Positions 1-64,000 of a stretch of 64,000 nucleotides of DNA are shown here, piece after piece. The DNA comes from an uncultured Polyangiales bacterium (GTDB lineage Bacteria; Myxococcota_A; Polyangia; Polyangiales; GCA-016699535): NCBI GenBank assembly GCA_964640175.1, contig CAZXFW010000002.1:70257-134256 (forward strand), given 5' to 3'. Position 1 is the first letter of the stretch. The number at the start of each line of letters is the position of its first letter. The notes below the pieces were generated by a model that was not told the DNA's origin, did no database searches, and was given only the letters and a program-made list of their open reading frames with translations. Made by a program: the position numbers and the translations under genes.

Positions 1-50
1 GAGCCGATCCACGGCCGGTAGGCTGCGACGAGAATCAAAGAAAGGCAAGT

Positions 51-1409
51 ATGTCAGGTTCTAAGAGTACACTTAGGCCAATCGCCTCTGCGTCTGCGTT
101 GGTAGATGTCTTTGCTCAGTCCTTTAAGCCCCGCAGCCACTGGCGAATTGGTGTGGAATCCGAAAAATTTGGCCTTTATTCTGCGACAGGCACCCCGCTT
201 CGCTACGGCTCTGAACATGGCATTGCTGCTTTGCTTCAAACGCTGTGCGACGAACAGGGATGGAGTCCAGACCACGACGCTACCACGGGTGCCGTTATTG
301 CACTTCGCAAACATCAAACCGCTCTCACCTTGGAGCCAGGAGGACAGGTCGAACTCTCAGGAGCGCCAGCTCGCTGTGTTCATGAAGTATGTCATGAGGT
401 CTCGGCACATCTTGAAGAGCTTGCTCCTTTTGCGAAATCGATGGACATTCGCTGGCTTGCCTTGGGATTCCATCCAACAGCAACCCAAGAAGATCTGCCG
501 TGGATACCTAAGGAACGCTACGCCATCATGAGGCAATACTTGCCGCAACGCGGTAAGCGTGCACTCGACATGATGCGCCGCACCTCTACCGTACAGGTCA
601 ATCTGGACTTCGATTCAGAACAAGATGCCATGCGCAAACTTCGAGTTGCGCTCAAACTCCAGCCCATTACGACAGCCGTGTTTGCCAACAGCCCTTTTAT
701 CGAAGGGCGGATCACTGAGGTGCGTAGCCAACGGGCTCACGTGTGGCTGGATGTTGATCCCGATCGTTGTGGACTATTGCCATTTGCGTGGCGCACCAAC
801 GCCACATTCGAAGATTACGTTCAATGGGCGCTGGATGTTCCCATGTTTTTCATTCAACGGGGCACCCAAACCTTACGCAACACAGGACAGACATTTCGTG
901 CATTCATGTCCGACGGATTTCAAGGACAGCGGGCAACTTTTGAAGATTGGGAACTGCACCTCTCCACACTTTTCCCTGAAGTTCGTATGAAACACACCAT
1001 CGAGGTCCGCGGTGCCGATGCGCAAGGCAAAAGCCTGTTATGTGCCGTCCCTGCTTTATGGAAAGGGTTACTCTACGACCCTACTGCATTGGACCAGGCA
1101 GAGTCGTTAGTAGAAGAGTTGGATCATGACACCGTAGCCAACGCACGCCAAGCCATTGGCACCCAAGCGCTGTTGGCCATGCTCGGTGATAAACCTGTAT
1201 ACACGTGGGCAGAATCCATGCTCGACATTGCCATCCAGGGGCTAAAACGCCTGAACGATTGCCCTCACTCCACCAAAGACGAAAGCCGGTTTCTCTTACC
1301 TCTGCAACACTTGATAGCTAACCGACAATGCCCGGCCGACGTGCTTTTAGCTCACATCAACCCTGCCCAACCGTTACTTGAGCAATTGTTCGAGTACGCG
1401 CCGGCCTAG
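51..1409 (+). CDS. gshA: glutamate--cysteine ligase, plant/alphaproteobacterial GCS2 type
   Basis: 452-aa ORF. Blocks 'WRIGVESEKFG', 'LTLEPGGQVELSG', 'RTSTVQVNLDF' and 'MKHTIEVRGAD' are typical of plant-type gamma-glutamylcysteine synthetase. Confidence 0.8.
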   Translation: MSGSKSTLRPIASASALVDVFAQSFKPRSHWRIGVESEKFGLYSATGTPLRYGSEHGIAALLQTLCDEQGWSPDHDATTGAVIALRKHQTALTLEPGGQVELSGAPARCVHEVCHEVSAHLEELAPFAKSMDIRWLALGFHPTATQEDLPWIPKERYAIMRQYLPQRGKRALDMMRRTSTVQVNLDFDSEQDAMRKLRVALKLQPITTAVFANSPFIEGRITEVRSQRAHVWLDVDPDRCGLLPFAWRTNATFEDYVQWALDVPMFFIQRGTQTLRNTGQTFRAFMSDGFQGQRATFEDWELHLSTLFPEVRMKHTIEVRGADAQGKSLLCAVPALWKGLLYDPTALDQAESLVEELDHDTVANARQAIGTQALLAMLGDKPVYTWAESMLDIAIQGLKRLNDCPHSTKDESRFLLPLQHLIANRQCPADVLLAHINPAQPLLEQLFEYAPA

Positions 1410-1417
1410 CGCCAGGA

Positions 1418-2752
1418 TTAGCGCAGCGCAACAAACGGCACCACAGCCCAGCCGTCTTTTTTGACAGTGACTACCCGGCGCTCACGTATACCGCGCGATT
1501 CGAACTCCAAGATGTGCTCGCCTGCACTGACTTCTTGATACGATAGGAACACCACCGCAGGCAATGTAGACCAACTACGCGTATCGGGAGTATCCGCAGC
1601 CGTCAATGCAGCCTGACCACCCAGGCTGAGCACAGCACCCATCGTACCTCCCACTGAACGGCGCGCGGTTTCCCCAGCAACCGCGCGCGTAATGGCGCGA
1701 ATAATCGCTGAGGCCACAACGGCACCCCGTGCTTCTAACCATGCGGCCCGAGAAACTGTATCGATGTTTAATGCAGAGGTTGTCGTCAATGGTTCCTGAT
1801 CGAGTCTCAAGTTGGGGTCAGCCCCGGGTAAGCGGGCTTTGCCAAATTCAGGGTAGTTCACCCAAGTGACAAGACCTTGGCCTGCAAGGTGTGTATAATG
1901 CGCACTCAAAACCAAGCTTGCATAGGTTAGCGCCAACCCGATCGGAATACGCCTCGACTCCTTGGCCGCCACACGTCCCACAGAAGCCACCACCATCAAT
2001 TTACCACACCCTTGCGCATACTCGCAGCGCATCGGCTTTTTAGTTCGCTCTATTGATTCGTTGACCAACGCATTCCAAGGGCCTGCTTGTGTATCCGAAG
2101 CGTCTGCCAATGCATCTTTGTAAAAAATACGTGCCTCGTCGGCTTTACCACTCAGCTCAAATACAACCCCCGAAAAATAACTACCTAGGCTGTCTCCCAT
2201 CACCTTTACATTACCTTTGTCGTTCAAGTACGCCCGCATGGTTGCAAACCGTCGCGCTTCCACCCGCGCCCCTGAAAGGTCTCCGCGTGCCAAATAGTTC
2301 ACCATATTGAGCGTATTGATAAGCAGCTTTTCATAACCCGCAGCCTTGTATTGCCCTGCATCATCGGAGTAGAGGTATCTACCCAAGTCGTCTAATGCAT
2401 CCCGCGAAAAATCTAAAAGCTCGATGTGTTTGTCGGCGGTTTCAAAGTCATTGCTGGAAAACTGATACCGCCCCACTTGCTGCAATATGGTTCCCCGATC
2501 TAGCAACAGCAAGGAATCTTCGTCATCCAGCTCGGTTGGCTGCTGATTGGCTTGCTTAACGTCAAGCTCCTCATTGAGCGCATCAATGGCGAGCCACGGA
2601 GCGCCTTTATCAAGCGCATCACGGGCTGTCTTGGTGCGAGCGGAGTGCCCCGAGCAACCCAATGCCGTATGACAAAGGGCTCCGAGGAGCACCACCCCGC
2701 CGTACCCACGCCAGCGGATTGCAGCAAACACGCGCTGAAATCCTTTCAACAC
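1418..2752 (-). CDS. hypothetical exported protein/lipoprotein, COG3014-like partner of LpoB-type lipoproteins
   Basis: 444-aa ORF with an N-terminal hydrophobic signal containing Cys (LGALCHTALGCSG). A helical-repeat-like segment is present ('LINTLNMVNYLARGDLSGARVEARRF'). It lies 6 nt downstream of the LpoB-like gene. Family assignment is from memory only. Confidence 0.45.
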   Translation of the reverse strand: MLKGFQRVFAAIRWRGYGGVVLLGALCHTALGCSGHSARTKTARDALDKGAPWLAIDALNEELDVKQANQQPTELDDEDSLLLLDRGTILQQVGRYQFSSNDFETADKHIELLDFSRDALDDLGRYLYSDDAGQYKAAGYEKLLINTLNMVNYLARGDLSGARVEARRFATMRAYLNDKGNVKVMGDSLGSYFSGVVFELSGKADEARIFYKDALADASDTQAGPWNALVNESIERTKKPMRCEYAQGCGKLMVVASVGRVAAKESRRIPIGLALTYASLVLSAHYTHLAGQGLVTWVNYPEFGKARLPGADPNLRLDQEPLTTTSALNIDTVSRAAWLEARGAVVASAIIRAITRAVAGETARRSVGGTMGAVLSLGGQAALTAADTPDTRSWSTLPAVVFLSYQEVSAGEHILEFESRGIRERRVVTVKKDGWAVVPFVALR

Positions 2753-2758
2753 AAACGT

Positions 2759-3379
2759 TTAGCTCACAATGGCCTTGGTCAGATCAGACTTGTTCTGGAA
2801 AAGGATTTCGCCCGTTTCCACAGAAAGCACCTGCAAGAACATGAAGTATTGGACACGCCTGGATTCGGCAGCGCGCTCATCGGCGGTAAACACCTTCCCT
2901 GTAACGATATAGCGGACCCCCATTTGATTGCCCCACTTCGCCACTTCATTCTGATTGAATCCATCCGCCTGCTGCGCACGAATTTCGTCCATCAGCATCT
3001 TTTGGTTCTCCATGCTGACCACACGAAAAATGTTGGAGTTGATTAGCTCTGTCTCTACGTCAGAGATAAGCGCATCCAGTGTGCTATCAATATGCTCGCT
3101 CGTCTCGTTGCGCAGAGGAAGCACAGCGATGCTAGGTTTTTTACCGCTCCGTCCCTCAGACTGCCAGCGTGTCACCACCGGCGAGCTCCACAATGCCTTG
3201 AAATTTTCGTGCATGAGCTGTTGCAGATCATGCCGATCAAGACCTGTGCTGTAGGCTGCCTCATCGAGGCCAGGTGACTGCGAACCCCGCACCACATGCG
3301 GATCGCTTCCACCGCACCCCCAAAGCATTAACACCAACGACGTAATCAACCCTAACCACTGCCGAGAATACTTAACCAT
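2759..3379 (-). CDS. LpoB-like (COG3417) penicillin-binding-protein activator family lipoprotein
   Basis: Internal Met gives a canonical lipoprotein signal, MVKYSRQWLGLITSLVLMLWGC (lipobox LWGC). 'IAVLPLRNETSEHID...LISDVETELINSNIFRVV' and 'VRYIVTGKV' resemble the LpoB/CsgG-like fold. The ORF track extends to 3427. Confidence 0.55.
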   Translation of the reverse strand: MVKYSRQWLGLITSLVLMLWGCGGSDPHVVRGSQSPGLDEAAYSTGLDRHDLQQLMHENFKALWSSPVVTRWQSEGRSGKKPSIAVLPLRNETSEHIDSTLDALISDVETELINSNIFRVVSMENQKMLMDEIRAQQADGFNQNEVAKWGNQMGVRYIVTGKVFTADERAAESRRVQYFMFLQVLSVETGEILFQNKSDLTKAIVS

Positions 3380-3445
3380 CGCGATCACCCCCGTAACAAT
3401 GGCACCAGCGTACACAGATTCACCCAAATGTCTACGAAGAACGCT

Positions 3446-4630
3446 TTACTTGATCACAAGCCTGGCCCAACTCCGTTTTCCAGCCTTCACTAGGTAATGC
3501 TTGCCTCGGGATAATGTGGCCTGCATATCGGTGACACGCACTTCGTCAATCTCGATGCCGCCTTGTTCCAGACGCCTCTTCCCGTCACTTGAGCTCTTAA
3601 CTAAACCTGCCAATGCCAAGGCCTTGGGCACCCAAATCGTCGGCTCATTCACTTCAAGGACGATTTCCTGAAGGTCCTGCGGTATCTGACGCTTCGAAAA
3701 TTGGTCAAGCCACTGTGCTTGAGCCTGCATCGCTGCCGCACTGTCGTGCAAGGTCGCTACGATTTCCTGTGCCAAGGCTAACTTTGCATCGCGAGGGTTG
3801 AGCGTTCCCTGTTTAGCCGCCTGCTTGGTTGCCTGGATTTCTTCCAGAGGCCGCAGCGATAAAAGATCGTAATAACGCCACATCAGGTTGTCAGAAATGC
3901 TCATCAACTTGCCAAACTGCTCCAAGGGAGGCTCTGTCAATCCCACGTAGTTATCCAATGATTTGCTCATCTTCTGGCCTACAGGCACACCATTAACCAC
4001 GTCGGCATTGATACCTTCCAGAATTGGAGTGGTCATGACGATTTGAGGAGGCAACTTGTACTCTCGCATGATTTCACGACCAACCATGAGATTGAACAAC
4101 TGATCGGTGCCGCCTAACTCAACATCGCATTTAAGCTCGACAGAATCGTAGGCCTGAGCCAATGGATACAAGAGTTCGTGTAGCGCAATGCTGCTGTGTT
4201 CAGCCCAACGCGTCTTGAAGTCTTCACGCTCCATCATCCTAGCCAACGTGTATTTGGCAGCCAAGCGTATGACATCATCGAATGTAAACTTACCAAGCCA
4301 CGCATTGTTATAAACAATCCGCGTCCGTTCACGGTCTAGGATTTTGTAAGCCTGCTCGGCATACGAACGCGCTCCTGCTTCGATTTCCTCACGCGTGGGC
4401 ACTGGGCGAGTGTTATTGCGACCCGACGGGTCCCCAATCTGGGCTGTAAAATCGCCCACCACAAACACCACGTCATGACCAAAATCCTGAAACTGCCGCA
4501 TTTTGCGCAACAGCACCGCGTGACCCAAATGAAGATCTGGACGCGTCGGGTCAAACCCTGCCTTGATGACGAGCGGGCGGTCCTGCTTCAACCGCTCTAA
4601 CAGTTCGGCTTCGACGTGACAGTCCACCAC
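3446..4630 (-). CDS. tyrS: tyrosine--tRNA ligase
   Basis: 394 aa. Class I HIGH motif ('HLGHAV'), KMSKS motif ('KMSKSLDNY'), and a C-terminal S4-like domain. Confidence 0.92.
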   Translation of the reverse strand: MVDCHVEAELLERLKQDRPLVIKAGFDPTRPDLHLGHAVLLRKMRQFQDFGHDVVFVVGDFTAQIGDPSGRNNTRPVPTREEIEAGARSYAEQAYKILDRERTRIVYNNAWLGKFTFDDVIRLAAKYTLARMMEREDFKTRWAEHSSIALHELLYPLAQAYDSVELKCDVELGGTDQLFNLMVGREIMREYKLPPQIVMTTPILEGINADVVNGVPVGQKMSKSLDNYVGLTEPPLEQFGKLMSISDNLMWRYYDLLSLRPLEEIQATKQAAKQGTLNPRDAKLALAQEIVATLHDSAAAMQAQAQWLDQFSKRQIPQDLQEIVLEVNEPTIWVPKALALAGLVKSSSDGKRRLEQGGIEIDEVRVTDMQATLSRGKHYLVKAGKRSWARLVIK

Positions 4631-4671
4631 GCCCGTTTTGAGCTTCGAAAGCTGCTCCGTGATGGAAATGG

Positions 4672-4983
4672 CTACTCCTTTTGTTTCTGCGCTTGATCAC
4701 GCAGAAAACTCCGATTGACAAGCTCTTTGAGTTCCTTGCCCATCTTGAAGTGCGGCAACCGCTTGCCAGGAACATCTCGGGTATCGCCGGTCTTCGGATT
4801 ACGACCTGTATAAGACTGATACTCGCGCACGGTAAAACTGCCAAATCCACGAATTTCGATGCCCCCGCTACGCTCTAGCGTTGCAGTCATCACATCGAGC
4901 ACACAGTTGACGACAAGCTCAGCCCGACCTCGGGTGATGTTAGCTTTCTGAGCTATCATTTCAATAAGCTCGGATTTCGTCAT
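4672..4983 (-). CDS. ihfB: integration host factor beta-like / HU family DNA-binding protein
   Basis: 103 aa. 'MTKSELIE', 'IEIRGFGSF' and 'GRNPKTGD...VPGKRLPHFKMGKELKE' closely follow the IHF-beta pattern. Confidence 0.85.
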   Translation of the reverse strand: MTKSELIEMIAQKANITRGRAELVVNCVLDVMTATLERSGGIEIRGFGSFTVREYQSYTGRNPKTGDTRDVPGKRLPHFKMGKELKELVNRSFLRDQAQKQKE

Positions 4984-5112
4984 AGGTGTAAAAGTGCCTG
5001 GCTTTTGAGTGTAAGGGACCTGGCAAAAAAGTCAATAGAAAATCAGATACTTGGCCACACTAGGTTTCCCTTGGGCAATTGGTTAGTATGCACTCCAACA
5101 TCGAGGTAGCCC

Positions 5113-7425
5113 ATGTGTCCATCGGATTTTCCCCCTTCTACCCCTTCGCCCCAGGTGCCCCTGGACGACGACCAGGCATTGCGGGGCATTCGCCGAAAGA
5201 CAAGCCAAGTTAGCGTAATTGTTAGCCTTTTTTCGCTGGCGGTGGTGGCAGTCGCAGGATGGCTTTTCTGGACCCAGCGCCACACCTTAGAAGAAAGCCG
5301 TACAGCGTACTCCAAGGCCCATGAAGCTGGCAGCACCGAGGCCTTTTTGACCAAGACACGAGAGCTATTGCCGCGCACGGATTACGACGATCTTCAGGTG
5401 GAGATGATACAGAAGCTTGGGCAGTACCGCGATGTGCAAGCCGTGCCGATCCTGACCGACCAGCTTAAGGAAGCAGGTGTGGTACGACGCGCAGCGGCGC
5501 TTGCACTTGCGGCGATTGGTTTGCCCGAAGCATCCTCGGCCAAGCCCACCTTGTTGGCGGTGCTCAAAGACTCCGACGAACGCGACCGCACTCAGGTGAT
5601 TTGGGCATTGGCTGTATTACGCGAACAAAGTGCCGCAAAAGCCATTATGGAGGCGTTTGGGCAAGGCATGTTGCAAGCTCAACCCAATTTTGATCCTAAA
5701 GTCATCGTCGATGCCGTGGGTGTTGATCAGCTGAGCGCATCTACTCTATTGGAAAGCCCGCAACCTGCTACCCGGTTGCTGGTGGCACAGGCATTGGCCG
5801 AAGAAGGGTCTCCTAGCGTGGTGGAGCCACTCCAACGCCTCCTCCAAAGAGAACTCAGACTTAACCCTAAAGACCAATCCGTCGAAGTAGTGCGAACCAC
5901 GTTGACTGGTCTTGGAAAAACAGGCCAATCCACCGCACTGGCCACATTTTTCGAAGTACTTGAAAAACAACCCGGACTTAAACCCGGTGTGCTGGAATCC
6001 ATCCGCAAATCAACATCGGCACAAGGGCTGATCGCCTTGTTGCATCACGTAAAGGACAGTGACATGCGCCAACAACTGGTGCGCATGCTCGCGGCCACGC
6101 ACGATAGCCGTGCGACCGACACGTTGGTAGGGCTTGTTAACGACAGCGATGCTAAAATTCGCACGTATGCCGCCGTAGGCCTTGCAGCCTTGGGAAATGA
6201 CCGCGGCATGCCGGTGCTTGTCGAGTTAGCTGCATCGGATAACGATCAACTCGCCACCGAAGCGTTGCTTAACCTGCGAGAGCTTCGTAGCCCCAACTGC
6301 GTGGCGCCGTTGTTACAAGTGATGAGCAAAAAACCTGGAAGGCGTGCAAGCATTTTACGCGCATTGGGCGCTAGCGGTTCCGCCCACGCGGGACCTATCC
6401 TTATGAAAGAACTCAAAGGCGACGATGTTGAAGCAGCCGCCCTAGCGCTTGGAGAACTCCGCTACGAGCCAGCGCTAGGCATATTGTTACGCATGGTCAA
6501 GCGGACGCCAGGCATTGATTTTACACAGCCTAGCCGCAAGAGCGAACAAGCGTACCGCAATCGGTTGGTCGCGATCCGGGCACTCGGTTATTACGGCAAC
6601 CCCGTTGCAACCGCTGAGCTCAAAACTGTCGTCGAAGATACGCTGGATGACGCTCGTTTGCGTGACATGGCAGGACGCATGCTCGCACATGTGGCGGACA
6701 TGGCATTCTTAACCGAGCTTACGCGCAAAGTGCGGGATACCTCTTTAGACCAGCATACACGCATGTATTATGCCCAGGCCTTCTGGCAAAGGCCCATGCC
6801 TGAGCTGGCTCCCGCGTTCATGGACATCATGGCCGACAAAGCGTTGCCCTGGGAAATCCGCCGCGCTGCAGCATTAGGCCTTGGGTATATCAGCCACCCT
6901 GACTATGACGCCAAGCTTTCAGCGATGCTGGATGTGCAAGAGATACGACGCGCGGCTTCTTTAGCCGTCGTACTTGGCGGAAGCGAAGCCACAGGGCGTA
7001 AACTGCTTGATGTACTCCTGAGCGATCGAGAAACCCTGGAACTTTTGGAAGACGGATTCCTTGGTGAAGCATCCGACTGGTTTGCCATCATCCCGCATGA
7101 CAGTGCCACCGAGATGCTGCGTCGTCTGACCGTGGGTTATCTATTGCGTGAGGGTAAAGGCGCACAGAAATTGAGTTTTGCATGGGCTTACCATGTGGGC
7201 CGACTCAAAGCGGGGTGGCCTGCTCCAGGCGGCATGGATGCTCGCACAGCCCGACACATCTTACACAACACCCTGATAGGACAAGACGCTAAAGCCCGGG
7301 CGTTGGCGGCAGAAGCCTTGGATGCCATGGGAGAGCGAGGCATACTGCTTGCTGTACGTGACAGCGGCGGTCCCGGCGGCGCCGAAGCCCGTCGTGTCCT
7401 CTATGTTCCTGTGTTGCCAAACTAA
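5113..7425 (+). CDS. membrane-anchored HEAT-repeat protein
   Basis: 770 aa. One TM segment (VIVSLFSLAVVAVAGWLFW) is followed by many PBS-lyase/HEAT-like repeats ('AVPILTDQLKEAGVVRRAAALALAAIG', 'DAKIRTYAAVGLAALG', etc.). Confidence 0.7.
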   Translation: MCPSDFPPSTPSPQVPLDDDQALRGIRRKTSQVSVIVSLFSLAVVAVAGWLFWTQRHTLEESRTAYSKAHEAGSTEAFLTKTRELLPRTDYDDLQVEMIQKLGQYRDVQAVPILTDQLKEAGVVRRAAALALAAIGLPEASSAKPTLLAVLKDSDERDRTQVIWALAVLREQSAAKAIMEAFGQGMLQAQPNFDPKVIVDAVGVDQLSASTLLESPQPATRLLVAQALAEEGSPSVVEPLQRLLQRELRLNPKDQSVEVVRTTLTGLGKTGQSTALATFFEVLEKQPGLKPGVLESIRKSTSAQGLIALLHHVKDSDMRQQLVRMLAATHDSRATDTLVGLVNDSDAKIRTYAAVGLAALGNDRGMPVLVELAASDNDQLATEALLNLRELRSPNCVAPLLQVMSKKPGRRASILRALGASGSAHAGPILMKELKGDDVEAAALALGELRYEPALGILLRMVKRTPGIDFTQPSRKSEQAYRNRLVAIRALGYYGNPVATAELKTVVEDTLDDARLRDMAGRMLAHVADMAFLTELTRKVRDTSLDQHTRMYYAQAFWQRPMPELAPAFMDIMADKALPWEIRRAAALGLGYISHPDYDAKLSAMLDVQEIRRAASLAVVLGGSEATGRKLLDVLLSDRETLELLEDGFLGEASDWFAIIPHDSATEMLRRLTVGYLLREGKGAQKLSFAWAYHVGRLKAGWPAPGGMDARTARHILHNTLIGQDAKARALAAEALDAMGERGILLAVRDSGGPGGAEARRVLYVPVLPN

Positions 7426-7448
7426 ATGAAGTTGTTTGTTACGTGAGA

Positions 7449-8741
7449 TTACTCGGATTTGCTAAGCCATGGGGTAAGGCAGACGCTCACTGTTATGACA
7501 TCTACTCCGTTCTGATAGTCGAAGTCCTGACAATACGCGATGGCTCCAGCAGGTGTCATCCTAGCCACGCCTTGGATAGAAGAGGTTCTTTGCGTGCTTA
7601 TCACCGCTCCCTCTGCGTCCTGAAATTCCCACGTCACGGGCATGTCCCCCAAATGAATCCTTAACGAACTCGCAAGGTTTTCGGTCTGATAGAGTTGGAT
7701 CGTTCTCGAACAAGGCGGCAAAGCACACTCCGCCAACGTTCCTACCAGTGGTTCGGTAGAATCAAAAGAATACGTCCGGAAGCGAACCGCTTCCTGCCCC
7801 ACCATCACAGCAACATCCCAAAGCCCTGTAATCTCCACAGGAGATTCGATGACTTGAGAAGCACGCGTAGCTATCCTTAATGGCAGCAAATAGTCATGAT
7901 TGTATGACACCAAGGAGTCGTGTTCCGGATTATATGGAACCTCACTCCACAATCTCATCACGTCGTCAGCCTTCTGAGCATCAGAAGCGCCAATCAATTG
8001 GGGGGATATGATACCAGGGATACCGTTACGCTGCGCTACAATCGCTGTCATAACGGGCGTCGGCAAACACTCAACACGGCTTGGCTTCGACACATCAAGT
8101 TCGACTGAACTTACATACTCACCTTGCCATACCATGCAGGAAAAAAAACGTACTAACCCTTGATGGGTTAAAAGCTTCACGACGGCCATGCCATCTGAAG
8201 CAAATGAATTCACTCGCCAAAAACCGTCCATGACACTTTCAGGAATGACATTCGGACGTGGGTTTGGATGGTTGCCGCCTGGCGCATAGCCCAAGCATAG
8301 GTCGCATTCGACCTCATCGCCTAACACGGTAGGCAACACACTCTTATCGTCTGCGTGATTAAGAATCCGCCACTCACTCTTCGAAAGACACTCTGCTTGC
8401 TGTGCCTGATCCAAGTGTTCTCCCTGACACCAGGGAACGGTGCCTTGAAGATAGGTCTCACACACCCACTGCTGGTCTCCCACCCAGGATTCATCACAGC
8501 CATTGGGCTGAGTCTTCTCGGGCCGTCGTCGATAGCAAGCAAGCTGGCTCTGTTCGTATCCTAGACTATCCCCAAGGTTACCGCACGTCGTAGACACTGT
8601 CCTTACTTGGCCTGACTCGTCGTGACTACCTGTCTGTACTGTGTCAGAAGCGCATCCGGATATCTCCAGTAGCCCGAGCAGCATCCAGGCAATCTGAAAC
8701 CGCACCGCGTTTCCCCCAAAAAGCATTCTCTGCTTTAGCAT
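7449..8741 (-). CDS. hypothetical Cys-rich lipoprotein
   Basis: 430 aa. Signal plus lipobox (LLEISGCAS). About 17 Cys are scattered through the mature protein. I recognise no family. Confidence 0.5.
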   Translation of the reverse strand: MLKQRMLFGGNAVRFQIAWMLLGLLEISGCASDTVQTGSHDESGQVRTVSTTCGNLGDSLGYEQSQLACYRRRPEKTQPNGCDESWVGDQQWVCETYLQGTVPWCQGEHLDQAQQAECLSKSEWRILNHADDKSVLPTVLGDEVECDLCLGYAPGGNHPNPRPNVIPESVMDGFWRVNSFASDGMAVVKLLTHQGLVRFFSCMVWQGEYVSSVELDVSKPSRVECLPTPVMTAIVAQRNGIPGIISPQLIGASDAQKADDVMRLWSEVPYNPEHDSLVSYNHDYLLPLRIATRASQVIESPVEITGLWDVAVMVGQEAVRFRTYSFDSTEPLVGTLAECALPPCSRTIQLYQTENLASSLRIHLGDMPVTWEFQDAEGAVISTQRTSSIQGVARMTPAGAIAYCQDFDYQNGVDVITVSVCLTPWLSKSE

Positions 8742-8798
8742 CAGATGGTGTCACGTCAACGCGAAATATTCAGAGGGCAGATCCAGCGCAATGGCACG

Positions 8799-9980
8799 CT
8801 AGCGGTCAAGGGCGTTACGCAGATCGCGGATTAAATCATCGGGACTTTCAATTCCTACAGCGTAACGCACCAGATTATCAGGGATCCCTAACGCCTGCCG
8901 CTCCTCAGGACTTTGGTCAAAATAACTCATTAACGCTGGTTGCTCTACCAAAGACTCTACGCCACCCAAACTCGGCGCAATGCGTGGGATCTCAAGCGCA
9001 TCGACAAACGCAGAAGTTTCCGCACCACCGGCCTTCAACGCAAACGTTACCACTCCACCAAAGCCCTGCATCAAGCGCTTCGCCACAATGTGATTCGGAT
9101 GCGAACTCAATCCTGGATACCAAACACGCTCAACACGCGGGTGAGACTCCAACATGGCTGCAACAGCCAACGCAGAACGATTTTGCTGGTTAACACGGAC
9201 GCTTAACGTTTTTAGGCCACGGTGGACCAAAAATGCAGCATGCGGATCGCACACCGCCCCAATAATGTCCCTTACTTCCCGCGCAAGCGAGATTAAACCA
9301 CTTTTCCCGGCAAGCACGCCAGCAAGCACATCGTTATGCCCACCAAAATATTTACTCGCGCTGTGCATCACCAGATCAATGCCATAACTCAAAGGCTGCA
9401 AATTGACCGGCGTTGCAAATGTGGCATCGATCAACGTTTTTACGCGTTTAGCACGACACACCTGAACAAGACGTTCCAAGTCCACCACTGCCAGGTAAGG
9501 ATTGGTGGGGACCTCACTTATCACCAATACGGTTTCTGGACGAATTGCGTGTTCCAAAGCAGAAACATCTGCTGCAGGAACCAAGGTATGGCTCACCCCA
9601 AAGCGCGCCAAAAAATGACTCACAAACTGCCTGCTCCGTCGATAACAATCTGCAAAGAGCACCACATGAGAGCCTTGCTTACATAGAGCAAACAATATGG
9701 CAGTCACGGCCGCCATGCCGCTGGAAAACGCCAGCGCAGCTTCCGCTCCTTCGAGTGCCGCCACTTTGTCCTCCACCAAACGAACCGTTGGATTGCCATA
9801 ACGGCCATACTCTTCCCGTTCGCGTCGGCCTTCCATGTAAGCGATAAGCTCCGCAGTGTTGGCAAACGTATACGTCGCAGTTTGCACAACGGGAGCCGTA
9901 ACAGCATCATACGGATAGCTACGAGGTTCACCCGCATGCACCACGGCCGTAGGTAAAGTGATAGGTGTTTTGGCATCCAT
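8799..9980 (-). CDS. PLP-dependent Cys/Met metabolism enzyme (cystathionine gamma-synthase/beta- or gamma-lyase family)
   Basis: PLP-lysine motif 'HSASKYFGGHNDVLAG' and an N-terminal 'VHAGE' block. Start placed at the internal Met (MDAKTPI) to avoid a 28-nt overlap with the upstream gene. The ORF track extends to 10034. Confidence 0.85.
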   Translation of the reverse strand: MDAKTPITLPTAVVHAGEPRSYPYDAVTAPVVQTATYTFANTAELIAYMEGRREREEYGRYGNPTVRLVEDKVAALEGAEAALAFSSGMAAVTAILFALCKQGSHVVLFADCYRRSRQFVSHFLARFGVSHTLVPAADVSALEHAIRPETVLVISEVPTNPYLAVVDLERLVQVCRAKRVKTLIDATFATPVNLQPLSYGIDLVMHSASKYFGGHNDVLAGVLAGKSGLISLAREVRDIIGAVCDPHAAFLVHRGLKTLSVRVNQQNRSALAVAAMLESHPRVERVWYPGLSSHPNHIVAKRLMQGFGGVVTFALKAGGAETSAFVDALEIPRIAPSLGGVESLVEQPALMSYFDQSPEERQALGIPDNLVRYAVGIESPDDLIRDLRNALDR

Positions 9981-10006
9981 GGACGCGGAGCTTACACTAC
10001 AACGTG

Positions 10007-10843
10007 TTAGCGTCCAGTCGCCAAGCGGAGCCACGAGACAAGTAGCGTTTTGTCAGGCTCTCGACGCGCATCACAGGAATGAACCAACATAAACCCTTCG
10101 TCGGGACGCGAACCTGGCCCTTGAAGCGCTTCGACATCAAATTGCGATGCGTGCGCATGCAACAATGTCAAGCGCTCAGAGACCTCGACCCGCACGCTCA
10201 TGTCTGGCTTCATGTCTTTGGGAGCAAAAGACCACCGTTCATGAGGAGTGCACTGTGGTAACTTCGAAAGGGCTCGCTCAACAAGCATACCTATCGCCCG
10301 ATGATGTCCATGTTTCGTCCCGGAAGGATCATCGCGTACGTCCATGCTGAGCACCACACGGGGTCGATAGGCTAAGACTGTATCTCGAATCCTGTGCTCA
10401 ATGGTCCTGAGCCCACCAGGCACGTGTGCCTGCCAATACGCCAACGTGTGTTCAGGCGATGTGGTGAACTCAAAATCCAAGCCGTCATCCGCCTTAAATA
10501 AATAAAGCAGATCTGCATGAAGCTGACGCGCCACATGGTGCAATTCCCGATCTCGGATGCGAGCCACTTTCCATCTAGGTTGATCTCGCACTTCGACCAT
10601 TTCTCCTTCGTTTCCACGAAGCAAGAGCATTCCCCCTTCCCCATGCGTCAAAACGGCAAGCACGATCTTGCGTTGTTGGTCGCGCAAGTAGGACAGGATC
10701 CCTCCCGCATACATCGATTCATCGTCTGGATGGGCCGTGAAGACAAGGACGTCCGCACGCCTACTTGATGAACGGACAGACGAAGCACTACTGCTACACG
10801 CTGTAAGCAATGCAAGCACTGCCCACAACGGCCTGTGAATCAA
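10007..10843 (-). CDS. PIG-L/LmbE family deacetylase, predicted lipoprotein
   Basis: 278 aa. 'VLVFTAHPDDESMYAGG' zinc-site motif. Signal with lipobox (ALLTACSS). TTG start overlaps the nuoI stop (TTGA). Confidence 0.7.
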   Translation of the reverse strand: MIHRPLWAVLALLTACSSSASSVRSSSRRADVLVFTAHPDDESMYAGGILSYLRDQQRKIVLAVLTHGEGGMLLLRGNEGEMVEVRDQPRWKVARIRDRELHHVARQLHADLLYLFKADDGLDFEFTTSPEHTLAYWQAHVPGGLRTIEHRIRDTVLAYRPRVVLSMDVRDDPSGTKHGHHRAIGMLVERALSKLPQCTPHERWSFAPKDMKPDMSVRVEVSERLTLLHAHASQFDVEALQGPGSRPDEGFMLVHSCDARREPDKTLLVSWLRLATGR

Positions 10844-11427
10844 TGCCCGCCAGCCTCTCGATCGATGCCCGGATGAGTCGGATCGCCTGGTTCATGCCTG
10901 GGGTTGGCACTTTGGAAGGAACCGTCTTGACCGGGGATTGCCATCAGCATGGCCTTATCAAAAATAAAATGCGCGCGCTCGGTGGAGGCTGGCACATGCA
11001 TTCCTGTATCCATTCGAATGGCATCGCACGGACAGGCTTCCACACAGTAACCACAAAAGATGCATCGCAGCTCGTCAATCACAAACACCCTTGGGTAGCG
11101 CTCATACCCATGTCGAGGGTCTTCTGGCGGATATTCCGAAGCTTCGATGTGAATACACTGCGCTGGACACGCCGTACTACAACACAAACATGCGACACAA
11201 CGTGGAGAACCGTCAGCACGATGAGTGAGCCGATGAACGCCGCGGAAACGCTCGGGATACACCCGCGTTTCTTCGGGATAGTGAACCGTATCGATGTCAC
11301 CACTTTCTCGACTCAAGAGCGTGTTTTTAAAAAATCGCTGCATGGTCAACAACAAACCCTTCGCGATTTCAGGCACATAGGCTTGATCAGCCAGCGATGG
11401 AGCAGGTTTATTAATCAATTTTGCCAT
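10840..11427 (-). CDS. nuoI: NADH-quinone oxidoreductase subunit I
   Basis: Two 4Fe-4S ferredoxin motifs, 'CVACLCCSTACP' and 'CIFCGYCVEACP'. Position follows nuoH. Confidence 0.9.
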   Translation of the reverse strand: MAKLINKPAPSLADQAYVPEIAKGLLLTMQRFFKNTLLSRESGDIDTVHYPEETRVYPERFRGVHRLTHRADGSPRCVACLCCSTACPAQCIHIEASEYPPEDPRHGYERYPRVFVIDELRCIFCGYCVEACPCDAIRMDTGMHVPASTERAHFIFDKAMLMAIPGQDGSFQSANPRHEPGDPTHPGIDREAGGH

Positions 11428-11430
11428 GCA

Positions 11431-12612
11431 CTAACTTCCCTTTATGGCCAATATCACCAAACCAGTGATGAAAATGTTCATCAATGCCAAAGGCAAAAGG
11501 CCCTTCCAACAGAGTTCCATGATTTGATCGTAACGAAACCGAGGCAGCGTCCAGCGAATCATAAGTTGAAACCATATGAGCGTGGTAACTTTGAAGAGAA
11601 AGACACCCACACTTAAGGCTGTCACCACCAGATGCGGCATTGCTAAACGCCATCCCCAGATATCCAGCCCTGCAGGCGTCAGCCCAGGCAAATGGTAGCC
11701 ACCAAAGAAAATCGTGACGAGCAATGCAGCGGTTAACACCACTTCAATAAACTCACCCGTAAAAAACATACCAAATTTCATGCCAGAATATTCGGTATGG
11801 TACCCGCCAACGATTTCACTTTCTCCTTCAGGCACATCAAAGGGAATACGTTTCGATTCTGCAATGGCGGCGGTAAAAAACAGAACAAACCCTAAGGGCT
11901 GCACAAAAATGCCCCAAAGAGGCAGCGCTCCCCACCGATGGCTCACTTGCCACGCCACCATGTCCTCAAGCCGTAAAGACCCGTAGATCATGAAGCAGCC
12001 GACTAACGTCAAACCCAGCGCAACTTCATAGCTCACAAGTTGCCCTGCCGCCCGCAATCCACCGAGCAGCGAAAACTTGTTGTCACTGGCATAGCCTCCC
12101 ACGGCTGCTCCGACAACACCCGTTCCTGCAACGGCAAAGACAAACAGAATGCCCACATTGAGTGACGCCACTTGCAGCGGAACCATGGGGCCAGACAATC
12201 CTTGAAAAGGATGCTCGAAGCTTAGCATATCCCACCAGTGCCCTGGGTAAAATGCACCGCCAAAAGGAATCACTGCAAACGCCAAGATGGCAGGCACGAC
12301 GGTAATAATGGGCGCAAATGCATGTAGGAATCGATCCGCACGGGGCGGAACGAAGTCTTCTTTCCAGATCATTTTGATGGCATCAGCGGCAGGATGCAGC
12401 AATCCTGCCAACCGAATGTTCCAACGGATGCGTTTACCAAACCAGCTGAACTCCAAAGGAATTCCTGCCCGAACGGGTCCGATGCGGTCTTGAATCATCG
12501 CGCTTTGACGACGCTCTGCCCACACCAATATGGGTGCAAACGCACCCACAACGACAATTAACACAAACAACATCTTGCCGGTGGTCCATATCGCCAGTTC
12601 AGCCAGACTCAT
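11431..12612 (-). CDS. nuoH: NADH-quinone oxidoreductase subunit H
   Basis: 393-aa polytopic membrane protein. Contains 'AERRQSAMIQDRIGP', 'AESKRIPFD' and 'EGESEIVGGYHTEYSGMKF'. Confidence 0.92.
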   Translation of the reverse strand: MSLAELAIWTTGKMLFVLIVVVGAFAPILVWAERRQSAMIQDRIGPVRAGIPLEFSWFGKRIRWNIRLAGLLHPAADAIKMIWKEDFVPPRADRFLHAFAPIITVVPAILAFAVIPFGGAFYPGHWWDMLSFEHPFQGLSGPMVPLQVASLNVGILFVFAVAGTGVVGAAVGGYASDNKFSLLGGLRAAGQLVSYEVALGLTLVGCFMIYGSLRLEDMVAWQVSHRWGALPLWGIFVQPLGFVLFFTAAIAESKRIPFDVPEGESEIVGGYHTEYSGMKFGMFFTGEFIEVVLTAALLVTIFFGGYHLPGLTPAGLDIWGWRLAMPHLVVTALSVGVFLFKVTTLIWFQLMIRWTLPRFRYDQIMELCWKGLLPLALMNIFITGLVILAIKGS

Positions 12613-14210
12613 GCAAACACCTGCGTATCTGCCGCAAGCGTATGCGTACGCGACTCAATAACCGCTTGGTTCAAATCCTGAAACCTCGTGTAGTTTAACT
12701 CAAATCCCATGCTGGCTGCTAAGTTAACTAATGTTAGCCATGCTGGTTCGATACCGATGGGTGGCGGCACAGCTCTTTTAAAATGCTGGGTCATTCCCTT
12801 GGCATTCACAAAACTTCCATACATTTCCGCATGAGTGGCAACAGGAATTTGCACTGTGGCAGACGACGCAAACGCTCCTGGATGAGTCGTGAGGTTAACG
12901 AGCGTGCGCAACGCACTCAACGCCTCAAGCACTTTTTCATTGGGCTCGGCAGCCCACCCTAGCACGATAGCGCCTTCTACCTTGCCGCTCTTAATATCCT
13001 CTGCAAGCTGTGCCAACGTTCCTGGCGGTTTTGACGCACATTGTTGTGCCCCTGCACGATTGGGATTGTTGTCACTGTCACGCAAAATGGCATCCCCACG
13101 CCAGCCGCCCAATGCGGCAAGATAAACTAACCCGTTTTTAAAGTGTTTTTCCGCCAACGCAGCCAACACAAAATTATCTTCCGTGGGGTGCTGCGCACTC
13201 AAAACCACAGCAATCTTGGAAAGATCCATTCCGCGCAGCTGCTCCGAAGCCGTGCTCAAAGCTTCTTGCATGGTCACGTTTGTTAATGCCTCTTCCTGAC
13301 GGATCGTTGCATGAAGCAACCTGCCTTCATGAAAATGCTTGTAAGTCATCATGCCGTCGTCACACATCCAGAATCGATTAACCCGCTCGTTGTCACGAGG
13401 GCGCAATCGATAAATCCGTTGGTTACGCGGATCAAAATCAATATGCATGTTACAGCCTGTTGCGCATCCATGACAGACGCTCGGCGCGCTGCGTAGAAAC
13501 CACACCCTCGCCTTGAAACGAAAATCACGACTCGTGAGCGAGCCTACCGGACACACATGCTCTGTCATCAAGGTGTAATCATGATCGAGTTCTCGCCCAG
13601 GACTCAGCACAATTTCATTCTTGTTGCCACGCTCACGCATATCCAACACATGGTCCCCCACCACTTCTTCGCAAAAGCGGACACAACGCGTGCACATCAC
13701 GCAACGCTCGGCATCGTATACAATGGTCGGACCAAATCGAACCGCTTTAGGCTTATGCACCGGTTCCGTGCGCTTTCGCTTTAACGTGCCCTGGTGCTCG
13801 TACCAATAGTCTTGCAGTTTACATTCACCTGACTGGTCACAAATGGGACAGTCAACCGGATGATTGAGCAACAAAAGCTCGTGAGTTGAATGCTGCGCCT
13901 GTTGCGCGTACTGGCTTGTGGAGTTGCATACCTCCATGCCTTCCGCAGCCGCCTGTTGACACGCTGGCACAAGCTTAGGCTTGGTATCAGGAACATAGGC
14001 CTGCTTTGCATCGTCCCACTTCAAAATCGGCATAGCGATAGGACGCTCTGCTTTAACCTCCACAAGGCACATCCGACAGTTGGCAGCCACCGAAAGCCCT
14101 GGATGCCAACAGTAGTGAGGAATATCAATGCCTTGACGCCACGCAGCTCGAATGATCGTATCGCCTGGCTCAAAAGAAATGTCTCTACCGTCTAGTTTGA
14201 AAGTGGGCAT
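12609..14210 (-). CDS. nuoG: NADH-quinone oxidoreductase subunit G (short form, 533 aa)
   Basis: N-terminal 2Fe-2S region ('CWHPGLSVAANCRMCLVEV'), the His-ligated cluster motif 'HPVDCPICDQSGECKLQD', and 'CVMCTRCVRFC'. Confidence 0.88.
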   Translation of the reverse strand: MPTFKLDGRDISFEPGDTIIRAAWRQGIDIPHYCWHPGLSVAANCRMCLVEVKAERPIAMPILKWDDAKQAYVPDTKPKLVPACQQAAAEGMEVCNSTSQYAQQAQHSTHELLLLNHPVDCPICDQSGECKLQDYWYEHQGTLKRKRTEPVHKPKAVRFGPTIVYDAERCVMCTRCVRFCEEVVGDHVLDMRERGNKNEIVLSPGRELDHDYTLMTEHVCPVGSLTSRDFRFKARVWFLRSAPSVCHGCATGCNMHIDFDPRNQRIYRLRPRDNERVNRFWMCDDGMMTYKHFHEGRLLHATIRQEEALTNVTMQEALSTASEQLRGMDLSKIAVVLSAQHPTEDNFVLAALAEKHFKNGLVYLAALGGWRGDAILRDSDNNPNRAGAQQCASKPPGTLAQLAEDIKSGKVEGAIVLGWAAEPNEKVLEALSALRTLVNLTTHPGAFASSATVQIPVATHAEMYGSFVNAKGMTQHFKRAVPPPIGIEPAWLTLVNLAASMGFELNYTRFQDLNQAVIESRTHTLAADTQVFA

Positions 14211-14232
14211 GAATGTTCTCTGTCAATAAGGA

Positions 14233-15441
14233 TCAGCGATCACACTCTCCACCGATCATGTTGATGGAGCCGAACGTTGGAACGATGTCTGCCAACATAT
14301 CGCCTTTGATCATGTCAGCACATGCAGTGAGATTGTAAAAACAGGGTGGCCGACACCGTACGCGGTACGGCGTGCCGCTTCCGTCAGAAACAATATAAAA
14401 GCCTAGCTCGCCATTGCCTCCTTCGGTGTAACCATACACCGCTCCTTTGGGCAGTTTCTGACCTTCCATAACCAACTTAAAGTGGGCAATGGTTGCCTCA
14501 ATCGTCGTGTAAACCTCGCGCTTAGGAGGATAGACAAGCCGTGGGTCGTCGACACTGACAGGCCCATCGTCGGGCATTTGGGTCATGGCTTGTTGGATGA
14601 TGCGAATCGACTGACGAATTTCCTCAAAGCGCACCATAAAACGATCGTAGTTGTCCCCGTCATGGCCAATGGGCACTTCAAAATCAAACCGATTGTAAAG
14701 CATGTAAGGATGCGCCTTACGGACGTCGTAATCCACGCCAGTTGACCTTAAGACGGGACCCGTGACCCCAAATGAAAGTGCGTCTTTCTGACTCAGCACT
14801 CCAATGCCTTGGGTGCGATCCACAAAAATCCGATTATGCAGCAACAGCGCTTCTGTTTCCTTTAACACACGCTCAATCTGTGGAATGATATCGCGCACAT
14901 CTTGCTTAAATGTGGATGTCGGCGGCGCAGCCAGCCCCCCCACACGACCAAAGCTGTGTGTCATGCGAGCGCCAGTTTCCCGCTCTAAAATATCCCACAC
15001 CCACTCGCGCACTTTAAGTAGCCACAAGAACGGAGTAAACGCACCAAGCTCCATGGCTGAAGCACCGTTGCATGTGATGTGATCGGTAATGCGCGCAAGC
15101 TCTCCCAGCAACACGCGATAATATTGTCCTCGTTCGGGGACTTCAATGCCTGCAAGCTTTTCTGCTGCCAATGCAAATCCGACATTGTTCAACATGGGCG
15201 AGACATAGTTAAGCCGATCGGTATAAGGAAACACCTGATTCCACGTGCCTCGCTCGCAGGACTTTTCAAACCCGCGGTGCAAGTAGCCCGGCTGAACATC
15301 AACCTCCATCACCGTTTCACCATCCAGGGTCAAATCCATACGAATGGTGCCATGCATGGCGGGATGGGAAGGCCCCAAACTAAGCTGCATCGGTTCGCTG
15401 GGTAAGTCTAAACTTACATCGTTTAAATCTGCTGGCTCCAT
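14233..15441 (-). CDS. nuoD: NADH-quinone oxidoreductase subunit D
   Basis: 402 aa. Contains 'LSLGPSHPAMHGT', 'GYLHRGFEK', 'RVRCRPPCFYNL' and a C-terminal 'GECDR'. Confidence 0.93.
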   Translation of the reverse strand: MEPADLNDVSLDLPSEPMQLSLGPSHPAMHGTIRMDLTLDGETVMEVDVQPGYLHRGFEKSCERGTWNQVFPYTDRLNYVSPMLNNVGFALAAEKLAGIEVPERGQYYRVLLGELARITDHITCNGASAMELGAFTPFLWLLKVREWVWDILERETGARMTHSFGRVGGLAAPPTSTFKQDVRDIIPQIERVLKETEALLLHNRIFVDRTQGIGVLSQKDALSFGVTGPVLRSTGVDYDVRKAHPYMLYNRFDFEVPIGHDGDNYDRFMVRFEEIRQSIRIIQQAMTQMPDDGPVSVDDPRLVYPPKREVYTTIEATIAHFKLVMEGQKLPKGAVYGYTEGGNGELGFYIVSDGSGTPYRVRCRPPCFYNLTACADMIKGDMLADIVPTFGSINMIGGECDR

Positions 15442-15444
15442 GCG

Positions 15445-16137
15445 CTATGACCCCTCGTGCTTCGTTGCACGCTGCACGCCTTCTTTAGATTCAGCTGTGC
15501 CGGGGTCGGTCAACGAGCGACGTTGCCCCTGAGCAAGTGCGATGGCAGGCGAAACCTGGCGATTTTCACCTTGCAGTCGTTTGATCCAATCGATGCGGTT
15601 CCAAGGTTGCCCCTCTTCAGGCCCAAACGGCGGAAGTTTGCTTGTGCCTTCCACTCGACGATAGGGCACCAAAGGTTGGGTGCGTTCGATGGGATAGTCT
15701 TTACGCAACGGATGTCCCACAAACTCTTCATACAAGAGAATACGGCGCAAATCGGGATGATCCTTAAAGCGAATGCCGAACATGTCGTATACTTCGCGCT
15801 CGCCCCAATCGGCGCCCCGCCATACACTGACCAGCGAATCAATCACATCATCCTCGGCGCAACGAGTTTTGACGCGAATACGATGGCCGTGCTCGGTCGA
15901 CCGCACCATGAGTAGCACATCAAAACGTGGCAACGTGGGAGTTCGCTCCAGATAATCGACCGCAGTAATATCTACAAACTGGTTCATCGCACACTCTGCG
16001 TCATCGCGTAAAAACATCGCGACAGCTCTCCAGTCTGACGAAGACACTGTCACTTCGTCATCACCGCGAAATGCATCGGTTGCCAAAATTTTTTCAGCAA
16101 ACTGTGTTTTAAGGCGCTGCACGATGCGTTCACTCAT
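15445..16137 (-). CDS. nuoC: NADH-quinone oxidoreductase subunit C
   Basis: 230 aa. Contains 'ADWGEREVYDMFGIRFKDHPDLRRILL'. Lies between nuoB and nuoD. Confidence 0.9.
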   Translation of the reverse strand: MSERIVQRLKTQFAEKILATDAFRGDDEVTVSSSDWRAVAMFLRDDAECAMNQFVDITAVDYLERTPTLPRFDVLLMVRSTEHGHRIRVKTRCAEDDVIDSLVSVWRGADWGEREVYDMFGIRFKDHPDLRRILLYEEFVGHPLRKDYPIERTQPLVPYRRVEGTSKLPPFGPEEGQPWNRIDWIKRLQGENRQVSPAIALAQGQRRSLTDPGTAESKEGVQRATKHEGS

Positions 16138-16718
16138 GAATGTGGCTCCGTGGGTAACGAAGTCCCTTTTCGCAACTGCATCAACTGCTCAGGCAGCTCG
16201 CGTGGTGGAACGACCAACGCCTCCGTACGCCCTCCATGGGTGATCTTCTCTTGAAGCAACATCAAGCCATCCAGCACAGCTTCCGGCCTTGGCGGACAGC
16301 CAGGAATCAAGACATCCACGGGAATGATTTTGTCGATGCCTGGCACCGTGGTGTAGTTGTCATAAAAGCCACCACACGATGCGCATGTCCCAAACGCAAT
16401 CACCCATTTTGGCTCTGCCATTTGATCGTAGATGCGCTTGAGCACGGGGGCTTGTCGTTGGCTGATGGTGCCCACCACCCATAATAAATCAGCCTGCCTT
16501 GGGCTAAACCGAGGCGCTTCCGCGCCAAACCGCGCGATGTCGTACCGTGGGGCGGCCGTGGCCATAAACTCCATACCGCAGCATGCCGTCGCAAAGGGAT
16601 ACTGAAAAAGCGAGTATTTGCGAGCCCACGCCAGCAACGCATCAAAACGTGTCAAGCCGTAGCCAAGCTCACCGGTCTTTACACTCAGCGCTCCCATTCC
16701 AGAGCCCCTTTTCTCCAT
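16134..16718 (-). CDS. nuoB: NADH-quinone oxidoreductase subunit B
   Basis: Contains 'FATACCGMEF', 'GTCASCGG' and 'IPGCPPRPEA' (N2 cluster ligands). The true start may be the internal Met (MGALSVK) at 16697. Confidence 0.92.
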   Translation of the reverse strand: MEKRGSGMGALSVKTGELGYGLTRFDALLAWARKYSLFQYPFATACCGMEFMATAAPRYDIARFGAEAPRFSPRQADLLWVVGTISQRQAPVLKRIYDQMAEPKWVIAFGTCASCGGFYDNYTTVPGIDKIIPVDVLIPGCPPRPEAVLDGLMLLQEKITHGGRTEALVVPPRELPEQLMQLRKGTSLPTEPHS

Positions 16719-17044
16719 GCATATACGAGCGCTAAGCCCAGAATCACTAAAAACGTCACCATTTCAACAAATCCAAACCATCCAAGCGTCTGAAACGCTG
16801 CTGCCCACGGATACAAAAACACGGCCTCTACGTCGAATACAACAAATAAAATGGCGGTCAAAAAGAACTTAACCGAAAGCCGCACATCCTTGGCCCCGGA
16901 CGAAACCCACCCACTTTCGTAAGGCATGGCCTTTTGAGGGGTCATATTCTTTGGACCAAGCAGCGACGTCGCCAAAAACATGCCCACAGCGACCAGCATC
17001 GCCAATGCTAGCATCATGATAACAGGCAAATACGTGGCAAGCAT
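16685..17044 (-). CDS. nuoA: NADH-quinone oxidoreductase subunit A
   Basis: 119 aa, 3 TM. Contains 'PYESG' and 'FDVEAVFLYPWA'. Confidence 0.9.
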   Translation of the reverse strand: MLATYLPVIMMLALAMLVAVGMFLATSLLGPKNMTPQKAMPYESGWVSSGAKDVRLSVKFFLTAILFVVFDVEAVFLYPWAAAFQTLGWFGFVEMVTFLVILGLALVYAWRKGALEWER

Positions 17045-17123
17045 TGCTGGGGGTTTTAGTGCCCACCTTCCGCCCTGTCAACGAAGGAACGAAGGAAGAG
17101 CTACCTTTGGAGCGCCCTGGGCT

Positions 17124-18443
17124 TCAGCGTTGCGAAAGCAACGCCTCCAGTTCATAGGGCCGCTTGGGGATATCGCCGCTCAATACATCGGCACCCTGGG
17201 GGGTCACCAACACGTCATCCTCGATGCGAATCCCGATCCCTCTATACTCACCGCCCTGGGCATATTCAGGGGGGACATACAACCCAGGCTCTACCGTCAA
17301 AACGTACCCGGGCTGAAGTTTGATAGGCCCTTCTTCATCCGCATAACTCCCCACATCGTGAACATCCATACCTAACCAGTGGGAGGTACGATGCATGTAA
17401 AACGGACGATAACTACCCTGCTCCCGTACCTCTTGGGGCGAACCTTGGCACAAACCCACTGAAATCAACCCCTCGATGAGCACCTCCAACGCTGCGTCGT
17501 GGATGTTTTCCAGAGTGCTCCCAGGCTTGACTTCATCGATCGCTGCCTGTTGAGCTGCAAGCACGATGTCGTAAAGTGTTCGCTGCGGTTTACTAAAGGA
17601 CCCATTCACCGGAAAGGTGCGTGTAATATCCGAGGCGTAGTATTCCCACTCACACCCCGCATCGATCAGCAATAAATCCCCATCTTTCAGGCGTTGATTG
17701 TTGGCTCGATAATGAAGCACTGTGGCATTGCTTCCAGCGCCTACGATGCATCCATACGCAGGACGCACACTTCCATGCGCCCGAAAGGTCCGGAGTAGCT
17801 CCGCTTCAACTTCATATTCCCAAGCTCCTGGTCTTGCTGTCTTGAGCGCATTGAGGTGCGCATCCTTCGTAATCTTCAGAGCATGGCGCATGAGATCGAC
17901 TTCGCCTGCTGTTTTAACCATGCGAAGCGCATGCAGCGTCGTGCTTGGATCAACGATTTCCGTGGGCACCGTAACCCCTCTTCGCGCCTGCATCCGCAAT
18001 TGATCGAGTAATTTCAGCAAAGTAGACGTAAAATCTCGATCCCATCCCAAATGAACATGGAGCCGTTGGACACCCTTAAGGTACTCAGGAAGACGCTGAG
18101 CAAGCTCTTCGATAGGATACGCAACGTCAGCCCCAAAGTGCTCGACTGCCCCCTCTAGGCCTGCCCTGGAGCCATCCCAACGGGCGCGTTCGGGATTGGA
18201 CGGCTCGACAAACAGCACCATGCGATGGGTGGGATGCTCGCTCGTTAACACCAGCAGGCAATTGGGCTCGTCAAAACCACTTAAGTAGTAAAGGTCACTG
18301 TCTTGGCGGTATTCGTGCAGCACGTCATTGTTACGAAGGGCCACAGGCGCGGCAGGAAAAAGCGCGACGCCCTTTCCGATGGCATCCATAAATGCCGTCC
18401 GGCGCTCTTTGAAGGTCTCTCTTGTCGGATAAGGCAATCGCAT
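17124..18443 (-). CDS. pepP: Xaa-Pro aminopeptidase (M24B)
   Basis: 439 aa. AMP_N block 'YRQDSDLYYLSGFDEP' and metal-site blocks 'LLIDAGCEWEYYASDITRT', 'HWLGMDVHD' and 'VEPGLY'. Confidence 0.88.
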   Translation of the reverse strand: MRLPYPTRETFKERRTAFMDAIGKGVALFPAAPVALRNNDVLHEYRQDSDLYYLSGFDEPNCLLVLTSEHPTHRMVLFVEPSNPERARWDGSRAGLEGAVEHFGADVAYPIEELAQRLPEYLKGVQRLHVHLGWDRDFTSTLLKLLDQLRMQARRGVTVPTEIVDPSTTLHALRMVKTAGEVDLMRHALKITKDAHLNALKTARPGAWEYEVEAELLRTFRAHGSVRPAYGCIVGAGSNATVLHYRANNQRLKDGDLLLIDAGCEWEYYASDITRTFPVNGSFSKPQRTLYDIVLAAQQAAIDEVKPGSTLENIHDAALEVLIEGLISVGLCQGSPQEVREQGSYRPFYMHRTSHWLGMDVHDVGSYADEEGPIKLQPGYVLTVEPGLYVPPEYAQGGEYRGIGIRIEDDVLVTPQGADVLSGDIPKRPYELEALLSQR

Positions 18444-18589
18444 GCGCCTAGCTTAGCAGCTCCTGAGGCTCTGAAACAGCGTGCCGACGTGATGCGCGAG
18501 TGTCCGTCCGAAGAGCGCCCGGGACACGGCTGTGCTGAGGCGTAGGATAAGGTATGCTCACACACTGCCTGCACAAAGGGGGGAATTGA

Positions 18590-19408
18590 ATGGTGGCCAA
18601 GTCAGACGCAATCACGTTCATCGGTGCTGGAAACATGGCCACTGCTTTGATCGAAGGCCTGCTTGCCTCCGGAACCTGCCAGCCCGATGCCATTACCGCC
18701 ACAGACGTGCGCACGGACGCCTTGGCCGCGCTGAAAGAACGGCTTGGTATTCACACCGCTTCTCATAACGATCACGCAGTCCGCCAGGCACGTTGCGTGG
18801 TCATCGCCGTCAAACCCCAGCAAGTCGTCGATGTGCTTACAGAGTTTGCCCCTCATCTGCCTAAGGAAGCCGTGGTGGTATCGATTGCTGCCGGGGTGCG
18901 TCTTCAGACATTGGCAGAGAAACTTCCACCCCAGACGGCGATTGTCCGCGCCATGCCGAACACTCCGGCACTGGTACGTCAGGGTGCAACCGCAGTAGCG
19001 GCAGGAGCCTTTGCTTCCGAAGCCGACCTTATGCTCGCCCGCCGCCTGTTCGAAAGCGTAGGACTTTGCGTCGAAGTACGCGAAGAAGCGCTGGACGCTG
19101 TCACTGCGCTAAGCGGCTCGGGCCCTGCTTACACCTTCCGATTTATTGAAATACTTATACAAGGAGGCGTCGCAGCCGGACTCTCTGCTGACACGGCACA
19201 CACACTAGCGCTTCAGACGGTACTGGGAGCTGCACAGCTTTTAAGAGTGACTGGCAAAAGCCCAGAAACGTTACGCAATGAAGTCACGAGCCCCGGAGGA
19301 ACCACGCTTGCCGGATTGGACGCCCTCGCGCACCATGGCTTTGAGGCATCGGTGCTGGCAGCCCTAAGCGCAGCCGAGCAGCGCTCACGCGAACTTGGCA
19401 AGCGTTAA
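18590..19408 (+). CDS. proC: pyrroline-5-carboxylate reductase
   Basis: 272 aa. Rossmann 'ITFIGAGNMATALIEGL', plus 'MPNTPALV' and 'VTSPGGTT'. Confidence 0.92.
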   Translation: MVAKSDAITFIGAGNMATALIEGLLASGTCQPDAITATDVRTDALAALKERLGIHTASHNDHAVRQARCVVIAVKPQQVVDVLTEFAPHLPKEAVVVSIAAGVRLQTLAEKLPPQTAIVRAMPNTPALVRQGATAVAAGAFASEADLMLARRLFESVGLCVEVREEALDAVTALSGSGPAYTFRFIEILIQGGVAAGLSADTAHTLALQTVLGAAQLLRVTGKSPETLRNEVTSPGGTTLAGLDALAHHGFEASVLAALSAAEQRSRELGKR

Positions 19409-20073
19409 GGCCGCGAACCAAAAAGCACGCTCCCTACACGCACGATCGTAGCCCCTTCCTCAATCGCAATCGCATAGTCCGCGCTCATTCCCATCGAAAG
19501 TTCAGCGAGCCCATACTGCTGCCCAAGCTCATAAAGCCGCCTGAAATATACCCGCACGACCTCGGGCGGTTCATTCGGGGGCACCAGCATCAGCCCCTGA
19601 AGATGGACATGCTTCAATTGTGCAGCATGGTGAATCAGCTCCGGCAATTCTTGAACGCTACAGCCAGACTTTTGAGCTTCCTCTGCCACGTTCACTTGAA
19701 TCAGTATGGGTACACACCGTTCCAGCCCTTGCGCGACGCTCTCAATGCGTTCCAATAACGCGATGGAGTTCACTGTCTGAATGCTCGTCGCAAGGCCGAG
19801 CGCCAACTTGACTTTATTGCGCTGCATAGGCCCGATGACATGCCAGCGAAGGTCTTTTAACTCCGCAAGCTCATCTGCTTTATGGTTCAGCTCCTGAATG
19901 TAGTTTTCACCAAAATCACGTAGCCCCAAAGCATAGGCCTGCCGCACAGCCTCTGCCGGATGTCCTTTGCTCACCGCCATCAGACGCACACTCCCTAGAG
20001 GGCGACCAACCTGTGTGCATACACGGTCGATGTGCGAACGGACGCGATCAAGACTTGCCTGGTCTATGGCCAT
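19405..20073 (-). CDS. yggS: YggS family pyridoxal-phosphate homeostasis protein
   Basis: 222 aa. Contains 'LMAVSKGHP', 'FGENYIQE', 'WHVIGPMQRNK', 'LSMGMSADY' and 'VRVGSVLFG'. Confidence 0.9.
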   Translation of the reverse strand: MAIDQASLDRVRSHIDRVCTQVGRPLGSVRLMAVSKGHPAEAVRQAYALGLRDFGENYIQELNHKADELAELKDLRWHVIGPMQRNKVKLALGLATSIQTVNSIALLERIESVAQGLERCVPILIQVNVAEEAQKSGCSVQELPELIHHAAQLKHVHLQGLMLVPPNEPPEVVRVYFRRLYELGQQYGLAELSMGMSADYAIAIEEGATIVRVGSVLFGSRP

Positions 20074-20660
20074 GTTTCTAGCACACCGATTTCAGATAAA
20101 AGCTCAAGCGTTTCTACCGTGGGTAACCCGACAACATTGCTATAGGAACCCTCAATGGCTTGGACAAGTCCCGCGCCCAACCCTTGAATGGCATAACTCC
20201 CTGCCTTGTCCTTTCCTTCGCCGCTTTGGATGTAACGCTCCAGCGTCTCGCGGCTCGCTTCGCGCAGTTTTACCCGCGTCTCAAGGACCTTCACGCCCAT
20301 ACGCCCCTGCCCAGGACCTCGTGCCACCACCGCCGTAAGCACATGGTGCCAACGTCCGCTAAGAGCGCTCACCATGTGTAGCGCTTCGTCATCATGCTGA
20401 GGTTTTCCGAAAATAACGTCATCCAACACCACAATCGTGTCTGCGGCTAACACACACACCATACGCTCGCCCAAACTCTTAAGTACATCGTTTGCCTTGT
20501 ACTCGGCAGCGCGTCGAACATAATCCCGCGGAGATTCCCCCTGCTCTGGAAACGGCTCATCCCGCGACGTAATCACTTCGAAGGTTAACCCAAGCTGTCC
20601 CAGAAGCTCTTTGCGACGAGGGGATGCCGAAGCCAACACCAATGGATAGCGAAGAAGCAT
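20064..20660 (-). CDS. maf: Maf family nucleoside-triphosphate pyrophosphatase (septum formation protein)
   Basis: 198 aa. Contains 'LVLASASPRRKELL', 'ADTIVVLD', 'GKP' and 'KAGSYAIQG'. Confidence 0.9.
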   Translation of the reverse strand: MLLRYPLVLASASPRRKELLGQLGLTFEVITSRDEPFPEQGESPRDYVRRAAEYKANDVLKSLGERMVCVLAADTIVVLDDVIFGKPQHDDEALHMVSALSGRWHHVLTAVVARGPGQGRMGVKVLETRVKLREASRETLERYIQSGEGKDKAGSYAIQGLGAGLVQAIEGSYSNVVGLPTVETLELLSEIGVLETWP

Positions 20661-20662
20661 CG

Positions 20663-22210
20663 TTATGCCGCAGAAGTCGCCTGTCGGTGGCGTTCTAAGA
20701 TACGCATGTAGGTGCGACTGACGTGTTTGGCATCCAACCTCAGCACCTTCGCAAATTCCGCTACGTAGCCACGCACGTACACTTTTTCGGGAAGAGCGCC
20801 AAAATCGTCCTCTTCAATCGCCTTCAGATAGCTTATCCCGATTTTGGTATGACGAGCAATGTAAGCCAAATCCACACCTTGTGCCTCTCGAATCGCGCGA
20901 AGCAACGCGCCATTGTACTGCGTGTCGGGGCCAATCTCTGGAAATAATGCCAATGCATCGATGTTGGGCTTGGATTCTTCTGCTAACGACACCTCAGGGG
21001 CTCGATGCGCTGGAAACAGCGTCTGTTCATAGACACTGCGTCGACTGGGATTGAGTAACACTTCATAGGCTTCGTCAATCTGTCCGCGCAAATGCTGCAA
21101 CTCATCGGAATCAAACAATCCATACGACGCTAACGAGTCGGGACTGTAAATTTCTTTCATGCGCTTACACGCTCTTCGGATTTCTTCGTCGGTTGCTCCA
21201 CGCCCCACTCCGAGAAGCCCAAAATAACTATCGACAGGTGCCGCGTCATAAGGAGCAGCCGTGCGGTCCAACGTCAACAAACGGCGAACGAGTTTTTCAA
21301 TTCCACGGCCAGCTTTGCTGCCAGGGCTTTCGACCATCAAGGGCCGCCGCTTGCGCATACAAAGCCAAGCCGCTTCGTCATAACTGACATGACCAAGGCA
21401 ATCGACACGCAACCCCAAACGCCGCTGAGACGCAATCGCAAGGCCCTCGCCAAGCTGCAGATCCTGCCGCACTCGTGTTTGATTGACCACAAGATGCAGC
21501 CTAAAGGATTCCAGTATCTTACGCGTGTATGGCACAAGAGGGTCATTCTCAGCTTCCAGCCTCTGCAAAAGCTCGTTCGGGGCAGGCACACCGGCAAGCT
21601 TACGCAAGCGTTGGCTCCAGGCTTTGCTCGAACCACGTTCCGGTTGAACGCGCTTTAACCGATGCCAAAAACTGACACGCAAGAAACGTTGTACATTTTC
21701 GATGGCACTGGGATCCGGCGTAGTCACATAAAGCCCCTGGTCCGCTTCAAAGAAAAGCTCTACAAGCGCGCGATCCATACCCTCGCCAAGATCAATCACC
21801 ACATGGTCAGCTTCCAAAGCACGGATATGCTTCGTAAGCGCGCTATAGCGAGCAAGGTTTTTAAGTCCTTCCAGGTATCGATCAACATCGCTGTAAGCGA
21901 CGTGTAAATCTGGATACAAGGTTTCAGCCGCATAAAGACCATCCACGCCATCCAATGACTGAGTTCCGCCGGATTCCGAATTCCCGGACGCACCTGGCGC
22001 CCGCGTTAATCCCAGCAAGGTATGGACGTTGCCACCCAAACGATCGGCATCCACCAACACCACTTTCCGCCCCATCGCAGCCAGACATAACGCCACATTG
22101 ACCGCGATAGTGGTCTTACCCACCCCCCCTTTGGCACCTGCCACAGCGATGACTTTTGGAATCTCTTTGCGGGAGCCGCGAGGATCGTTGCTTGGCCGTA
22201 TCGAAGACAT
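20663..22210 (-). CDS. ParA/MinD-type ATPase fused to a degenerate J-domain and a RodZ-like helix-turn-helix
   Basis: 515 aa. Deviant Walker A 'AGAKGGVGKTT' at aa 24-34. J-domain-like aa ~328-396 ('YFGLLGV...ATDEEIRRACKRMKEIYSPD...IDEAYEVLLNPSRRSVYE'), with SPD where HPD is expected. C-terminal 'LAYIARHTKIGISYLKAIEEDDFGALPEKVYVRGYV' matches the RodZ/HTH_25 pattern. Confidence 0.75.
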   Translation of the reverse strand: MSSIRPSNDPRGSRKEIPKVIAVAGAKGGVGKTTIAVNVALCLAAMGRKVVLVDADRLGGNVHTLLGLTRAPGASGNSESGGTQSLDGVDGLYAAETLYPDLHVAYSDVDRYLEGLKNLARYSALTKHIRALEADHVVIDLGEGMDRALVELFFEADQGLYVTTPDPSAIENVQRFLRVSFWHRLKRVQPERGSSKAWSQRLRKLAGVPAPNELLQRLEAENDPLVPYTRKILESFRLHLVVNQTRVRQDLQLGEGLAIASQRRLGLRVDCLGHVSYDEAAWLCMRKRRPLMVESPGSKAGRGIEKLVRRLLTLDRTAAPYDAAPVDSYFGLLGVGRGATDEEIRRACKRMKEIYSPDSLASYGLFDSDELQHLRGQIDEAYEVLLNPSRRSVYEQTLFPAHRAPEVSLAEESKPNIDALALFPEIGPDTQYNGALLRAIREAQGVDLAYIARHTKIGISYLKAIEEDDFGALPEKVYVRGYVAEFAKVLRLDAKHVSRTYMRILERHRQATSAA

Positions 22211-22339
22211 GAAGCGTTACCTTGAAACTGGAGCCGCCTTGTAGCACGCCAGAAGCCTCACTGCATGCTCGGCCATGGATACCGAAAAATACCGGCCTGC
22301 CATTAGGAAACCCCTGCCCAGCACACGCGATAACCCAGC

Positions 22340-23557
22340 ATGCGTGTGTATTGGAATGGGTGGGCGATTGTCCTGTGGCTGTCTTTGGGAGGATGCCTGC
22401 AAGATCCCTCCTACGAAGACCATTCTTCCCAATCGGACCTCTTAGGCCTCACAAGCTGGCCGGCCGATGGTACCCAAAATGTACCGCTTAATCTCCGCTT
22501 CGTCGCTTTACGCTTTGATGAGCCTGTTTCGGACTCCGGTATCCTCGTTCTGTACGATGAGACATCCCAACAAGAGATGCCTTTACAACCACTAAGCGCA
22601 CCCTGTCATGCCATCGGTTGGTCAACCGGGCACTGCATGCTTGCTAAGCCAGTCAACGATCTTTTGCCTCACACGGCCTACCGATTGTCATGGCAATCAT
22701 CGACTGCCTCCGAAACGTCGCCATTGAAAAGCTGGCAAACAATCTTTCATACCGGCGCTTCCCATGACAAGGCTGCGCCTCATTGGCAACCTGAAACCTG
22801 TGCGATGGACGAGCATGCCTTGGACGTTGGGTGCCTGCTTCTAAGCGATCATGACTTGGCGCTTCGAGTCTTTAGTGACGAGCCTATCCGTCTGTGGCTT
22901 GAGACTGACTATGGCGCGACGCAGGTACTCGCCCCGCGAGGCATCGCTTCGTTGCATCTGACCGCATTGCCTGCAGATAGCCAGATACCTGTCATGCTCA
23001 CTGCAGCAGACGCAGCCGACAATGTCAGCCGTATCGATTTCGTCGTCCATACAGAAAAGGATCTTCCGATGCTCAGCATCACCAAAGTCTTGGCCAATCC
23101 CCGAGGCAAAGAGCCCCAGCAAGAGTTCATCGAAATTCACAATTTCGGCTCCATCCCCATAGAATTGTTAGGATTTCAGGTTTCAGACCGTTCCGATCAT
23201 CCAGGTGACATCATCGCCCAAACTTCCACTTTGTCCGCAGGTGCGCGGGCGTTAGTGGTGTCCTCTCACTTTGATACCACTGCCACCGACGATGGCGTGA
23301 TTCCCGAAGGCTTGCCGTTGATTCGTGTCGACGAATCGCTTGGAAGCGGAGGATTGGCAAATTCCGGAGAGCCCCTCTTCCTGAGAGATTCGCAAGGCCG
23401 GCGACTCTCTGCCGTTCCCGCGGTTTCAGCGCCCAAGCCAGGCGTGTGCTTGTTTCGCAGTGGCCAAGATCCCCGTAGTGACAGTCTTGAACATTTCTCG
23501 TACGAGCCCTTATGGGACTGTGCGCCAGGGCACCCTGTCCCACCACCCCATGACTGA
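22340..23557 (+). CDS. lipoprotein with C-terminal lamin-tail domain (LTD)
   Basis: 405 aa. Lipobox LSLGGC. C-terminal 'ITKVLANPRGKEPQQEFIEIHNFGSIPIELLGFQVSD...ANSGEPLFLRDSQGRRL' is the LTD signature. The N-terminal half is probably Ig-like. Confidence 0.65.
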   Translation: MRVYWNGWAIVLWLSLGGCLQDPSYEDHSSQSDLLGLTSWPADGTQNVPLNLRFVALRFDEPVSDSGILVLYDETSQQEMPLQPLSAPCHAIGWSTGHCMLAKPVNDLLPHTAYRLSWQSSTASETSPLKSWQTIFHTGASHDKAAPHWQPETCAMDEHALDVGCLLLSDHDLALRVFSDEPIRLWLETDYGATQVLAPRGIASLHLTALPADSQIPVMLTAADAADNVSRIDFVVHTEKDLPMLSITKVLANPRGKEPQQEFIEIHNFGSIPIELLGFQVSDRSDHPGDIIAQTSTLSAGARALVVSSHFDTTATDDGVIPEGLPLIRVDESLGSGGLANSGEPLFLRDSQGRRLSAVPAVSAPKPGVCLFRSGQDPRSDSLEHFSYEPLWDCAPGHPVPPPHD

Positions 23558-25748
23558 ACCGCTTCCCTTTGTCCGATCAGATGCCTCAGAGCTTCGAGGC
23601 CAGGTGGAAGCCACGATTTATCGCAGCCCTGATGAGCGCTTTGCCGTCCTTCGCATTAAGGAGTCTACCCATGGTCAGCTCGCTACCGTCGTCGGACCAT
23701 TGGGTACGGTAGCCGAAGGAGAATCTCTGCGCCTCAAAGGGCGATGGACCAAACATCCCAAACACGGCGAGCGTTTCGTCGTTGAAAATTTCAGTCCGAT
23801 TCCACCGACCACACTGGATGGATTGATCAAATACCTTGGATCTGGATTGATCCCCGGTGTAGGCCCATCCGTCGCAGAACGCATTGTTAAACGGTTTGGC
23901 ACAAAAACGCTGGATATCATCACCACTCAATCCGCGAGATTGCGCGAAGTCAAAGGGGTGGGTAACGCAAGAGCTCAGGCCATTGCCACGGCCGTGCGCA
24001 CACGGCGACAAGAAGCAGAGTCATTGGCGTACCTGCACGGCCTGAATATTGGCCCCGCACTCGCTCGCAAAATTTACACCCGATACAAAGATCACACCGC
24101 CCAGGCCATTGAGTCCGATCCCTATAAGGTGGCCGAAGAGATTTCAGGCGTGGGATTTCGAACCGCGGACCGAATCGGTCTTGCGGCGGGATTTGCTCAC
24201 GATGACATTCGAAGAGTTAAAAGCGCAGTGCGTTATGTCCTTTTTCGTGCCTCCGAAGAAGGACACACGTACCTTTCCTATAACGAACTGGCTCACGCAT
24301 TGGCGGGCTATGCCGTGTCTGATACCGCCTTGGCCTCTGCGCTAAGTCAGCTGGATGAGCGCGGGGAAATTCGCATCGAGGACCAAGCGATCTTTCTTAG
24401 CGCTTTGTTCGCAGCAGAATGTTACGTTGCACAACGCCTGAGCCAATTGGCACAGCCTCGAACACCGCCCGAAGAAGCGTGCGCTGCCGAGGACAAGAGC
24501 CAAGCCACGCTCGAAACACTCTCACCGCTACAACGGCAAGCTGCAGCATCCAGCTTACGCTCAGGACTATTGGTGCTCACCGGCGGCCCTGGCACAGGCA
24601 AGACCACTGCCGTATCTGCGATACTTCATGTCCATCGTGCCGCAAACCATCGTGTCGCTCTTTGCGCCCCTACCGGACGCGCTGCCAAGCGGCTTTCCGA
24701 AGCCACAGGACATCCAGCCTCTACGATACACCGGTTGCTGGAATGGAACCCTTCGACAGCGTCGTTCAGCCGCAACGCTCGCATGCCACTCGACGCAGAC
24801 TTGGTACTGATCGACGAAGCCTCCATGCTCGATTTACCCTTGTGCCAACATCTGCTGGCCGCCATTTCAGACACCGCGTCTGTGGTGTTTGTGGGTGATG
24901 TCAACCAACTGCCGCCTATAGGGCCAGGCCACGTGCTTCGGGCTATCCTCGACAGTCAGGTAGGGACGGTCATCCGCTTAAGCCAAGTTTTTCGTCAAGC
25001 AGAAAAAAGTGCCATTGTACGCGCAGCCCATGCATTGCTTCAGGGTAAGCTTACGCACGAGGCGCCCGCTACCCCTACCGGAGACGGCGATTTGTTCGTC
25101 CTTCGCACCAAAGACAGCACACGCAGCATTGAGAAGCTCCTTTACATGGTAGAGCGCATTCGACAGGTCTACAAACTCGATTCCGTACACGATGTGCAAG
25201 TGCTTAGTGCCATGCGCAAAGGTCAAGCCGGCATTGACGCGCTAAACGAAATACTGCAAACGAAACTCAATCCCTCAACAGCAGGCTCCCCCCCAAACAC
25301 ATTGCGACTGGGTGACAAAGTCATGCAACTTCGCAATGACTACGACCGCGATGTCTACAACGGAGATTTGGGAAGAGTGGCTTCTATCCAAGACGGCAAC
25401 ATCGTCATTGACTTCGATGGCCGCAACGTGGCCTATGGCACCAAAGACCTCGATGCGCTTACGTTAGCCTATGCGTGCACGATTCATAAAGCCCAAGGCA
25501 GCGAGTTTCCGGCTGTTATCATCATTTTAGACACCGGGCATCATGTGCTGCTCAATCGATCTTTGCTGTACACGGCCATGACCCGTGCCCGAAAGCTCGC
25601 CGTGATCATCGGCCCGGAACGAGCCTTAGAACGTGCTGCGCGAAATGTTTCAAGTCGTCAGGCAAACACGCGATTGAATATTCGATTGGCTACGAACGCA
25701 AAAGCGCTGCAAGCACGCCATCATGAAACGCCGGGCGAAACCCCTTAA
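23550..25748 (+). CDS. recD2: RecD2-type SF1 DNA helicase (RecD-like, YrrC family)
   Basis: Contains 'VLTGGPGTGKTT', 'LIDEASMLD', 'VFVGDVNQLPPIGPG', 'CTIHKAQGSEFPAVI' and 'LLYTAMTRARKLAVI'. Start placed at ATG 23550 (MTEPLPF), which overlaps the upstream stop as ATGACTGA. Confidence 0.88.
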   Translation: MTEPLPFVRSDASELRGQVEATIYRSPDERFAVLRIKESTHGQLATVVGPLGTVAEGESLRLKGRWTKHPKHGERFVVENFSPIPPTTLDGLIKYLGSGLIPGVGPSVAERIVKRFGTKTLDIITTQSARLREVKGVGNARAQAIATAVRTRRQEAESLAYLHGLNIGPALARKIYTRYKDHTAQAIESDPYKVAEEISGVGFRTADRIGLAAGFAHDDIRRVKSAVRYVLFRASEEGHTYLSYNELAHALAGYAVSDTALASALSQLDERGEIRIEDQAIFLSALFAAECYVAQRLSQLAQPRTPPEEACAAEDKSQATLETLSPLQRQAAASSLRSGLLVLTGGPGTGKTTAVSAILHVHRAANHRVALCAPTGRAAKRLSEATGHPASTIHRLLEWNPSTASFSRNARMPLDADLVLIDEASMLDLPLCQHLLAAISDTASVVFVGDVNQLPPIGPGHVLRAILDSQVGTVIRLSQVFRQAEKSAIVRAAHALLQGKLTHEAPATPTGDGDLFVLRTKDSTRSIEKLLYMVERIRQVYKLDSVHDVQVLSAMRKGQAGIDALNEILQTKLNPSTAGSPPNTLRLGDKVMQLRNDYDRDVYNGDLGRVASIQDGNIVIDFDGRNVAYGTKDLDALTLAYACTIHKAQGSEFPAVIIILDTGHHVLLNRSLLYTAMTRARKLAVIIGPERALERAARNVSSRQANTRLNIRLATNAKALQARHHETPGETP

Positions 25749-26802
25749 TTTTTTCATTCGCACGGCTTGGATGTACACGATTGGTCAAGAGTGCGACCAC
25801 CACGTCGTTACTTGGATCACACCATAGCGAGGTCCCCGTAAATCCCAGGTGCCCAAAACTATCTGCCCCCATACGCTTACCAGCCGAACTCCCTTCGGCA
25901 GACTTCGCCTCCCAGCCAAAGAGATGAGGGTCCCCATCCCCGCGATCACGCAGCGCCTGTCGCAACTCCTCTGCTGGAATAAAATTCGAACGCCCCGCTA
26001 ACGACTCAAGCATGGCTCGGCCAAACCGTGCAACACCACGTGCGTTTCCAAACAATCCCGCATGACCTGCCACGCCACCAAACGCCGCAGCATTTTCGTC
26101 GTGCACTTCACCTCGAATAAGCCGGCCACGCCACTCACACCATTCTGTAGGCGCTGCGCTTGCAATAATGCGTGCGCGCTTGTCTGGCGGAAATGAAGCC
26201 GGATAAAAGACATCGTTTTGAATCCCCAACGGCTCAGTGATCTCCGTGCGAACGAGATAATCGAGACTCTTGCCCATTTGACGCGCCATGGCTTCGCCTG
26301 CAATCAAATAGCCCAGGTCACTGTACACAACACCTTCGTTGGCTTCCTTGCGGCGCCGTGATGCCTCGCTTAAGATCCATCGCCGTGCTGCAGGGCTACC
26401 CACGTCATGAGGCACATCCAGATACAGGCCACCCCACGCAGAAAGCTTGGACCGGTGAGTGAGAAGCGTTTCTAACGTGGCCTCTCCGCCCACCCCCCCG
26501 CGCACATCGGGCAACATCCGATCGGCTCGGGTATCGAGCGCCACCCTGCCAGCCTCTAGCACGCGTAATACCGTCATAGCCACAAAGGGCTTCGTGACAG
26601 AAGCCAAGTCATAGAGCGTATTGGCCGAAACAGGACCTAGATCCCCAGAGAGCTTTCCAGCCCAAGCCTCGACAAACATAGCCGTATCGCCCTCTCGCCA
26701 GCCTACACAAGCAACCCCGCCAGGAAACACATTCCCGGTCACGCCTGCTTTAAGCAGGCGTGTTGCCTCAGCCTTGATACGGTCGTGACTGTCAGAACTC
26801 AC
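25690..26802 (-). CDS. serine hydrolase, beta-lactamase/class C-like family
   Basis: 370 aa. Catalytic 'ASVTKPF' (S-x-x-K), plus 'YSDLGY' and 'GHLGFTGTSLW' blocks. Confidence 0.8.
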   Translation of the reverse strand: MSSDSHDRIKAEATRLLKAGVTGNVFPGGVACVGWREGDTAMFVEAWAGKLSGDLGPVSANTLYDLASVTKPFVAMTVLRVLEAGRVALDTRADRMLPDVRGGVGGEATLETLLTHRSKLSAWGGLYLDVPHDVGSPAARRWILSEASRRRKEANEGVVYSDLGYLIAGEAMARQMGKSLDYLVRTEITEPLGIQNDVFYPASFPPDKRARIIASAAPTEWCEWRGRLIRGEVHDENAAAFGGVAGHAGLFGNARGVARFGRAMLESLAGRSNFIPAEELRQALRDRGDGDPHLFGWEAKSAEGSSAGKRMGADSFGHLGFTGTSLWCDPSNDVVVALLTNRVHPSRANEKIKGFRPAFHDGVLAALLRS

Positions 26803-27101
26803 CCCCCTGTACCTACCGAACCCTGAGCCTAAGGTCCAGGAAAACCGTAATCTTCGGATCTACAGGACAACGAAACGCCTTGCCACCAGGCGTATCCGCA
26901 ACAGCAACCTTCTAAGCCAACCCCACCAAGTTGACAGAATCCATGGCAATTTGCTCCCAAACGCACTAAAGAGCAACCTCGCATCAACGTTACGGCCTGA
27001 ATTTCTTACTTGCCCATCGCAGGCAGGTCCCGTAGCGTGTCGCCCGATCGAATTAATACGCGGGGCCCCGGGCCGCGCGAATGTACGCAAACGAGGAAGC
27101 T

Positions 27102-27767
27102 ATGAACATTCAAGAACGCATGACCGCTTTCGCGATGCTAGGGGCCAGCTGGGTGATGTGGCTATTGGTTGGCCTCTCTGTCATATGCCTTGCGGTGGTG
27201 ATTGAACGCGGGTTGTTTTTATGGACCTGCCGCGACAACATCGCAAAACTCAAGACGGATCTTTTCGATCGCCTTAAACAAGGAGATCTCAACGGAGCCA
27301 AACAGCGCCTGGGGTTTTCGAAATCTTTTGAAGCTCGGATCGTCAATGCAGGATTGGAATCCTCCGAATCTGGAGCTGCTTCCGCAGAAGAACGCATGGC
27401 AGGCGAATCGATTTCCGCCAAATTGCAAATGGAACGTTACCTGGCCTTTCTCGGCACGGTAGGCAACAATGCACCGTTTGTCGGACTGCTAGGCACCGTC
27501 ATTGGCGTCATTCGAGCATTTCAATCCCTTGAACACAGTTCAGGGCAGGTCTCTGAAGGCCTGATGACAGAAATCGGAGAAGCATTGGTTGCTACCGCCA
27601 TCGGAATTTTGGTCGCATTGCCTGCAGTCGCGTTTTATAACTACTTTCAACGCTTGGTAAAAACCAGGCTGTCCCAAGCAGATTCGCTGGGTCGCGAAGT
27701 GCTCGCTTACCTGAAAGCCCAACCCAAAGCAGCCACCTTGTCATCTCGGCCCACGATTGTGGAGTAA
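27102..27767 (+). CDS. exbB: MotA/TolQ/ExbB family proton-channel protein
   Basis: Three TM segments. Contains 'LGTVGNNAPFVGLLGTVIGVIRAF' and 'EALVATAIGILVALPAVAFYNYF'. Start at the ATG preceded by GAGGAAG. The ORF track starts at 27081. Confidence 0.88.
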   Translation: MNIQERMTAFAMLGASWVMWLLVGLSVICLAVVIERGLFLWTCRDNIAKLKTDLFDRLKQGDLNGAKQRLGFSKSFEARIVNAGLESSESGAASAEERMAGESISAKLQMERYLAFLGTVGNNAPFVGLLGTVIGVIRAFQSLEHSSGQVSEGLMTEIGEALVATAIGILVALPAVAFYNYFQRLVKTRLSQADSLGREVLAYLKAQPKAATLSSRPTIVE

Positions 27768-27769
27768 CC

Positions 27770-28192
27770 ATGGCTGCGACTTCCGGAAATTCAGGCGACG
27801 ACGAGCTCATTACAGCCATCAACGTCACACCGTTGGTGGATATCGTCCTGGTACTCCTTATCATCCTCATGGTGACCGCTAGCTACATCGTATCGCAAAC
27901 CATTCCCATGGAATTGCCTACCGCCAAAACTGGAGAGGCAATCGCCAGCACCCAGATTTCCCTATCCATTGATCAGCAAGGAGCGTTTTACATCAACGGA
28001 CAGCCCGTGTCTGATCAAGACCTACGCAAACGCGCCCATGAACTGGTCCAATCGGCCAAAGAGCCGCGTGCGATCATCGCCGCACACGGCAAAACGACTC
28101 ACGCAAGAGTTGTGCAGGCCATCGATATCTTGCGGCAAGAAAAGGTCACAAAGTTCGCCATTAATGTGCGTCCCGAAGACCTCGCCAAATGA
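27770..28192 (+). CDS. exbD: ExbD/TolR family biopolymer transport protein
   Basis: 140 aa. 'INVTPLVDIVLVLLIILMV' carries the conserved Asp in the TM segment. Lies 2 nt after exbB. Confidence 0.88.
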   Translation: MAATSGNSGDDELITAINVTPLVDIVLVLLIILMVTASYIVSQTIPMELPTAKTGEAIASTQISLSIDQQGAFYINGQPVSDQDLRKRAHELVQSAKEPRAIIAAHGKTTHARVVQAIDILRQEKVTKFAINVRPEDLAK

Positions 28193-28195
28193 TGG

Positions 28196-28930
28196 ATGAC
28201 ATTGTCCCGCGGACCTCTGCTAACCTGGGCCTGGCCCATTTTAACAAGCTTGGCACTGCACGGCTTGGTTTTGGTGGGGGCTGTTTCCCTTGCGAAAGGC
28301 GTATCTTCTCGCGCACCTGCCGAAACATCGATCGCCATCAAAGTAGTCGACATGCCGTTTGGTACAGAAGCGGAAGCTGCACTATTTGAACCACCTGCAC
28401 CGGCGGCTTCTTCTCCTAAACAAACAGACACCGCACCCTCTGCTCGGCCTGTGTCGCCAGCACCCTCTCCCAATGCAAGTGACACCATCGTAGATTTGAA
28501 AGATGTCGTGCTAAGCAATCCAGGCGCTTCCGTTCCCTCCAATGTGCCAACCCAGTCCAACACGTCTTCAGGCGCCGGTACGACGCCGGGCTCAGGGCGT
28601 GCCGTTGGCCTCCCTACTGGGGTGGTCGGCGTACCAAGCCTATCTCGCAGACCACAACCTCTAAGTGACATTCGCGCTGATCTTGAGCGTAATTATCCTA
28701 GAAAGGCGCAAGCTATGGGCATCGAAGGTTCAGCCCAGGTACGGCTTCGCGTGCTACCCGATGGAAAACCCACACAACTCACACTAAGCACCCAAACAGG
28801 CCAGCATGGGTTCGGCGAAGCTTGCATCAAAACACTACAACGCTCTCGTTGGAGCCCGCCACTGGATCGAAAAGGCACCCCCGTAGCGACGGATATTATC
28901 TTTACATGTGTCTTTGAAATCCGTTACTAG
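28196..28930 (+). CDS. tonB: TonB family energy-transducer protein
   Basis: 244 aa. N-terminal TM, Pro/Ala/Ser-rich linker, and a C-terminal TonB_C domain ('YPRKAQAMGIEGSAQVRLRVLPDGKP...CIKTL...WSPPLDRKGTPVAT'). Confidence 0.82.
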   Translation: MTLSRGPLLTWAWPILTSLALHGLVLVGAVSLAKGVSSRAPAETSIAIKVVDMPFGTEAEAALFEPPAPAASSPKQTDTAPSARPVSPAPSPNASDTIVDLKDVVLSNPGASVPSNVPTQSNTSSGAGTTPGSGRAVGLPTGVVGVPSLSRRPQPLSDIRADLERNYPRKAQAMGIEGSAQVRLRVLPDGKPTQLTLSTQTGQHGFGEACIKTLQRSRWSPPLDRKGTPVATDIIFTCVFEIRY

Positions 28931-28936
28931 GTCCGT

Positions 28937-29554
28937 ATGCTCTCGTGGCGTCGTGTAGTTAATAAACCGACCACCGTCGTTGTCGTTGGCATCGCCACCC
29001 TGTCCTTTTTTGGCTTGGGATGTCAGCCTAAAAAGCTGCCAGGAGAGCCGATTGGGATCTACCACGTTGTAGGCACGCTGGTTGATAACGAATGTGGTTC
29101 CCAGGCAGTGCCTGCAGAAAACCCATTGGTATTTCGAGTAGAGCTCCGGGCTGATGGCGAAAAAGCCTATTGGCACCGTGCCGATCTGCCTGTGGTCTCA
29201 GGCATACTCATCCCTTCTACGGGACGCTTCCTCTTTAGTGCACAAAGCGTCTGGACTGCCATTGCTGCCGATCCCAACCTTGACTACCCCGGCTGTACCC
29301 TCAATCAGCAGGACACCATTGAAGGCACCTTAGAGGCTTCCGATGAGTCATCCGAGGACGTGCAGGACGATGCAGGGAGCGATGCCGGACTCGATACCGA
29401 CGAATGGACAGGCACAGAACGCATTGAAATGACCCCAGCGGCAGGATCCAACTGCTTGCCTGCGCTCATCACCGCCGGAGGTGGCTTTCAATCCCTGCCT
29501 TGCAGTATCAACTATGATCTGTTAGGGACCCTGCTCCCTGAATCGGGCGGGTAG
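28937..29554 (+). CDS. hypothetical lipoprotein (last gene of the exbBD-tonB operon)
   Basis: 205 aa. Lipobox FGLGC and an acidic C-terminal patch. Lies 6 nt after tonB. Its stop codon sits inside the tRNA-Val gene. Confidence 0.55.
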   Translation: MLSWRRVVNKPTTVVVVGIATLSFFGLGCQPKKLPGEPIGIYHVVGTLVDNECGSQAVPAENPLVFRVELRADGEKAYWHRADLPVVSGILIPSTGRFLFSAQSVWTAIAADPNLDYPGCTLNQQDTIEGTLEASDESSEDVQDDAGSDAGLDTDEWTGTERIEMTPAAGSNCLPALITAGGGFQSLPCSINYDLLGTLLPESGG

Positions 29555-29616
29555 CTCAGTGGTAGAGCGTCGGCCTTACAAGCCGAAAGTCGTGGGTTCA
29601 ATCCCCACCCCGCCCA
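29545..29616 (+). tRNA. tRNA-Val (anticodon TAC)
   Basis: Hand-folded cloverleaf of 72 nt. Acceptor GGGCGGG/CCCGCCC. D arm GCTC-AGTGGTA-GAGC. Anticodon arm TCGGC-CTTACAA-GCCGA. T arm GTGGG-TTCAATC-CCCAC. Discriminator A. CCA is not encoded. Confidence 0.9.
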
Positions 29617-29668
29617 CAAGAAAGCCGCTCCCGGCATCACCGATCACGCCTCGTGACCACTCAACTGC

Positions 29669-31030
29669 CTAAAAGAACACGCGTGAGCCGAGCCATGCTT
29701 CAAACTTTTGATATTTGGCCGGGTCCAACATCACCGCCGCGCCCGAACCCGCATTCACAAAGTAGTCGAAGTCCGTCAAAATCGAGCTATAACCCAGCGA
29801 CGCAGTAAAGCCGAGCCAGTTCCTCACGCGATATTCACCGTACAAGCGAGCGCTTAGACGAAGGTCATCACGACGCGCTTGTGTGCCTAACAAAGCACCA
29901 TCAGGATTCAATCCAAGGCCGTAGTTGTACGTCCCGACATCGGCTTCAATCCCCAAAAGAAATGCCCTGGCTAACAAAAGCTCTGCTCGCGTATAGCCCC
30001 GGTCTCGTCGATAAAAATTACCCATGAACGAGTTGAAGTAATCCCGGTCATACCCTAAGGAAAGTTCCGTTTGCTCGTGCGGTTTCCAACGGAGTTCCGC
30101 CATGGCAATAAGCCCGTCGTAATCGTCTGCGACGTCATAGAAACCGACGGCATAACCTCCAAACACACTAAACGAAAGCTGTTGAGTCAACGCGCCGTTT
30201 AACCCTAAACGTGAGTGAAACTGTTGGTCATCGACCAAGAGGCTTGTTGCAGAAGGGTGGCCGGTGTTGGTGTAATCCACCAAGCCCAACGTGGTCTCAT
30301 AGACCAGCGCGGTTTCAGGCAAAAAGCGCCACGCCACACGGCCCAACACGGTGTGTTGCAAGTTATTGCCGAAAATAAACACATCGTCTTCGAACAAATC
30401 AAACCCAAAACTGTACCCAAGCGTGCCCACAAGCACCTCTCCGCGTGACGAGAGAGACGCTTCCATGCCTACAACGTTTCTATCTCGTCCAAAGTTATAG
30501 GGGTTGGTACCTCGCACCGCCTGCGTAAACGGTCGGACGCTTCGCGAAAACTCATCGTACAAACGCAACGAAAACGTCCGCTTGGGATTAACTTGCAGGT
30601 TAAGCTTGGCCCCTGCGGACATGTTGTCCTGCGCCTCATCCACAAAATAGTGATACAAAGACCCTGTAAGAGCTGTTTCAAACACAAACCGCGGAAGCTC
30701 ATCGGCCTCGGCTTCTTTCATACGCTCTTCGCCCAACGTGGAAAGTATCAAGTGTGGAGAAACTCTTAGAATCGCACTCGCCTGTGGATCGGCCTCTTGA
30801 TAATAAACGTTGGAATCCCAACCTCCTTCGATGCCAATGCCGGGATGAAGTTCTAGATCTCCAACGCGCAATCCAGAGCCTTGCCTTCGGTCTCGATTAT
30901 CCATCCAGCCGGGGGATTCGTTCCACGCTCCGAACGCACCCTGCGCCTTTGCAGAAGACGCCACGACGCCCAGCATCATCAAGATGCACGTAAAATAACC
31001 GTATAGCGCGCAACGGCAGAAATGAGACAT
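29669..31030 (-). CDS. outer-membrane beta-barrel protein (GltH/NfsH position of the Glt/Nfs-like operon)
   Basis: 453 aa. Signal peptide ending AKAQG. Alternating beta-strand pattern throughout, an N-terminal 'LHPGIGIEGGWDSNVYY' block and a C-terminal aromatic residue ('GSRVFF'). Confidence 0.7.
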   Translation of the reverse strand: MSHFCRCALYGYFTCILMMLGVVASSAKAQGAFGAWNESPGWMDNRDRRQGSGLRVGDLELHPGIGIEGGWDSNVYYQEADPQASAILRVSPHLILSTLGEERMKEAEADELPRFVFETALTGSLYHYFVDEAQDNMSAGAKLNLQVNPKRTFSLRLYDEFSRSVRPFTQAVRGTNPYNFGRDRNVVGMEASLSSRGEVLVGTLGYSFGFDLFEDDVFIFGNNLQHTVLGRVAWRFLPETALVYETTLGLVDYTNTGHPSATSLLVDDQQFHSRLGLNGALTQQLSFSVFGGYAVGFYDVADDYDGLIAMAELRWKPHEQTELSLGYDRDYFNSFMGNFYRRDRGYTRAELLLARAFLLGIEADVGTYNYGLGLNPDGALLGTQARRDDLRLSARLYGEYRVRNWLGFTASLGYSSILTDFDYFVNAGSGAAVMLDPAKYQKFEAWLGSRVFF

Positions 31031-31058
31031 CCAACGCGACTTCCTTGCTTAAGGCTTC

Positions 31059-31075
31059 GCGGGTCTCAGACCCGC
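31059..31075. other. perfect 7-bp stem / 3-nt loop hairpin in the 198-bp gap upstream of the OM-barrel gene
   Basis: GCGGGTC-TCA-GACCCGC read directly. It lies 29 nt upstream of the ATG at 31030. No U-tract on either strand. Confidence 0.3.
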
Positions 31076-31228
31076 ACCGTGACCCTCTGTACCAAAACTT
31101 CGGCACAAAAGCGATATCTTTGTGGAATTAGCTGCTTCAAGACCCAGCTAAGCTGGAAAGGCCATCCATCGCAGGGCAACCCCAAGGGGCGGTACGATAT
31201 CGTTTGGGGACTTTGAGGCCCTGCGCGA

Positions 31229-31831
31229 TCACTCAATGGGGCTACTTGGCGGCGGCACCATAGGAATACTGGGCATGTCGGGAAAAGCGGGCCTGCCCGC
31301 ATTCTCACGGGGAGTTTTCGCATCAACCGTCATGACTACCTTGGTCTTGCCAGTTTCATACAAGTCTTGGCCCACGCACTGCCCTGCCTCTTGCTGAAGC
31401 ACGTTAAATTTCCGGCCAAGCACACCCAACACGGTGGCCTCATGCACTTGCCGATCGGAGTCTTTGGTTTGAATCGCCTGACGCAAGGCCCCCAAGTGTT
31501 GCTCTGCGTTGTTGGAATTCACATTGGCCTGCGTCAGCTTATCTTCAAGGCATGTCATTTGAATCACGTCCTTGGCTTGACGAGATTGATCTAACAAATT
31601 GGATACATTATGAGACAACTGCTTGCCTTGCTTGGCCACCTGCTTTCCTAAGGCAAGCTTACCTTCTGGCGTCGGAGGAACGGGCATGGCCTGCTCTGCG
31701 GTAAGATCTGCCAGCGTGCTCTCGTTGCCCCCCGTGCCTTGTTGGGCATAGACGAGGCTCCCCGCGCCTATGAACACACCCGCTCCCAACATACTCGCCA
31801 GCACGTAATGCGTGTGTGATTGCCTCGTCAT
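31229..31831 (-). CDS. hypothetical secreted helical protein with Pro-rich tail
   Basis: 200 aa. Signal/TM (VLASMLGAGVFIGAGSLVYAQQ), a helical middle and a C-terminal 'PSIPMVPPPSSP'. No family recognised. Confidence 0.5.
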   Translation of the reverse strand: MTRQSHTHYVLASMLGAGVFIGAGSLVYAQQGTGGNESTLADLTAEQAMPVPPTPEGKLALGKQVAKQGKQLSHNVSNLLDQSRQAKDVIQMTCLEDKLTQANVNSNNAEQHLGALRQAIQTKDSDRQVHEATVLGVLGRKFNVLQQEAGQCVGQDLYETGKTKVVMTVDAKTPRENAGRPAFPDMPSIPMVPPPSSPIE

Positions 31832-31885
31832 AGATACACTCCTATGGACTAGTGTACCCTGAACACGTTATTTTTCCAAACCCGT

Positions 31886-33358
31886 TCAATTTTGAGGCTC
31901 AAACACGAATGGATAACGGAAATTGACGCTGCCACCCTCAGGGCCTGGATTAAAACGAAACCGTGAAATTACGCCGACCACACAACTGGCCACCGCAGCA
32001 TCTCCGGTAGAGTTTTCAACTGCTTTGGCCCCTGAAACACTCCCGCTTTCTTGAATGGTGAACTCCACGGACACCTTGCCTGAAAGTGTTGGGTTGCGAC
32101 GGAGCTCTCGTTCGTAACAACTCTTGATTTGGCCTAGCCGTTTTCGAATCTCACGCGCCACTAACTGCGAATCAAAATCACCTGAGCCGCCGATGTCGCC
32201 GCCACTGCCGACGCTGGTCATGCCCGTGACACGTCGCTCCACCACAGCGCCGCCTTCGCCTTGTTGAGCAGTGGCGCCGTCACCACCCGCTCGGGCCAAT
32301 CCACCTAGCCCCCCTACGCCACTGCCCTGACCGCCACCCGAACGAGTGCGTAACACACCGCCCGAAGCCCCATTGGCCACACCGACACCTTGAGCCTGCG
32401 CCAAGACATCTTCTGCATTGCCTACGGGCACGCCACCTCGAAGCACATCGGCAAAAGCCCCTCCCAACTCGCCCGAGCTAAGTGCACCCAACAAGAGCTG
32501 TTCTGCAGCTTGCGAAGCCTCTTCGACAATACGTGCTTGGGTTTCAGCAGAAGACTCTCCACGATCTTTGGCCGGCCCAGGCGAGTCCTCTTTTTTGGAT
32601 TGCTTTGGTTGGGGCTTTGCTTCTTCCGCAGCCTCTTTCCCTTTATCAGTAGCCTCTTCGGTAGATTCTTTGGTTTCTGGTTCGGGTGGCGCTTCAAAAA
32701 TTAAACGCGCAGCCAGCGAATTGGGATCGAAATCCATCCCTTTATCCAATGGCCAATCGGCATTCTCCAAATAGACCACAAAGCCAAAATGACTCATGAA
32801 TGAAAGCAACAAAAACGCGGTAAATACCCAATCGATACTTTTGATAACCCCACTTTGCGCTGCCGAAGGAAGTTGAGGACGAGGCGCCACCGGGGGTTTA
32901 GCGACAAACTGAAACAACAAGGTCGTATCCCCAATGACAATTTTACCCCGAGAATTATCGTTAAGCTTAATCTGCCACACCTGTCCTGATTGCCGCGCCG
33001 CACCGGTGGAACGCAGTTCTTCCAATTCCTTGACGCCCTCTGGCATGCCTACGCGGCCATGCATTTCAGGTGTGAAATTCAAAATATAGTCGTCACCTAC
33101 CAATTGGAACACTTCAAACTTGGACGACAGCCCTTGTGCAAATACGACAAAGGTGGCGCGCTCTGAGGTGCCCACTGACACTGTCTCGCGTTTCATCATG
33201 ACACGCTCTTCGACGATCTTCCCATTCTGGATCACGCCAATGCGCAACACTCTGCCGCCGGCTGGCTTGTAGTCCACCGCGGCCATCGCCCTGGTCATGG
33301 CCCCCGGTGGGGTCCCTTGACCGCGAGTAGGTTTTGGATCCTTTGATTGCTCGCTCAT
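31886..33358 (-). CDS. GltG/GltJ (PglI/AgmX)-like bitopic protein with TonB-like AgmX/PglI C-terminal domain
   Basis: 490 aa. Cytoplasmic beta-rich N-domain (aa ~35-155), a single TM (aa ~177-196), a charged then Gly-rich low-complexity linker, and a C-terminal 'IKSCYERELRRNPTLSGKVSVEFTIQESGSV...VASCVVGVISRFRFNPGPEGGSVNFRYPFVFEP'. Confidence 0.75.
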   Translation of the reverse strand: MSEQSKDPKPTRGQGTPPGAMTRAMAAVDYKPAGGRVLRIGVIQNGKIVEERVMMKRETVSVGTSERATFVVFAQGLSSKFEVFQLVGDDYILNFTPEMHGRVGMPEGVKELEELRSTGAARQSGQVWQIKLNDNSRGKIVIGDTTLLFQFVAKPPVAPRPQLPSAAQSGVIKSIDWVFTAFLLLSFMSHFGFVVYLENADWPLDKGMDFDPNSLAARLIFEAPPEPETKESTEEATDKGKEAAEEAKPQPKQSKKEDSPGPAKDRGESSAETQARIVEEASQAAEQLLLGALSSGELGGAFADVLRGGVPVGNAEDVLAQAQGVGVANGASGGVLRTRSGGGQGSGVGGLGGLARAGGDGATAQQGEGGAVVERRVTGMTSVGSGGDIGGSGDFDSQLVAREIRKRLGQIKSCYERELRRNPTLSGKVSVEFTIQESGSVSGAKAVENSTGDAAVASCVVGVISRFRFNPGPEGGSVNFRYPFVFEPQN

Positions 33359-33439
33359 GATCTGCGCCTATACACGCCCGTCGAACCCTACCACAAGTCC
33401 ATGGCGCTTCTCAAAAACCCTCAGCATCCTTTATTTAGT

Positions 33440-33877
33440 TCATACAGAAGCATGTTCTTTCACGCCATGCCGTTGCACGGCATGCAATTTTCGCTGGGCC
33501 TCCCGACGCAGCCAAGCCCATGAAAAAAGCCCAACGGCCGCGCTGCCCACTCCCCAGCCCATCGCATGAAATGCGTGCTGAAGATTCTCGCGTTGCTGCG
33601 TTACCATGACAGCGGAACTACGGGGGTTGCCCTGCAACCCCAATGCATGCGCCAAATCCAACATCGCTATCAACATTCCCAGGGTCATCGCCACACTTGG
33701 CAAGATCCGTAATGGGTAAAGCCCTCTGGCTAACTGCCGTTGCATGAAAAGCACGTCATCGTGTGCCATCGGCGAACCCATGTCGAGGCGCCTGATTTGG
33801 CTATATTTTGCACCAATGAGCATGACGATCGTTAGCGCGAGAAACCACTGCACGTATGACAAAAGCACCATCATCAC
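33440..33877 (-). CDS. hypothetical small integral membrane protein (3 predicted TM)
   Basis: 145 aa. Hydrophobic segments 'VQWFLALTIVMLIGA', 'ILPSVAMTLGMLIAMLDLAHAL' and 'GWGVGSAAVGLFSWAW'. No family recognised. Confidence 0.5.
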   Translation of the reverse strand: MMMVLLSYVQWFLALTIVMLIGAKYSQIRRLDMGSPMAHDDVLFMQRQLARGLYPLRILPSVAMTLGMLIAMLDLAHALGLQGNPRSSAVMVTQQRENLQHAFHAMGWGVGSAAVGLFSWAWLRREAQRKLHAVQRHGVKEHASV

Positions 33878-33913
33878 TAAGCTTGCCCCAATCTAAATAC
33901 ACCTAGTCAGAAT

Positions 33914-34195
33914 TTAGAAAGGCTCTCGTTGAACGCTCTGGACCACGTCCCTTACAAAACTTGTGCGCAGTTCAAGCACTTCATAGCCAAGGTTAGAGCG
34001 GTTTAAAATGTAAAACGCATTGGGTTTTTGGACGCGGCCTTCGATGCGAATTTCTTCAAGCTGGATAACTCGAGGCTTTCCGGTACGTTTGGTCTGCTGA
34101 GCCTGGCTTTTTGGAGAACCACCAAGCCACATCAGCATACAAAGGCCAAGCGCCGCATGCCATGAGCTCCCCCTCTGAGACTGTCGTGACCTCAT
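33914..34195 (-). CDS. hypothetical small secreted protein (GltF/NfsF position)
   Basis: 93 aa. Signal (ALGLCMLMWLGGSPKSQAQ), then 'VIQLEEIRIEGRVQKPNAFYILNRS'. Its start overlaps the stop of the upstream TPR lipoprotein gene by 4 nt. Confidence 0.55.
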   Translation of the reverse strand: MRSRQSQRGSSWHAALGLCMLMWLGGSPKSQAQQTKRTGKPRVIQLEEIRIEGRVQKPNAFYILNRSNLGYEVLELRTSFVRDVVQSVQREPF

Positions 34196-35541
34196 TGCCC
34201 CTCCTGCTTACTCGCCGCATTCCGTGCTTCGCGTTCCAAGCGACGTTTTTCACGTTGGATCTGGCGATCAAGATCCTCCAAGTAGCTCTGCGATAAGTCG
34301 TTCTTAGCGAGTCTACCCCCCTTCATCGCACGGTAAGCCCCAAACTCCTGCACGGCCTTCTCTAATGCTTGCAATGTCGTCACGCCTTTTAATCCTGTAC
34401 CTACGCTCATGTATAATAACCCAAGATTAAAATGCGCTTCTGGAAGGTCTGTTTTTAAAGACAAGGCCTTTTCAAATGCTTGACGGGCTTGATCCCATTG
34501 GCGCAAAGCTCGATAGGCATCGCCCAAGTTAAGTAAAAGCTCTGGCTCCGGTGGCAACAAATGACGCGCTACCTCAAACTGCTTAAGCGCCTCGCTGTGG
34601 TTACCGCCTGATAGCAGGTGGATCCCAAGCGCCACCCGCGCTTCAGCATAGTCGGGACGCGCTTCAATGGCTTTGCGATAAAAGTCCATCGCTTCTGCCA
34701 AATGGTTTTGCTCGGCATACAGTTTGGCTCTTAAATACAGTGCTTCCGGTTGCTTAGGATCAATTTTCAACGCCTGCTCAAGAATGGATTCACATAGCTC
34801 AACTCGTTTGCGCGCCATGCTTGCTTTCGCGATCGCCAACATGGCAGGCACATACGTTTCATCCCGGCGAAGCGCTGCAATGGCAACTTCTTCCGCCTGA
34901 TCCAAGCGATTGGCCTGAATCAGCGCATGGCTGTAAACCACCTGTAGCCGAAGATTGCGCTCCCATTTTTTGGCAAGCTCACCCACAATGGAAAGCGCTT
35001 CTTGGATGTTACCGCGACGTGCATAGACAGTCAGAATGCCCGCCGCGGCTTTTTCATAATCGGGCTGAATCCTCAACGCCTGGTGATAATGCTCTAAGGC
35101 ACGGTCGCTATTGCCTGCGCGGTCTGCAAGCAGTCCCAAGTGATACGCCGCTTGGTACGCATTGGGGTCAGCGTCCAATGCCTGCCGGAAATCCTGGGCA
35201 GCTTGTTCATCCTGAAACTCCGACATCGCTGAAAGCCCTCGTTGAAACGATTGTGCCGCTGCACTGTTCATGACCTTGCGCTCAGGCAACGGAGCCCCTC
35301 GCTGATCGTCTGGACTTCCCCATGGCGAACCGGCAGTTCCTGAACTGGAATCTGCCGAGGACAGTGTTGTCGTGATCAACCCTTCCGTATCCGTGCTGCG
35401 CTCAGCAGACGTTTCGCCTCCTGCGCTAGTGCCGCTACCCGTGGAACGTTCTTCAGAAACTGGAGTGGTTGGCTCTGATTCAGAGCCACATGCTGCTAGC
35501 CCCACCCATATTGCGCCCACAAGGGCTATTCGGGAAGTCAT
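34192..35541 (-). CDS. TPR-repeat lipoprotein, GltE/AglT/NfsE-like
   Basis: 449 aa. Lipobox GLAACGS, a Ser/Thr/Gly-rich linker, about 8 TPR units ('AYHLGLLADRAGN...ALEHYHQALRIQPDYEKA', etc.) and a basic coiled C-tail. Confidence 0.7.
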   Translation of the reverse strand: MTSRIALVGAIWVGLAACGSESEPTTPVSEERSTGSGTSAGGETSAERSTDTEGLITTTLSSADSSSGTAGSPWGSPDDQRGAPLPERKVMNSAAAQSFQRGLSAMSEFQDEQAAQDFRQALDADPNAYQAAYHLGLLADRAGNSDRALEHYHQALRIQPDYEKAAAGILTVYARRGNIQEALSIVGELAKKWERNLRLQVVYSHALIQANRLDQAEEVAIAALRRDETYVPAMLAIAKASMARKRVELCESILEQALKIDPKQPEALYLRAKLYAEQNHLAEAMDFYRKAIEARPDYAEARVALGIHLLSGGNHSEALKQFEVARHLLPPEPELLLNLGDAYRALRQWDQARQAFEKALSLKTDLPEAHFNLGLLYMSVGTGLKGVTTLQALEKAVQEFGAYRAMKGGRLAKNDLSQSYLEDLDRQIQREKRRLEREARNAASKQEGQ

Positions 35542-38500
35542 GGCTCTACCTCCATCGCCGGCAACGCCGTACCACTTGGCAAAGGCAGCGTCTGGCCACG
35601 CGGCACCCGTGTAAATTCGCCCGATTGGTAGGCTCCAAACGTGGGATCTTGTTTTGTGGCCTGCTCAATACACTCACCAATGCGTTCATCGCCATAAGCC
35701 TGCAATCGATCGACAGCAACACGTGTGTACTCGGTATCCATACTGCCTGCACGTGCCGCACGCGCAGCCAATGCGTACCGTGACACTGCCAAGCATTCGA
35801 TGGCACGAACCTGCTCATCGAGCACCTGCCGCACCCTGTCCTCGATCTGCACGCGCATGTCTTCTTTGGCAACCGGATCTAACCGCTTAAGTTGAGCATT
35901 GATGTCCTTCGGCATGACAAATGGCATATTGAGTACGGCCTTTGCCAATACTTCATAAATGCGACCTTGACGAACATAGGCCGCAATAGTCCATTTGGGT
36001 CGGCCATATGCCGGGATGGGATCATACCCCGCTGCAAGGGCTGTCGCTTGTTTTGATCCTTGACCGATCTGCTGACTGATCTCTTTCTTGATATAGGCTT
36101 CCATGGTCGCCGGGTGCCCCGCCTTGATCGTAAAACTCTCAAAAGACTCACTGCTGTCATCTACTAGCAAGAACTTGCTTTCAGCCGCATACTCCGCCGC
36201 CGCAGACCCTCGAGCCTGGTTTGTACTGGCAAACGCATCGACAACATCCTGCAAGGCCGCATGGTATTCTTTGCCGCGAGTGCCTTTTGCCTTCTGAGAC
36301 TCAGCGATGCGCCAATACGCTTGAACAATTACGCTTCCTGCTTTGGAATCCTGCTTATAACGTTTGATAAAGTCACGCATTTCGCGGATCGCAAGATTCC
36401 AGTTCTCTTGTTTATATGCCATCTCGGCAACACGGTAGTGCGCTGCACGCTTGTCTTCTTCATCCACAATGGTATCTGCGGCACGTTTGTAATATTCAGC
36501 CGCTGCCGCATATTGTTGCTGATATTCCAAAATACGTGCTGCGTTGATTAGTGCATCCTCACGGCGCTCACGCACAGATGGCTCCGTGGATTTCAAAAAC
36601 CGTTCCGAATCTGCCAACGCACGGTAACTGCCTACCGCTCTACCAAAATCAAAGAAACGATTGGCATTGTATGCTTGGCGAAAATAGGCGTTCGAAAGAA
36701 TGGCATCCAGACGTTTTTGTTCTTCTTCGTCTTTGGCAGCCCGAGAACCCACTTCGTCAATAATTCGAGCATACAAACGCGCCGCAGACTCAAAGCGACT
36801 CGTACGCTCCAGTGCCACTGCAGCTTTTTCAAGCGCAAGCGGGGCCTGAGCATGCGTTGGCTCATCATTCACAGCTTCCACAAGCATCGTTGCGGCTTCT
36901 TCATAAAGGCGCCGCTGTTCTTGACCAGAACTTTTTTCCGCATCATCAAACACTTGCACAGCTTTTTGATAACGAATGTTACTAAGCTGTACCGTTGCGA
37001 CACATTGCGGCTCTTCCGCATTGGCAGGCTTCGTGCAATCGACCGAAGCTCTTGCCACTGCTGTTCCAGAAGCAAACGTGCACCGTCGCTTTTGAAGATC
37101 TCGACTCAGACGTTCCACCTCGTCGGTCTGATTAAGAGACACCGCCATGTTGTTAAGATTAAACCATGCAACACGCCCCGTCTCATCCGCATCGCTTCCA
37201 CTACAGTTATCATTATAAATCCGAGCAAACCGCTCACGCGCATGCGGCCAATACCCATACACATACAACAACAAGGCATTGTTATAATCGTAAGAATCCC
37301 GAAGGCTTTCCGTATCGTGCTCTTTATCTACACGCGCCAGGTAAACTTCTCGCGCCTGTGCCAACCGCTGTAAAAGCACTGGCATCGGCAGAGGCGTTAC
37401 CTGACGCGGATTACCCTGCGGAGAGGGCGGTTCAGTCCGAATGGCCAAACGATTTGCTTCAGCCTCCCGATCGACGATGCGCTTGAGCGACTCCACCACA
37501 CGTCGCGCTGCTTCCGAAAGATGTGTGTCATCAAGATTTGAATCGCGTACCGCCGCATAGGTCTCGGCAGCTTGTTCATACTGCCCAGACCAATAAAGCG
37601 CCTCAGCCCAATTGTAATGAAGATCGTAGGCCTGAGGACTGTTAGGATTTTTTTCGATATATAGCTTGTAGGCATTTGCGGCAGAGCCATACGCAAGCTG
37701 AGCTTCTTGGCAAAGCTCGGGCTTTTCATCCTGGACACAACGTCGACGAAGATTTTGTGCATACTGATGGTGTTGGATAGCAGAGCTGATAAGGGCATCT
37801 TGCGCAAGTTGCTCTGCCTCACGTTGCTCACGTGGATGATCCATGTTGGCATTCCACCAAGAAGTCCCTTCTCGATACAGCTCTCCCAACTTGGCACGGG
37901 CTAACAAGGCATCGTCGAGCTGATTGTTCTGAACACGCGCAAGCGCTATCTTGTTTTGAATCTCGGGAGCACGGTAATGATTGGGAAACCGTTTGAGCGC
38001 AAGCTCCCAGGCAGCGACGGCTTGAGGAAATTTCGCCTCATCAAAGTACACGGTGCCTAACTGAAAATACACTTCAGGCGTCCATTCTCGATCCTGCGGA
38101 AGAATGCTTGCGGTCTGAATACGTTCTATGCCTGTAGGTAGGCCTTCCTGGGGATCAGCGACCTGATTTTCATTCCAATCGTCATACGCAAGCGTAATGC
38201 CTAAATATTGAATCGCTTCCTCTCGGAGTTCAGTGCCTGCCTTACCCGTCCGCTTCTTTTCATCGTCTGACCATTGCACAAGCAATGCAAAGTGCTGAAT
38301 GGACTCTGCATAATGGCTAGCCCGATAATAAGACCAGGCCAACTTATATAAAGCGAGATTATAAACGCGGTCCTCAGGGTAGTTAAGAATCTTAGCATAC
38401 GCGCTGATCGCATGCGCTAACGCGTCATCTGCGTAATCAAAATCAAAATGGTATTCTCCCACGCGAAGCCACGTTTCAGCATAAAAATCCTTCGATTCAA

Positions 38501-39404
38501 CCACGGGCTTACATGCTGCATAGGGGTCGCGGATCGGCGCTGCAGGCTGCGCCGTCACCAGTCCCAACGCTGGATGCTTTTCTAATGCTTCATCCGCTTT
38601 ATCTTCCGCTAAGATTTTCGATGCATCGCGACGAAAATCAAATCGATTGCCGCATACCAAACTCAGCCATGCAACGCGCGCAGCCTCAAAATTGCCTTCC
38701 TCATTAAGGCAGTATCCTATGAGATAGTAAACCCCGGCGATACGCTCATAGTCGGGAAACCGTTCAATCAGTGTTTTGTACAAACCAATCGTATCACTGT
38801 AATTTTTTTCCGGATCGTCGAGGCTCTTTGTTGTTTCACCCGCGGTTTGACGTCTATCGTTTTCCTCATTCACCCGTTCCACGTGTGCCTGATACGCCAA
38901 GGCGCTTCGCTCAAAATAGAGCTCCCCTAAACGAAATATCGCATCGGGCGTAAATCGCGGGTCATTGGGATACTCAGCGATAAACCGCTCAAACAATGCG
39001 ATAGCTTTTTGCCGAGCTTTGTCCTCTAAGTCTTCTTCAACACGAATCCTACGAGCAAATGCTTCATCCCTGGTTCGTCGTTGACGTTGATAATCACGCC
39101 TCACCACCGAAAGGACGCTAGAACGGTAGGCTCCACCGATGGACGAAAACCTCCCCACCTCTGCTTCCATTTCACGTAACGCTGCAACTTGTTCTTCTGT
39201 CGGAGGTTTTTGATCGTCTTTGACACGTGTGTCTTGCACCTGCAAAAACTCAGGAAGGGTTCCCGTTGCCTTAACGTCTTTTTGCCCACTCCACGGCAAT
39301 GGATCCTTCTTCTCAGGCTCAGACCATGCCGTATCTGGCAACAACACTGCTGCCAGGCACGCCGTCCCTGCGAGGTACATGAGGTGTCGCCACGACATTC
39401 TCAC
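35538..39404 (-). CDS. giant periplasmic TPR protein, GltD/AgmU/NfsD-like
   Basis: 1288 aa. Signal peptide (LAGTACLAAVLLPDTAWSE). YbgF/CpoB-type TPR units run along the whole length ('AIALFERFIAEYPNDPRFTPDAIFRLGELYF', etc.). GTG start overlaps the upstream stop (GTGA). Confidence 0.72.
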   Translation of the reverse strand: MRMSWRHLMYLAGTACLAAVLLPDTAWSEPEKKDPLPWSGQKDVKATGTLPEFLQVQDTRVKDDQKPPTEEQVAALREMEAEVGRFSSIGGAYRSSVLSVVRRDYQRQRRTRDEAFARRIRVEEDLEDKARQKAIALFERFIAEYPNDPRFTPDAIFRLGELYFERSALAYQAHVERVNEENDRRQTAGETTKSLDDPEKNYSDTIGLYKTLIERFPDYERIAGVYYLIGYCLNEEGNFEAARVAWLSLVCGNRFDFRRDASKILAEDKADEALEKHPALGLVTAQPAAPIRDPYAACKPVVESKDFYAETWLRVGEYHFDFDYADDALAHAISAYAKILNYPEDRVYNLALYKLAWSYYRASHYAESIQHFALLVQWSDDEKKRTGKAGTELREEAIQYLGITLAYDDWNENQVADPQEGLPTGIERIQTASILPQDREWTPEVYFQLGTVYFDEAKFPQAVAAWELALKRFPNHYRAPEIQNKIALARVQNNQLDDALLARAKLGELYREGTSWWNANMDHPREQREAEQLAQDALISSAIQHHQYAQNLRRRCVQDEKPELCQEAQLAYGSAANAYKLYIEKNPNSPQAYDLHYNWAEALYWSGQYEQAAETYAAVRDSNLDDTHLSEAARRVVESLKRIVDREAEANRLAIRTEPPSPQGNPRQVTPLPMPVLLQRLAQAREVYLARVDKEHDTESLRDSYDYNNALLLYVYGYWPHARERFARIYNDNCSGSDADETGRVAWFNLNNMAVSLNQTDEVERLSRDLQKRRCTFASGTAVARASVDCTKPANAEEPQCVATVQLSNIRYQKAVQVFDDAEKSSGQEQRRLYEEAATMLVEAVNDEPTHAQAPLALEKAAVALERTSRFESAARLYARIIDEVGSRAAKDEEEQKRLDAILSNAYFRQAYNANRFFDFGRAVGSYRALADSERFLKSTEPSVRERREDALINAARILEYQQQYAAAAEYYKRAADTIVDEEDKRAAHYRVAEMAYKQENWNLAIREMRDFIKRYKQDSKAGSVIVQAYWRIAESQKAKGTRGKEYHAALQDVVDAFASTNQARGSAAAEYAAESKFLLVDDSSESFESFTIKAGHPATMEAYIKKEISQQIGQGSKQATALAAGYDPIPAYGRPKWTIAAYVRQGRIYEVLAKAVLNMPFVMPKDINAQLKRLDPVAKEDMRVQIEDRVRQVLDEQVRAIECLAVSRYALAARAARAGSMDTEYTRVAVDRLQAYGDERIGECIEQATKQDPTFGAYQSGEFTRVPRGQTLPLPSGTALPAMEVEP

Positions 39405-41785
39405 GGCACCCCCTCCTCTTCCTTCGCTGAGCTCTCGCCCTCATCCATAATCTCTCGAAAATCGTCGTCCAAAGATTGAATTTCCCTCGCCCGATCCGTC
39501 GTCAGCGCTTCTACCTGCAACCTATGTTCCTCTCGAATTGCCCAAGCTAAATCGATTTTTCCAACATCAGAGCGCAACACAAGATCGTGAAACCGTTTCT
39601 GCAAATGGCGGAAACTTGCAAACGCCACATCACCGACTGTTCCACGCGCCTCTGTGCCAAGCTCTGCTATCTGGGCATGGTATTCTTCAAGCTTTCCAAT
39701 TTCTTCTCCCACTTTGCGCAGCATGTCATCCGCTCGCTCTTTGGCCGCGACATCCACTGTCGCATCGTAGCGATCGAGTCCCTGCTCAATAGCCTCTGCC
39801 CGTTGCAACAATTGGCTTACGCGTGGATTGACCTTAGCTCCCGACTGAGCCAGCAACACGCCCTCACGTTGAACAAGCTTTCGGTACGCATTGCGGTTAT
39901 CTTGATCGCGCTGATAACGCGCATCATCCATACCGACCCGCAACTTGGCTTGTTCAATGACTGACCGGAATGCAGTGATCTGCCGCTCATACTCGGCGAC
40001 ACGCTGTTCTTGCTGTTGCAACTCAGTCGCCATCGCAGCGCGGCGTGACTCGTTCTCAATCAACTCTTTGGGTGGCCTTTTGGCAATCGTACGCAGCGCC
40101 GCTAGCCTGGCATGAATCCCAGAAATCTCCACTTCCAATTCCTTCAGCGTTCTCAAAAGCGCCGAATAACTATTACGAGCAACATGCTCTCTTTCATCGA
40201 GAGCTTCCTGGCTCTGAGGAATGTGCCGAAGCAAGGCCTCCAAGCGTGCTCGTTCGGAACGAATGCCCACGATTTCCGACTGAGCGCTTGAAATCCGCTG
40301 ATAAGAACCTGCCACTTTAACACGCACCCTGTGAAGCCGATTGTGAAGCAATACACTTTGTTCACGAAGCAATCGCAGATCCGCAAAAATATTAACGCGA
40401 TTTTCGGCCTGCAATGCCCCGTGCAAGCGCTCCACAAGCCGTTCCATTTCTTTTAATGCTTGATTGGATTCATTAAAATCTTCAATAACCCCGAACGCTC
40501 GTTTCATGTTGTCGTCAGGCTCAGCCCACAACAACGCTTTTTGTGGAATAAAGGTGTGCAGCTCAAGCGCGTCGAGGTTTTCTTGTACCAAGTTATGGAA
40601 ATACGCCCTTGGATCCTCATGACGCTCAATGACAGCCTGAAGTTGCTTACTCACAGGATGGATCGCCGCAATGACATCGCCGAATATCTTTTCAGATTCC
40701 CTAAATCTTCCATCCCGAAGCAACAGATTGCCCCGCAAGAGTTTCGCATCCGGAATGTAGCGGCTTTGAGGTGCTGCCAACGCAAGCACTTCCAAAGCCC
40801 TCTCCGCTCGTAAGCCATCCCCTTGTCGAATGTATACCCACGCGACTTCATACAATGCCGTGTCAAAATATTGAGACGTACGTGGCACCGATTGGTATGC
40901 ACGCGCCGCACTGTTGAGCTTAACGGTCTCATAATAAATCCGTCCCAACGATAGGAACGCGAGATCACGAACAGCCTGCGCCTTGTTGGCACCGCTTTGC
41001 GGTTTCGTGGCTTTCTCAAACGCCTTAACTGCATTTGAATAATCACCTCTCAAGGTAAAAATCACCCCCATAAAATAATCCGCGTGGGGGCGATAACTGC
41101 TTTTTAAAGGAACCGCATTAAACGCAGCTTGCGCCTGGTTTAGCTCAGCGTCATTGCGAATCAACGCGGAGCCTTTAAAATCATCCGCGGACACCGACAG
41201 ATCAGGCTCAACCACTCGATTGTAAAGATACTTGGCCTTCAAATACAACGTTGCCGCTTCGATTTTTGAGGGAGGAATTTGGTTGAGTTTGTCGAAATAC
41301 GCTTCAACCCCTCGAAAGTCACGCGCACGTAATGCAATATCAATGAGACGTCCCAGCGCACGTTGAACAAAAGGTTGATAGGCTTGTTGTTCGCTGTGTT
41401 CCAATATCTGACGAAACCGCGTACGTGCTCCGTAAATATCACCAGCGTTGTACAGCGCCTCACCAAGCAGCATCAACGCACTCGGATACGCTCGATGCGT
41501 CGGATAAGACTCCACAATATCCGTCAGAATAACGCTAGCACGCATGTAATCCTTGAGACGGTAAAACAGTTCACCGTCCGCAAGGCGCTCTTCGACATAG
41601 GTAGGCCCTTTTAATTTTTGCGTTCGCAGCGGCTGATTGCGCAAACGAAACGCACGGCTATCGATGTCGACAAGCTCACGCTCCGACGCATCCAGATTTT
41701 GAGCAACCGCTGAAGACACCCCGACCAACATCGCGGTGGCGAGCAAGCTCAGCAGCAGCCAACGACGCGGCTGCCCGTCCACCAT
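39401..41785 (-). CDS. exported TPR + long coiled-coil protein (GltC/NfsC position)
   Basis: 794 aa. Signal (LLSLLATAMLVGVSSAVAQ), an N-terminal ~420 aa of TPR units, and a C-terminal ~350 aa heptad-rich coiled coil with an acidic tail. Confidence 0.6.
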   Translation of the reverse strand: MVDGQPRRWLLLSLLATAMLVGVSSAVAQNLDASERELVDIDSRAFRLRNQPLRTQKLKGPTYVEERLADGELFYRLKDYMRASVILTDIVESYPTHRAYPSALMLLGEALYNAGDIYGARTRFRQILEHSEQQAYQPFVQRALGRLIDIALRARDFRGVEAYFDKLNQIPPSKIEAATLYLKAKYLYNRVVEPDLSVSADDFKGSALIRNDAELNQAQAAFNAVPLKSSYRPHADYFMGVIFTLRGDYSNAVKAFEKATKPQSGANKAQAVRDLAFLSLGRIYYETVKLNSAARAYQSVPRTSQYFDTALYEVAWVYIRQGDGLRAERALEVLALAAPQSRYIPDAKLLRGNLLLRDGRFRESEKIFGDVIAAIHPVSKQLQAVIERHEDPRAYFHNLVQENLDALELHTFIPQKALLWAEPDDNMKRAFGVIEDFNESNQALKEMERLVERLHGALQAENRVNIFADLRLLREQSVLLHNRLHRVRVKVAGSYQRISSAQSEIVGIRSERARLEALLRHIPQSQEALDEREHVARNSYSALLRTLKELEVEISGIHARLAALRTIAKRPPKELIENESRRAAMATELQQQEQRVAEYERQITAFRSVIEQAKLRVGMDDARYQRDQDNRNAYRKLVQREGVLLAQSGAKVNPRVSQLLQRAEAIEQGLDRYDATVDVAAKERADDMLRKVGEEIGKLEEYHAQIAELGTEARGTVGDVAFASFRHLQKRFHDLVLRSDVGKIDLAWAIREEHRLQVEALTTDRAREIQSLDDDFREIMDEGESSAKEEEGVP

Positions 41786-42645
41786 CAGTCCGCTCCTCGG
41801 CCCTCAGGCCCCTGCGCACCACGTCGTGCGGATGTGACTTTTTCCGTAAACCGGATGGCAGGACGATCCTGCAACGGGGCCGTGGGGCCGCCTTTTTCAT
41901 AGGCAATCACGCGCACGGAAATGCCTTTGCCTTCAGGCGCCGTGAACGTGTGATTGGAACGAACTTTGAAGCGGTAACCTTTTAAATAGGAAAACACGCC
42001 AAAGCCGTAACCTTGGTATTCAAGATTGACCGTTAAGGTGTGTTCCCCAGGCACGATACTGCCGTAATACACATCCACGGCTTCCTGTTCTCCTAACGAG
42101 CCTTCTTCATCCGCCTTGGAAAAGATCGGAGCCCCATCCAACGCGTAAACGGCCTTGACCAGTCGATACGACGAGGACATGTGGTTTTCATGGGTAATCA
42201 CTGCTTGTGATCCTGCAACCACGCCCTGCAACACCGTTTCCGCCAATAGCGACAGCCGTGCCTTGGACCGAAAAATCTGTTCCTTAAGCTCGTTGATGCG
42301 TTGCTCCAGATCCCGCAATTTAACCGCATAGGTGCTTGCGTTCATTTCTACGGCGGTCGGAACCGCGCTGTCTTTGCCTGGCTCTGGCGTCGCCGCCTTG
42401 GAAGACGTTGTCGTCTCGCTGGATGCACTTGGCACTGACGTGGAGTCAGCGGCAGCAGCGGGCGCGCTTGGGTCACTCGGCGTGCTCGGTGCACCCGAGG
42501 TGCTCGGCTTAGTCGGGCTTGCCTTACTCGGCGTACTCGGCTCCGGGCTCTGCGCCAACACCACGCCATGCATCGCCAATAACCCGGTGAGCCACAGCCA
42601 CAGGATCCCGTGTTTGTACAACCCGCCTACCGGCTTGCCACGCAT
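41785..42645 (-). CDS. hypothetical secreted protein (P/S/T/A linker, short coiled coil, beta-rich C-domain); first gene of the operon
   Basis: 286 aa. Signal (ILWLWLTGLLAMHGVVLAQ), a low-complexity 'PSTPSKASPTKPSTSGAPSTPSDPSAPAAA' stretch, and 'LRDLEQRINELKEQIFRSKARL'. Its stop overlaps the next start by 1 nt (TGATG). Confidence 0.55.
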   Translation of the reverse strand: MRGKPVGGLYKHGILWLWLTGLLAMHGVVLAQSPEPSTPSKASPTKPSTSGAPSTPSDPSAPAAAADSTSVPSASSETTTSSKAATPEPGKDSAVPTAVEMNASTYAVKLRDLEQRINELKEQIFRSKARLSLLAETVLQGVVAGSQAVITHENHMSSSYRLVKAVYALDGAPIFSKADEEGSLGEQEAVDVYYGSIVPGEHTLTVNLEYQGYGFGVFSYLKGYRFKVRSNHTFTAPEGKGISVRVIAYEKGGPTAPLQDRPAIRFTEKVTSARRGAQGPEGRGAD

Positions 42646-42683
42646 TAAACCATCGCCTTTCTCACGCCTTTTAGGCGCCTCAG

Positions 42684-42711
42684 CTTATACCAAGGGGATC
42701 GATAGGGTCAA
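42684..42711 (-). promoter_or_regulatory. candidate sigma-70-type promoter for the nine-gene operon
   Basis: On the minus strand: TTGACC (42711-42706), a 16-nt spacer, then TATAAG (42689-42684). This sits about 40 nt upstream of the ATG at 42645. Hexamer match by eye only. Confidence 0.3.
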
Positions 42712-42805
42712 CGCAAGAAGACGCGATTCATAAGGACGACACGATCGCCATGGTTTAACCACATACGATCGTCATCGCATTCACAAGCGTGCTATAGAAG
42801 CCTCT

Positions 42806-44224
42806 GTGCCTACCACTCTTCTTGTCATTGACGATGAGCGGAATATTCGCCGCATGCTCCAAATGATCCTGACAGGCGAAGGGTTTCATGTTCGTGAAGC
42901 CGAAACCGCCGAACAAGGCCTGCACATTCTGGAAAACGAAGACATCGACGCCGTCATCTTAGATGTACGACTTCCTGGCATGAGCGGCCTCGATGCGCTC
43001 AGCGCAATTCGTCAGCGCCCTACCGGTGGTCACATCCCTGTCTTAATGATTTCCGGACATGCCGGCGTTCAAGACGCAGTGCGCGCCGTACAGCTTGGCG
43101 CCACGGATTTCTTTGAAAAACCTCTCGACAGAGAACGCATTCTCGTCAGCGTACGCAACGCGTTAAAAACATACCAACTTCAACGTGAAGTTGAACAACT
43201 CAGACAACAGCATAGCAGCCGCGACGAAATCCTTGGCCACAGCCGTGCAATTCGCGACATACTTGCTCAGATTGCCAAAGTCGCCCCGACCCAAGGTCGC
43301 GTCCTTATAACGGGAGAAAGTGGTACCGGAAAAGAACTCATCGCGCGGGCTCTTCACCGGCAAAGTCAACGATCCAAAGGACCCTTCATTAAAGTTAACT
43401 GTGCTGCCATTCCTGCTGAACTCATTGAAAGCGAGCTTTTTGGCTATGAAAAAGGTGCGTTTACAGGCGCCCAAAAGTCACGCAAGGGGTTGTTTGAAGC
43501 TGCCAGTCAAGGCACGTTATTTTTAGACGAAATCGGTGACATGAGCCTGCAAGCTCAAGCCAAGGTGCTCCGCGCCCTTCAAAACGGCGAAATCACGCGC
43601 GTGGGCTCCGAAGAGCCTGTGATCGTCGATGTTCGAGTGATTGCCGCAACGCATCGCAACTTGCAGCAAGAGGTGACCGACGGACGTTTCCGTGAAGACC
43701 TTTTCTTTCGACTCAATGTGATTCCTATTCATAGCCCTGCACTTCGCGAACGTCGTGACGACATTCCTTTGCTAACCAAAGCATTTCTCAACGAGTTCGC
43801 TCTCGAAAACGGCATCAAAGAGACACCCATCGACCCGGCGGTGTTCGATGCGTTGCAAACACGCGAATGGCCGGGCAACATTCGTGAACTCAAAAATGTG
43901 GTCGAACGGATGGCAATTCTGAGCACAGGCCGCATTGTCCTTGGGGATGTGCCACCGCCACTGCAAACGGGCTCAGCCCATGAGAAAGCTCCCGTATCCC
44001 CTGAACCTGCCGCCTCCCCTTTTTCGCCCCCAAGCCCTGCAGTTTCATTGCCTCCCCATGGCGAGCAGGTCAGCCTGCGGGAGTTCCGCCAGCAAGCCGA
44101 ACGGGTCTACATTACACACGTACTGAATTTTTACAATTGGAACGTATCTAAGGCGGCGTCTGCGTTGGGGCTAGAACGCACCAATTTGCATAAAAAAATG
44201 CGCAATTACGACATCAGCCGCTGA
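42806..44224 (+). CDS. sigma-54-dependent response regulator (NtrC family enhancer-binding protein)
   Basis: 472 aa. Receiver domain ('LVIDDE...DAVILDVRLPGMSGL'), AAA+ domain ('GESGTGKELIARALH', 'GAFTGA', 'FREDLFFRL') and a C-terminal Fis-type HTH ('WNVSKAASALGLERTNLHKKM'). GTG start. Confidence 0.9.
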   Translation: MPTTLLVIDDERNIRRMLQMILTGEGFHVREAETAEQGLHILENEDIDAVILDVRLPGMSGLDALSAIRQRPTGGHIPVLMISGHAGVQDAVRAVQLGATDFFEKPLDRERILVSVRNALKTYQLQREVEQLRQQHSSRDEILGHSRAIRDILAQIAKVAPTQGRVLITGESGTGKELIARALHRQSQRSKGPFIKVNCAAIPAELIESELFGYEKGAFTGAQKSRKGLFEAASQGTLFLDEIGDMSLQAQAKVLRALQNGEITRVGSEEPVIVDVRVIAATHRNLQQEVTDGRFREDLFFRLNVIPIHSPALRERRDDIPLLTKAFLNEFALENGIKETPIDPAVFDALQTREWPGNIRELKNVVERMAILSTGRIVLGDVPPPLQTGSAHEKAPVSPEPAASPFSPPSPAVSLPPHGEQVSLREFRQQAERVYITHVLNFYNWNVSKAASALGLERTNLHKKMRNYDISR

Positions 44225-44257
44225 GCCATTGTGCCCCATAACGGCCCCGGGTGAATT

Positions 44258-45229
44258 TCAGTAGAGCTTAACCAGCGTGGGCGAGCCGACCACTGTGCCC
44301 GTCAGTGCCTCAAGCTCCACATTCTTTCCGCTGTAAACCAAATCCAACCTAGGCACGACTTCGTAAATGCCAGGGGAGCGGAAGAACCCTGGACAGAAGG
44401 CTTGAGCCTCAAGCCAATGCCTTACCGCTTGTTTGGGAGTGATCGCATGGAAAAAATCTCGGACGGGGGATATTTTCAGACGCTCAATGCCACATTCCAC
44501 GGTGCGTGAAGGGCCATGCACTCGAAAGCTGTATTGATCTGGCCGCACATACACATACGCACGCCCTTCTTTGGCTCGCACGCTTACGGCAAACTGCAAA
44601 TAGCCACCTGCTCTGCGTACCACAGGCGCCATGCCCAGCACCGCGGGACCTTCGCCAGGAATCTTTGGCTCAGACCCTATGACAAACGGTGCCCCTTGAA
44701 GCTGGTGAAGTGGCTCAGCAAGGCGGTCGGTAGCCCGTGCAACCCATCCCCCGGAGTTTCGACGGGCCCGCCACCCATAATAAGGCCTGAGCATGGCGCC
44801 TTTGGCCAAAACTTTGAGCGCCTGACCTTTGCAGTACATGCGAAGATCCACCTCTTCTTGCCACGCATCGGGATCCTGCGCATGCGTCATGCTCAAGTGT
44901 TTAAGCAGTTTGCGCCCAGGCTGCTGCTTTGGCGCCCGTGGATGGACACATCGCCACGTTCTGGAAGAATCCAAAGGTTCAATGACAAACGACACTAGCC
45001 GTGGATCGCCATACACTTCTGCGCTCTTGAACTGTGCAAGCTTCAGACGCACGGCCACACGGTAATGATATTGGGTCGCACTCAGCCCTGTGTCGTCTTG
45101 AGGGCGCTCCACCGATAGCGTCAGCCCTTCTTCAACGTTTGGCTCCTCTTTTGCGTGCCCTTTCCCCACATTAACGAAAGAGCCACCCAAGAAGATGACT
45201 AAAAAACCTACACAACGCATGTCTGTCAT
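44258..45229 (-). CDS. hypothetical secreted protein
   Basis: 323 aa. Signal (CVGFLVIFLGGSFVNVGKGHA). Its start overlaps the HD gene stop by 4 nt. No family recognised. Confidence 0.5.
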   Translation of the reverse strand: MTDMRCVGFLVIFLGGSFVNVGKGHAKEEPNVEEGLTLSVERPQDDTGLSATQYHYRVAVRLKLAQFKSAEVYGDPRLVSFVIEPLDSSRTWRCVHPRAPKQQPGRKLLKHLSMTHAQDPDAWQEEVDLRMYCKGQALKVLAKGAMLRPYYGWRARRNSGGWVARATDRLAEPLHQLQGAPFVIGSEPKIPGEGPAVLGMAPVVRRAGGYLQFAVSVRAKEGRAYVYVRPDQYSFRVHGPSRTVECGIERLKISPVRDFFHAITPKQAVRHWLEAQAFCPGFFRSPGIYEVVPRLDLVYSGKNVELEALTGTVVGSPTLVKLY

Positions 45230-46533
45230 GGGAATACATCCTCAACCGCAGCTCGCACACGGTCACGAATGCTCTCAGGATAAATCAACCGAGGCTGAAC
45301 AATGACTTTATTGCGCAACTGTCCCAGGAGAAATGACATGTCCCCAAGCCGCTTTAAGGGCTGATGACGCAACTTAACCCATATCCCTTCGGACGATGCG
45401 TCCGTAGGTTCGGCATAAGGAACGTCGGATGTCTCATCGAGCCACACCCACAAATCCTCGCGCAACCCTTGCTTGTGCGCAATTTCTTGCACCCGCTCCC
45501 AAAGGAGCTTCCTTAATGCTTCGTGCTCCGGCTGCGCAGAAAGAGGCAGTGTTTTAGGCAGCCGACGATTTAAAAAACACTCACAAAACTCTGCCAAGGA
45601 TGGATCAGGCCCATGACGCCAGAGCGAAAAACATGAAAGCAGCGTAGCGTCATCAAGCTCTAAGTAGTCAGACAACACCATGGGCTCTCCCAACGCGGCT
45701 GTTTTTAACGCGCGTGGAACTGCCGGAAGCGATGTCCCATCCCGCAGCAACTCTCCCACACGCGCAAATAAGCCGCGCACCAAGCTCTCGGCTGCCCGCG
45801 TTGCTTTGTGATGGTAAACCTGTTGATACATGAAGTGCCGTGCAATAAAAAAGCCTTCAATCGACGGCAAGCCTTTGCGCCCTTCAATTGAAACCACCCA
45901 TGTCCCATCAGCAAGTTGTCCAAAACACAACGCCCGAAGCAGCCAATCCAAATCAAACAGACCGTAACGCACACCGGTAAGCTGGCTATCGCGTAGAAGA
46001 TAATCGCATCGGTCCACATCCAACATACCACTGATTGCGCGTGCCAAATAAGGCAATCGATGCTCCCCACGAAGTAAGGCCGCCACCCGCCCAGGCATCT
46101 GCGGATCGATGCCACAAAGCGCCTGATTCACTTGTGTGGAAGAATCAAGCACGATGTCGCAGCCCCAATCCTCATGAGAACGTGCATGAGGCAGCACCTC
46201 TTCAAACAAATGCGAAAACGGTCCATGGCCAATGTCGTGCAAAAACGCCGCTACAAACGCATCAAGCTCATCTTCTGGCGACATGCGCATCGATAGGGGC
46301 AACGCGTCCTGCGTCTCCCGGAGCCGCTCTGTTAGGCGCACCATGACATGCGCTGCACCCAACGCATGGGAAAAGCGTGAATGCTCTGCACCTGGAAACA
46401 CAAGCGATGCAAGCCCAAGCTGCCTGACGCGACGCAGCCGCTGCACTTCACGTGTCTCCAAAAGCGCCATGATCGTTGTTTCGACGGCACCTTCAAGTAC
46501 AATCAAACCATGGACTGCGTCACGTAATAACAT
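45226..46533 (-). CDS. HD-domain phosphohydrolase (dNTP triphosphohydrolase/SAMHD1-like, COG1078-like)
   Basis: Contains 'RVRQLGL', 'EHSRFSHALGAAHV' and 'AAFLHDIGHGPFSH'. Start placed at the internal Met (MLLRDAVHG), 8 nt after the HIT gene stop. The ORF track extends to 46623. Confidence 0.78.
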   Translation of the reverse strand: MLLRDAVHGLIVLEGAVETTIMALLETREVQRLRRVRQLGLASLVFPGAEHSRFSHALGAAHVMVRLTERLRETQDALPLSMRMSPEDELDAFVAAFLHDIGHGPFSHLFEEVLPHARSHEDWGCDIVLDSSTQVNQALCGIDPQMPGRVAALLRGEHRLPYLARAISGMLDVDRCDYLLRDSQLTGVRYGLFDLDWLLRALCFGQLADGTWVVSIEGRKGLPSIEGFFIARHFMYQQVYHHKATRAAESLVRGLFARVGELLRDGTSLPAVPRALKTAALGEPMVLSDYLELDDATLLSCFSLWRHGPDPSLAEFCECFLNRRLPKTLPLSAQPEHEALRKLLWERVQEIAHKQGLREDLWVWLDETSDVPYAEPTDASSEGIWVKLRHQPLKRLGDMSFLLGQLRNKVIVQPRLIYPESIRDRVRAAVEDVFP

Positions 46534-46541
46534 GGGCAGAA

Positions 46542-46967
46542 TCAGCCTGCCGACGCCACAGCATCTGCCAACGCCTTCGCAAGGGATGGGGCTTGGTCTG
46601 GATCGAGCGGACGTGAACTCCATTGCACACCCAGCCCTTCGGCTGAGCTCGGCCTGGGGATAAGGTGAAAATGCACATGGAACACCGCTTGATGCGCCAA
46701 GGCCCCGTTGTTTTGCAAGACGTTATAATCGGGGCAGCCGGTGACGCGCACAAGCGCCCGGCACAGACGAGGCAAGACTCTACCCAACGCCGCCGAAGCT
46801 TCGTCAGACAGTTGATCCAAGCGTTCCGCAGGTTCTTTGGGAATCACCAACACATGCCCTCGGCTCAACGGCGCAACATCCAAAAACGCCAGCACATGCG
46901 CATCCTCGTAGACACGATGGCACGGGATATCTCCAGCCAGAATTTTACTAAATACCGTCTCAGCCAT
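46542..46967 (-). CDS. HIT family (histidine triad) nucleotide hydrolase
   Basis: 141 aa. Contains 'FSKILAGDIPCHRVYEDAHVLAFLDVAPLSRGHVLVIPK' and the triad 'HVHFHLIP'. Confidence 0.9.
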   Translation of the reverse strand: MAETVFSKILAGDIPCHRVYEDAHVLAFLDVAPLSRGHVLVIPKEPAERLDQLSDEASAALGRVLPRLCRALVRVTGCPDYNVLQNNGALAHQAVFHVHFHLIPRPSSAEGLGVQWSSRPLDPDQAPSLAKALADAVASAG

Positions 46968-47053
46968 GCGCTCACTATAGGCCAGCCCTCGCGCTGAGAG
47001 AAGGCCTTTTCACGCATTCACAGATCTGCTAAGGAAAGAGGTGGAGGTTTTCA

Positions 47054-47635
47054 ATGAGTTTTGAGCTACCCCAGCTACCTTACGACAAATCCGCGCTTGA
47101 GCCTTACATGAGCGCAGAAACATTCGATTACCACTATGGCAAACACCACGCTGCCTACGTGACCAACTTGAACAAGGCGGTTGAGGGAACACCCAACGAA
47201 AAAAAATCCCTTGAAGACATCATCATGAGCTCAGAGGGCGGATTGTTTAACAACGCGGCTCAACATTGGAATCACAGTTTCTTTTGGAAGTGCTTGGCAC
47301 CGAGTGCAGGCGGTAACCCTTCCGGCGATCTTGCCAGTGCCATCAAACGCGACTTTGGGTCGTTCGATGAGTTTAAGACCAAGTTTGCTCAAGCTGCCGT
47401 TGGCCAATTTGGCTCGGGCTGGGCGTGGTTAGTGCTCGATCAAGGCACCCTGAAAATCACCACCACCTCCAACGCCGACCTGCCTATGAAACATGGACAA
47501 AAGGCTTTGTTCACCGTGGATGTTTGGGAACATGCGTATTACATCGATTACCGTAATGCTCGGCCCAAGTTTGTGGAGACCGTGCTCGATAAACTGGCCA
47601 ACTGGCAGTTTGCCGATCACAATTTCAAGGGGTAG
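47054..47635 (+). CDS. sodB: superoxide dismutase, Fe type
   Basis: 193 aa. Contains 'FELPQLPY', 'HYGKHH', 'AAQHWNHSFFW', 'FGSGWAWL' and 'DVWEHAYYIDYRN'. These residues are Fe-type rather than Mn-type. Confidence 0.92.
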   Translation: MSFELPQLPYDKSALEPYMSAETFDYHYGKHHAAYVTNLNKAVEGTPNEKKSLEDIIMSSEGGLFNNAAQHWNHSFFWKCLAPSAGGNPSGDLASAIKRDFGSFDEFKTKFAQAAVGQFGSGWAWLVLDQGTLKITTTSNADLPMKHGQKALFTVDVWEHAYYIDYRNARPKFVETVLDKLANWQFADHNFKG

Positions 47636-49184
47636 CCAACGTTCCAAATCGACCGTCGCGCGGAACGCGGTAGTACGGCAAGCTACGTGTGCGTACCACG
47701 GCCACGTTGTCCTCATGCCATAGAGGAATCGCTGGCAAATTCTTAGCAAGAATCTGCTGCACTTGGTCATACACCGCGCGGCGTTCTTCTAGATCCGTAT
47801 GGCGCACGCCCTCGGCAAAGAGCCCATCCAAGCGGGGATTGCGATAACGCCAGCGATTCGCGCCCACGGTGGTTTTGGAAGGGATATGATCCGAGCCAAA
47901 AAACCAACTTAGCACATGAGGTTCATAGACTTCGGGCAGTGCTAAAATGGCAAGGTCGTAACGGCCTTCACGCAGGTCATCCAGCAGTGTAGCCGTTTCA
48001 CTGGGCCAGACATCGACGTCAATCCCCACGTCATGCAACATCGCCGCGATGGCACGTCCAATGGATAACCGTAACCGATCGGCACTGGTTCTAAGGCGCA
48101 AGCGGCGGAACTCGACGCCATCACGGCGAGCGTAGTCGATCAGCATCCGCGCACGTTCAGGTTGATATGCATACAGCGGCAAAGCTTTGTCGTATGCCCA
48201 GTGCCCCTCGGGGATAAAGCCACGCGCGATACTCGCCCTTCCCCCAAACTTTGCACGAATGAGCGAGACCCGATCAATGGCATAAGCAATCGCTTGGCGT
48301 ATGCGTGGATCTGAAAGCATGGCTTGGTCGGTACGCACCCCCATGTAGGTCGTCCCGACTCCAGGAGATGACATGACTTTAAACTGCGAATCCCGTTCGA
48401 ACAACGGAACCAAAAGCGGGGGCACCGCATTAAGCGCCAAATCTGCAGCACCTGCCAAAAGCCGCATGGCTCGAGTATTGTCATCACGTACCACCATCAG
48501 ACGCACATGAGCAGCACGTGCTTTGCCTTTGTGCCAATGGGGATTTCTGCACAGCGAAAGTACATTCTGCTGCTTTGCGCACAGCGTATACGCTCCGGAA
48601 CTGAGGATCTGAGCGGCCATGTCCATGGTAATGCGTTTATGCCGATAATGCCGTGATAAAATCGGCAACTCCAGATCGGTGATAAAAGTGGCGTGAGTCT
48701 CTGTCAGTTCGAACACCACAGTATATAAATCCAGAGCGGTCACTGCACGTATACGACGGTACGTTTGGGCATACCGGCTTTTAAGTTCAGGATCGGTCAC
48801 GCTGTGATACGTCGCGATGACGTCTTGAGATGTCAGCAACGAACCATCACTAAACCGCAAGCCTTTCCGTAACCGAACTCGATAGGTCTGCGCCCCGAGC
48901 ACTGTCACTTCTTCAGCAAGATCGGGCACTATGGCAAGCGTGTGCGGATCGATGCTCAAGAGCGAGCTGAACAAAAGCCGACTTACTTTCAGACTATAGG
49001 CATCCGCCGCAAACCTTGGATCGATATCCTGGATTTCGGAAGGCACAAGTACCGTAATCCCCTTGGCATGGTTCCTAGGCCCGGGCGTCGGACCATCGCA
49101 CCCGCCCATCCACACAAGCAAAACGCCACATGTAACCGCCCTGATACAGTGCGCCCTGGCAATCACAGTCCAGACAGAATCCAT
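47625..49184 (-). CDS. ABC transporter substrate-binding protein, family 5 (peptide/nickel type), lipoprotein, orphan
   Basis: 519 aa. Lipobox WMGGCDG. SBP_bac_5-like blocks ('DPRFAADAYS', 'GLRFSDG', 'PLWHEDNV'). There is no adjacent permease or ATPase. Confidence 0.7.
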   Translation of the reverse strand: MDSVWTVIARAHCIRAVTCGVLLVWMGGCDGPTPGPRNHAKGITVLVPSEIQDIDPRFAADAYSLKVSRLLFSSLLSIDPHTLAIVPDLAEEVTVLGAQTYRVRLRKGLRFSDGSLLTSQDVIATYHSVTDPELKSRYAQTYRRIRAVTALDLYTVVFELTETHATFITDLELPILSRHYRHKRITMDMAAQILSSGAYTLCAKQQNVLSLCRNPHWHKGKARAAHVRLMVVRDDNTRAMRLLAGAADLALNAVPPLLVPLFERDSQFKVMSSPGVGTTYMGVRTDQAMLSDPRIRQAIAYAIDRVSLIRAKFGGRASIARGFIPEGHWAYDKALPLYAYQPERARMLIDYARRDGVEFRRLRLRTSADRLRLSIGRAIAAMLHDVGIDVDVWPSETATLLDDLREGRYDLAILALPEVYEPHVLSWFFGSDHIPSKTTVGANRWRYRNPRLDGLFAEGVRHTDLEERRAVYDQVQQILAKNLPAIPLWHEDNVAVVRTRSLPYYRVPRDGRFGTLATP

Positions 49185-49241
49185 ACGCGTGAACGGATAA
49201 AATCAGAACAGGCTAGCAATGTCGAGCTTGGACTAAAGCAA

Positions 49242-50594
49242 TCACTCTTTGATCTGTTTACGAATTTTATTTAACGCTTGTTCTTGAAGCTGACGTATAC
49301 GCTCCCGAGACAAATTGTATTTGTCTCCGATTTCCTTAAGCGTAAGTTCATCTTCGTTATCAAGACCGAAACGCCAGCGTAAAATCCTTGCTTCCATGGG
49401 GCTTAGGCCTGCCAAAAGCCGCGTCACTTGCTCACTCCAGTTTTGGTTTACCAAATTTTCATACGGAGATAAGCCTTCTTCATCTTCTAAGAAATCAATA
49501 AATTTCCGGCCATCTTCGTCATTAACCGTTCGATCAAGGGAAAAGGGAATCTCACTCCAATAGCTTTTGATTTTATCCAGTTTTTCTGTGGTGATGCCCG
49601 TCTCTTGCACAAGCTCTTGCTTGGTTGCATCACGCCCCATGCGCGACGAAATCTGCTGTTTGGCACGTGCTACTCGATTGTACGTATCCAACATATGCAC
49701 GGGAATGCGCACTGCTCTTCCCTTGTCCGCCAGAGCACGGCTAATGGCATGCCGGATCCACCACGACGCATAGGTGCTAAACCGATAACCACGTGTGTGA
49801 TCAAAGCGCTCGACTGCTTTCATCAAACCAATGTTGCCTTCTTGAATGAGGTCAATTAGAGGCAGCCGACCTTTGTTGTACCGTCGTGCAATCGAAACAA
49901 CCAATCGCAAGTTCGCTGCAACAAAGCGGTTCTTTGCAATCTTTTGAGCATGGCGGGCTGTAGCTATTTGCTTGAGATAGCGCTTAAAAGGAGCAGTGAT
50001 ACGCACGCGCACGCCTACCATCTCAGCATGCAACGGACTGTGCGCTATTAATCCATGCACCCTGTGATCGGCTGCCATCACAAAATCGCGATCACCATCG
50101 AGCACTCGCAATTGCTTCGACAGTGCATCGACTAGCGCATCCCAACGTTTCTGCGAACGAGGGCCCAGCTTTGCCTGTTTGCCTTTGCTTAATTTGCTTA
50201 GCTCGCGCACTTCTTTGGGCACGGTTTCAAGACACGATTCAAGCACCTGCGCGACCGCTGCATACGCAGGAGGATAACTCAACAGTGCTTGCCAATATGC
50301 AATCTCCAGACGCTCGACCTCGATAGCGGCGCTCACTTCTTGTTCAGGCGTGAGGACACGGTGTATGGACATGTCATGAAAATAACGGGATAACATTGAG
50401 CCATTGGCCGATGGCGCCCGAGTCGCAAAGACTGCTTCCAAGGACTTTTCTTCTGCGGCACTCACATCGTGGATGTCCGAGTCGTCCATGTCGGGCGCTT
50501 CGGAAGGACGTTGTTGCACGGGGCGGACACCTGTGATGTCACGCCTCGGTTCGCGCTGTTTGCGTTCTACTGCAGTTTGTCGCCTACTACCCAT
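49242..50594 (-). CDS. RNA polymerase sigma factor, sigma-70 family group 1/2 (RpoD/RpoS-like)
   Basis: 450 aa. Region 2 ('[37 protein letters not shown]...[16 protein letters not shown]'), region 3 and region 4 ('[25 protein letters not shown]'). Confidence 0.88.
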
Positions 50595-50616
50595 AGTTTT
50601 ACGCCTTTAGTCAGTC

Positions 50617-50636
50617 ATGCTGAAAAATATCAGCAT
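50617..50636. other. palindrome in the sigma-factor leader
   Basis: ATGCTGA-AAAATA-TCAGCAT read directly. It lies 23 nt upstream of the sigma-factor start (50594), inside a 312-bp intergenic region. Confidence 0.3.
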
Positions 50637-50906
50637 TTGTATAATTAAGACGTCCCGTGACGATTCGTTTATTCCACCCTTAACAAGGGGCTAGGAGCGT
50701 CTCACCGATCGTTAGTCCGAACGTCATGCAAATCTTGTACCCACCCCGCCCTACCTCCTAAATTCCACTAAAAAATGAGCATCAAGGCCGTCTCTCCTGG
50801 GGACATCTGTTCCCCCAATCGCCCTGCATGGGGTCAGCCATCCCACGATGGACAACCGCATCTGCGCTCTTTCGGGCCCGGGCGGCATTGGATAGGCTAG
50901 CGCGCC

Positions 50907-52697
50907 GTGCTCTCCTCATTATCCCTATTGCACACCCTGCTCCGGCCCTACCGATGGCTGGCAACACTGAGCACCCTCGCCATGCTGGTAGGCGCCCTAT
51001 GCACCGTCGGCTATGCGTACCTGGCAGGCCCTGCGGTAGGCATCCTCGTACCCAAGGCCAGCATGCCACCGCCTCTGCATGGACCGCACCCAGTCGTACT
51101 GCTGGCGTTGTTATGGGTGCTGCTTGCTTTAGGACGAGGCTTTGCCTCAAGCATTCAACAGCGGAGCTCTTCACGATTAACAGAAAATATCATTCACGAT
51201 CTTCGGCACATGCTGTTCACTCACATGCTTGCACTCAAACCGCAGGCTTTGGAACGACAGGGAAAAGGAGATGTGGCAGCTCGACTTACCCTAGACGTTG
51301 CACAGCTCCGACATGTATTGGGCGTCGGCTTGGTGAGCTTCGCTCGTGATGGTCTCACCATGGCAGGGCTTTCCCTGTTGCTTTTTCGGCTACAACCTTT
51401 TTTGGCAGGTGTGGTTTTGGGATGTCTCCCCCTGATTGCGTGGGTGGTCTCGACGTTCACAAGGCGCATTCGCCGCCTGCATCAACACCTAGGAACACTA
51501 CAGGGGCAACTTATCGCAACCCTCACCGAAACCACAAACGCCGCACATGAACTGCGTCACTACCACGCCGAAGCATACCAAACGGCCCGGTTTTCAGAAC
51601 AAACAAACGCACTTAGAGACGCCCATCTAAAACTAACCCGTTTGTCTTCTGTCATGTCAACTCTGATTGAAGCGCTCAGCGCGTTAGCCATGGCAGGAGC
51701 ACTCATCGGTGTTGCCTTTCATACTGGCGTTACTGCGTTATCCACGACGGCATTCGTGTCGTTCTTTGCAGCAGCGTTTTTGTTGTATCGGCCGCTCTTA
51801 CGCTTGGGCAGCACCTTGCAGCAATCCACAGCAGGCCTTGTCGCCCTGGAAAGACTCAAAGAGTTCCTAAACATGCCCATTGAGCCTGTTACGCATGACG
51901 TACGTGTGCCGCCAAACGAACCCGCGATGCTCAGAGCGCGCGAGTTATGCGCCGGCTACGACATCGAAGCGCCAATCATCCGCGAGATGAATCTTGATGT
52001 GAACGCTGGTAGCCTTACTGCAATAGTGGGGCCAAGCGGTGCCGGGAAAAGCACGTTGCTAAACACACTTCTAGGAAACCTGGAACATTGTGAAGGGTTG
52101 ATTCAGTGGCAAGACGCCTCTCGAACGACTTACTCTGCTGCAGAATGGCGCCGTAAGTTTGCATGGCTTTCACAAACACCCCGACTGATCACAGGCACCG
52201 TCACAGAAAACATCGCCCTAGGCGACAAGAACCCTGATCTCAATCGCGTCCATGATGTCATGAGGGCTTCGGGCGCATGGCCGCTTTTGCAGTCGTTGCC
52301 GCAAGGGATGGACACGTTGCTTGGCGAAGGCGGATTACCTCTTTCCGTAGGCGAAACGCAACGCTTGTGTGTGGCACGCGCGTTTTACAAATCAGCCAGC
52401 ATTCTTGTGCTTGATGAGCCCACTTCCTCGCTGGATGGTCCCACTGAACAGGAAATCCGACAGGCACTAAAAGCGTATCAAAACACTCATCCAGAACGGG
52501 CTGTGCTTTTAGTCTCACACCGCCTAAGCACCGTGCACACGGCCGATCGGGTCTTGGTGCTCAAGCAAGGACGCATCATCGAAACTGGCACCCCCAAAGA
52601 ACTCTGGCACAAACGCGGAGATTTTTTTAATCTTTTCAAAGATCAGGTTCTTGCCGATTTTTGGACCACATCTGCAGAAGCATCATGCAACGTATAA
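50907..52697 (+). CDS. ABC exporter, fused permease/ATPase (MsbA/type I exporter-like)
   Basis: 596 aa with a 6-TM N-domain. Walker A 'GPSGAGKST', signature 'LSVGETQRL', Walker B 'LVLDEPTSSLD'. GTG start. Confidence 0.85.
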   Translation: MLSSLSLLHTLLRPYRWLATLSTLAMLVGALCTVGYAYLAGPAVGILVPKASMPPPLHGPHPVVLLALLWVLLALGRGFASSIQQRSSSRLTENIIHDLRHMLFTHMLALKPQALERQGKGDVAARLTLDVAQLRHVLGVGLVSFARDGLTMAGLSLLLFRLQPFLAGVVLGCLPLIAWVVSTFTRRIRRLHQHLGTLQGQLIATLTETTNAAHELRHYHAEAYQTARFSEQTNALRDAHLKLTRLSSVMSTLIEALSALAMAGALIGVAFHTGVTALSTTAFVSFFAAAFLLYRPLLRLGSTLQQSTAGLVALERLKEFLNMPIEPVTHDVRVPPNEPAMLRARELCAGYDIEAPIIREMNLDVNAGSLTAIVGPSGAGKSTLLNTLLGNLEHCEGLIQWQDASRTTYSAAEWRRKFAWLSQTPRLITGTVTENIALGDKNPDLNRVHDVMRASGAWPLLQSLPQGMDTLLGEGGLPLSVGETQRLCVARAFYKSASILVLDEPTSSLDGPTEQEIRQALKAYQNTHPERAVLLVSHRLSTVHTADRVLVLKQGRIIETGTPKELWHKRGDFFNLFKDQVLADFWTTSAEASCNV

Positions 52698-54826
52698 ACC
52701 GCTGGCTAAGCATCGTTTTTTTTATCCTATTCGCACTTTGGCCTCAGGCTGTGAATGCAGAGCCCGTTAGCACCACATGGCACAGACACGTGCGCTTGCA
52801 CGAGACCTTGCCGCTTACCCAGATTTCCATCCACCCAAGCTCTGAGGGCTTGGTGCTGCAGGCCAACGCTGCTGTCCTGCAGGTGCCCATGATCAGCCCA
52901 ACCTCAATTAAAGTGCGGTCGTACAAGCTTAGCCATCGTCCGGATGGCTACGTAGCCATCGTACGTCTCACTTCCAAAACCATGCGATATACAGCGCTTC
53001 TTATCGCGCCCAATCACACCCCGCGTTGGCTATGGTTTGGACGCACCGATCTTTTCGGAGATCCTGGCGAGCGCACCGCAACCATTGTCAAAGTCAACAC
53101 GCATCCCACCACATCTTCCATCCTCATCGCAGAACAGAGGGAGCGTGTGCGCGTCTGCGGCCAACCTCTTGCAATGATACACACGCAGATTGTGGATCCT
53201 GAAACCCTTGAGCTCCGTCCGATATCGGATTCTCGTATTCCTTCGACGATGCGCAGCAACGCTTCTACGCTTGAAGCTATCTCGCAAAAGCCAGCATGGA
53301 TGGCGGAAATGCCAAACATCGAATTGCTTCAGCAAAATATGGCGCTGCCTTATCCCCGCGATTTTGCATCATGGCATTGGCAAAGCCGGCATTGGCCGAT
53401 CGAAGCGTTACGCATCGAGTTGCCTGCCTCTGCGACTTCAATCCGTCGTGTATGGCTTGTAGGAACTTCAGGATATCCTGTGGAAGTCACCTTCCCCTCC
53501 GAAGCCCATACACGCGTGCATTGGATCGTCTTTAGCACACCTATGAATTGGCCATGTGTTTCGGTGATATCAGAAGATGCCGACGTCGATGTATCGAGCT
53601 TTCACGTGCATGGCTTTAGCGCACTGGATCGGAACGACGGACTAGAGCGCCTGATTCGCGCATGGCACGCCGACAACGAAGCCGGCGATGAAGCCGCCGC
53701 ATTGCTCAAGCACTGGGGACCTGAGGCGGTCGGTGCCACGATGAACGTGTGGCCAACATTATCCATAGAACGGCGAAAAAACGCGATTGGCATTTGGGAA
53801 CATTACCTGCCGTCAGAGCCCTTAGCACTCAAAGCACTTGTTTCGGCCGCCAAAGACCCTAACGCGCGCGTCCGACACGCTGCGCTTGATGTGCTCATCA
53901 ACACCAAAGACGTCGCGGTGGAAGACCTGGGACCGTTGAGCTTTGAGCCGTCCGCTCAAGGAGATCGCGTTGCATTGTGGCTTGCAACGCACCATCCAGA
54001 GGCTGCGGTGAACATACTTCTGGATGCCTTTGGGTCTAGCGGAGGCACCGAACGTCCTGTGCTCCGAATGGCCTTTGAACGGGGAGTTTCTACCGCACCT
54101 CCTGCGCGAACCCTACGTACTTTGGAGGCATGGTGGGCTTCGAAGCCAGCGATCAGTATACGCGCTGCCGTCATCCTAGCCCTCGCCAACGTTCAAGCCT
54201 ACCAGTCACAAGCCAACCAGTGGCTCCGTGCCACGTTACCCGATGCGCAAGACTTCAAAGATCAATGGCGCTTGACGCAAAGCACAACGCTTTTGCCCCC
54301 TGATGATGTCGTTGACCAATGGCTCGCCACATTGTTGGGCAAAACCACGCCTTGGATGCTCCGCAACAAAGCACTTGAATCGATCGATAAACGTAATGCA
54401 AAGGACCATCTCCGGCACCTGAGACACGCACTTCAAGACAGCTACCCTGTGGTAAAGCAGACTGCCATTCACAGTCTTCTTAAACGAAAGTCCAAAGCAA
54501 GCTGGCCAGTGATTGAGCGAAGGTTACGTGACCCTGCAGAATGGCCCCTTGTAAAACATGCTGCACTAAGCTTTTTGTCCGAGCTCTGCGTGCATGAAGG
54601 CTCTGCTGCGGTAGTGGATATCCTCTTGAAACCCGTAACCCCTATGACGCGATCGAGCCAACGCCTGCGTGAACATGCATGGGCCGTGGCCATGGCTCTG
54701 GGAGGAAAGGCGCGAAAAGACGCGCTAAAGATAGCCTCTAGCAGGCATTGGCCTACATTAAAGAGAGAATCCCTGAAACGTGCGGCCCAAACGCCGCCTC
54801 GATGTCAAATCCCGGGAAACTTGTAA
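52685..54826 (+). CDS. secreted protein with C-terminal HEAT-like repeats
   Basis: Signal 'MQRINRWLSIVFFILFALWPQAVNA'. C-terminal repeats ('NARVRHAALDVLIN', 'YPVVKQTAIHSLLK'). The start overlaps the ABC exporter stop by 13 nt. The ORF track begins at 52661. Confidence 0.55.
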   Translation: MQRINRWLSIVFFILFALWPQAVNAEPVSTTWHRHVRLHETLPLTQISIHPSSEGLVLQANAAVLQVPMISPTSIKVRSYKLSHRPDGYVAIVRLTSKTMRYTALLIAPNHTPRWLWFGRTDLFGDPGERTATIVKVNTHPTTSSILIAEQRERVRVCGQPLAMIHTQIVDPETLELRPISDSRIPSTMRSNASTLEAISQKPAWMAEMPNIELLQQNMALPYPRDFASWHWQSRHWPIEALRIELPASATSIRRVWLVGTSGYPVEVTFPSEAHTRVHWIVFSTPMNWPCVSVISEDADVDVSSFHVHGFSALDRNDGLERLIRAWHADNEAGDEAAALLKHWGPEAVGATMNVWPTLSIERRKNAIGIWEHYLPSEPLALKALVSAAKDPNARVRHAALDVLINTKDVAVEDLGPLSFEPSAQGDRVALWLATHHPEAAVNILLDAFGSSGGTERPVLRMAFERGVSTAPPARTLRTLEAWWASKPAISIRAAVILALANVQAYQSQANQWLRATLPDAQDFKDQWRLTQSTTLLPPDDVVDQWLATLLGKTTPWMLRNKALESIDKRNAKDHLRHLRHALQDSYPVVKQTAIHSLLKRKSKASWPVIERRLRDPAEWPLVKHAALSFLSELCVHEGSAAVVDILLKPVTPMTRSSQRLREHAWAVAMALGGKARKDALKIASSRHWPTLKRESLKRAAQTPPRCQIPGNL

Positions 54827-54854
54827 CCTACGGCCCGACGTTTATTATAGGCCC

Positions 54855-55511
54855 ATGCGACATCTTATTCTAGAGCCTGTCACCAAGTCCCTCTCAATCG
54901 GATTGGGTGCCATCATGGTATTAGTGGCAGCGTGTGGCCAGAGCGGCACTGCAAGCCAAGCGGAGGTAGAAAAACTCCCTACCATTCAGCCTCAGTTGCC
55001 TGAAGTTCCCACGCTTCCGCCTCCGCCCCATCCTGTGCGTTACAACGATGAAAGCTACAGCGTGTATGGGTTACGAAAAGAGCTGCGCAAAGAAATCGAT
55101 AAGGATGTCACTCTTACGGGCTACATCGTAAACATCTATCAACCTGAGCCTTGCCCAAAGGGCGAAACGTGCCCTCCTCCACGCGCACCGCATCTGTGGC
55201 TTGCAGACACTCCTGAAGAAAAAGATGTTGAAAAACTTATTCGGCTCTGTGGTTATGCCGAAAATCACGAAGAGCTTGCTAAAGCGGCACGCTCTGCGCG
55301 CACCAAGCCTGATCCCGAATCAGGTATCATTCCCATTCCGAACGACTTCGCCGTGGGTGCCAAGGTCAAAGTTAAAGCACACTTTGCCTATATTTCAGGC
55401 CTTGGATTCAATGATGCCAGTGGGCTATTGGATTACCGTGGCCATGAAACGCTAGAGGGCGGGAAAGCACCTGTGCGCAAGAAGCCTTCCGTACAAAAGG
55501 TGGAGTTTTAA
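54855..55511 (+). CDS. hypothetical lipoprotein
   Basis: Start at the internal Met gives 'MRHLILEP...GAIMVLVAACGQSG' (lipobox LVAAC). Pro-rich linker. No family recognised. The ORF track begins at 54780. Confidence 0.5.
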   Translation: MRHLILEPVTKSLSIGLGAIMVLVAACGQSGTASQAEVEKLPTIQPQLPEVPTLPPPPHPVRYNDESYSVYGLRKELRKEIDKDVTLTGYIVNIYQPEPCPKGETCPPPRAPHLWLADTPEEKDVEKLIRLCGYAENHEELAKAARSARTKPDPESGIIPIPNDFAVGAKVKVKAHFAYISGLGFNDASGLLDYRGHETLEGGKAPVRKKPSVQKVEF

Positions 55512-55538
55512 CACACCCTAAATAGCCTACGAAGGTAG

Positions 55539-56135
55539 TTAGCTCCCTGCATCGGACGCAGGCTGTGCTTGAGGTAAGTAATGCGCAGCGTCTTGCTTCA
55601 AGTGTTGTACAAACTCTTCATTGACGACATAGGCAACACTTAAGTCATCGCCTTGCGCATAATATCCCTGGCTGCGGAAATCTTTTCTACCAATAGCCAG
55701 AATGTAACGTCGGCCCTTAACCCAATACGACAACCGAATCCAAGGGGTTTCTAACCCAAACTGCGTTCGGTCCTGTTTGCTCAACGCCTGCAGACGTCGC
55801 AGGGGTTCCATCCATTCGAGCTCCGAAACAAGGGTGTCTATCGCTTGCTTATCGAGAGCAGCCTGCTTGGGATAGACCATCCTCCATTGGCCCGCAGTAT
55901 GAACCGCAGGATTAACATGTTTCCGGACAAATATGATTCGCTTTCCACGATGCGCAATCTGAATACGACTAACTTCCTGCACCATGAACGTGGGAAGCAG
56001 TGTTTCTTTGCGTGACTGAAGCTGACCGCTTGAAAGCGTATGATGCTCTACAAAGGTAATGTACGCCGCTAACCCTAATGCAATCACAGCAAGCGGAACG
56101 ATCAGTCGCCAGCTCACGCCCGGCGTCTCCACCAC
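55539..56135 (-). CDS. DUF4340-like membrane-anchored protein (accessory gene of GldG-type ABC systems)
   Basis: 198 aa. N-terminal TM (LIVPLAVIALGLAAYITFV). Its position immediately downstream of, and overlapping, the gldG-like gene is typical for DUF4340. Assignment rests on context and memory. Confidence 0.45.
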   Translation of the reverse strand: MVETPGVSWRLIVPLAVIALGLAAYITFVEHHTLSSGQLQSRKETLLPTFMVQEVSRIQIAHRGKRIIFVRKHVNPAVHTAGQWRMVYPKQAALDKQAIDTLVSELEWMEPLRRLQALSKQDRTQFGLETPWIRLSYWVKGRRYILAIGRKDFRSQGYYAQGDDLSVAYVVNEEFVQHLKQDAAHYLPQAQPASDAGS

Positions 56136-57679
56136 ACCAAAAGCCCTAAGATCAGCATACTAAGCGGCAAAAGCACCACAAGACGCCACCACAAGACATC
56201 AAGGTCTTGAAGGCTCCAGTGCACACCTCCGCGCCGCACCTGTTTTGGCGGAATCGAAATTAATGAAGGACGCTCAGTTAACCAGCCTGTCCACGCACTG
56301 GCCAAATAAAGGTTCGCTAACTCAGGGGCATCGAGATACGTAGCGGAAAGCCAATCGCTGTCACCGATGACAATGAGTCTATGTCCTATAGACGGAACGC
56401 CTTTGGACGAAGCTCCGTCTTTGACTGCGCTCAGCATACCCACGGCCGCCACGGATAAGACTTCTTGATGCTGTGCTGACGGAAGCGTCTGTGATGTCGC
56501 CAATCGTTGGATATCAGCCACGTTGTTCAGCGTGGCTGCTTGCCCACTGGTCCTTAGTAACGGTTCGGCGCCACTGCCTTGCACAGGACGCACCACCCGC
56601 GCTTGCTGCAACACCGTAGGAATATGTGCGGATGTTAGCACCCGCGTGGTAACATGGGATCCATAGTCCACCACAAAGAACCGCTCTAAAACGCTTTGTT
56701 GTGGAAGCAGTGCTTTGTCACGTTCGACGACAATATCACGCTCGATTTTCATCCCAGCTTGTTCGGCCACTGTTTCCAATCCCGATGCCAGTAATTCGTC
56801 ATGCTGGATGATGGGATCAAGCGCCAAGAGCACGTTGCCACCTTGGGCTAAATACGCCCGCACAGCTTCTGCTTCCTGCTGTCCGTAAGGCCGACTTGGC
56901 CCTATCACAAACAAAGCATGGCAGTCTGACGGAATAGCAGCACTGCCTCGAATCACCACGGGTGTCATTTCAACATTGTCGCGTTTGAGTTCTTCAGACA
57001 AACCATACACCGTCCGCTGCTCACGTGGTTCAAGCGTCCACTCACCATGCCCCTCAGCAACACAAACTTTGGTCGAACTCCCTTCGGTGACTTGTAAAAT
57101 CGCAGACGTGAGCGCTCGTTCCGCTCGAACTTCGACGCGATCTTCTTCGTGTTCGTTATCGCCGTCCATATCGACAAACCCGATAAGATCATCACGCTTA
57201 ATAATCCAACGCTGCGTGTCGGTGGCCAACACTGCAGCCGCATCCGCACGCATTTCTCCTGTGCCCAGCACTTGTCCCGCCATCACGTTAAACCGTTTAG
57301 CTAACATATCGAACTCTGCCGGGCGCCGATCGGGATCGACAAGATGCACCGCAATTTTACTTGAAGCCTCACGGTATCTATCTAAGAGTGCTTTGATCTC
57401 CGAAAAACTTGGTTCGCTTTCAGAAAGAAACACATAAATGCTCACTGGAGAATCTAACCCATGAAGCACCTGTTCTGTGCGAGAAGAAAGCGTATAGAGC
57501 TTTTCTTTGGTCCAATCCCAACGCTTATAATGACGGAACGCCAAGTAATTGAGCATTCCAAACACCGCCAACATCAATAGGACACTGATACTAACGTTCC
57601 AATGATACAACCATCGAAGCCGTGTGGCAGAACGCACTGTTCCGGACGGTGGACGCGACGAACCTGTCATGTCGACCAC
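56114..57679 (-). CDS. GldG-like ABC-transport auxiliary component
   Basis: 521 aa. N-terminal TM (VSISVLLMLAVFGMLNYLAF), a large periplasmic domain and a C-terminal TM anchor (LVVLLPLSMLILGLLVWWRRR). Follows the ABC-2 permease. Confidence 0.65.
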   Translation of the reverse strand: MVDMTGSSRPPSGTVRSATRLRWLYHWNVSISVLLMLAVFGMLNYLAFRHYKRWDWTKEKLYTLSSRTEQVLHGLDSPVSIYVFLSESEPSFSEIKALLDRYREASSKIAVHLVDPDRRPAEFDMLAKRFNVMAGQVLGTGEMRADAAAVLATDTQRWIIKRDDLIGFVDMDGDNEHEEDRVEVRAERALTSAILQVTEGSSTKVCVAEGHGEWTLEPREQRTVYGLSEELKRDNVEMTPVVIRGSAAIPSDCHALFVIGPSRPYGQQEAEAVRAYLAQGGNVLLALDPIIQHDELLASGLETVAEQAGMKIERDIVVERDKALLPQQSVLERFFVVDYGSHVTTRVLTSAHIPTVLQQARVVRPVQGSGAEPLLRTSGQAATLNNVADIQRLATSQTLPSAQHQEVLSVAAVGMLSAVKDGASSKGVPSIGHRLIVIGDSDWLSATYLDAPELANLYLASAWTGWLTERPSLISIPPKQVRRGGVHWSLQDLDVLWWRLVVLLPLSMLILGLLVWWRRRA

Positions 57680-58416
57680 TTCCTCAATTCAAGCCGACGT
57701 GTCGCAAGCATCAAAGCCAATGCCGAGACAGAAAAATTCAAGACCAAGTAACGGCTGTCCACAATGCCCTTCGAAAACGTATTCATCTGGCTCCAAACGC
57801 TCACATAGGCACAAAGTTCTCGACGCAGTTCATCATCAAACAGAAACTCACCAAGCCCTATGACAAAAAGTAGCCCAAGCGCCATGAAGGTAAGCAATGC
57901 GGCACTAATCTGATTCCGAGCGCCTGCACTCATCATCAGGCCAATGGCCATGTAATAACTCCCTATCCCAAACACGCCGAGATAGCTGGAAGCCACTTCA
58001 CCTGCATCGATATGACCGTGCATGGCAGAAAACCAAACATAAAACAGCGTAGGTATCCAAAGCACAACCCAGATAACCAGCGCAGCCATATACTTGCCTA
58101 GGATAAGTGCCCACTCGGTCACTGGAGCGGTTAATAACCCCTCTAACGTGCCGCTTTGCCGTTCCTCTGCGACAAGCCGCATGGTCAGCACCGGGACAAA
58201 TACCAAAAGAGGCATAAAGAATAAGGTGGTGCCACCAAAAAACGTGGTCAGCGGGTGCATGGTGGGGCTTTCAAACGCATACTGAGAATAGTGCGCCACG
58301 AGCACGTAAAAATGCATGCCACACCACAGAAGCCAAACGGTAAGAACCGTGTAAGCCACAGGTGATAGAAAAAACGCACGAAGCTCGCGCAGAGCAATCA
58401 ACCAAGCACTCTTCAT
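57667..58416 (-). CDS. ABC-2 type transporter permease (GldF-like)
   Basis: 249 aa with 6 predicted TM. Overlaps both the ATPase and gldG-like genes. Confidence 0.75.
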   Translation of the reverse strand: MKSAWLIALRELRAFFLSPVAYTVLTVWLLWCGMHFYVLVAHYSQYAFESPTMHPLTTFFGGTTLFFMPLLVFVPVLTMRLVAEERQSGTLEGLLTAPVTEWALILGKYMAALVIWVVLWIPTLFYVWFSAMHGHIDAGEVASSYLGVFGIGSYYMAIGLMMSAGARNQISAALLTFMALGLLFVIGLGEFLFDDELRRELCAYVSVWSQMNTFSKGIVDSRYLVLNFSVSALALMLATRRLELRKWST

Positions 58417-59447
58417 GATGGCTCCTTAGGCGGACTGCTTACCGCGTTCACAGGCTCGTCTATCAACCCTTCGTGTGGCACGCTGCCCGACTGGGAGTCT
58501 TCGGCTGCGGTATCCGTTGTCGTCAGTTCAGCAAATACATCTTCCAATGAAGCGTTTTCGTTCCTTAGTTCACGCAACACCAAACCAGCATCCGCCACAG
58601 CTCGAAATACGCGTTCTGCCACCATCGGATCTGGCTCCGTTTCCATACGCGCACGCACCAAGCCGCTATACGTAAGCTCACTGACATCCAACACACGTCT
58701 GATGCCTTCAATTCCCCACAACAACGGCTCAAGCTCCGCGCGTTTGCCTCGCGCCTCAATCAACAGCAATTGCTCAGCGCCTTGAGTCCCTCGTAACGCC
58801 CCTGGTCGACCTTCCGCAACAAGCTTGCCCTTGTGCAAAATCATGACCCGCTCCGCCATGGCTTCAACTTCAGGAAGAATATGGGTAGATAACAGGATGG
58901 TTTTGCGCCCTGCCAAGCGACGAATCAACCCGCGTACATGTCGAATTTGATTGGGGTCTAACCCCGCAGTCGGCTCATCTAAAATGAGCAATGGGGGATC
59001 CGCCACAAGCGCATCGGCCAATCCAAGCCGCTGGCGAAATCCTCTTGAAAGCTGGCCGATGATACGCTGCGCTACCTCAGTGATATCCGCAAGCCGCATG
59101 GCCTCATCAACCGCAGACGCAAGTGCCTTCCGTGCCACACCTTTAAGCGCAGCGCGATACCGCAGAAACTCGGCCACCCGCATATCTTTGTAAGCCGGAA
59201 CACCTTCTGGCATGTACCCTATGCGCCGCCTCGCTTGGACCGAATTTTTTAAGACATCCACCCCATCAATTTCAATCGTCCCACTGTGAGGCGCCAAATA
59301 CCCTGTCAGCATGCGCAAGGTCGTGGTTTTTCCAGCCCCATTGGGACCAAGAAATCCAACGATTTCACCTGTCGACACCTGAAAGCTCAGGTTACTAACC
59401 GCCTGATAGCTCCCGTAATGCTTGCTGAGCTGATGAACCTTGAGCAC
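58413..59447 (-). CDS. ABC transporter ATP-binding protein (GldA-like) with C-terminal extension
   Basis: 344 aa. Walker A 'GPNGAGKTT', signature 'LSRGFRQRL', Walker B 'LILDEPTAGLD'. Confidence 0.88.
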   Translation of the reverse strand: MLKVHQLSKHYGSYQAVSNLSFQVSTGEIVGFLGPNGAGKTTTLRMLTGYLAPHSGTIEIDGVDVLKNSVQARRRIGYMPEGVPAYKDMRVAEFLRYRAALKGVARKALASAVDEAMRLADITEVAQRIIGQLSRGFRQRLGLADALVADPPLLILDEPTAGLDPNQIRHVRGLIRRLAGRKTILLSTHILPEVEAMAERVMILHKGKLVAEGRPGALRGTQGAEQLLLIEARGKRAELEPLLWGIEGIRRVLDVSELTYSGLVRARMETEPDPMVAERVFRAVADAGLVLRELRNENASLEDVFAELTTTDTAAEDSQSGSVPHEGLIDEPVNAVSSPPKEPS

Positions 59448-59575
59448 GTGGCGAGGATATAACGCAATGTTCGCCAGCGCTCCAGCACCAAGTGAGGGCC
59501 TTGTCCTCGTTCACGCATCGAAGGGCCGAATCCCCTTTTTAGACGTCCCCCTGCTCAGGCGATACCCTTTATGGA

Positions 59576-60649
59576 ATGAAAAATGGGGCATTTGTCGGAC
59601 GCGCCGTCACAGCCATGGTCGCAATCGCATGCGGCGCTGGTCTGGCACACTTCAGCCAGGATTTGCCTGGGCTGGGCATCCAGGCTACCCCATGGCACAG
59701 CCAGGCCCACGCAGCAGTGCGTACAACGACCCCCCGACAGGCGCCCCGTTCTGCTGGCACTCAAACCCGCCTTCCAGCTCTTGAACCCATCAACCTCGCC
59801 GCTGCCATGGGCAAGCGTTTCGCAAATGGTATGGTGATCTCGGGAGCCACCCCGCACCGACTCATCCTCTTTACGTTTGACGATGGCCCAAACAAAGTGT
59901 CCACGCCTCGTCTATTGGATGCACTGGATGAGGCAGGCATTAAGGCAGTGTTCTTTTTATCCGCGTGGCGTATTCGTGGAGACACTCCTGTCCAGCGAGA
60001 ACAAGCCGAAGTCGCCATTGATATCATTCGTCGTGGCCACATGGTAGCCAATCATGGCCTGGACCATGAACAGTTACCCCTTCTGAACAATGCGGATGCG
60101 ACCTATCAGATTTTAGGGGCTCAAGACATCTTCGAGACAACGCTCGGAGAACGTCCTTGGCTATTCCGACCTCCTGGAGGCGCACGCTCAGCACGCGTTG
60201 ATGCGCTTCTTGCGGAGCATGGGTACACCACAATGCTCTGGAATCTAGGCACGGGTGACGTTCAAGTAGACACTGCGGAGGAAGTATTTAGCACTTGGAA
60301 AAAAGTGCATGACCGTCGTGAACGCGAATCGGGCCACAGCGGTGGCATCATATTGTTACACGATACACACGAATGGAGTGTCGATGGCTTTAAGCTAATT
60401 CACGCTGAGCTGATGCGCCGCAACTGCACCTACCTATCACGCAATGAAGAACTCTTCGACATCGTAGATGACCCAAGCTTCTTTTATGTGCCACGCGCGA
60501 AAGCTTCTCCCGGTCAATTAGCTCCGCCGGCAACGCCTTCCCTAGCGATACTTGAAGCCCGGCAACAAAGATTGCGACAAAAAACGGCGATGCGCTGCCG
60601 CTCAACACACACCACGGGTTCGGCTACTCCACATCCCTCTCATACTTAA
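59576..60649 (+). CDS. polysaccharide deacetylase (NodB homology / CE4), secreted
   Basis: 357 aa. Signal (AVTAMVAIACGAGLA). Contains 'ILFTFDDGP', 'ANHGLDH', 'FRPPGG' and 'IILLHD'. Confidence 0.85.
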   Translation: MKNGAFVGRAVTAMVAIACGAGLAHFSQDLPGLGIQATPWHSQAHAAVRTTTPRQAPRSAGTQTRLPALEPINLAAAMGKRFANGMVISGATPHRLILFTFDDGPNKVSTPRLLDALDEAGIKAVFFLSAWRIRGDTPVQREQAEVAIDIIRRGHMVANHGLDHEQLPLLNNADATYQILGAQDIFETTLGERPWLFRPPGGARSARVDALLAEHGYTTMLWNLGTGDVQVDTAEEVFSTWKKVHDRRERESGHSGGIILLHDTHEWSVDGFKLIHAELMRRNCTYLSRNEELFDIVDDPSFFYVPRAKASPGQLAPPATPSLAILEARQQRLRQKTAMRCRSTHTTGSATPHPSHT

Positions 60650-60741
60650 GAGGCGCTTTAGTTCTGCCAAAGCGAACCGTTATCCGGCCATGCCTGAATC
60701 TTCCCCACAATTTCCTGAGGGTGCTGGAAAGTTCGTGGTAG

Positions 60742-61683
60742 CTACCCTGCAATCGCGCCAAGAGAAACTTCTTCGGGCGTGTCATTGAGCCCAGGAATCC
60801 ACGACTCATCAGGGCCTTCTTCTGGCAGGACAACAGGACGACCAAGATAATCCACCCGCGCCCCTGGCCAGATATACGCTCGCCACACGTACAAAAACAG
60901 CGAACGCTGCTCCAACGCAGGATGAATATGCGGCCCTAGCACCCGTTGATGCGTCTCGGGCAACAAGCTCCAATGTAACCCCGGTTTGATGTGGTGCATA
61001 CCATGAAACCCGTTATTGAATGTCCACCAGTTAACCCACTTCCCCATGAAATTTCGCGAATGATTGTAAAGGCTGCTTGGGTCACACCCATCGTGCTGCA
61101 CAAAGTTAATGCCAACAATGCCCCAAGCGGCATAAAGGTGAGGAACCCACACATAAAGCAGCGCTTTTTGCCAATCAAGAAGAAACAGCACGGCATAAAC
61201 ACCTATCAACGCCACAGTTTCTAATATGAGCTGGTGAAACCACCGAGGTCGCTCAAGCCGCATAGCTTTGGCATACTGCCACTCCGCCCGAGTGATCGCA
61301 CCACTGACAATGGCTGTGAAAAAAATTTGGTTGAGCAGATTCCAACGGAACCTTGCTTTATAAGTACGCATGATGTCTTTGCGTGTTTGCGTGTGCACAT
61401 GATGGCTCAAGTTATGCCCAGGAACATAGGCACTCACCGGATGGCCGTAACTCAAGGTTAACACCACTTGAAATATACGGTTGAGCAAGACGTGGTTAAA
61501 TACGGGCACATGAACGGTGTTGTGCGTGATCACCGCACAGAAAAAAGACATCACCGCAATTGCAATCATGAAAGGAACCCGCACGAGCCATGTCGGATGG
61601 ATGACCCAGGCAAACGCCACCAGCCCAAAATAAAACGACACAAATGCCAAGGTGCGCAAATCTGCTTTGTATCGAAGCATCAC
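60742..61683 (-). CDS. membrane fatty-acid desaturase family protein
   Basis: 313 aa. His boxes 'HNTVH', 'HNLSHHVH' and 'HGMHH', with several TM segments. Confidence 0.8.
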   Translation of the reverse strand: MMLRYKADLRTLAFVSFYFGLVAFAWVIHPTWLVRVPFMIAIAVMSFFCAVITHNTVHVPVFNHVLLNRIFQVVLTLSYGHPVSAYVPGHNLSHHVHTQTRKDIMRTYKARFRWNLLNQIFFTAIVSGAITRAEWQYAKAMRLERPRWFHQLILETVALIGVYAVLFLLDWQKALLYVWVPHLYAAWGIVGINFVQHDGCDPSSLYNHSRNFMGKWVNWWTFNNGFHGMHHIKPGLHWSLLPETHQRVLGPHIHPALEQRSLFLYVWRAYIWPGARVDYLGRPVVLPEEGPDESWIPGLNDTPEEVSLGAIAG

Positions 61684-61686
61684 CCC

Positions 61687-62379
61687 TCAGGGCAAAACGA
61701 AAGCGGATATTTTAGCGGAATTTGCAGGGGGTGACAAGGGCTTGCGATGGGCCAAAATCCGCCACATGGGCAGGCCATCTCGTACAGCACGGATTTCCCG
61801 ATTGGAAGGAGCGCCAAACGGATTGACCGACACCCAGCCCTCAGCTCCCTGCAACTCAAACTCAGGATGCTTCATTAACAGACTGTGGTAATCCAGCGCT
61901 CTATCCTTGACGTCGGTCTGAATAAACAGCTCACCCTTTTCTTTAAGAAGCCGTGCCAATTCATCCAGCAAGCTTAAGGTGATCACGCGACGCTTCGTGT
62001 GCTTTTTTTTCCACCATGGATCCGGAAAGTGAATAAACACGCGATTCAGCACCTGACTTGGACCGGAGCGCTTAATCACATGCCCTACATCGTCCGCATA
62101 GACATGCGCATTTCCCAAGCCTTCTTTTCTGCACCGTTCCGCCACTTGAAACGCAAGCTTGGGTTTAACTTCAATGCCGATAAGACACGTCTTAGGACAC
62201 TGTCGAGCACGCTCTAGCAACGAAGCGCCTTTTCCAAAACCAATCTCAAGTTCACACTCATCAGAGTGTGGAAAAAGCTCCGTAAAATCGATTGGCCCAT
62301 CCGGCAACCGTGGCGCAATGGTCTTATACTCTCGCTTGGGCTCCGCGGCTCGGGAGAGATTCTCACTCGGAAAATCCAA
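61687..62379 (-). CDS. trmB: tRNA (guanine46-N7)-methyltransferase
   Basis: 230 aa. Contains 'LEIGFGKG' and 'IHFPDPWWKKKHTKRR'. Confidence 0.9.
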   Translation of the reverse strand: MDFPSENLSRAAEPKREYKTIAPRLPDGPIDFTELFPHSDECELEIGFGKGASLLERARQCPKTCLIGIEVKPKLAFQVAERCRKEGLGNAHVYADDVGHVIKRSGPSQVLNRVFIHFPDPWWKKKHTKRRVITLSLLDELARLLKEKGELFIQTDVKDRALDYHSLLMKHPEFELQGAEGWVSVNPFGAPSNREIRAVRDGLPMWRILAHRKPLSPPANSAKISAFVLP

Positions 62380-64000
62380 GACTCACTCCACACGCTTCTT
62401 CAAGCTCTGCGTTGCACCCGCCTTGATCGAGAAAATCACCGCCACATGCGTCCAACTGATCGAATTGTTCTGAGCATGCTGCCAATGCATTGATCGTGCC
62501 GTGTTCTTGCGCACATGCCTGAAGCCCAATCATCTGCACAGGGCATTCCGAAGCAAGACACGTTATTAACTTCGGCATCACACAACTAACACATGCGGGG
62601 ACATCCGCAGAAGCTCCCGCAGCTCCGATAGCACACCGACTTGGTTCCGCATAAGAACGACACTCCCGGTACAATGCCGTGTAGTCACCACACGTGGAAG
62701 TTGCACTGGGCGCTTCAAAATAGGGGCGTCGAATGCTGATAACATTTAAGCACATCTCATCCAGTGTCCCTTCGCCCCAATGCACCTCGCGAGGTTCGAT
62801 GGATTTGCCATCCACAACAGGCTGGTTACCGGCCGAATTGTCGTAGATGCACTCTAAGCGAATGGCATCGCCGATCCGCGCGTATACGCCTTCATCGTCA
62901 AGAAAATTATACTGCTGTTGCCAGTTAAAATCCCAACGAGGGATGTCCACCAGACACGCTTCTGCACTATCACCAGACGGAAGCACCGCAGACCGAATCT
63001 GACTGCCGAGCAAATGCATGTGTGGAAACGTCGCGACAATCTCGCCAGGCCAACCCAACATCGGAAACAACGCTTTTTGGTAGGATTCCGCATCACCGGG
63101 TTGAATGGAAAGGTCTTGGTTGGCCACGGGTTCTACATCAATGATGTTGGTGGGTTTGTCCGGACTAACCCACAGCTTGGCATGCGTGGCAGGATCTTGG
63201 GCACCATCTGCGTCGTGATAATGCACTTGCATGACAAGGCGGGAGCGCGCCGGCAGACGTTGCGCGCTCTGCGCATCCCATGGCTGAGGTACGCTGCCAG
63301 GAACCCAGCCCCCAAGAAATTTTGCTGTACCAATGCCTGCACCTCCAAAGCATGTGTATCCAGGACCTTCTTCTTCGGCATCAAGGACCTCGAGTTCACT
63401 CGATTGCGCCTCTGGAATCAAAAACACAATCACATGATGGACGATATCTGCGTTGCCAGGCACGACATCAAGCATACGTAAATAGCGCTCTTTGTCTGAC
63501 GCATAACCATCGCCTTCCGCCTCTTTTAATGCACCTTCAAGATCCAACACAAAGCAGTGATAATCATCGTGGTGTTCCGTGCTTGGTGCATAGGCATCCG
63601 CAAATCCAAGGTCCAATGTGGCAGGGCCAAGTTGTTCACGTGGATCAGGCTCAACGTCTGGCGCCTTGTATTCTTCGGGCAACCCTTCAGGCATTCCGCC
63701 TTGAACCCAATCGCGAAGTGCACGTTGTTCCGCGTGACTTAAACCTCGTTCTGCTTTGTAGGACCTGCATTCATCTGAAGGCAACCACGGCGGCATGGTG
63801 CCAGCCTCCACCTCGCCTAACGCCGCCTCACCGTAGCGCTGGGCATTGGCAAAGCCCTCCAAGGAAAACGGCGCGATACCCTGGTCGTTGTGACAGCTTA
63901 CACAGCTGCGTTCCATGAGCGCCCGGACTTGGCCGTGATAGGTAGCAGGCCCTTCACTGCTACTGCAACCACTACTCACCCCTAGCACCAACATCCAGAG
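62363..64000 (-). CDS. heme-c (CxxCH) domain / copper type II PHM-DBH-like monooxygenase / Cys-rich C-terminal domain fusion protein (5' end probably outside the window)
   Basis: 'CVSCH' at 63890-63904, followed by 'MPPW'. 'DIVHHVIVF...LVMQVHYH' matches the CuH-site pattern. 'FPHMHLLG...WDFNWQQQY' matches the CuM-site pattern. There are about 14 Cys in the last ~110 aa. The frame stays open to the window edge, and 'LGVSSGC' looks like a lipobox. Confidence 0.65.
   Translation of the reverse strand, partial: LWMLVLGVSSGCSSSEGPATYHGQVRALMERSCVSCHNDQGIAPFSLEGFANAQRYGEAALGEVEAGTMPPWLPSDECRSYKAERGLSHAEQRALRDWVQGGMPEGLPEEYKAPDVEPDPREQLGPATLDLGFADAYAPSTEHHDDYHCFVLDLEGALKEAEGDGYASDKERYLRMLDVVPGNADIVHHVIVFLIPEAQSSELEVLDAEEEGPGYTCFGGAGIGTAKFLGGWVPGSVPQPWDAQSAQRLPARSRLVMQVHYHDADGAQDPATHAKLWVSPDKPTNIIDVEPVANQDLSIQPGDAESYQKALFPMLGWPGEIVATFPHMHLLGSQIRSAVLPSGDSAEACLVDIPRWDFNWQQQYNFLDDEGVYARIGDAIRLECIYDNSAGNQPVVDGKSIEPREVHWGEGTLDEMCLNVISIRRPYFEAPSATSTCGDYTALYRECRSYAEPSRCAIGAAGASADVPACVSCVMPKLITCLASECPVQMIGLQACAQEHGTINALAACSEQFDQLDACGGDFLDQGGCNAELEEACGVSLGFSE

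Follow-up and report, generated by a model that had tools for sequence, protein, structure and literature searches.

Locus and domain architecture

The window analysed here, a stretch of 64,000 nucleotides from an uncultured Polyangiales bacterium, carries on its minus strand an open reading frame that opens with ATG and encodes a protein of 515 amino acids (ORF listing), with maf and yggS following on the same strand (Table 1). A sequence-only reading of this DNA, which gave no strand, had described the protein as three modules in one chain, namely an ATPase of the ParA/MinD kind, a J-domain-like module and a RodZ-type helix-turn-helix (HTH) at the C-terminus. Pfam recovers exactly this arrangement (PF10609, PF00226, PF13413), so that the domain searches proposed with that reading support the J-like and the HTH module alike. 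Its account of the gene junctions also agrees with the ORF coordinates: the stop codon of the fusion (20663-20665) is separated by 2 nt from the ATG of maf (20660-20658), and the maf and yggS frames share 10 nt. The AF2 model of the 515-aa chain has a mean pLDDT of 86 and a pTM of 0.75, and no transmembrane segment was found in the protein. A promoter and terminator scan gave nothing exceeding shuffled expectation.

Table 1. Features of the fusion gene and of the two genes downstream, in window coordinates
Feature	Coordinates	Strand	Basis
Whole ORF: FlhG/MinD-like ATPase + J-like domain + RodZ-type HTH	20663..22210	minus	ORF listing, Pfam, AF2
ATPase domain, ~residues 15-317	21260..22168	minus	PDB profile search, Foldseek, conservation
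J-like domain, residues 329-398, four helices	21017..21226	minus	PF00226, AF2
SPD tripeptide at HPD position (S356-P357-D358)	21137..21145	minus	alignment to E. coli DnaJ
J-HTH linker, residues 399-433, low pLDDT at 405-409	20912..21016	minus	AF2
RodZ-type HTH_25 + C-terminal helix, residues 434-514	20666..20911	minus	PF13413, PDB relatives
maf (nucleotide pyrophosphatase)	20064..20660	minus	PF02545, 187 bits; 2 nt downstream of fusion stop
yggS (PLP-binding protein)	19405..20073	minus	PF01168, 77 bits; overlap with maf 10 nt

Fused and split forms of one gene pair

A search of 5.8 billion proteins returned 241 homologues, and among the best 120 of these nearly all combine ParA, DnaJ and HTH_25. 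The named relatives come from Myxococcota (Sandaracinaceae, Polyangiaceae, Polyangiales, Kofleriaceae and "Myxococcales"). When Myxococcota genomes were sampled, 232 of 301 contained a match. Within the order, the fused form runs at full length without internal stop in 47 of 48 sampled genomes, and it is found in most of the class. In other Myxococcota classes the match breaks near residue 317, and the halves are genes that lie side by side on the same strand, with junctions of several forms: a 360-aa ATPase gene overlapping a 208-aa J-HTH gene by 4 nt (L027), two genes in different frames (L022, L023), or two genes in one frame with a stop between them (L025, L026). The J-HTH gene lies directly downstream of the ATPase gene in 19 of 20 further Myxococcota loci, drawn from about a dozen families.

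The pair extends to Nitrospirota, where 20 of 101 sampled genomes encode J-HTH at full length (E 1e-43 or better) and the ATPase gene, 29-31% identical to the fusion ATPase, stands directly upstream of it in all four loci examined. A profile of the standalone J-HTH protein matched, at E 1e-30 or better, 1,398 cluster representatives (50% identity) out of 1.84 billion, and the C-terminal half used alone as query retrieved mostly gene fragments on short contigs. Four loci (L006-L009; Nitrospirota, Elusimicrobiota and others) were rejected as instances of the module, their matches being to the HTH only, as in an ordinary RodZ, and separately to a DnaJ.

The ATPase and the J-HTH protein are thus obligately linked in two phyla, either fused or as neighbouring genes. 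In other lineages the J-HTH half is probably a separate partner protein of the ATPase, which makes the present protein a Rosetta-stone fusion. As a pair, the two are core genes passed on by vertical descent; most of the sampled Myxococcota have them, and so does about one fifth of the sampled Nitrospirota. The earlier description as a lineage-specific factor does not hold, the pair being phylum-wide as two genes and present in Nitrospirota; only its fused form is typical of the class.

The wide occurrence of the fusion also bears on whether it could be an assembly or frameshift artefact that joins two genes. The halves are indeed separate genes in other lineages, as such an artefact would have it. 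Full-length matches without internal stop are nonetheless found in nearly every genome of the order and in independent MAGs from several studies, and AF2 models a single chain (pTM 0.75). The conserved full-length fusion refutes the artefact reading, which had been raised as a check on the original description and to which we give practically no credence.

Gene neighbourhood

Relatives from the class usually have maf and then yggS directly behind the fusion. A relative from the same genus keeps yggS and has no maf at the locus. The split lineages show a different order, selA, ATPase, J-HTH and rluD, with rng placed divergently upstream. The earlier statement that the protein heads a maf-yggS cluster is therefore correct as a description of the class, and fails for the same-genus relative without maf and for the split lineages with rluD downstream. 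All of these neighbours are housekeeping genes, and no defence-system protein model (PADLOC) was matched beyond a 22.9-bit P-loop match. In E. coli, rng and maf are the two genes after mreBCD, so that maf near the fusion and rng near the split pair form no more than a circumstantial echo of a connection with MreB.

An ATPase nearest to FleN/FlhG

The N-terminal module matches ParA/NUBPL (PF10609; residues 17-177, E 1.3e-15), and CbiA, AAA_31 and other Pfam families match as well. Its Walker A motif, previously picked out as GAKGGVGKTT, is confirmed as the deviant form with signature lysine (G-A-K27-G-G-V-G-K32-T-T, residues 25-34). With the deviant Walker A (K27-T34), the switch I residues D54/D56 and the Walker B residue D140 in place, the catalytic motifs are intact in the 515-aa fusion. 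The domain further includes a disordered loop (74-89) and a helical insert specific to the family (~187-235). Across the family D54, D56 and D140 are invariant or nearly so (D140 in 120/120 relatives, D54 in 118/118) and the lysines vary: the P-loop Lys is kept in 103 of 120 relatives and lost in about 14%, and the signature position of Walker A is split between K (60 of the 120) and R (58). With these substitutions, some members may not hydrolyse ATP.

Searched against the PDB, the family profile ranks FleN (5j1j, E 1e-30) at the top, with FlhG (4rz2, 4rz3) and then MinD after it. Sequence alignment with these solved relatives is limited to the N-terminal half of the ATPase, the C-terminal half bearing the helical insert. 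Foldseek on the AF2 model likewise ranks FleN/FlhG first, at a TM-score (target) of 0.72-0.78, with a probability of 1.00 for each of FleN, FlhG, MinD and Soj. Profile and predicted fold hence place the ATPase nearest to FleN/FlhG, with MinD second. None of the curated NCBIfam models is passed by the fusion; the two MinD models TIGR01968 and TIGR01969 score 58.8 bits against a cut-off of 212.9 and 59.3 bits against 201.75, respectively, and no FlhG-specific model is among the best 25 matches listed. The domain closes with a basic amphipathic helix (299-316), after which the J-like domain follows, and standalone ATPases of the family stop just past the same helix, which may be a core helix or a membrane-targeting sequence. 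For the ATPase domain, no membrane-targeting helix could be established, and no DNA-binding surface either.

In databases the relatives are labelled "helix-turn-helix domain-containing protein" or, at JGI, 'flagellar biosynthesis protein FlhG', and an exact look-up of their names returns only 'hypothetical', 'FlhG' or 'CbpA'. Taken at its word, the JGI name would make the fusion a flagellar number regulator FlhG/YlxH, and FleN and FlhG are its closest solved structures. The J-HTH extension is foreign to FlhG, however, and the host genome, of 2.89 Mb and 51.8% GC and estimated to be 100% complete, has no match to FliG_C. A FHIPEP match in this genome has no adjoining flagellar rotor gene and could be part of a type III secretion system. 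The absence of flagellar genes, FliG included, refutes the FlhG/YlxH identity for the host genome, where its likelihood is negligible; in a genome without FliG, the label is to be understood as an artefact of similarity. The other deviant-Walker-A genes of the genome, missed by tblastn and recovered by HMM search, are ApbC-like, ParA-like (two), ArsA-like and Wzc-like, and that search showed no MinD among them.

A J-like domain without HPD

The J-like domain exceeds the gathering cut-off of PF00226 (residues 329-395, 30.3 bits against 27.8), and the family profile also matches DnaJ J-domains in the PDB. AF2 predicts its four helices (329-333, 341-354, 368-386 and 388-398) with pLDDT 92-98; by alignment to E. 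coli DnaJ, the loop between helices II and III is about 5 residues longer. The same alignment bears out the earlier observation that SPD occupies the position of the HPD tripeptide (nt 21137-21145). SPD as such is not what the family conserves: the first residue varies, A, G, D, S, T and Q being the six commonest among the 120 fused relatives, and the constant feature is that it is never His. The Nitrospirota copies read DPN, EPN or SGE. HPD is found in none of 239 relatives (0/120 fused, and 0/119 in a further set including standalone proteins), so this is not drift in a single strain, as orthologues with an intact HPD would have indicated.

HPD is indispensable for the stimulation of Hsp70 ATPase by J-domains. 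On that established knowledge, its family-wide absence excludes canonical activation of DnaK by the J-like domain, and the alignments thus lend support to the earlier reading of a DnaK-inert module. The rest of the domain is tightly kept. R345 and R346 of helix II are conserved in 120/120 relatives, K349 and R350 in at least 95%, and R390, R391 and Y394 of helix IV are invariant in an alignment of 68 sequences. HPD was lost ancestrally, and the J fold that is left is strongly constrained. Mitochondrial Pam16/Tim16 offers a precedent of a J fold that was kept with HPD lost, which implies that such a domain serves as adaptor or regulator and does not activate Hsp70. The likeness is one of fold, for lineage and context are unrelated, and the J-like domain of the fusion is tied to a ParA/MinD ATPase and not to an Hsp70 motor.

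The conserved basic surface might alternatively serve a specialised partnership with Hsp70, in which helix II binds an Hsp70 paralogue and recruits or holds it without the HPD trigger, the ATPase and the HTH providing localisation. The near-invariance of R345/R346/K349/R350 and of the helix IV motif RRxxY would accord with such a role, as would several actin-fold ORFs of Hsp70 size in the genome (605-676 aa, weak PF06723 matches). It is opposed by the complete lack of the indispensable HPD among the 239 relatives and by the lengthened helix II-III loop, and in the examined loci the conserved neighbours included neither dnaK nor grpE. We regard this partnership as quite improbable.

A RodZ-type HTH on a variable tether

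The C-terminal HTH, assigned to the RodZ type in the sequence-only reading, is verified as such by a match to HTH_25 (PF13413; residues 436-497) that covers 62/62 model positions with a score of 73.7 bits (cut-off 24.6); only 18 residues of the protein follow the match. Its relatives in the PDB, as judged by sequence, are RodZ N-domains only, those of Chlamydia CT009 (4gqm), S. aureus (3fym) and T. maritima (2wus_R). With RodZ from T. maritima, as solved in complex with MreB (2wus), the HTH aligns free of gaps, Y478 and Y482 taking the places of Y53 and Y57. These aromatics of helix 4 are conserved throughout, Y478 in 120/120 relatives and F or Y at position 482 in 120/120. As a point against MreB, the position equivalent to T. 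maritima RodZ K36, which the 2010 RodZ-MreB structure paper is reported to give as the third residue in contact with MreB, is Y, H or F in the family. The helix-4 aromatic positions are those at which RodZ contacts MreB (PMC9804626), and the equivalent mutation F60A in E. coli RodZ weakens MreB binding (PMC13584716). RodZ HTHs can also take other partners: S. pneumoniae has no MreB, and there the RodZ HTH contacts different proteins (PMC9804626).

Since the HTH keeps both aromatics that RodZ uses for MreB contact, MreB is the leading candidate cargo; that it is the actual target of the RodZ-type HTH is nevertheless a tentative proposal, for which we would offer somewhat less than even odds. 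The host genome encodes MreB. Co-occurrence is uninformative on the link, MreB being near-universal in Nitrospirota (present in 19/20 genomes that bear the module and 20/20 that lack it). A counterpoint to the MreB reading is that a membrane RodZ is already present in the host genome, as a separate protein of 178 aa with HTH and transmembrane helix; RodZ_C (PF13464) has no match in that genome. Compared with RodZ, the fusion shares the full-length HTH_25 and the MreB-contact aromatics of helix 4. It differs in being soluble, without the juxtamembrane region, the transmembrane helix and the periplasmic RodZ_C, and in carrying at the C-terminus the HTH that RodZ has at the N-terminus.

An HTH joined to an ATPase of this type could also point to DNA, as in a nucleoid-bound ParA or a DNA-directed regulator whose XRE-fold HTH binds DNA in the manner of a type Ia ParA autoregulator, or which like FleN antagonises a transcription activator (cf. 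FleQ). In each case gene expression or positioning on the nucleoid, and not the cytoskeleton, would be under its control. Among solved structures, those of FleN come closest to the ATPase, complexes of FleN with FleQ included. Below threshold, the HTH also matches HTH_19 and HTH_31, which are families of the XRE type, and a membrane-targeting helix is not identified in the ATPase. What weighs against DNA as the target is that HTH_25 is matched end to end at three times its cut-off whereas HTH_19 and HTH_31 stay below theirs, that the sequence relatives in the PDB are all RodZ N-domains, hence protein-binding modules, and that conservation within the HTH peaks at the helix-4 aromatics and not in the recognition helix. 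The difference in neighbour genes among lineages argues against an operon autoregulator in particular. We therefore judge a role on DNA to be unlikely.

Two architectures only, J-linker-HTH and ATPase-J-linker-HTH, were found in the family, and throughout it the protein terminates just after the HTH. The connection between ATPase and J-like domain is short (~12 residues here); the linker between J-like domain and HTH ranges from ~40 to ~400 residues across relatives. A short joint on one side and a variable linker on the other suggest that the J-like domain sits beside the ATPase and that the HTH is a tethered distal arm. A search for alternative fusion partners of J-HTH that could name the cargo found longer linkers only.

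Discussion

Considering all evidence together, the protein is understood as a two-component module of the ParA/MinD type with its partner fused on, the J-like domain being an Hsp70-inert adaptor and the HTH a cargo arm for which MreB is the leading candidate. We place the probability of this reading at about 0.6. That the ATPase has a dedicated partner protein of its own is a component of it which we hold with considerable confidence. On this reading the module is neither a DnaK co-chaperone nor a flagellar regulator, and a role at the division site, as had been suggested earlier, is not directly supported.

The proposed cycle would begin with ATP binding, upon which the ATPase domain would dimerise. 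The J-like domain, in which J fold and basic helix II persist but the trigger of Hsp70 hydrolysis is gone, may act as an adaptor or regulator proximal to the ATPase. At the end of the flexible tether, the RodZ-type HTH would dock on a cytoskeletal or envelope protein, most likely MreB, to be contacted through Y478 and Y482, and hydrolysis of ATP would reset the complex. A module working in this way would be a spatial or temporal organiser or regulator of the MreB/elongasome system, or of some other machine that depends on MreB.

There are analogies to ParA-ParB, MinD-MinE, McdA-McdB and PomZ-PomXY, where the gene of the ATPase is followed by that of a dedicated partner, often in translational coupling, just as in the split pair. 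Partners in ParA/MinD-type systems have an ATPase-proximal and a cargo-binding part, and the same division is proposed for J-HTH. The partner itself, a J fold without HPD combined with HTH_25, is unlike those described, as is its fusion to the ATPase in the class that contains Polyangiales. The best reading is accordingly a ParA/MinD system with an undescribed type of partner. With FleN/FlhG (YlxH; 5j1j, 7ejw, 8p53, 4rz2, 4rz3), the fusion ATPase has the deviant Walker A, switch I and Walker B in common, and by analogy probably also the ATP-dependent dimer switch. It is distinguished from them by the family-specific helical insert, by an end in J-like domain and RodZ-type HTH instead of an amphipathic membrane helix, and by a module partner that is the J-HTH protein instead of FliM/FliY or FleQ, in a host genome that specifies no flagellum.

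The earlier remark that the protein was not recognised as a characterised one is upheld, for no characterised member was found in the literature or in curated families. Full-text literature searches yielded no paper on the ATPase-J-HTH architecture, and no curated family or solved structure was found for it. The main texts of a 2024 review of ParA/MinD systems and of an October 2026 survey of ParA-clade ATPases do not mention a J or RodZ partner.

ParA/MinD ATPases are the main bacterial means of placing large structures, and it is the partner protein that defines each of the known systems. If the HTH binds MreB, the module would be the first ATP-driven positioning switch to act on the actin-like cytoskeleton, with relevance for cell shape and, in myxobacteria, for MreB-dependent gliding. 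The nucleotide-binding domain of Hsp70 is itself actin-fold, and this leads to a more daring version of the proposal in which J-HTH takes hold of actin-fold ATPases with two hands. The HTH would grip MreB at subdomain IIA, the J-like domain would be re-purposed from the Hsp70 nucleotide-binding domain to MreB, and a MinD-like cycle would switch the grip. We consider this version a long shot; if true, it would reveal a new, widespread Min-like spatial regulator of MreB in Myxococcota, Nitrospirota and possibly other phyla. Whichever cargo the HTH takes, the natural fusion supplies the complex as one chain that structural and biochemical studies could use directly.

Gene neighbourhood of the fused and split forms

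The fusion of ATPase, J-like domain and RodZ-type HTH lies divergent from the lamin-tail-domain (LTD) gene and recD2, and its synteny with a block comprising a serine hydrolase gene, recD2 and the LTD gene extends order-wide. Linkage to maf is not fixed even inside the genus, because in the closest relative, of the same genus (L011 on G059:C1; fusion 63% identical), yggS follows the fusion about 87 nt downstream with no maf in between. The split pair of an ATPase gene and an adjacent J-HTH gene has conserved housekeeping surroundings of its own in other Myxococcota classes. Counted over 25 loci (from L022-L027 and L039-L058), an rluD-type pseudouridine synthase gene is found directly downstream of the pair in 19 and selA upstream in 16, with RNase G divergent and farther upstream in at least 8.

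Features of the source genome (G000) and of the window
Feature	Location	Strand	Remarks
The genome's own RodZ	G000:C4:181628-182164 (locus L028, 1216..1752)	minus	178 aa; HTH_25, 81.7 bits
FHIPEP (FlhA/SctV-type) export-gate gene	G000:C11:3-485 and G000:C18:9863-11212		split across two contig ends
LTD protein gene	window 22340-23557	+	PF00932, 33.2 bits, just below cut-off
recD2	window 23460-25748	+	

Variation of the ATPase and of the fused architecture

In the family alignment of the fusion (window 20663-22210), the ParA/MinD signature lysine (residue 27) is replaced by arginine in 58 of 120 fused relatives, and the P-loop lysine (residue 32) is changed to Thr, Arg or another residue in 15 of the 118 aligned sequences; the split ATPases carry the motif in the versions KGGTGRS, KGGSGRS or KGGTGQS. 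Some members of the family may be able to bind ATP but not to hydrolyse it. Another fused form, the second and a distant one (L024 on G166:C14, family f15; 26-28% identity), retains the ATPase (GAKGGAGRS) and the HTH (VYLRGYL) together with a strongly degenerate J-like segment, and may represent either an independent fusion or a J domain in decay.

MreB, RodZ and the genomic setting

Among the 20 Nitrospirota genomes that bear the module, a single one (G395) is without an MreB match at E 1e-60, which could reflect a gap in the metagenome-assembled genome or a real exception to the proposed link to MreB. The source genome encodes, apart from the fusion, a very short membrane RodZ composed of HTH_25, a basic stretch and a single transmembrane helix. 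The periplasmic RodZ_C domain is absent from this protein, and PF13464 has no match in the whole genome. Its gene is flanked by those of a TPR lipoprotein and a recO-like protein.

At only 2.89 Mb and 51.8% GC, with an estimated completeness of 100%, the source genome (in which the window occupies C2:70257-134256) is unusually small and GC-poor among Myxococcota, the sampled relatives being mostly of 4-10 Mb. No FliG is found in it, and the FHIPEP gene, present without FliG, probably belongs to a type III secretion-like system and not to a flagellum.

Follow-up and report, generated by a model that had tools for sequence, protein, structure and literature searches.

The Agl-Glt gliding and Agl-Nfs spore-coat systems of Myxococcus xanthus share with the locus described here GltC-, GltE-, GltF- and GltG-type proteins, a giant TPR scaffold and a TonB-like protein of the inner membrane that ends in an AgmX/PglI domain, a TolQR-like AglRQS stator being an ancestral requirement that they have in common with its family. 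In M. xanthus, GltG contacts AglR and takes part in a GltG-GltD-GltE-GltC-GltF complex (PMC11761067), GltF being the same protein as CglF (PMC4488436). A "core complex" of GltC-D-E with AglR-Q-S and GltG has been described in Geobacter and Gammaproteobacteria, and the same survey catalogued the uncharacterised paralogue G4, comprising MXAN_1919-1923 in M. xanthus and Hoch_6494-6498 in Haliangium ochraceum (Luciano et al. 2011, PLoS Genet, PMC3169522). A polar insertion in the G4 gene MXAN_1922 did not appreciably affect motility on either hard or soft agar and left gliding intact. The Nfs system acts on polysaccharide exported by Wza/Wzc, and a similar role is proposed here. Class-3 OPX/Wzp translocons (WzaB-WzpB, WzaX-WzpX and WzaS-WzpS; PMC9603273, PMC9601211, PMC12819527) form a further point of comparison; WzpB is MXAN_1916 and WzaB is MXAN_1915 (PMC9603273), and the published descriptions of such translocons that were consulted, these three and PMC7310880 among them, mention no linked Glt-like block.

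By published sizes and gene order, the nearest known relative of the present locus is G4, not Glt or Nfs. Within the 64-kb window, by which we mean the whole stretch of DNA analysed, nine minus-strand open reading frames (g1 to g9) agree exactly in coordinates and length with the initial annotation, which was equally right about their overlaps, a tRNA-Val gene, a convergent exbB-exbD-tonB-lipoprotein operon, the lipobox of g4, the bitopic nature of g7 and its AgmX/PglI domain, the TPRs of g2, g3 and g4, and the barrel of g9. The nine genes are real and their order is conserved across dozens of genomes: 59 of 61 related loci from uncultured Myxococcota carry the block in collinear form, bearing out its conservation as a unit, and C-D-E lies upstream of G likewise in 59/61. 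The g1/g2 junction overlaps by 1 nt (TGATG), and g2/g3 (GTGA), g3/g4 (ATGA) and g4/g5 (ATGA) overlap by 4 nt each; after g5 the successive gaps are 36, 81, 54 and 198 nt, the last lying directly before g9 and making a single transcript putative. Signal-peptide-like N-termini are present on g1, g2, g3, g5, g8 and g9. Upstream of g1, a weak candidate sigma-70-type promoter (TTGACC-16-TATAAG, minus strand, 42684..42711) was picked out by eye, and the intergenic region contains no sigma-54 box. At the other end, a plus-strand tRNA-Val(tac) gene (29545..29617) marks the boundary where this lineage has lost the OPX-NTP_transf_5-MshEN continuation that follows the barrel in its relatives.

Assignment to the Glt/Nfs family, as originally proposed, is supported by GltC, GltE, GltF/CglF and GltG profiles that match the genes, and follow the order, expected of such a cluster, at scores all far below the equivalog cut-offs (95 versus 450, 107 versus 225 and 178 versus 650 bits), and these sub-threshold scores set the window apart from Agl-Glt and Agl-Nfs. 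The block opens with g1 (41785..42645), a 286-aa exported protein in which a signal peptide, an S/T/P-rich linker and a coiled coil precede a highly conserved, beta-rich C-terminal domain; it has no Pfam, NCBIfam or PDB match, and its AF2 model is of low confidence (pLDDT 52). Homologues of g1 number 2973, the C-terminal ~175 aa are ~80% identical across Myxococcota, and the gene comes first in 57 of 59 loci. The 794-aa exported product of g2 (39401..41785) is GltC-like, with an N-terminal TPR region that accounts for its Pfam matches and a long C-terminal coiled coil; residues 65-433 align to positions 118-489 of NCBIfam gliding_GltC (E=4.5e-27, below the equivalog cut-off). The 1288-aa exported all-TPR protein encoded by g3 (35538..39404) matches Pfam TPR and NCBIfam YbgF/BamD-type TPR models and is the putative GltD counterpart, by position and by size relative to MXAN_1922 (a gltD homologue) and Hoch_6495. 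The 449-aa TPR lipoprotein g4 (34192..35541; lipobox LAAC) finds its best match in NCBIfam gliding_GltE (1.2e-30), barely above generic TPR models such as PrsT, which score almost equally. The small exported protein g5 (33914..34195; 93 aa) is GltF (CglF)-like by NCBIfam gliding_CglF (E=3.1e-5) and was found in 51 of the 59 loci. Finally, g7 (31886..33358) encodes a 490-aa GltG-like, TonB-like bitopic protein whose cytoplasmic domain and single transmembrane segment (177-197) are followed by a periplasmic linker of low complexity and, at the C-terminus, an AgmX/PglI domain (myxo_SS_tail, 95.1 bits, cut-off 40; TonB_C in Pfam). Residues 14-488 of g7 align to positions 180-647 of NCBIfam gliding_GltG (E=2.7e-52), and the N-terminal FHA domain of GltG is absent, a further difference from Agl-Glt and Agl-Nfs.

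In stating that this composition is unlike that of either characterised system, the initial annotation overlooked the C-D-E-F-G architecture, with the same sizes, already listed as G4 and Hoch_6494-6498. The five-gene core runs in one order in all three, with matching lengths: 794 aa in the window against 809 (MXAN_1923) and 823 (Hoch_6494) for the GltC-like protein, 1288 against 1111 (MXAN_1922) and 1202 (Hoch_6495) for the GltD-like, 449 against 490 (M. xanthus G4) and 422 (Haliangium) for the GltE-like, 93 against 91 and 120 for the GltF-like, and 490 against 447 and 490 for the short GltG-like protein without an FHA domain. Neither G4 nor the window has AglRQS in the operon. Judging by locus-tag numbering, G4 (MXAN_1919 being first listed) also lies a few tags from WzpB/WzaB (MXAN_1916/1915), an arrangement resembling that of g8-g9. 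The window departs from G4 in having an additional gene between F and G, the AglR-like relic g6, in the conserved first gene g1, which is not listed for G4, and in lacking an OPX after the porin, unlike the WzpB/WzaB context of G4 in M. xanthus.

The last two genes belong to a different module. The terminal barrel was first read as mirroring GltH/NfsH, an equivalence that we reject: g9 (29669..31030), of 453 aa, is an 18-stranded outer-membrane beta-barrel of the WzpB-type polysaccharide-secretion porin class (Pfam BBP2_2, 6e-10; weak NCBIfam EpsL/TIGR03016 matches), comparable in size to WzpB and distinct from the outer-membrane component of Agl-Glt and Agl-Nfs. Its AF2 model (pLDDT 86.7) has 18 long strands, and the top fold match of the same size is the alginate exporter AlgE (TM ~0.5). 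The barrel is kept in 58 of 61 loci, and in 46 of those 58 relatives a class-3, WzaB-like OPX follows directly (<=600 bp), as in the class-3 translocons; eight relatives have the barrel and no OPX within 10 kb. The ~190-aa Poly_export/SLBB OPX of the relatives matches PDB 9n9a at 4.7e-37, a 186-aa polysaccharide export protein whose length makes it probable that this is the crystal structure of WzaB from PMC12819527. Wzc-like genes lie near the locus in 14 loci, as do Wzy-like genes (also 14). The preceding gene, g8 (31229..31831), encodes an exported, helical protein of 200 aa that ends in a Pro-rich tail and has no family match; it is retained in 57 of 61 loci and is 36% identical (3e-40) to the gene that, in a polysaccharide cluster of Sandaracinus, stands before a barrel and an OPX. 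That contig carries g8, barrel, OPX, Wzy_C and glycosyltransferases together without glt genes; g9 is 43% identical to the OPX-adjoining barrel of Sandaracinus amylolyticus, and in that Sandaracinus species WzaB is contiguous with BPS genes (PMC7310880). From sequence and synteny, g8-g9 is a predicted separable polysaccharide-export module and not GltH/NfsH-like. In the window no OPX follows g9, a departure from the class-3 arrangement which means that the porin may be orphaned or serve another role here; the OPX gene has probably been displaced in this lineage.

The history of the stator is recorded in g6 (33440..33877), a 145-aa membrane protein. The initial annotation described it as having three transmembrane segments, of which the third is too weak to pass a standard hydropathy threshold and is deduced from the topology of the family, and missed its homology to MotA/TolQ/ExbB. 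A profile of 24 orthologues aligns to AglR-like proteins with an hhalign probability of 96.9% (E=1.6e-10, 183 columns; reversed control 0.055, shuffled controls 0.3-0.95), and one orthologue (locus L034) exceeds the Pfam MotA_ExbB cut-off while scoring 144 bits against the g6 HMM. The window copy by itself has no significant MotA/TolQ/ExbB match, is truncated by ~55 aa of loop (145 versus ~200 aa in relatives) and is the fastest-evolving gene of the string (41% identity to a close relative versus 62-89% for the others). By profile comparison, g6 is a MotA/TolQ/ExbB homologue, apparently a shortened and divergent AglR-like relic, in the slot between E and G where related clades hold AglR/Q/S-like stator genes. 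Eleven loci have AglR plus two ExbD/TolR genes inside the operon, and sister-clade loci (for example, L044 and L080) reproduce the core-complex arrangement exactly, placing a single MotA/ExbB gene and a pair of ExbD/TolR genes between E and G. In the clade of the window the stator genes are instead replaced by the single relic, and g1, the GltF-like gene, g8 and the porin are additional to the core complex. In the ancestral operon, E and G would have flanked an AglR/Q/S-like stator belonging to the system itself. This clade retains just the degenerate AglR-like gene, and a stator that energises the machine, if there is one, must therefore be located elsewhere.

That requirement for a trans-acting stator counts for the model of the initial annotation, in which the nine genes encode a machine of Glt/Nfs type, powered by the ExbB-ExbD(-TonB) set next to them. 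This operon (27081..29554, plus strand) comprises MotA_ExbB (27081-27767), ExbD (27770-28192), TonB_C (28196-28930) and 205-aa putative lipoprotein (28937-29554) genes; it converges with g9 at a distance of ~115 bp, its ExbB and ExbD belong to one superfamily with AglR/Q/S, and the TonB-like g7 could in principle dock on any ExbB/TolQ pentamer. The adjacency is also kept in a relative with 78% identity, but is uninformative there because all the unrelated housekeeping neighbours are kept as well; it is seen in near relatives only (L001-L006), whose contigs share those neighbours too. However, exbD, tonB and lipoprotein genes of the window type occur in none of 82 more distant loci, and the real linked stators are one MotA-like (AglR) and two TolR-like genes within the operon. 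By Pfam and NCBIfam the neighbouring set is generic TolQ/ExbB, TolR/ExbD and TonB_C, and the window ExbB is just 24-28% identical to embedded AglR-like proteins. A single ExbD with its own TonB is the canonical layout of a self-contained TonB system. The adjacent operon therefore appears to be a chance neighbour outside the machine, most likely a TonB system of the ordinary kind that came to lie here through a rearrangement, specific to this lineage, at the tRNA-Val gene, and a motor next door is improbable. The operon itself encodes no functional stator and has none demonstrably associated with it, in contrast to Agl-Glt and Agl-Nfs.

It is similarly doubtful that the system is decaying in this lineage into a non-functional or re-purposed remnant. 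The shortening and rapid divergence of g6, the missing OPX, NTP_transf_5 and MshEN genes and an orphaned porin would fit such decay. Against this, all nine frames are intact with translationally coupled junctions, and the genes are retained at 62-89% identity (g6 at 41%) in a different species-level genome. Stator-less operons moreover represent a stable state, since many relatives and, judging by gene sizes, M. xanthus G4 have no in-operon stator gene. Marginally less probable still is that the locus serves this uncultured myxobacterium as a genuine apparatus for gliding motility (A-motility): GltC, D, E, F and G homologues are present and bacteria with AglRQS and GltA-G were speculated to glide (PMC3169522), but Glt profile scores fall far short of equivalog level, none of GltA, GltB, GltH, GltI, GltJ, GltK, CglB, AglRQS or AglZ was detected within the 64-kb window, g7 lacks the FHA domain, the same-architecture G4 is dispensable for gliding in M. 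xanthus, and the outer-membrane component is a polysaccharide-type porin.

In sum, the locus is probably a well-conserved myxobacterial G4-type Glt/Nfs-paralogue block (g1-g7) joined to a polysaccharide-porin module (g8-g9) in one co-oriented string. The first module would consist of the inner-membrane, TonB-like g7 with the AglR-like relic g6 beside it, a periplasmic TPR scaffold formed by g3 in the GltD position, the lipoprotein g4, g2 and the small g5, and the exported g1. The second, comprising the WzpB-like porin and g8, would be where a BPS-like, Wzx/Wzy-type pathway for secreted polysaccharide ends at the outer membrane; the lack of a motility phenotype on MXAN_1922 insertion speaks against an essential role of G4 in the BPS export of M. 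xanthus. In a mechanism modelled on Agl-Glt and Agl-Nfs, g7 may couple an inner-membrane MotA/TolQ-type stator to the scaffold, and we infer a physical complex whose scaffold extends to the polysaccharide translocon in the outer membrane. In its most likely role, the locus would provide a TonB-like/TPR scaffold that spans the envelope and cooperates with the export of secreted polysaccharide, helping to export, position or move the polymer rather than driving gliding.

The nine minus-strand open reading frames that run from 42645 down to 29669 (g1 to g9 in transcription order; 286, 794, 1288, 449, 93, 145, 490, 200 and 453 aa) are accurately described in the initial annotation. Start/stop overlaps of 1 or 4 nt (TGATG, GTGA, ATGA, ATGA) join the first five genes, and intergenic gaps of 36, 81, 54 and 198 nt follow g5. 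Its domain calls agree with those obtained here for the TPRs of g2, g3 and g4, the lipobox of g4, the TonB_C domain and single transmembrane (TM) helix of g7, and the BBP2_2 (Pfam) barrel of g9. The window derives from an uncultured bacterium of the Myxococcota, and an identical copy of the locus occurs on a 118-kb Logan contig. Homologues are annotated as belonging to Myxococcales, Polyangiales or Sandaracinaceae MAGs.

The assignment of the block to the Glt/Nfs family was right, in that NCBIfam models built on M. xanthus gliding proteins, namely GltC, GltE, CglF and GltG, match the expected genes. With 95.1 bits, the g7 protein clears the cut-off of 40 for the AgmX/PglI C-terminal domain (NF033768); it aligns to gliding_GltG over residues 14-488 (E=2.7e-52) and has one TM helix at residues 177-197, and so is of the bitopic inner-membrane GltG type with a TonB-like C-domain. 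Because the alignment begins at position 180 of the GltG model, g7 lacks the N-terminal FHA domain of GltG but retains, besides its TM helix and TonB-like C-domain, the cytoplasmic domain next to the membrane; its match to the GltJ model is confined to the shared C-domain. A signal peptide and a top match to gliding_GltC (E=4.5e-27 over ~370 residues) characterize g2, and g5 matches CglF (3.1e-5), which is GltF (PMC4488436). For g4 the top match is gliding_GltE at 106.8 bits (1.2e-30) versus 104.4 bits for PrsT, so the signal is largely generic to TPRs. No GltD model matched g3 in profile scans, and this protein fits GltD by features only: a length above 1000 aa, a signal peptide, TPR content and a slot directly upstream of the GltE-like gene.

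Whole-protein scores do not come close to the equivalog cut-offs of GltC, GltE and GltG (95 versus 450, 107 versus 225 and 178 versus 650 bits), and the block proteins are therefore paralogues and not the gliding proteins themselves. Beyond the C-domain that g7 shares with GltJ, no block protein matched models of the GltA/GltB/GltH/GltK outer-membrane platform or of cytoplasmic GltI/GltJ. In both respects the block differs from Agl-Glt proper. The remaining annotated genes of the 64-kb window are housekeeping or unrelated. That the block might be Tol-Pal, as YbgF-type TPR matches could suggest, is rejected: these are repeat-level matches, and TolB and Pal were undetected.

The initial annotation had made its reading depend on conservation of the locus as a unit, and such conservation is clear. 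Besides six near-relative loci (L001-L006), 82 more distantly related loci were collected, 2 via exact-protein look-ups of homologues and 80 via a scan of species-representative genomes that yielded uncultured Myxococcota only, and window proteins were placed in them by tblastn. The GltC-, GltD- and GltE-like genes are collinear upstream of the GltG-like gene in 59 of the 61 loci with enough upstream sequence, and g1 comes first in 57 of those 59. Where there is enough downstream sequence, g8 is present in 57/61 loci and the barrel in 58/61. Cluster look-ups label the distant GltG-like representatives as 'TonB family' only. The leading gene, g1 (41785-42645, minus strand), encodes the most conserved protein of the block, with ~80% identity over the C-terminal 175 aa across Polyangia and 2973 homologues, one of which is mislabelled 'dihydrolipoamide acetyltransferase' in a database entry. 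Its AF2 model has a pLDDT of 52, and profile-versus-PDB and relaxed Pfam/NCBIfam scans gave no match for g1, for g8 or for the 205-aa lipoprotein of the neighbouring operon.

By gene sizes and order, the nearest known relative of the block is neither Glt nor Nfs. Luciano et al. (2011; PMC3169522) catalogued G3 (Nfs), G4 and G5 as paralogous clusters of M. xanthus. In their table G4 consists of MXAN_1919 (447 aa), 1920 (91 aa), 1921 (490 aa, TPR), 1922 (1111 aa, TPR; the stated gltD homologue) and 1923 (809 aa), and the Haliangium proteins Hoch_6494-6498 have 823, 1202, 422, 120 and 490 aa (PMC3169522). Compared by published sizes and order, the G4-like genes of the window (794, 1288, 449, 93 and 490 aa) are arranged as in MXAN_1923-1919 and Hoch_6494-6498. 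The window and G4 have in common a long GltC-like protein, a short FHA-less GltG-like protein (~450-490 aa), a GltF-like protein of ~90 aa and no stator. Matched in this way on gene sizes and order, the nearest relative is G4, and the locus is a new member of an already catalogued but uncharacterised type, a recognisable paralogue of a known system. The novel composition claimed in the initial annotation is therefore not supported, because this architecture was already catalogued in 2011. Disruption of MXAN_1922 by an insertion affected neither gliding nor twitching (PMC3169522).

The last two genes, g8 and g9, form a polysaccharide-export module. The AF2 model of g9 (pLDDT 86.7, pTM 0.82) is a confident outer-membrane beta-barrel with 18 long strands, the number reported for WzpX, WzpS and WzpB (PMC9603273). 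A sequence search of g9 against the PDB gave no match, and a fold search with Foldseek returned generic large barrels, with the alginate exporter AlgE as the best match of the same size. In 46 of 58 orthologous loci a ~190-aa Poly_export/SLBB protein, that is, a WzaB-like class-3 export protein (OPX), is encoded less than 600 bp after the barrel on the same strand. The example from L007 matches PDB 9n9a (4.7e-37), a 186-aa 'polysaccharide export protein' that, judging from its length, probably corresponds to the WzaB crystal structure described in PMC12819527. Wzc-like genes are nearby in 14 loci, and Wzy-like genes likewise in 14. Taken with the 18 strands, the OPX adjacent to the barrel in relatives marks g9 as a Wzp-type porin, and the GltH-like barrel that had been proposed is not borne out. 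In L007 (13730-15973), L008 (13671-15898) and many other loci the order runs from the barrel to the OPX, a 75-79-aa protein, NTP_transf_5 and an MshEN-domain protein. In other systems the MshEN domain binds c-di-GMP, and its gene in this position suggests that a second messenger may control the polysaccharide module.

On a Sandaracinus amylolyticus-type contig, homologues of g8 (36% identity, 3e-40) and g9 (43%) occur together with an OPX, Wzy_C and glycosyltransferases; glt genes are absent upstream of the g8-barrel-OPX group. It was through this species that Islam et al. (2020; PMC7310880) connected WzaB (MXAN_1915), an orphan in M. xanthus, with the BPS pathway. In M. xanthus the tags of WzpB and WzaB (MXAN_1916 and MXAN_1915; PMC9603273) lie only a few numbers from MXAN_1919, the first listed gene of G4. 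Synteny thus strongly supports a linkage between G4 and Wzp/Wza. Within the literature searched this linkage is undiscussed so far: the polysaccharide papers make no mention of Glt, and only Luciano et al. (2011) name any of six tags in MXAN_1917-1923. The window itself has no OPX within 64 kb. There g9 is followed by tRNA-Val and then by a convergent operon, an order that points to a lineage-specific rearrangement.

That convergent plus-strand operon (27081-29554) was initially taken for the motor of the complex. It encodes MotA_ExbB (1e-30), ExbD (2e-30) and TonB_C (9e-15) proteins by Pfam, and ends with the 205-aa putative lipoprotein (28937-29554, plus strand); all NCBIfam equivalog scores are below cut-offs, so a Tol-like or Exb-like subtype is not assigned. 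A Tol-Pal identity, to which TolQ/TolR-like top matches might point, is rejected for this operon, since neither TolB nor Pal comes after it. Genes for ExbD, TonB and the lipoprotein of the window type were found by tblastn only in L001-L006, which are of the same or a close lineage and have every housekeeping neighbour in common, and in 0/82 of the other loci. Where stators are linked to the family, they sit inside the operon. A motor next door is accordingly not supported; the ExbB, single ExbD and TonB are a generic, self-contained TonB-type set, and their adjacency to g1-g9 appears to be an accident of synteny. The stop codon of the lipoprotein reading frame lies 10 nt inside tRNA-Val(tac) (29545-29617, plus strand) and so overlaps the 5′ end of the tRNA. 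Because synteny with the barrel-OPX-NTP_transf_5-MshEN order of distant relatives breaks at this tRNA, it may mark the rearrangement point.

A set of the AglR/AglQ/AglS type (one TolQ-like and two TolR-like proteins) is absent from the 64-kb window. Stator genes are present inside the operon, between the GltE-like (or GltF-like) and GltG-like genes, in 11 loci. The two annotated loci (L044 7874-9908 and L080 7454-9507) have one MotA_ExbB (AglR-like) and two ExbD/TolR proteins by Pfam, and in the remaining nine loci the corresponding three genes were located by tblastn. This embedded order is the arrangement of the published 'core complex' (Luciano et al. 2011; PMC3169522). In the clade of the window, g6 occupies the slot of the embedded stator. 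A profile of 24 g6 orthologues matches AglR-like proteins with 96.9% probability (E=1.6e-10 over 183 columns) and clean controls (reversed 0.055, shuffled at least 0.28), and the g6 HMM also matches the embedded AglR-like proteins and the ExbB of the window. The orthologue in L034 exceeds the Pfam MotA_ExbB gathering score and gives 144 bits against the g6 HMM. The window copy is shortened, 145 aa versus ~200, with the cytoplasmic loop deleted, and its sequence alone gives no significant match; that g6 is an unrelated 3-TM protein is rejected by the profile comparisons with their controls. On these comparisons g6 is a putative AglR-like relic, truncated and degenerate.

Identity among members of the g6 family is 27-40%, and that of embedded stators is 68-69% across clades. 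The clades whose AglR-like proteins are 68-69% identical have GltG-like proteins with, in each case, no more than 34-43% identity to g7 of the window, and the real stators are therefore much more constrained than the rest of the machine. In a third group (L051-L088) the GltF-like gene abuts the GltG-like gene, and no stator gene lies within 10 kb; to judge from its gene sizes, M. xanthus G4 has the same layout. The three groups of loci therefore form a series, F-R-Q-S-G, then F-relic-G, then F-G, where F and G are the GltF- and GltG-like genes and R, Q and S the AglR-, AglQ- and AglS-like stator genes. The stator for the window complex may be encoded elsewhere, as in M. xanthus.

In the region upstream of g1 (42646-44224), the divergent gene encodes a sigma-54 response-regulator activator. 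The 160-bp intergenic region contains no -24/-12 (sigma-54) box and does contain a sigma-70-like TTGACC-16-TATAAG; promoter and terminator scans gave counts equal to shuffled expectation. An ECF sigma factor takes this upstream position in L007 and L008, relatives with 55-60% identity. Since the upstream regulator genes differ, regulation of the block has apparently been rewired.

Several other genes of the window deserve record. A four-gene minus-strand set (55539-59447) resembles the gldA/gldF/gldG 'gliding-associated' ABC transporter of Bacteroidetes, with an ABC ATPase (58413-59447), an ABC-2 permease (57667-58416), a GldG-like ABC_transp_aux/DUF7088 protein (56114-57679) and a DUF4340 protein (55539-56135). 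The NADH dehydrogenase operon at 7167-13371 (L004 7167-13371) has the order NuoA, B, C, D, NuoG-like, H, I, with no NuoE or NuoF genes between D and G. A 515-aa protein (20663-22210, minus strand) has ParA/CbiA ATPase signatures in unusual combination with weak DnaJ and HTH_25 matches, and adjoins an LTD-domain protein (22340-23557). Exact-protein look-ups found no record for two proteins from the 50-55 kb region.

In the published Agl-Glt model (PMC11761067), the TM helix and membrane-proximal domain of GltG dock on the AglR pentamer, periplasmic GltG wraps GltD, and GltE, GltC and GltF attach to GltD and GltG. By analogy, g7, perhaps with g6, would make up the inner-membrane platform, g3, g4, g2 and g5 would build the periplasmic scaffold, and the g9 porin and g8, plus an OPX encoded elsewhere, would form the outer-membrane end. 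On this analogy the complex would most likely serve to export, position or move a secreted polysaccharide, comparable to Agl-Nfs, which works with the Exo spore-coat polymer (PMC3858216). This mechanism is weakened because the OPX is missing from the window, the energiser gene is not placed, and insertion in MXAN_1922 came without a reported swarming defect. It is a tentative and rather doubtful further step to view G4-type complexes as dedicated trans-envelope accessories of class-3 OPX/Wzp (BPS-type) secretion, in which a TonB-like/TPR conveyor, once driven by an AglRQS-like stator, would act at the outer membrane to gate, position or move the polymer. If they are such accessories, the series from F-R-Q-S-G through F-relic-G to F-G would record repeated loss of a private stator.

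Of a wider family only Glt and Nfs have been characterised, and its members G4, G5 and the 'core complex' of non-gliders have been without an assigned function since 2011. As the locus shows, the G4 type is both abundant and strongly conserved among uncultured Polyangia, and it is physically tied to a WzpB/WzaB-type outer-membrane translocon across dozens of genomes. The wider interest of the locus lies in this tight genomic coupling and in the degenerate in-operon stator, whose stepwise loss bears on how Glt-family machines are energised. A testable hypothesis follows, that G4 complexes assist the secretion or surface handling of a BPS-like polymer, as Nfs does with the spore-coat polymer. 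If true, the role of G4 as a secretion accessory would explain what the 'ancestral core' and the orphan Glt paralogues do.
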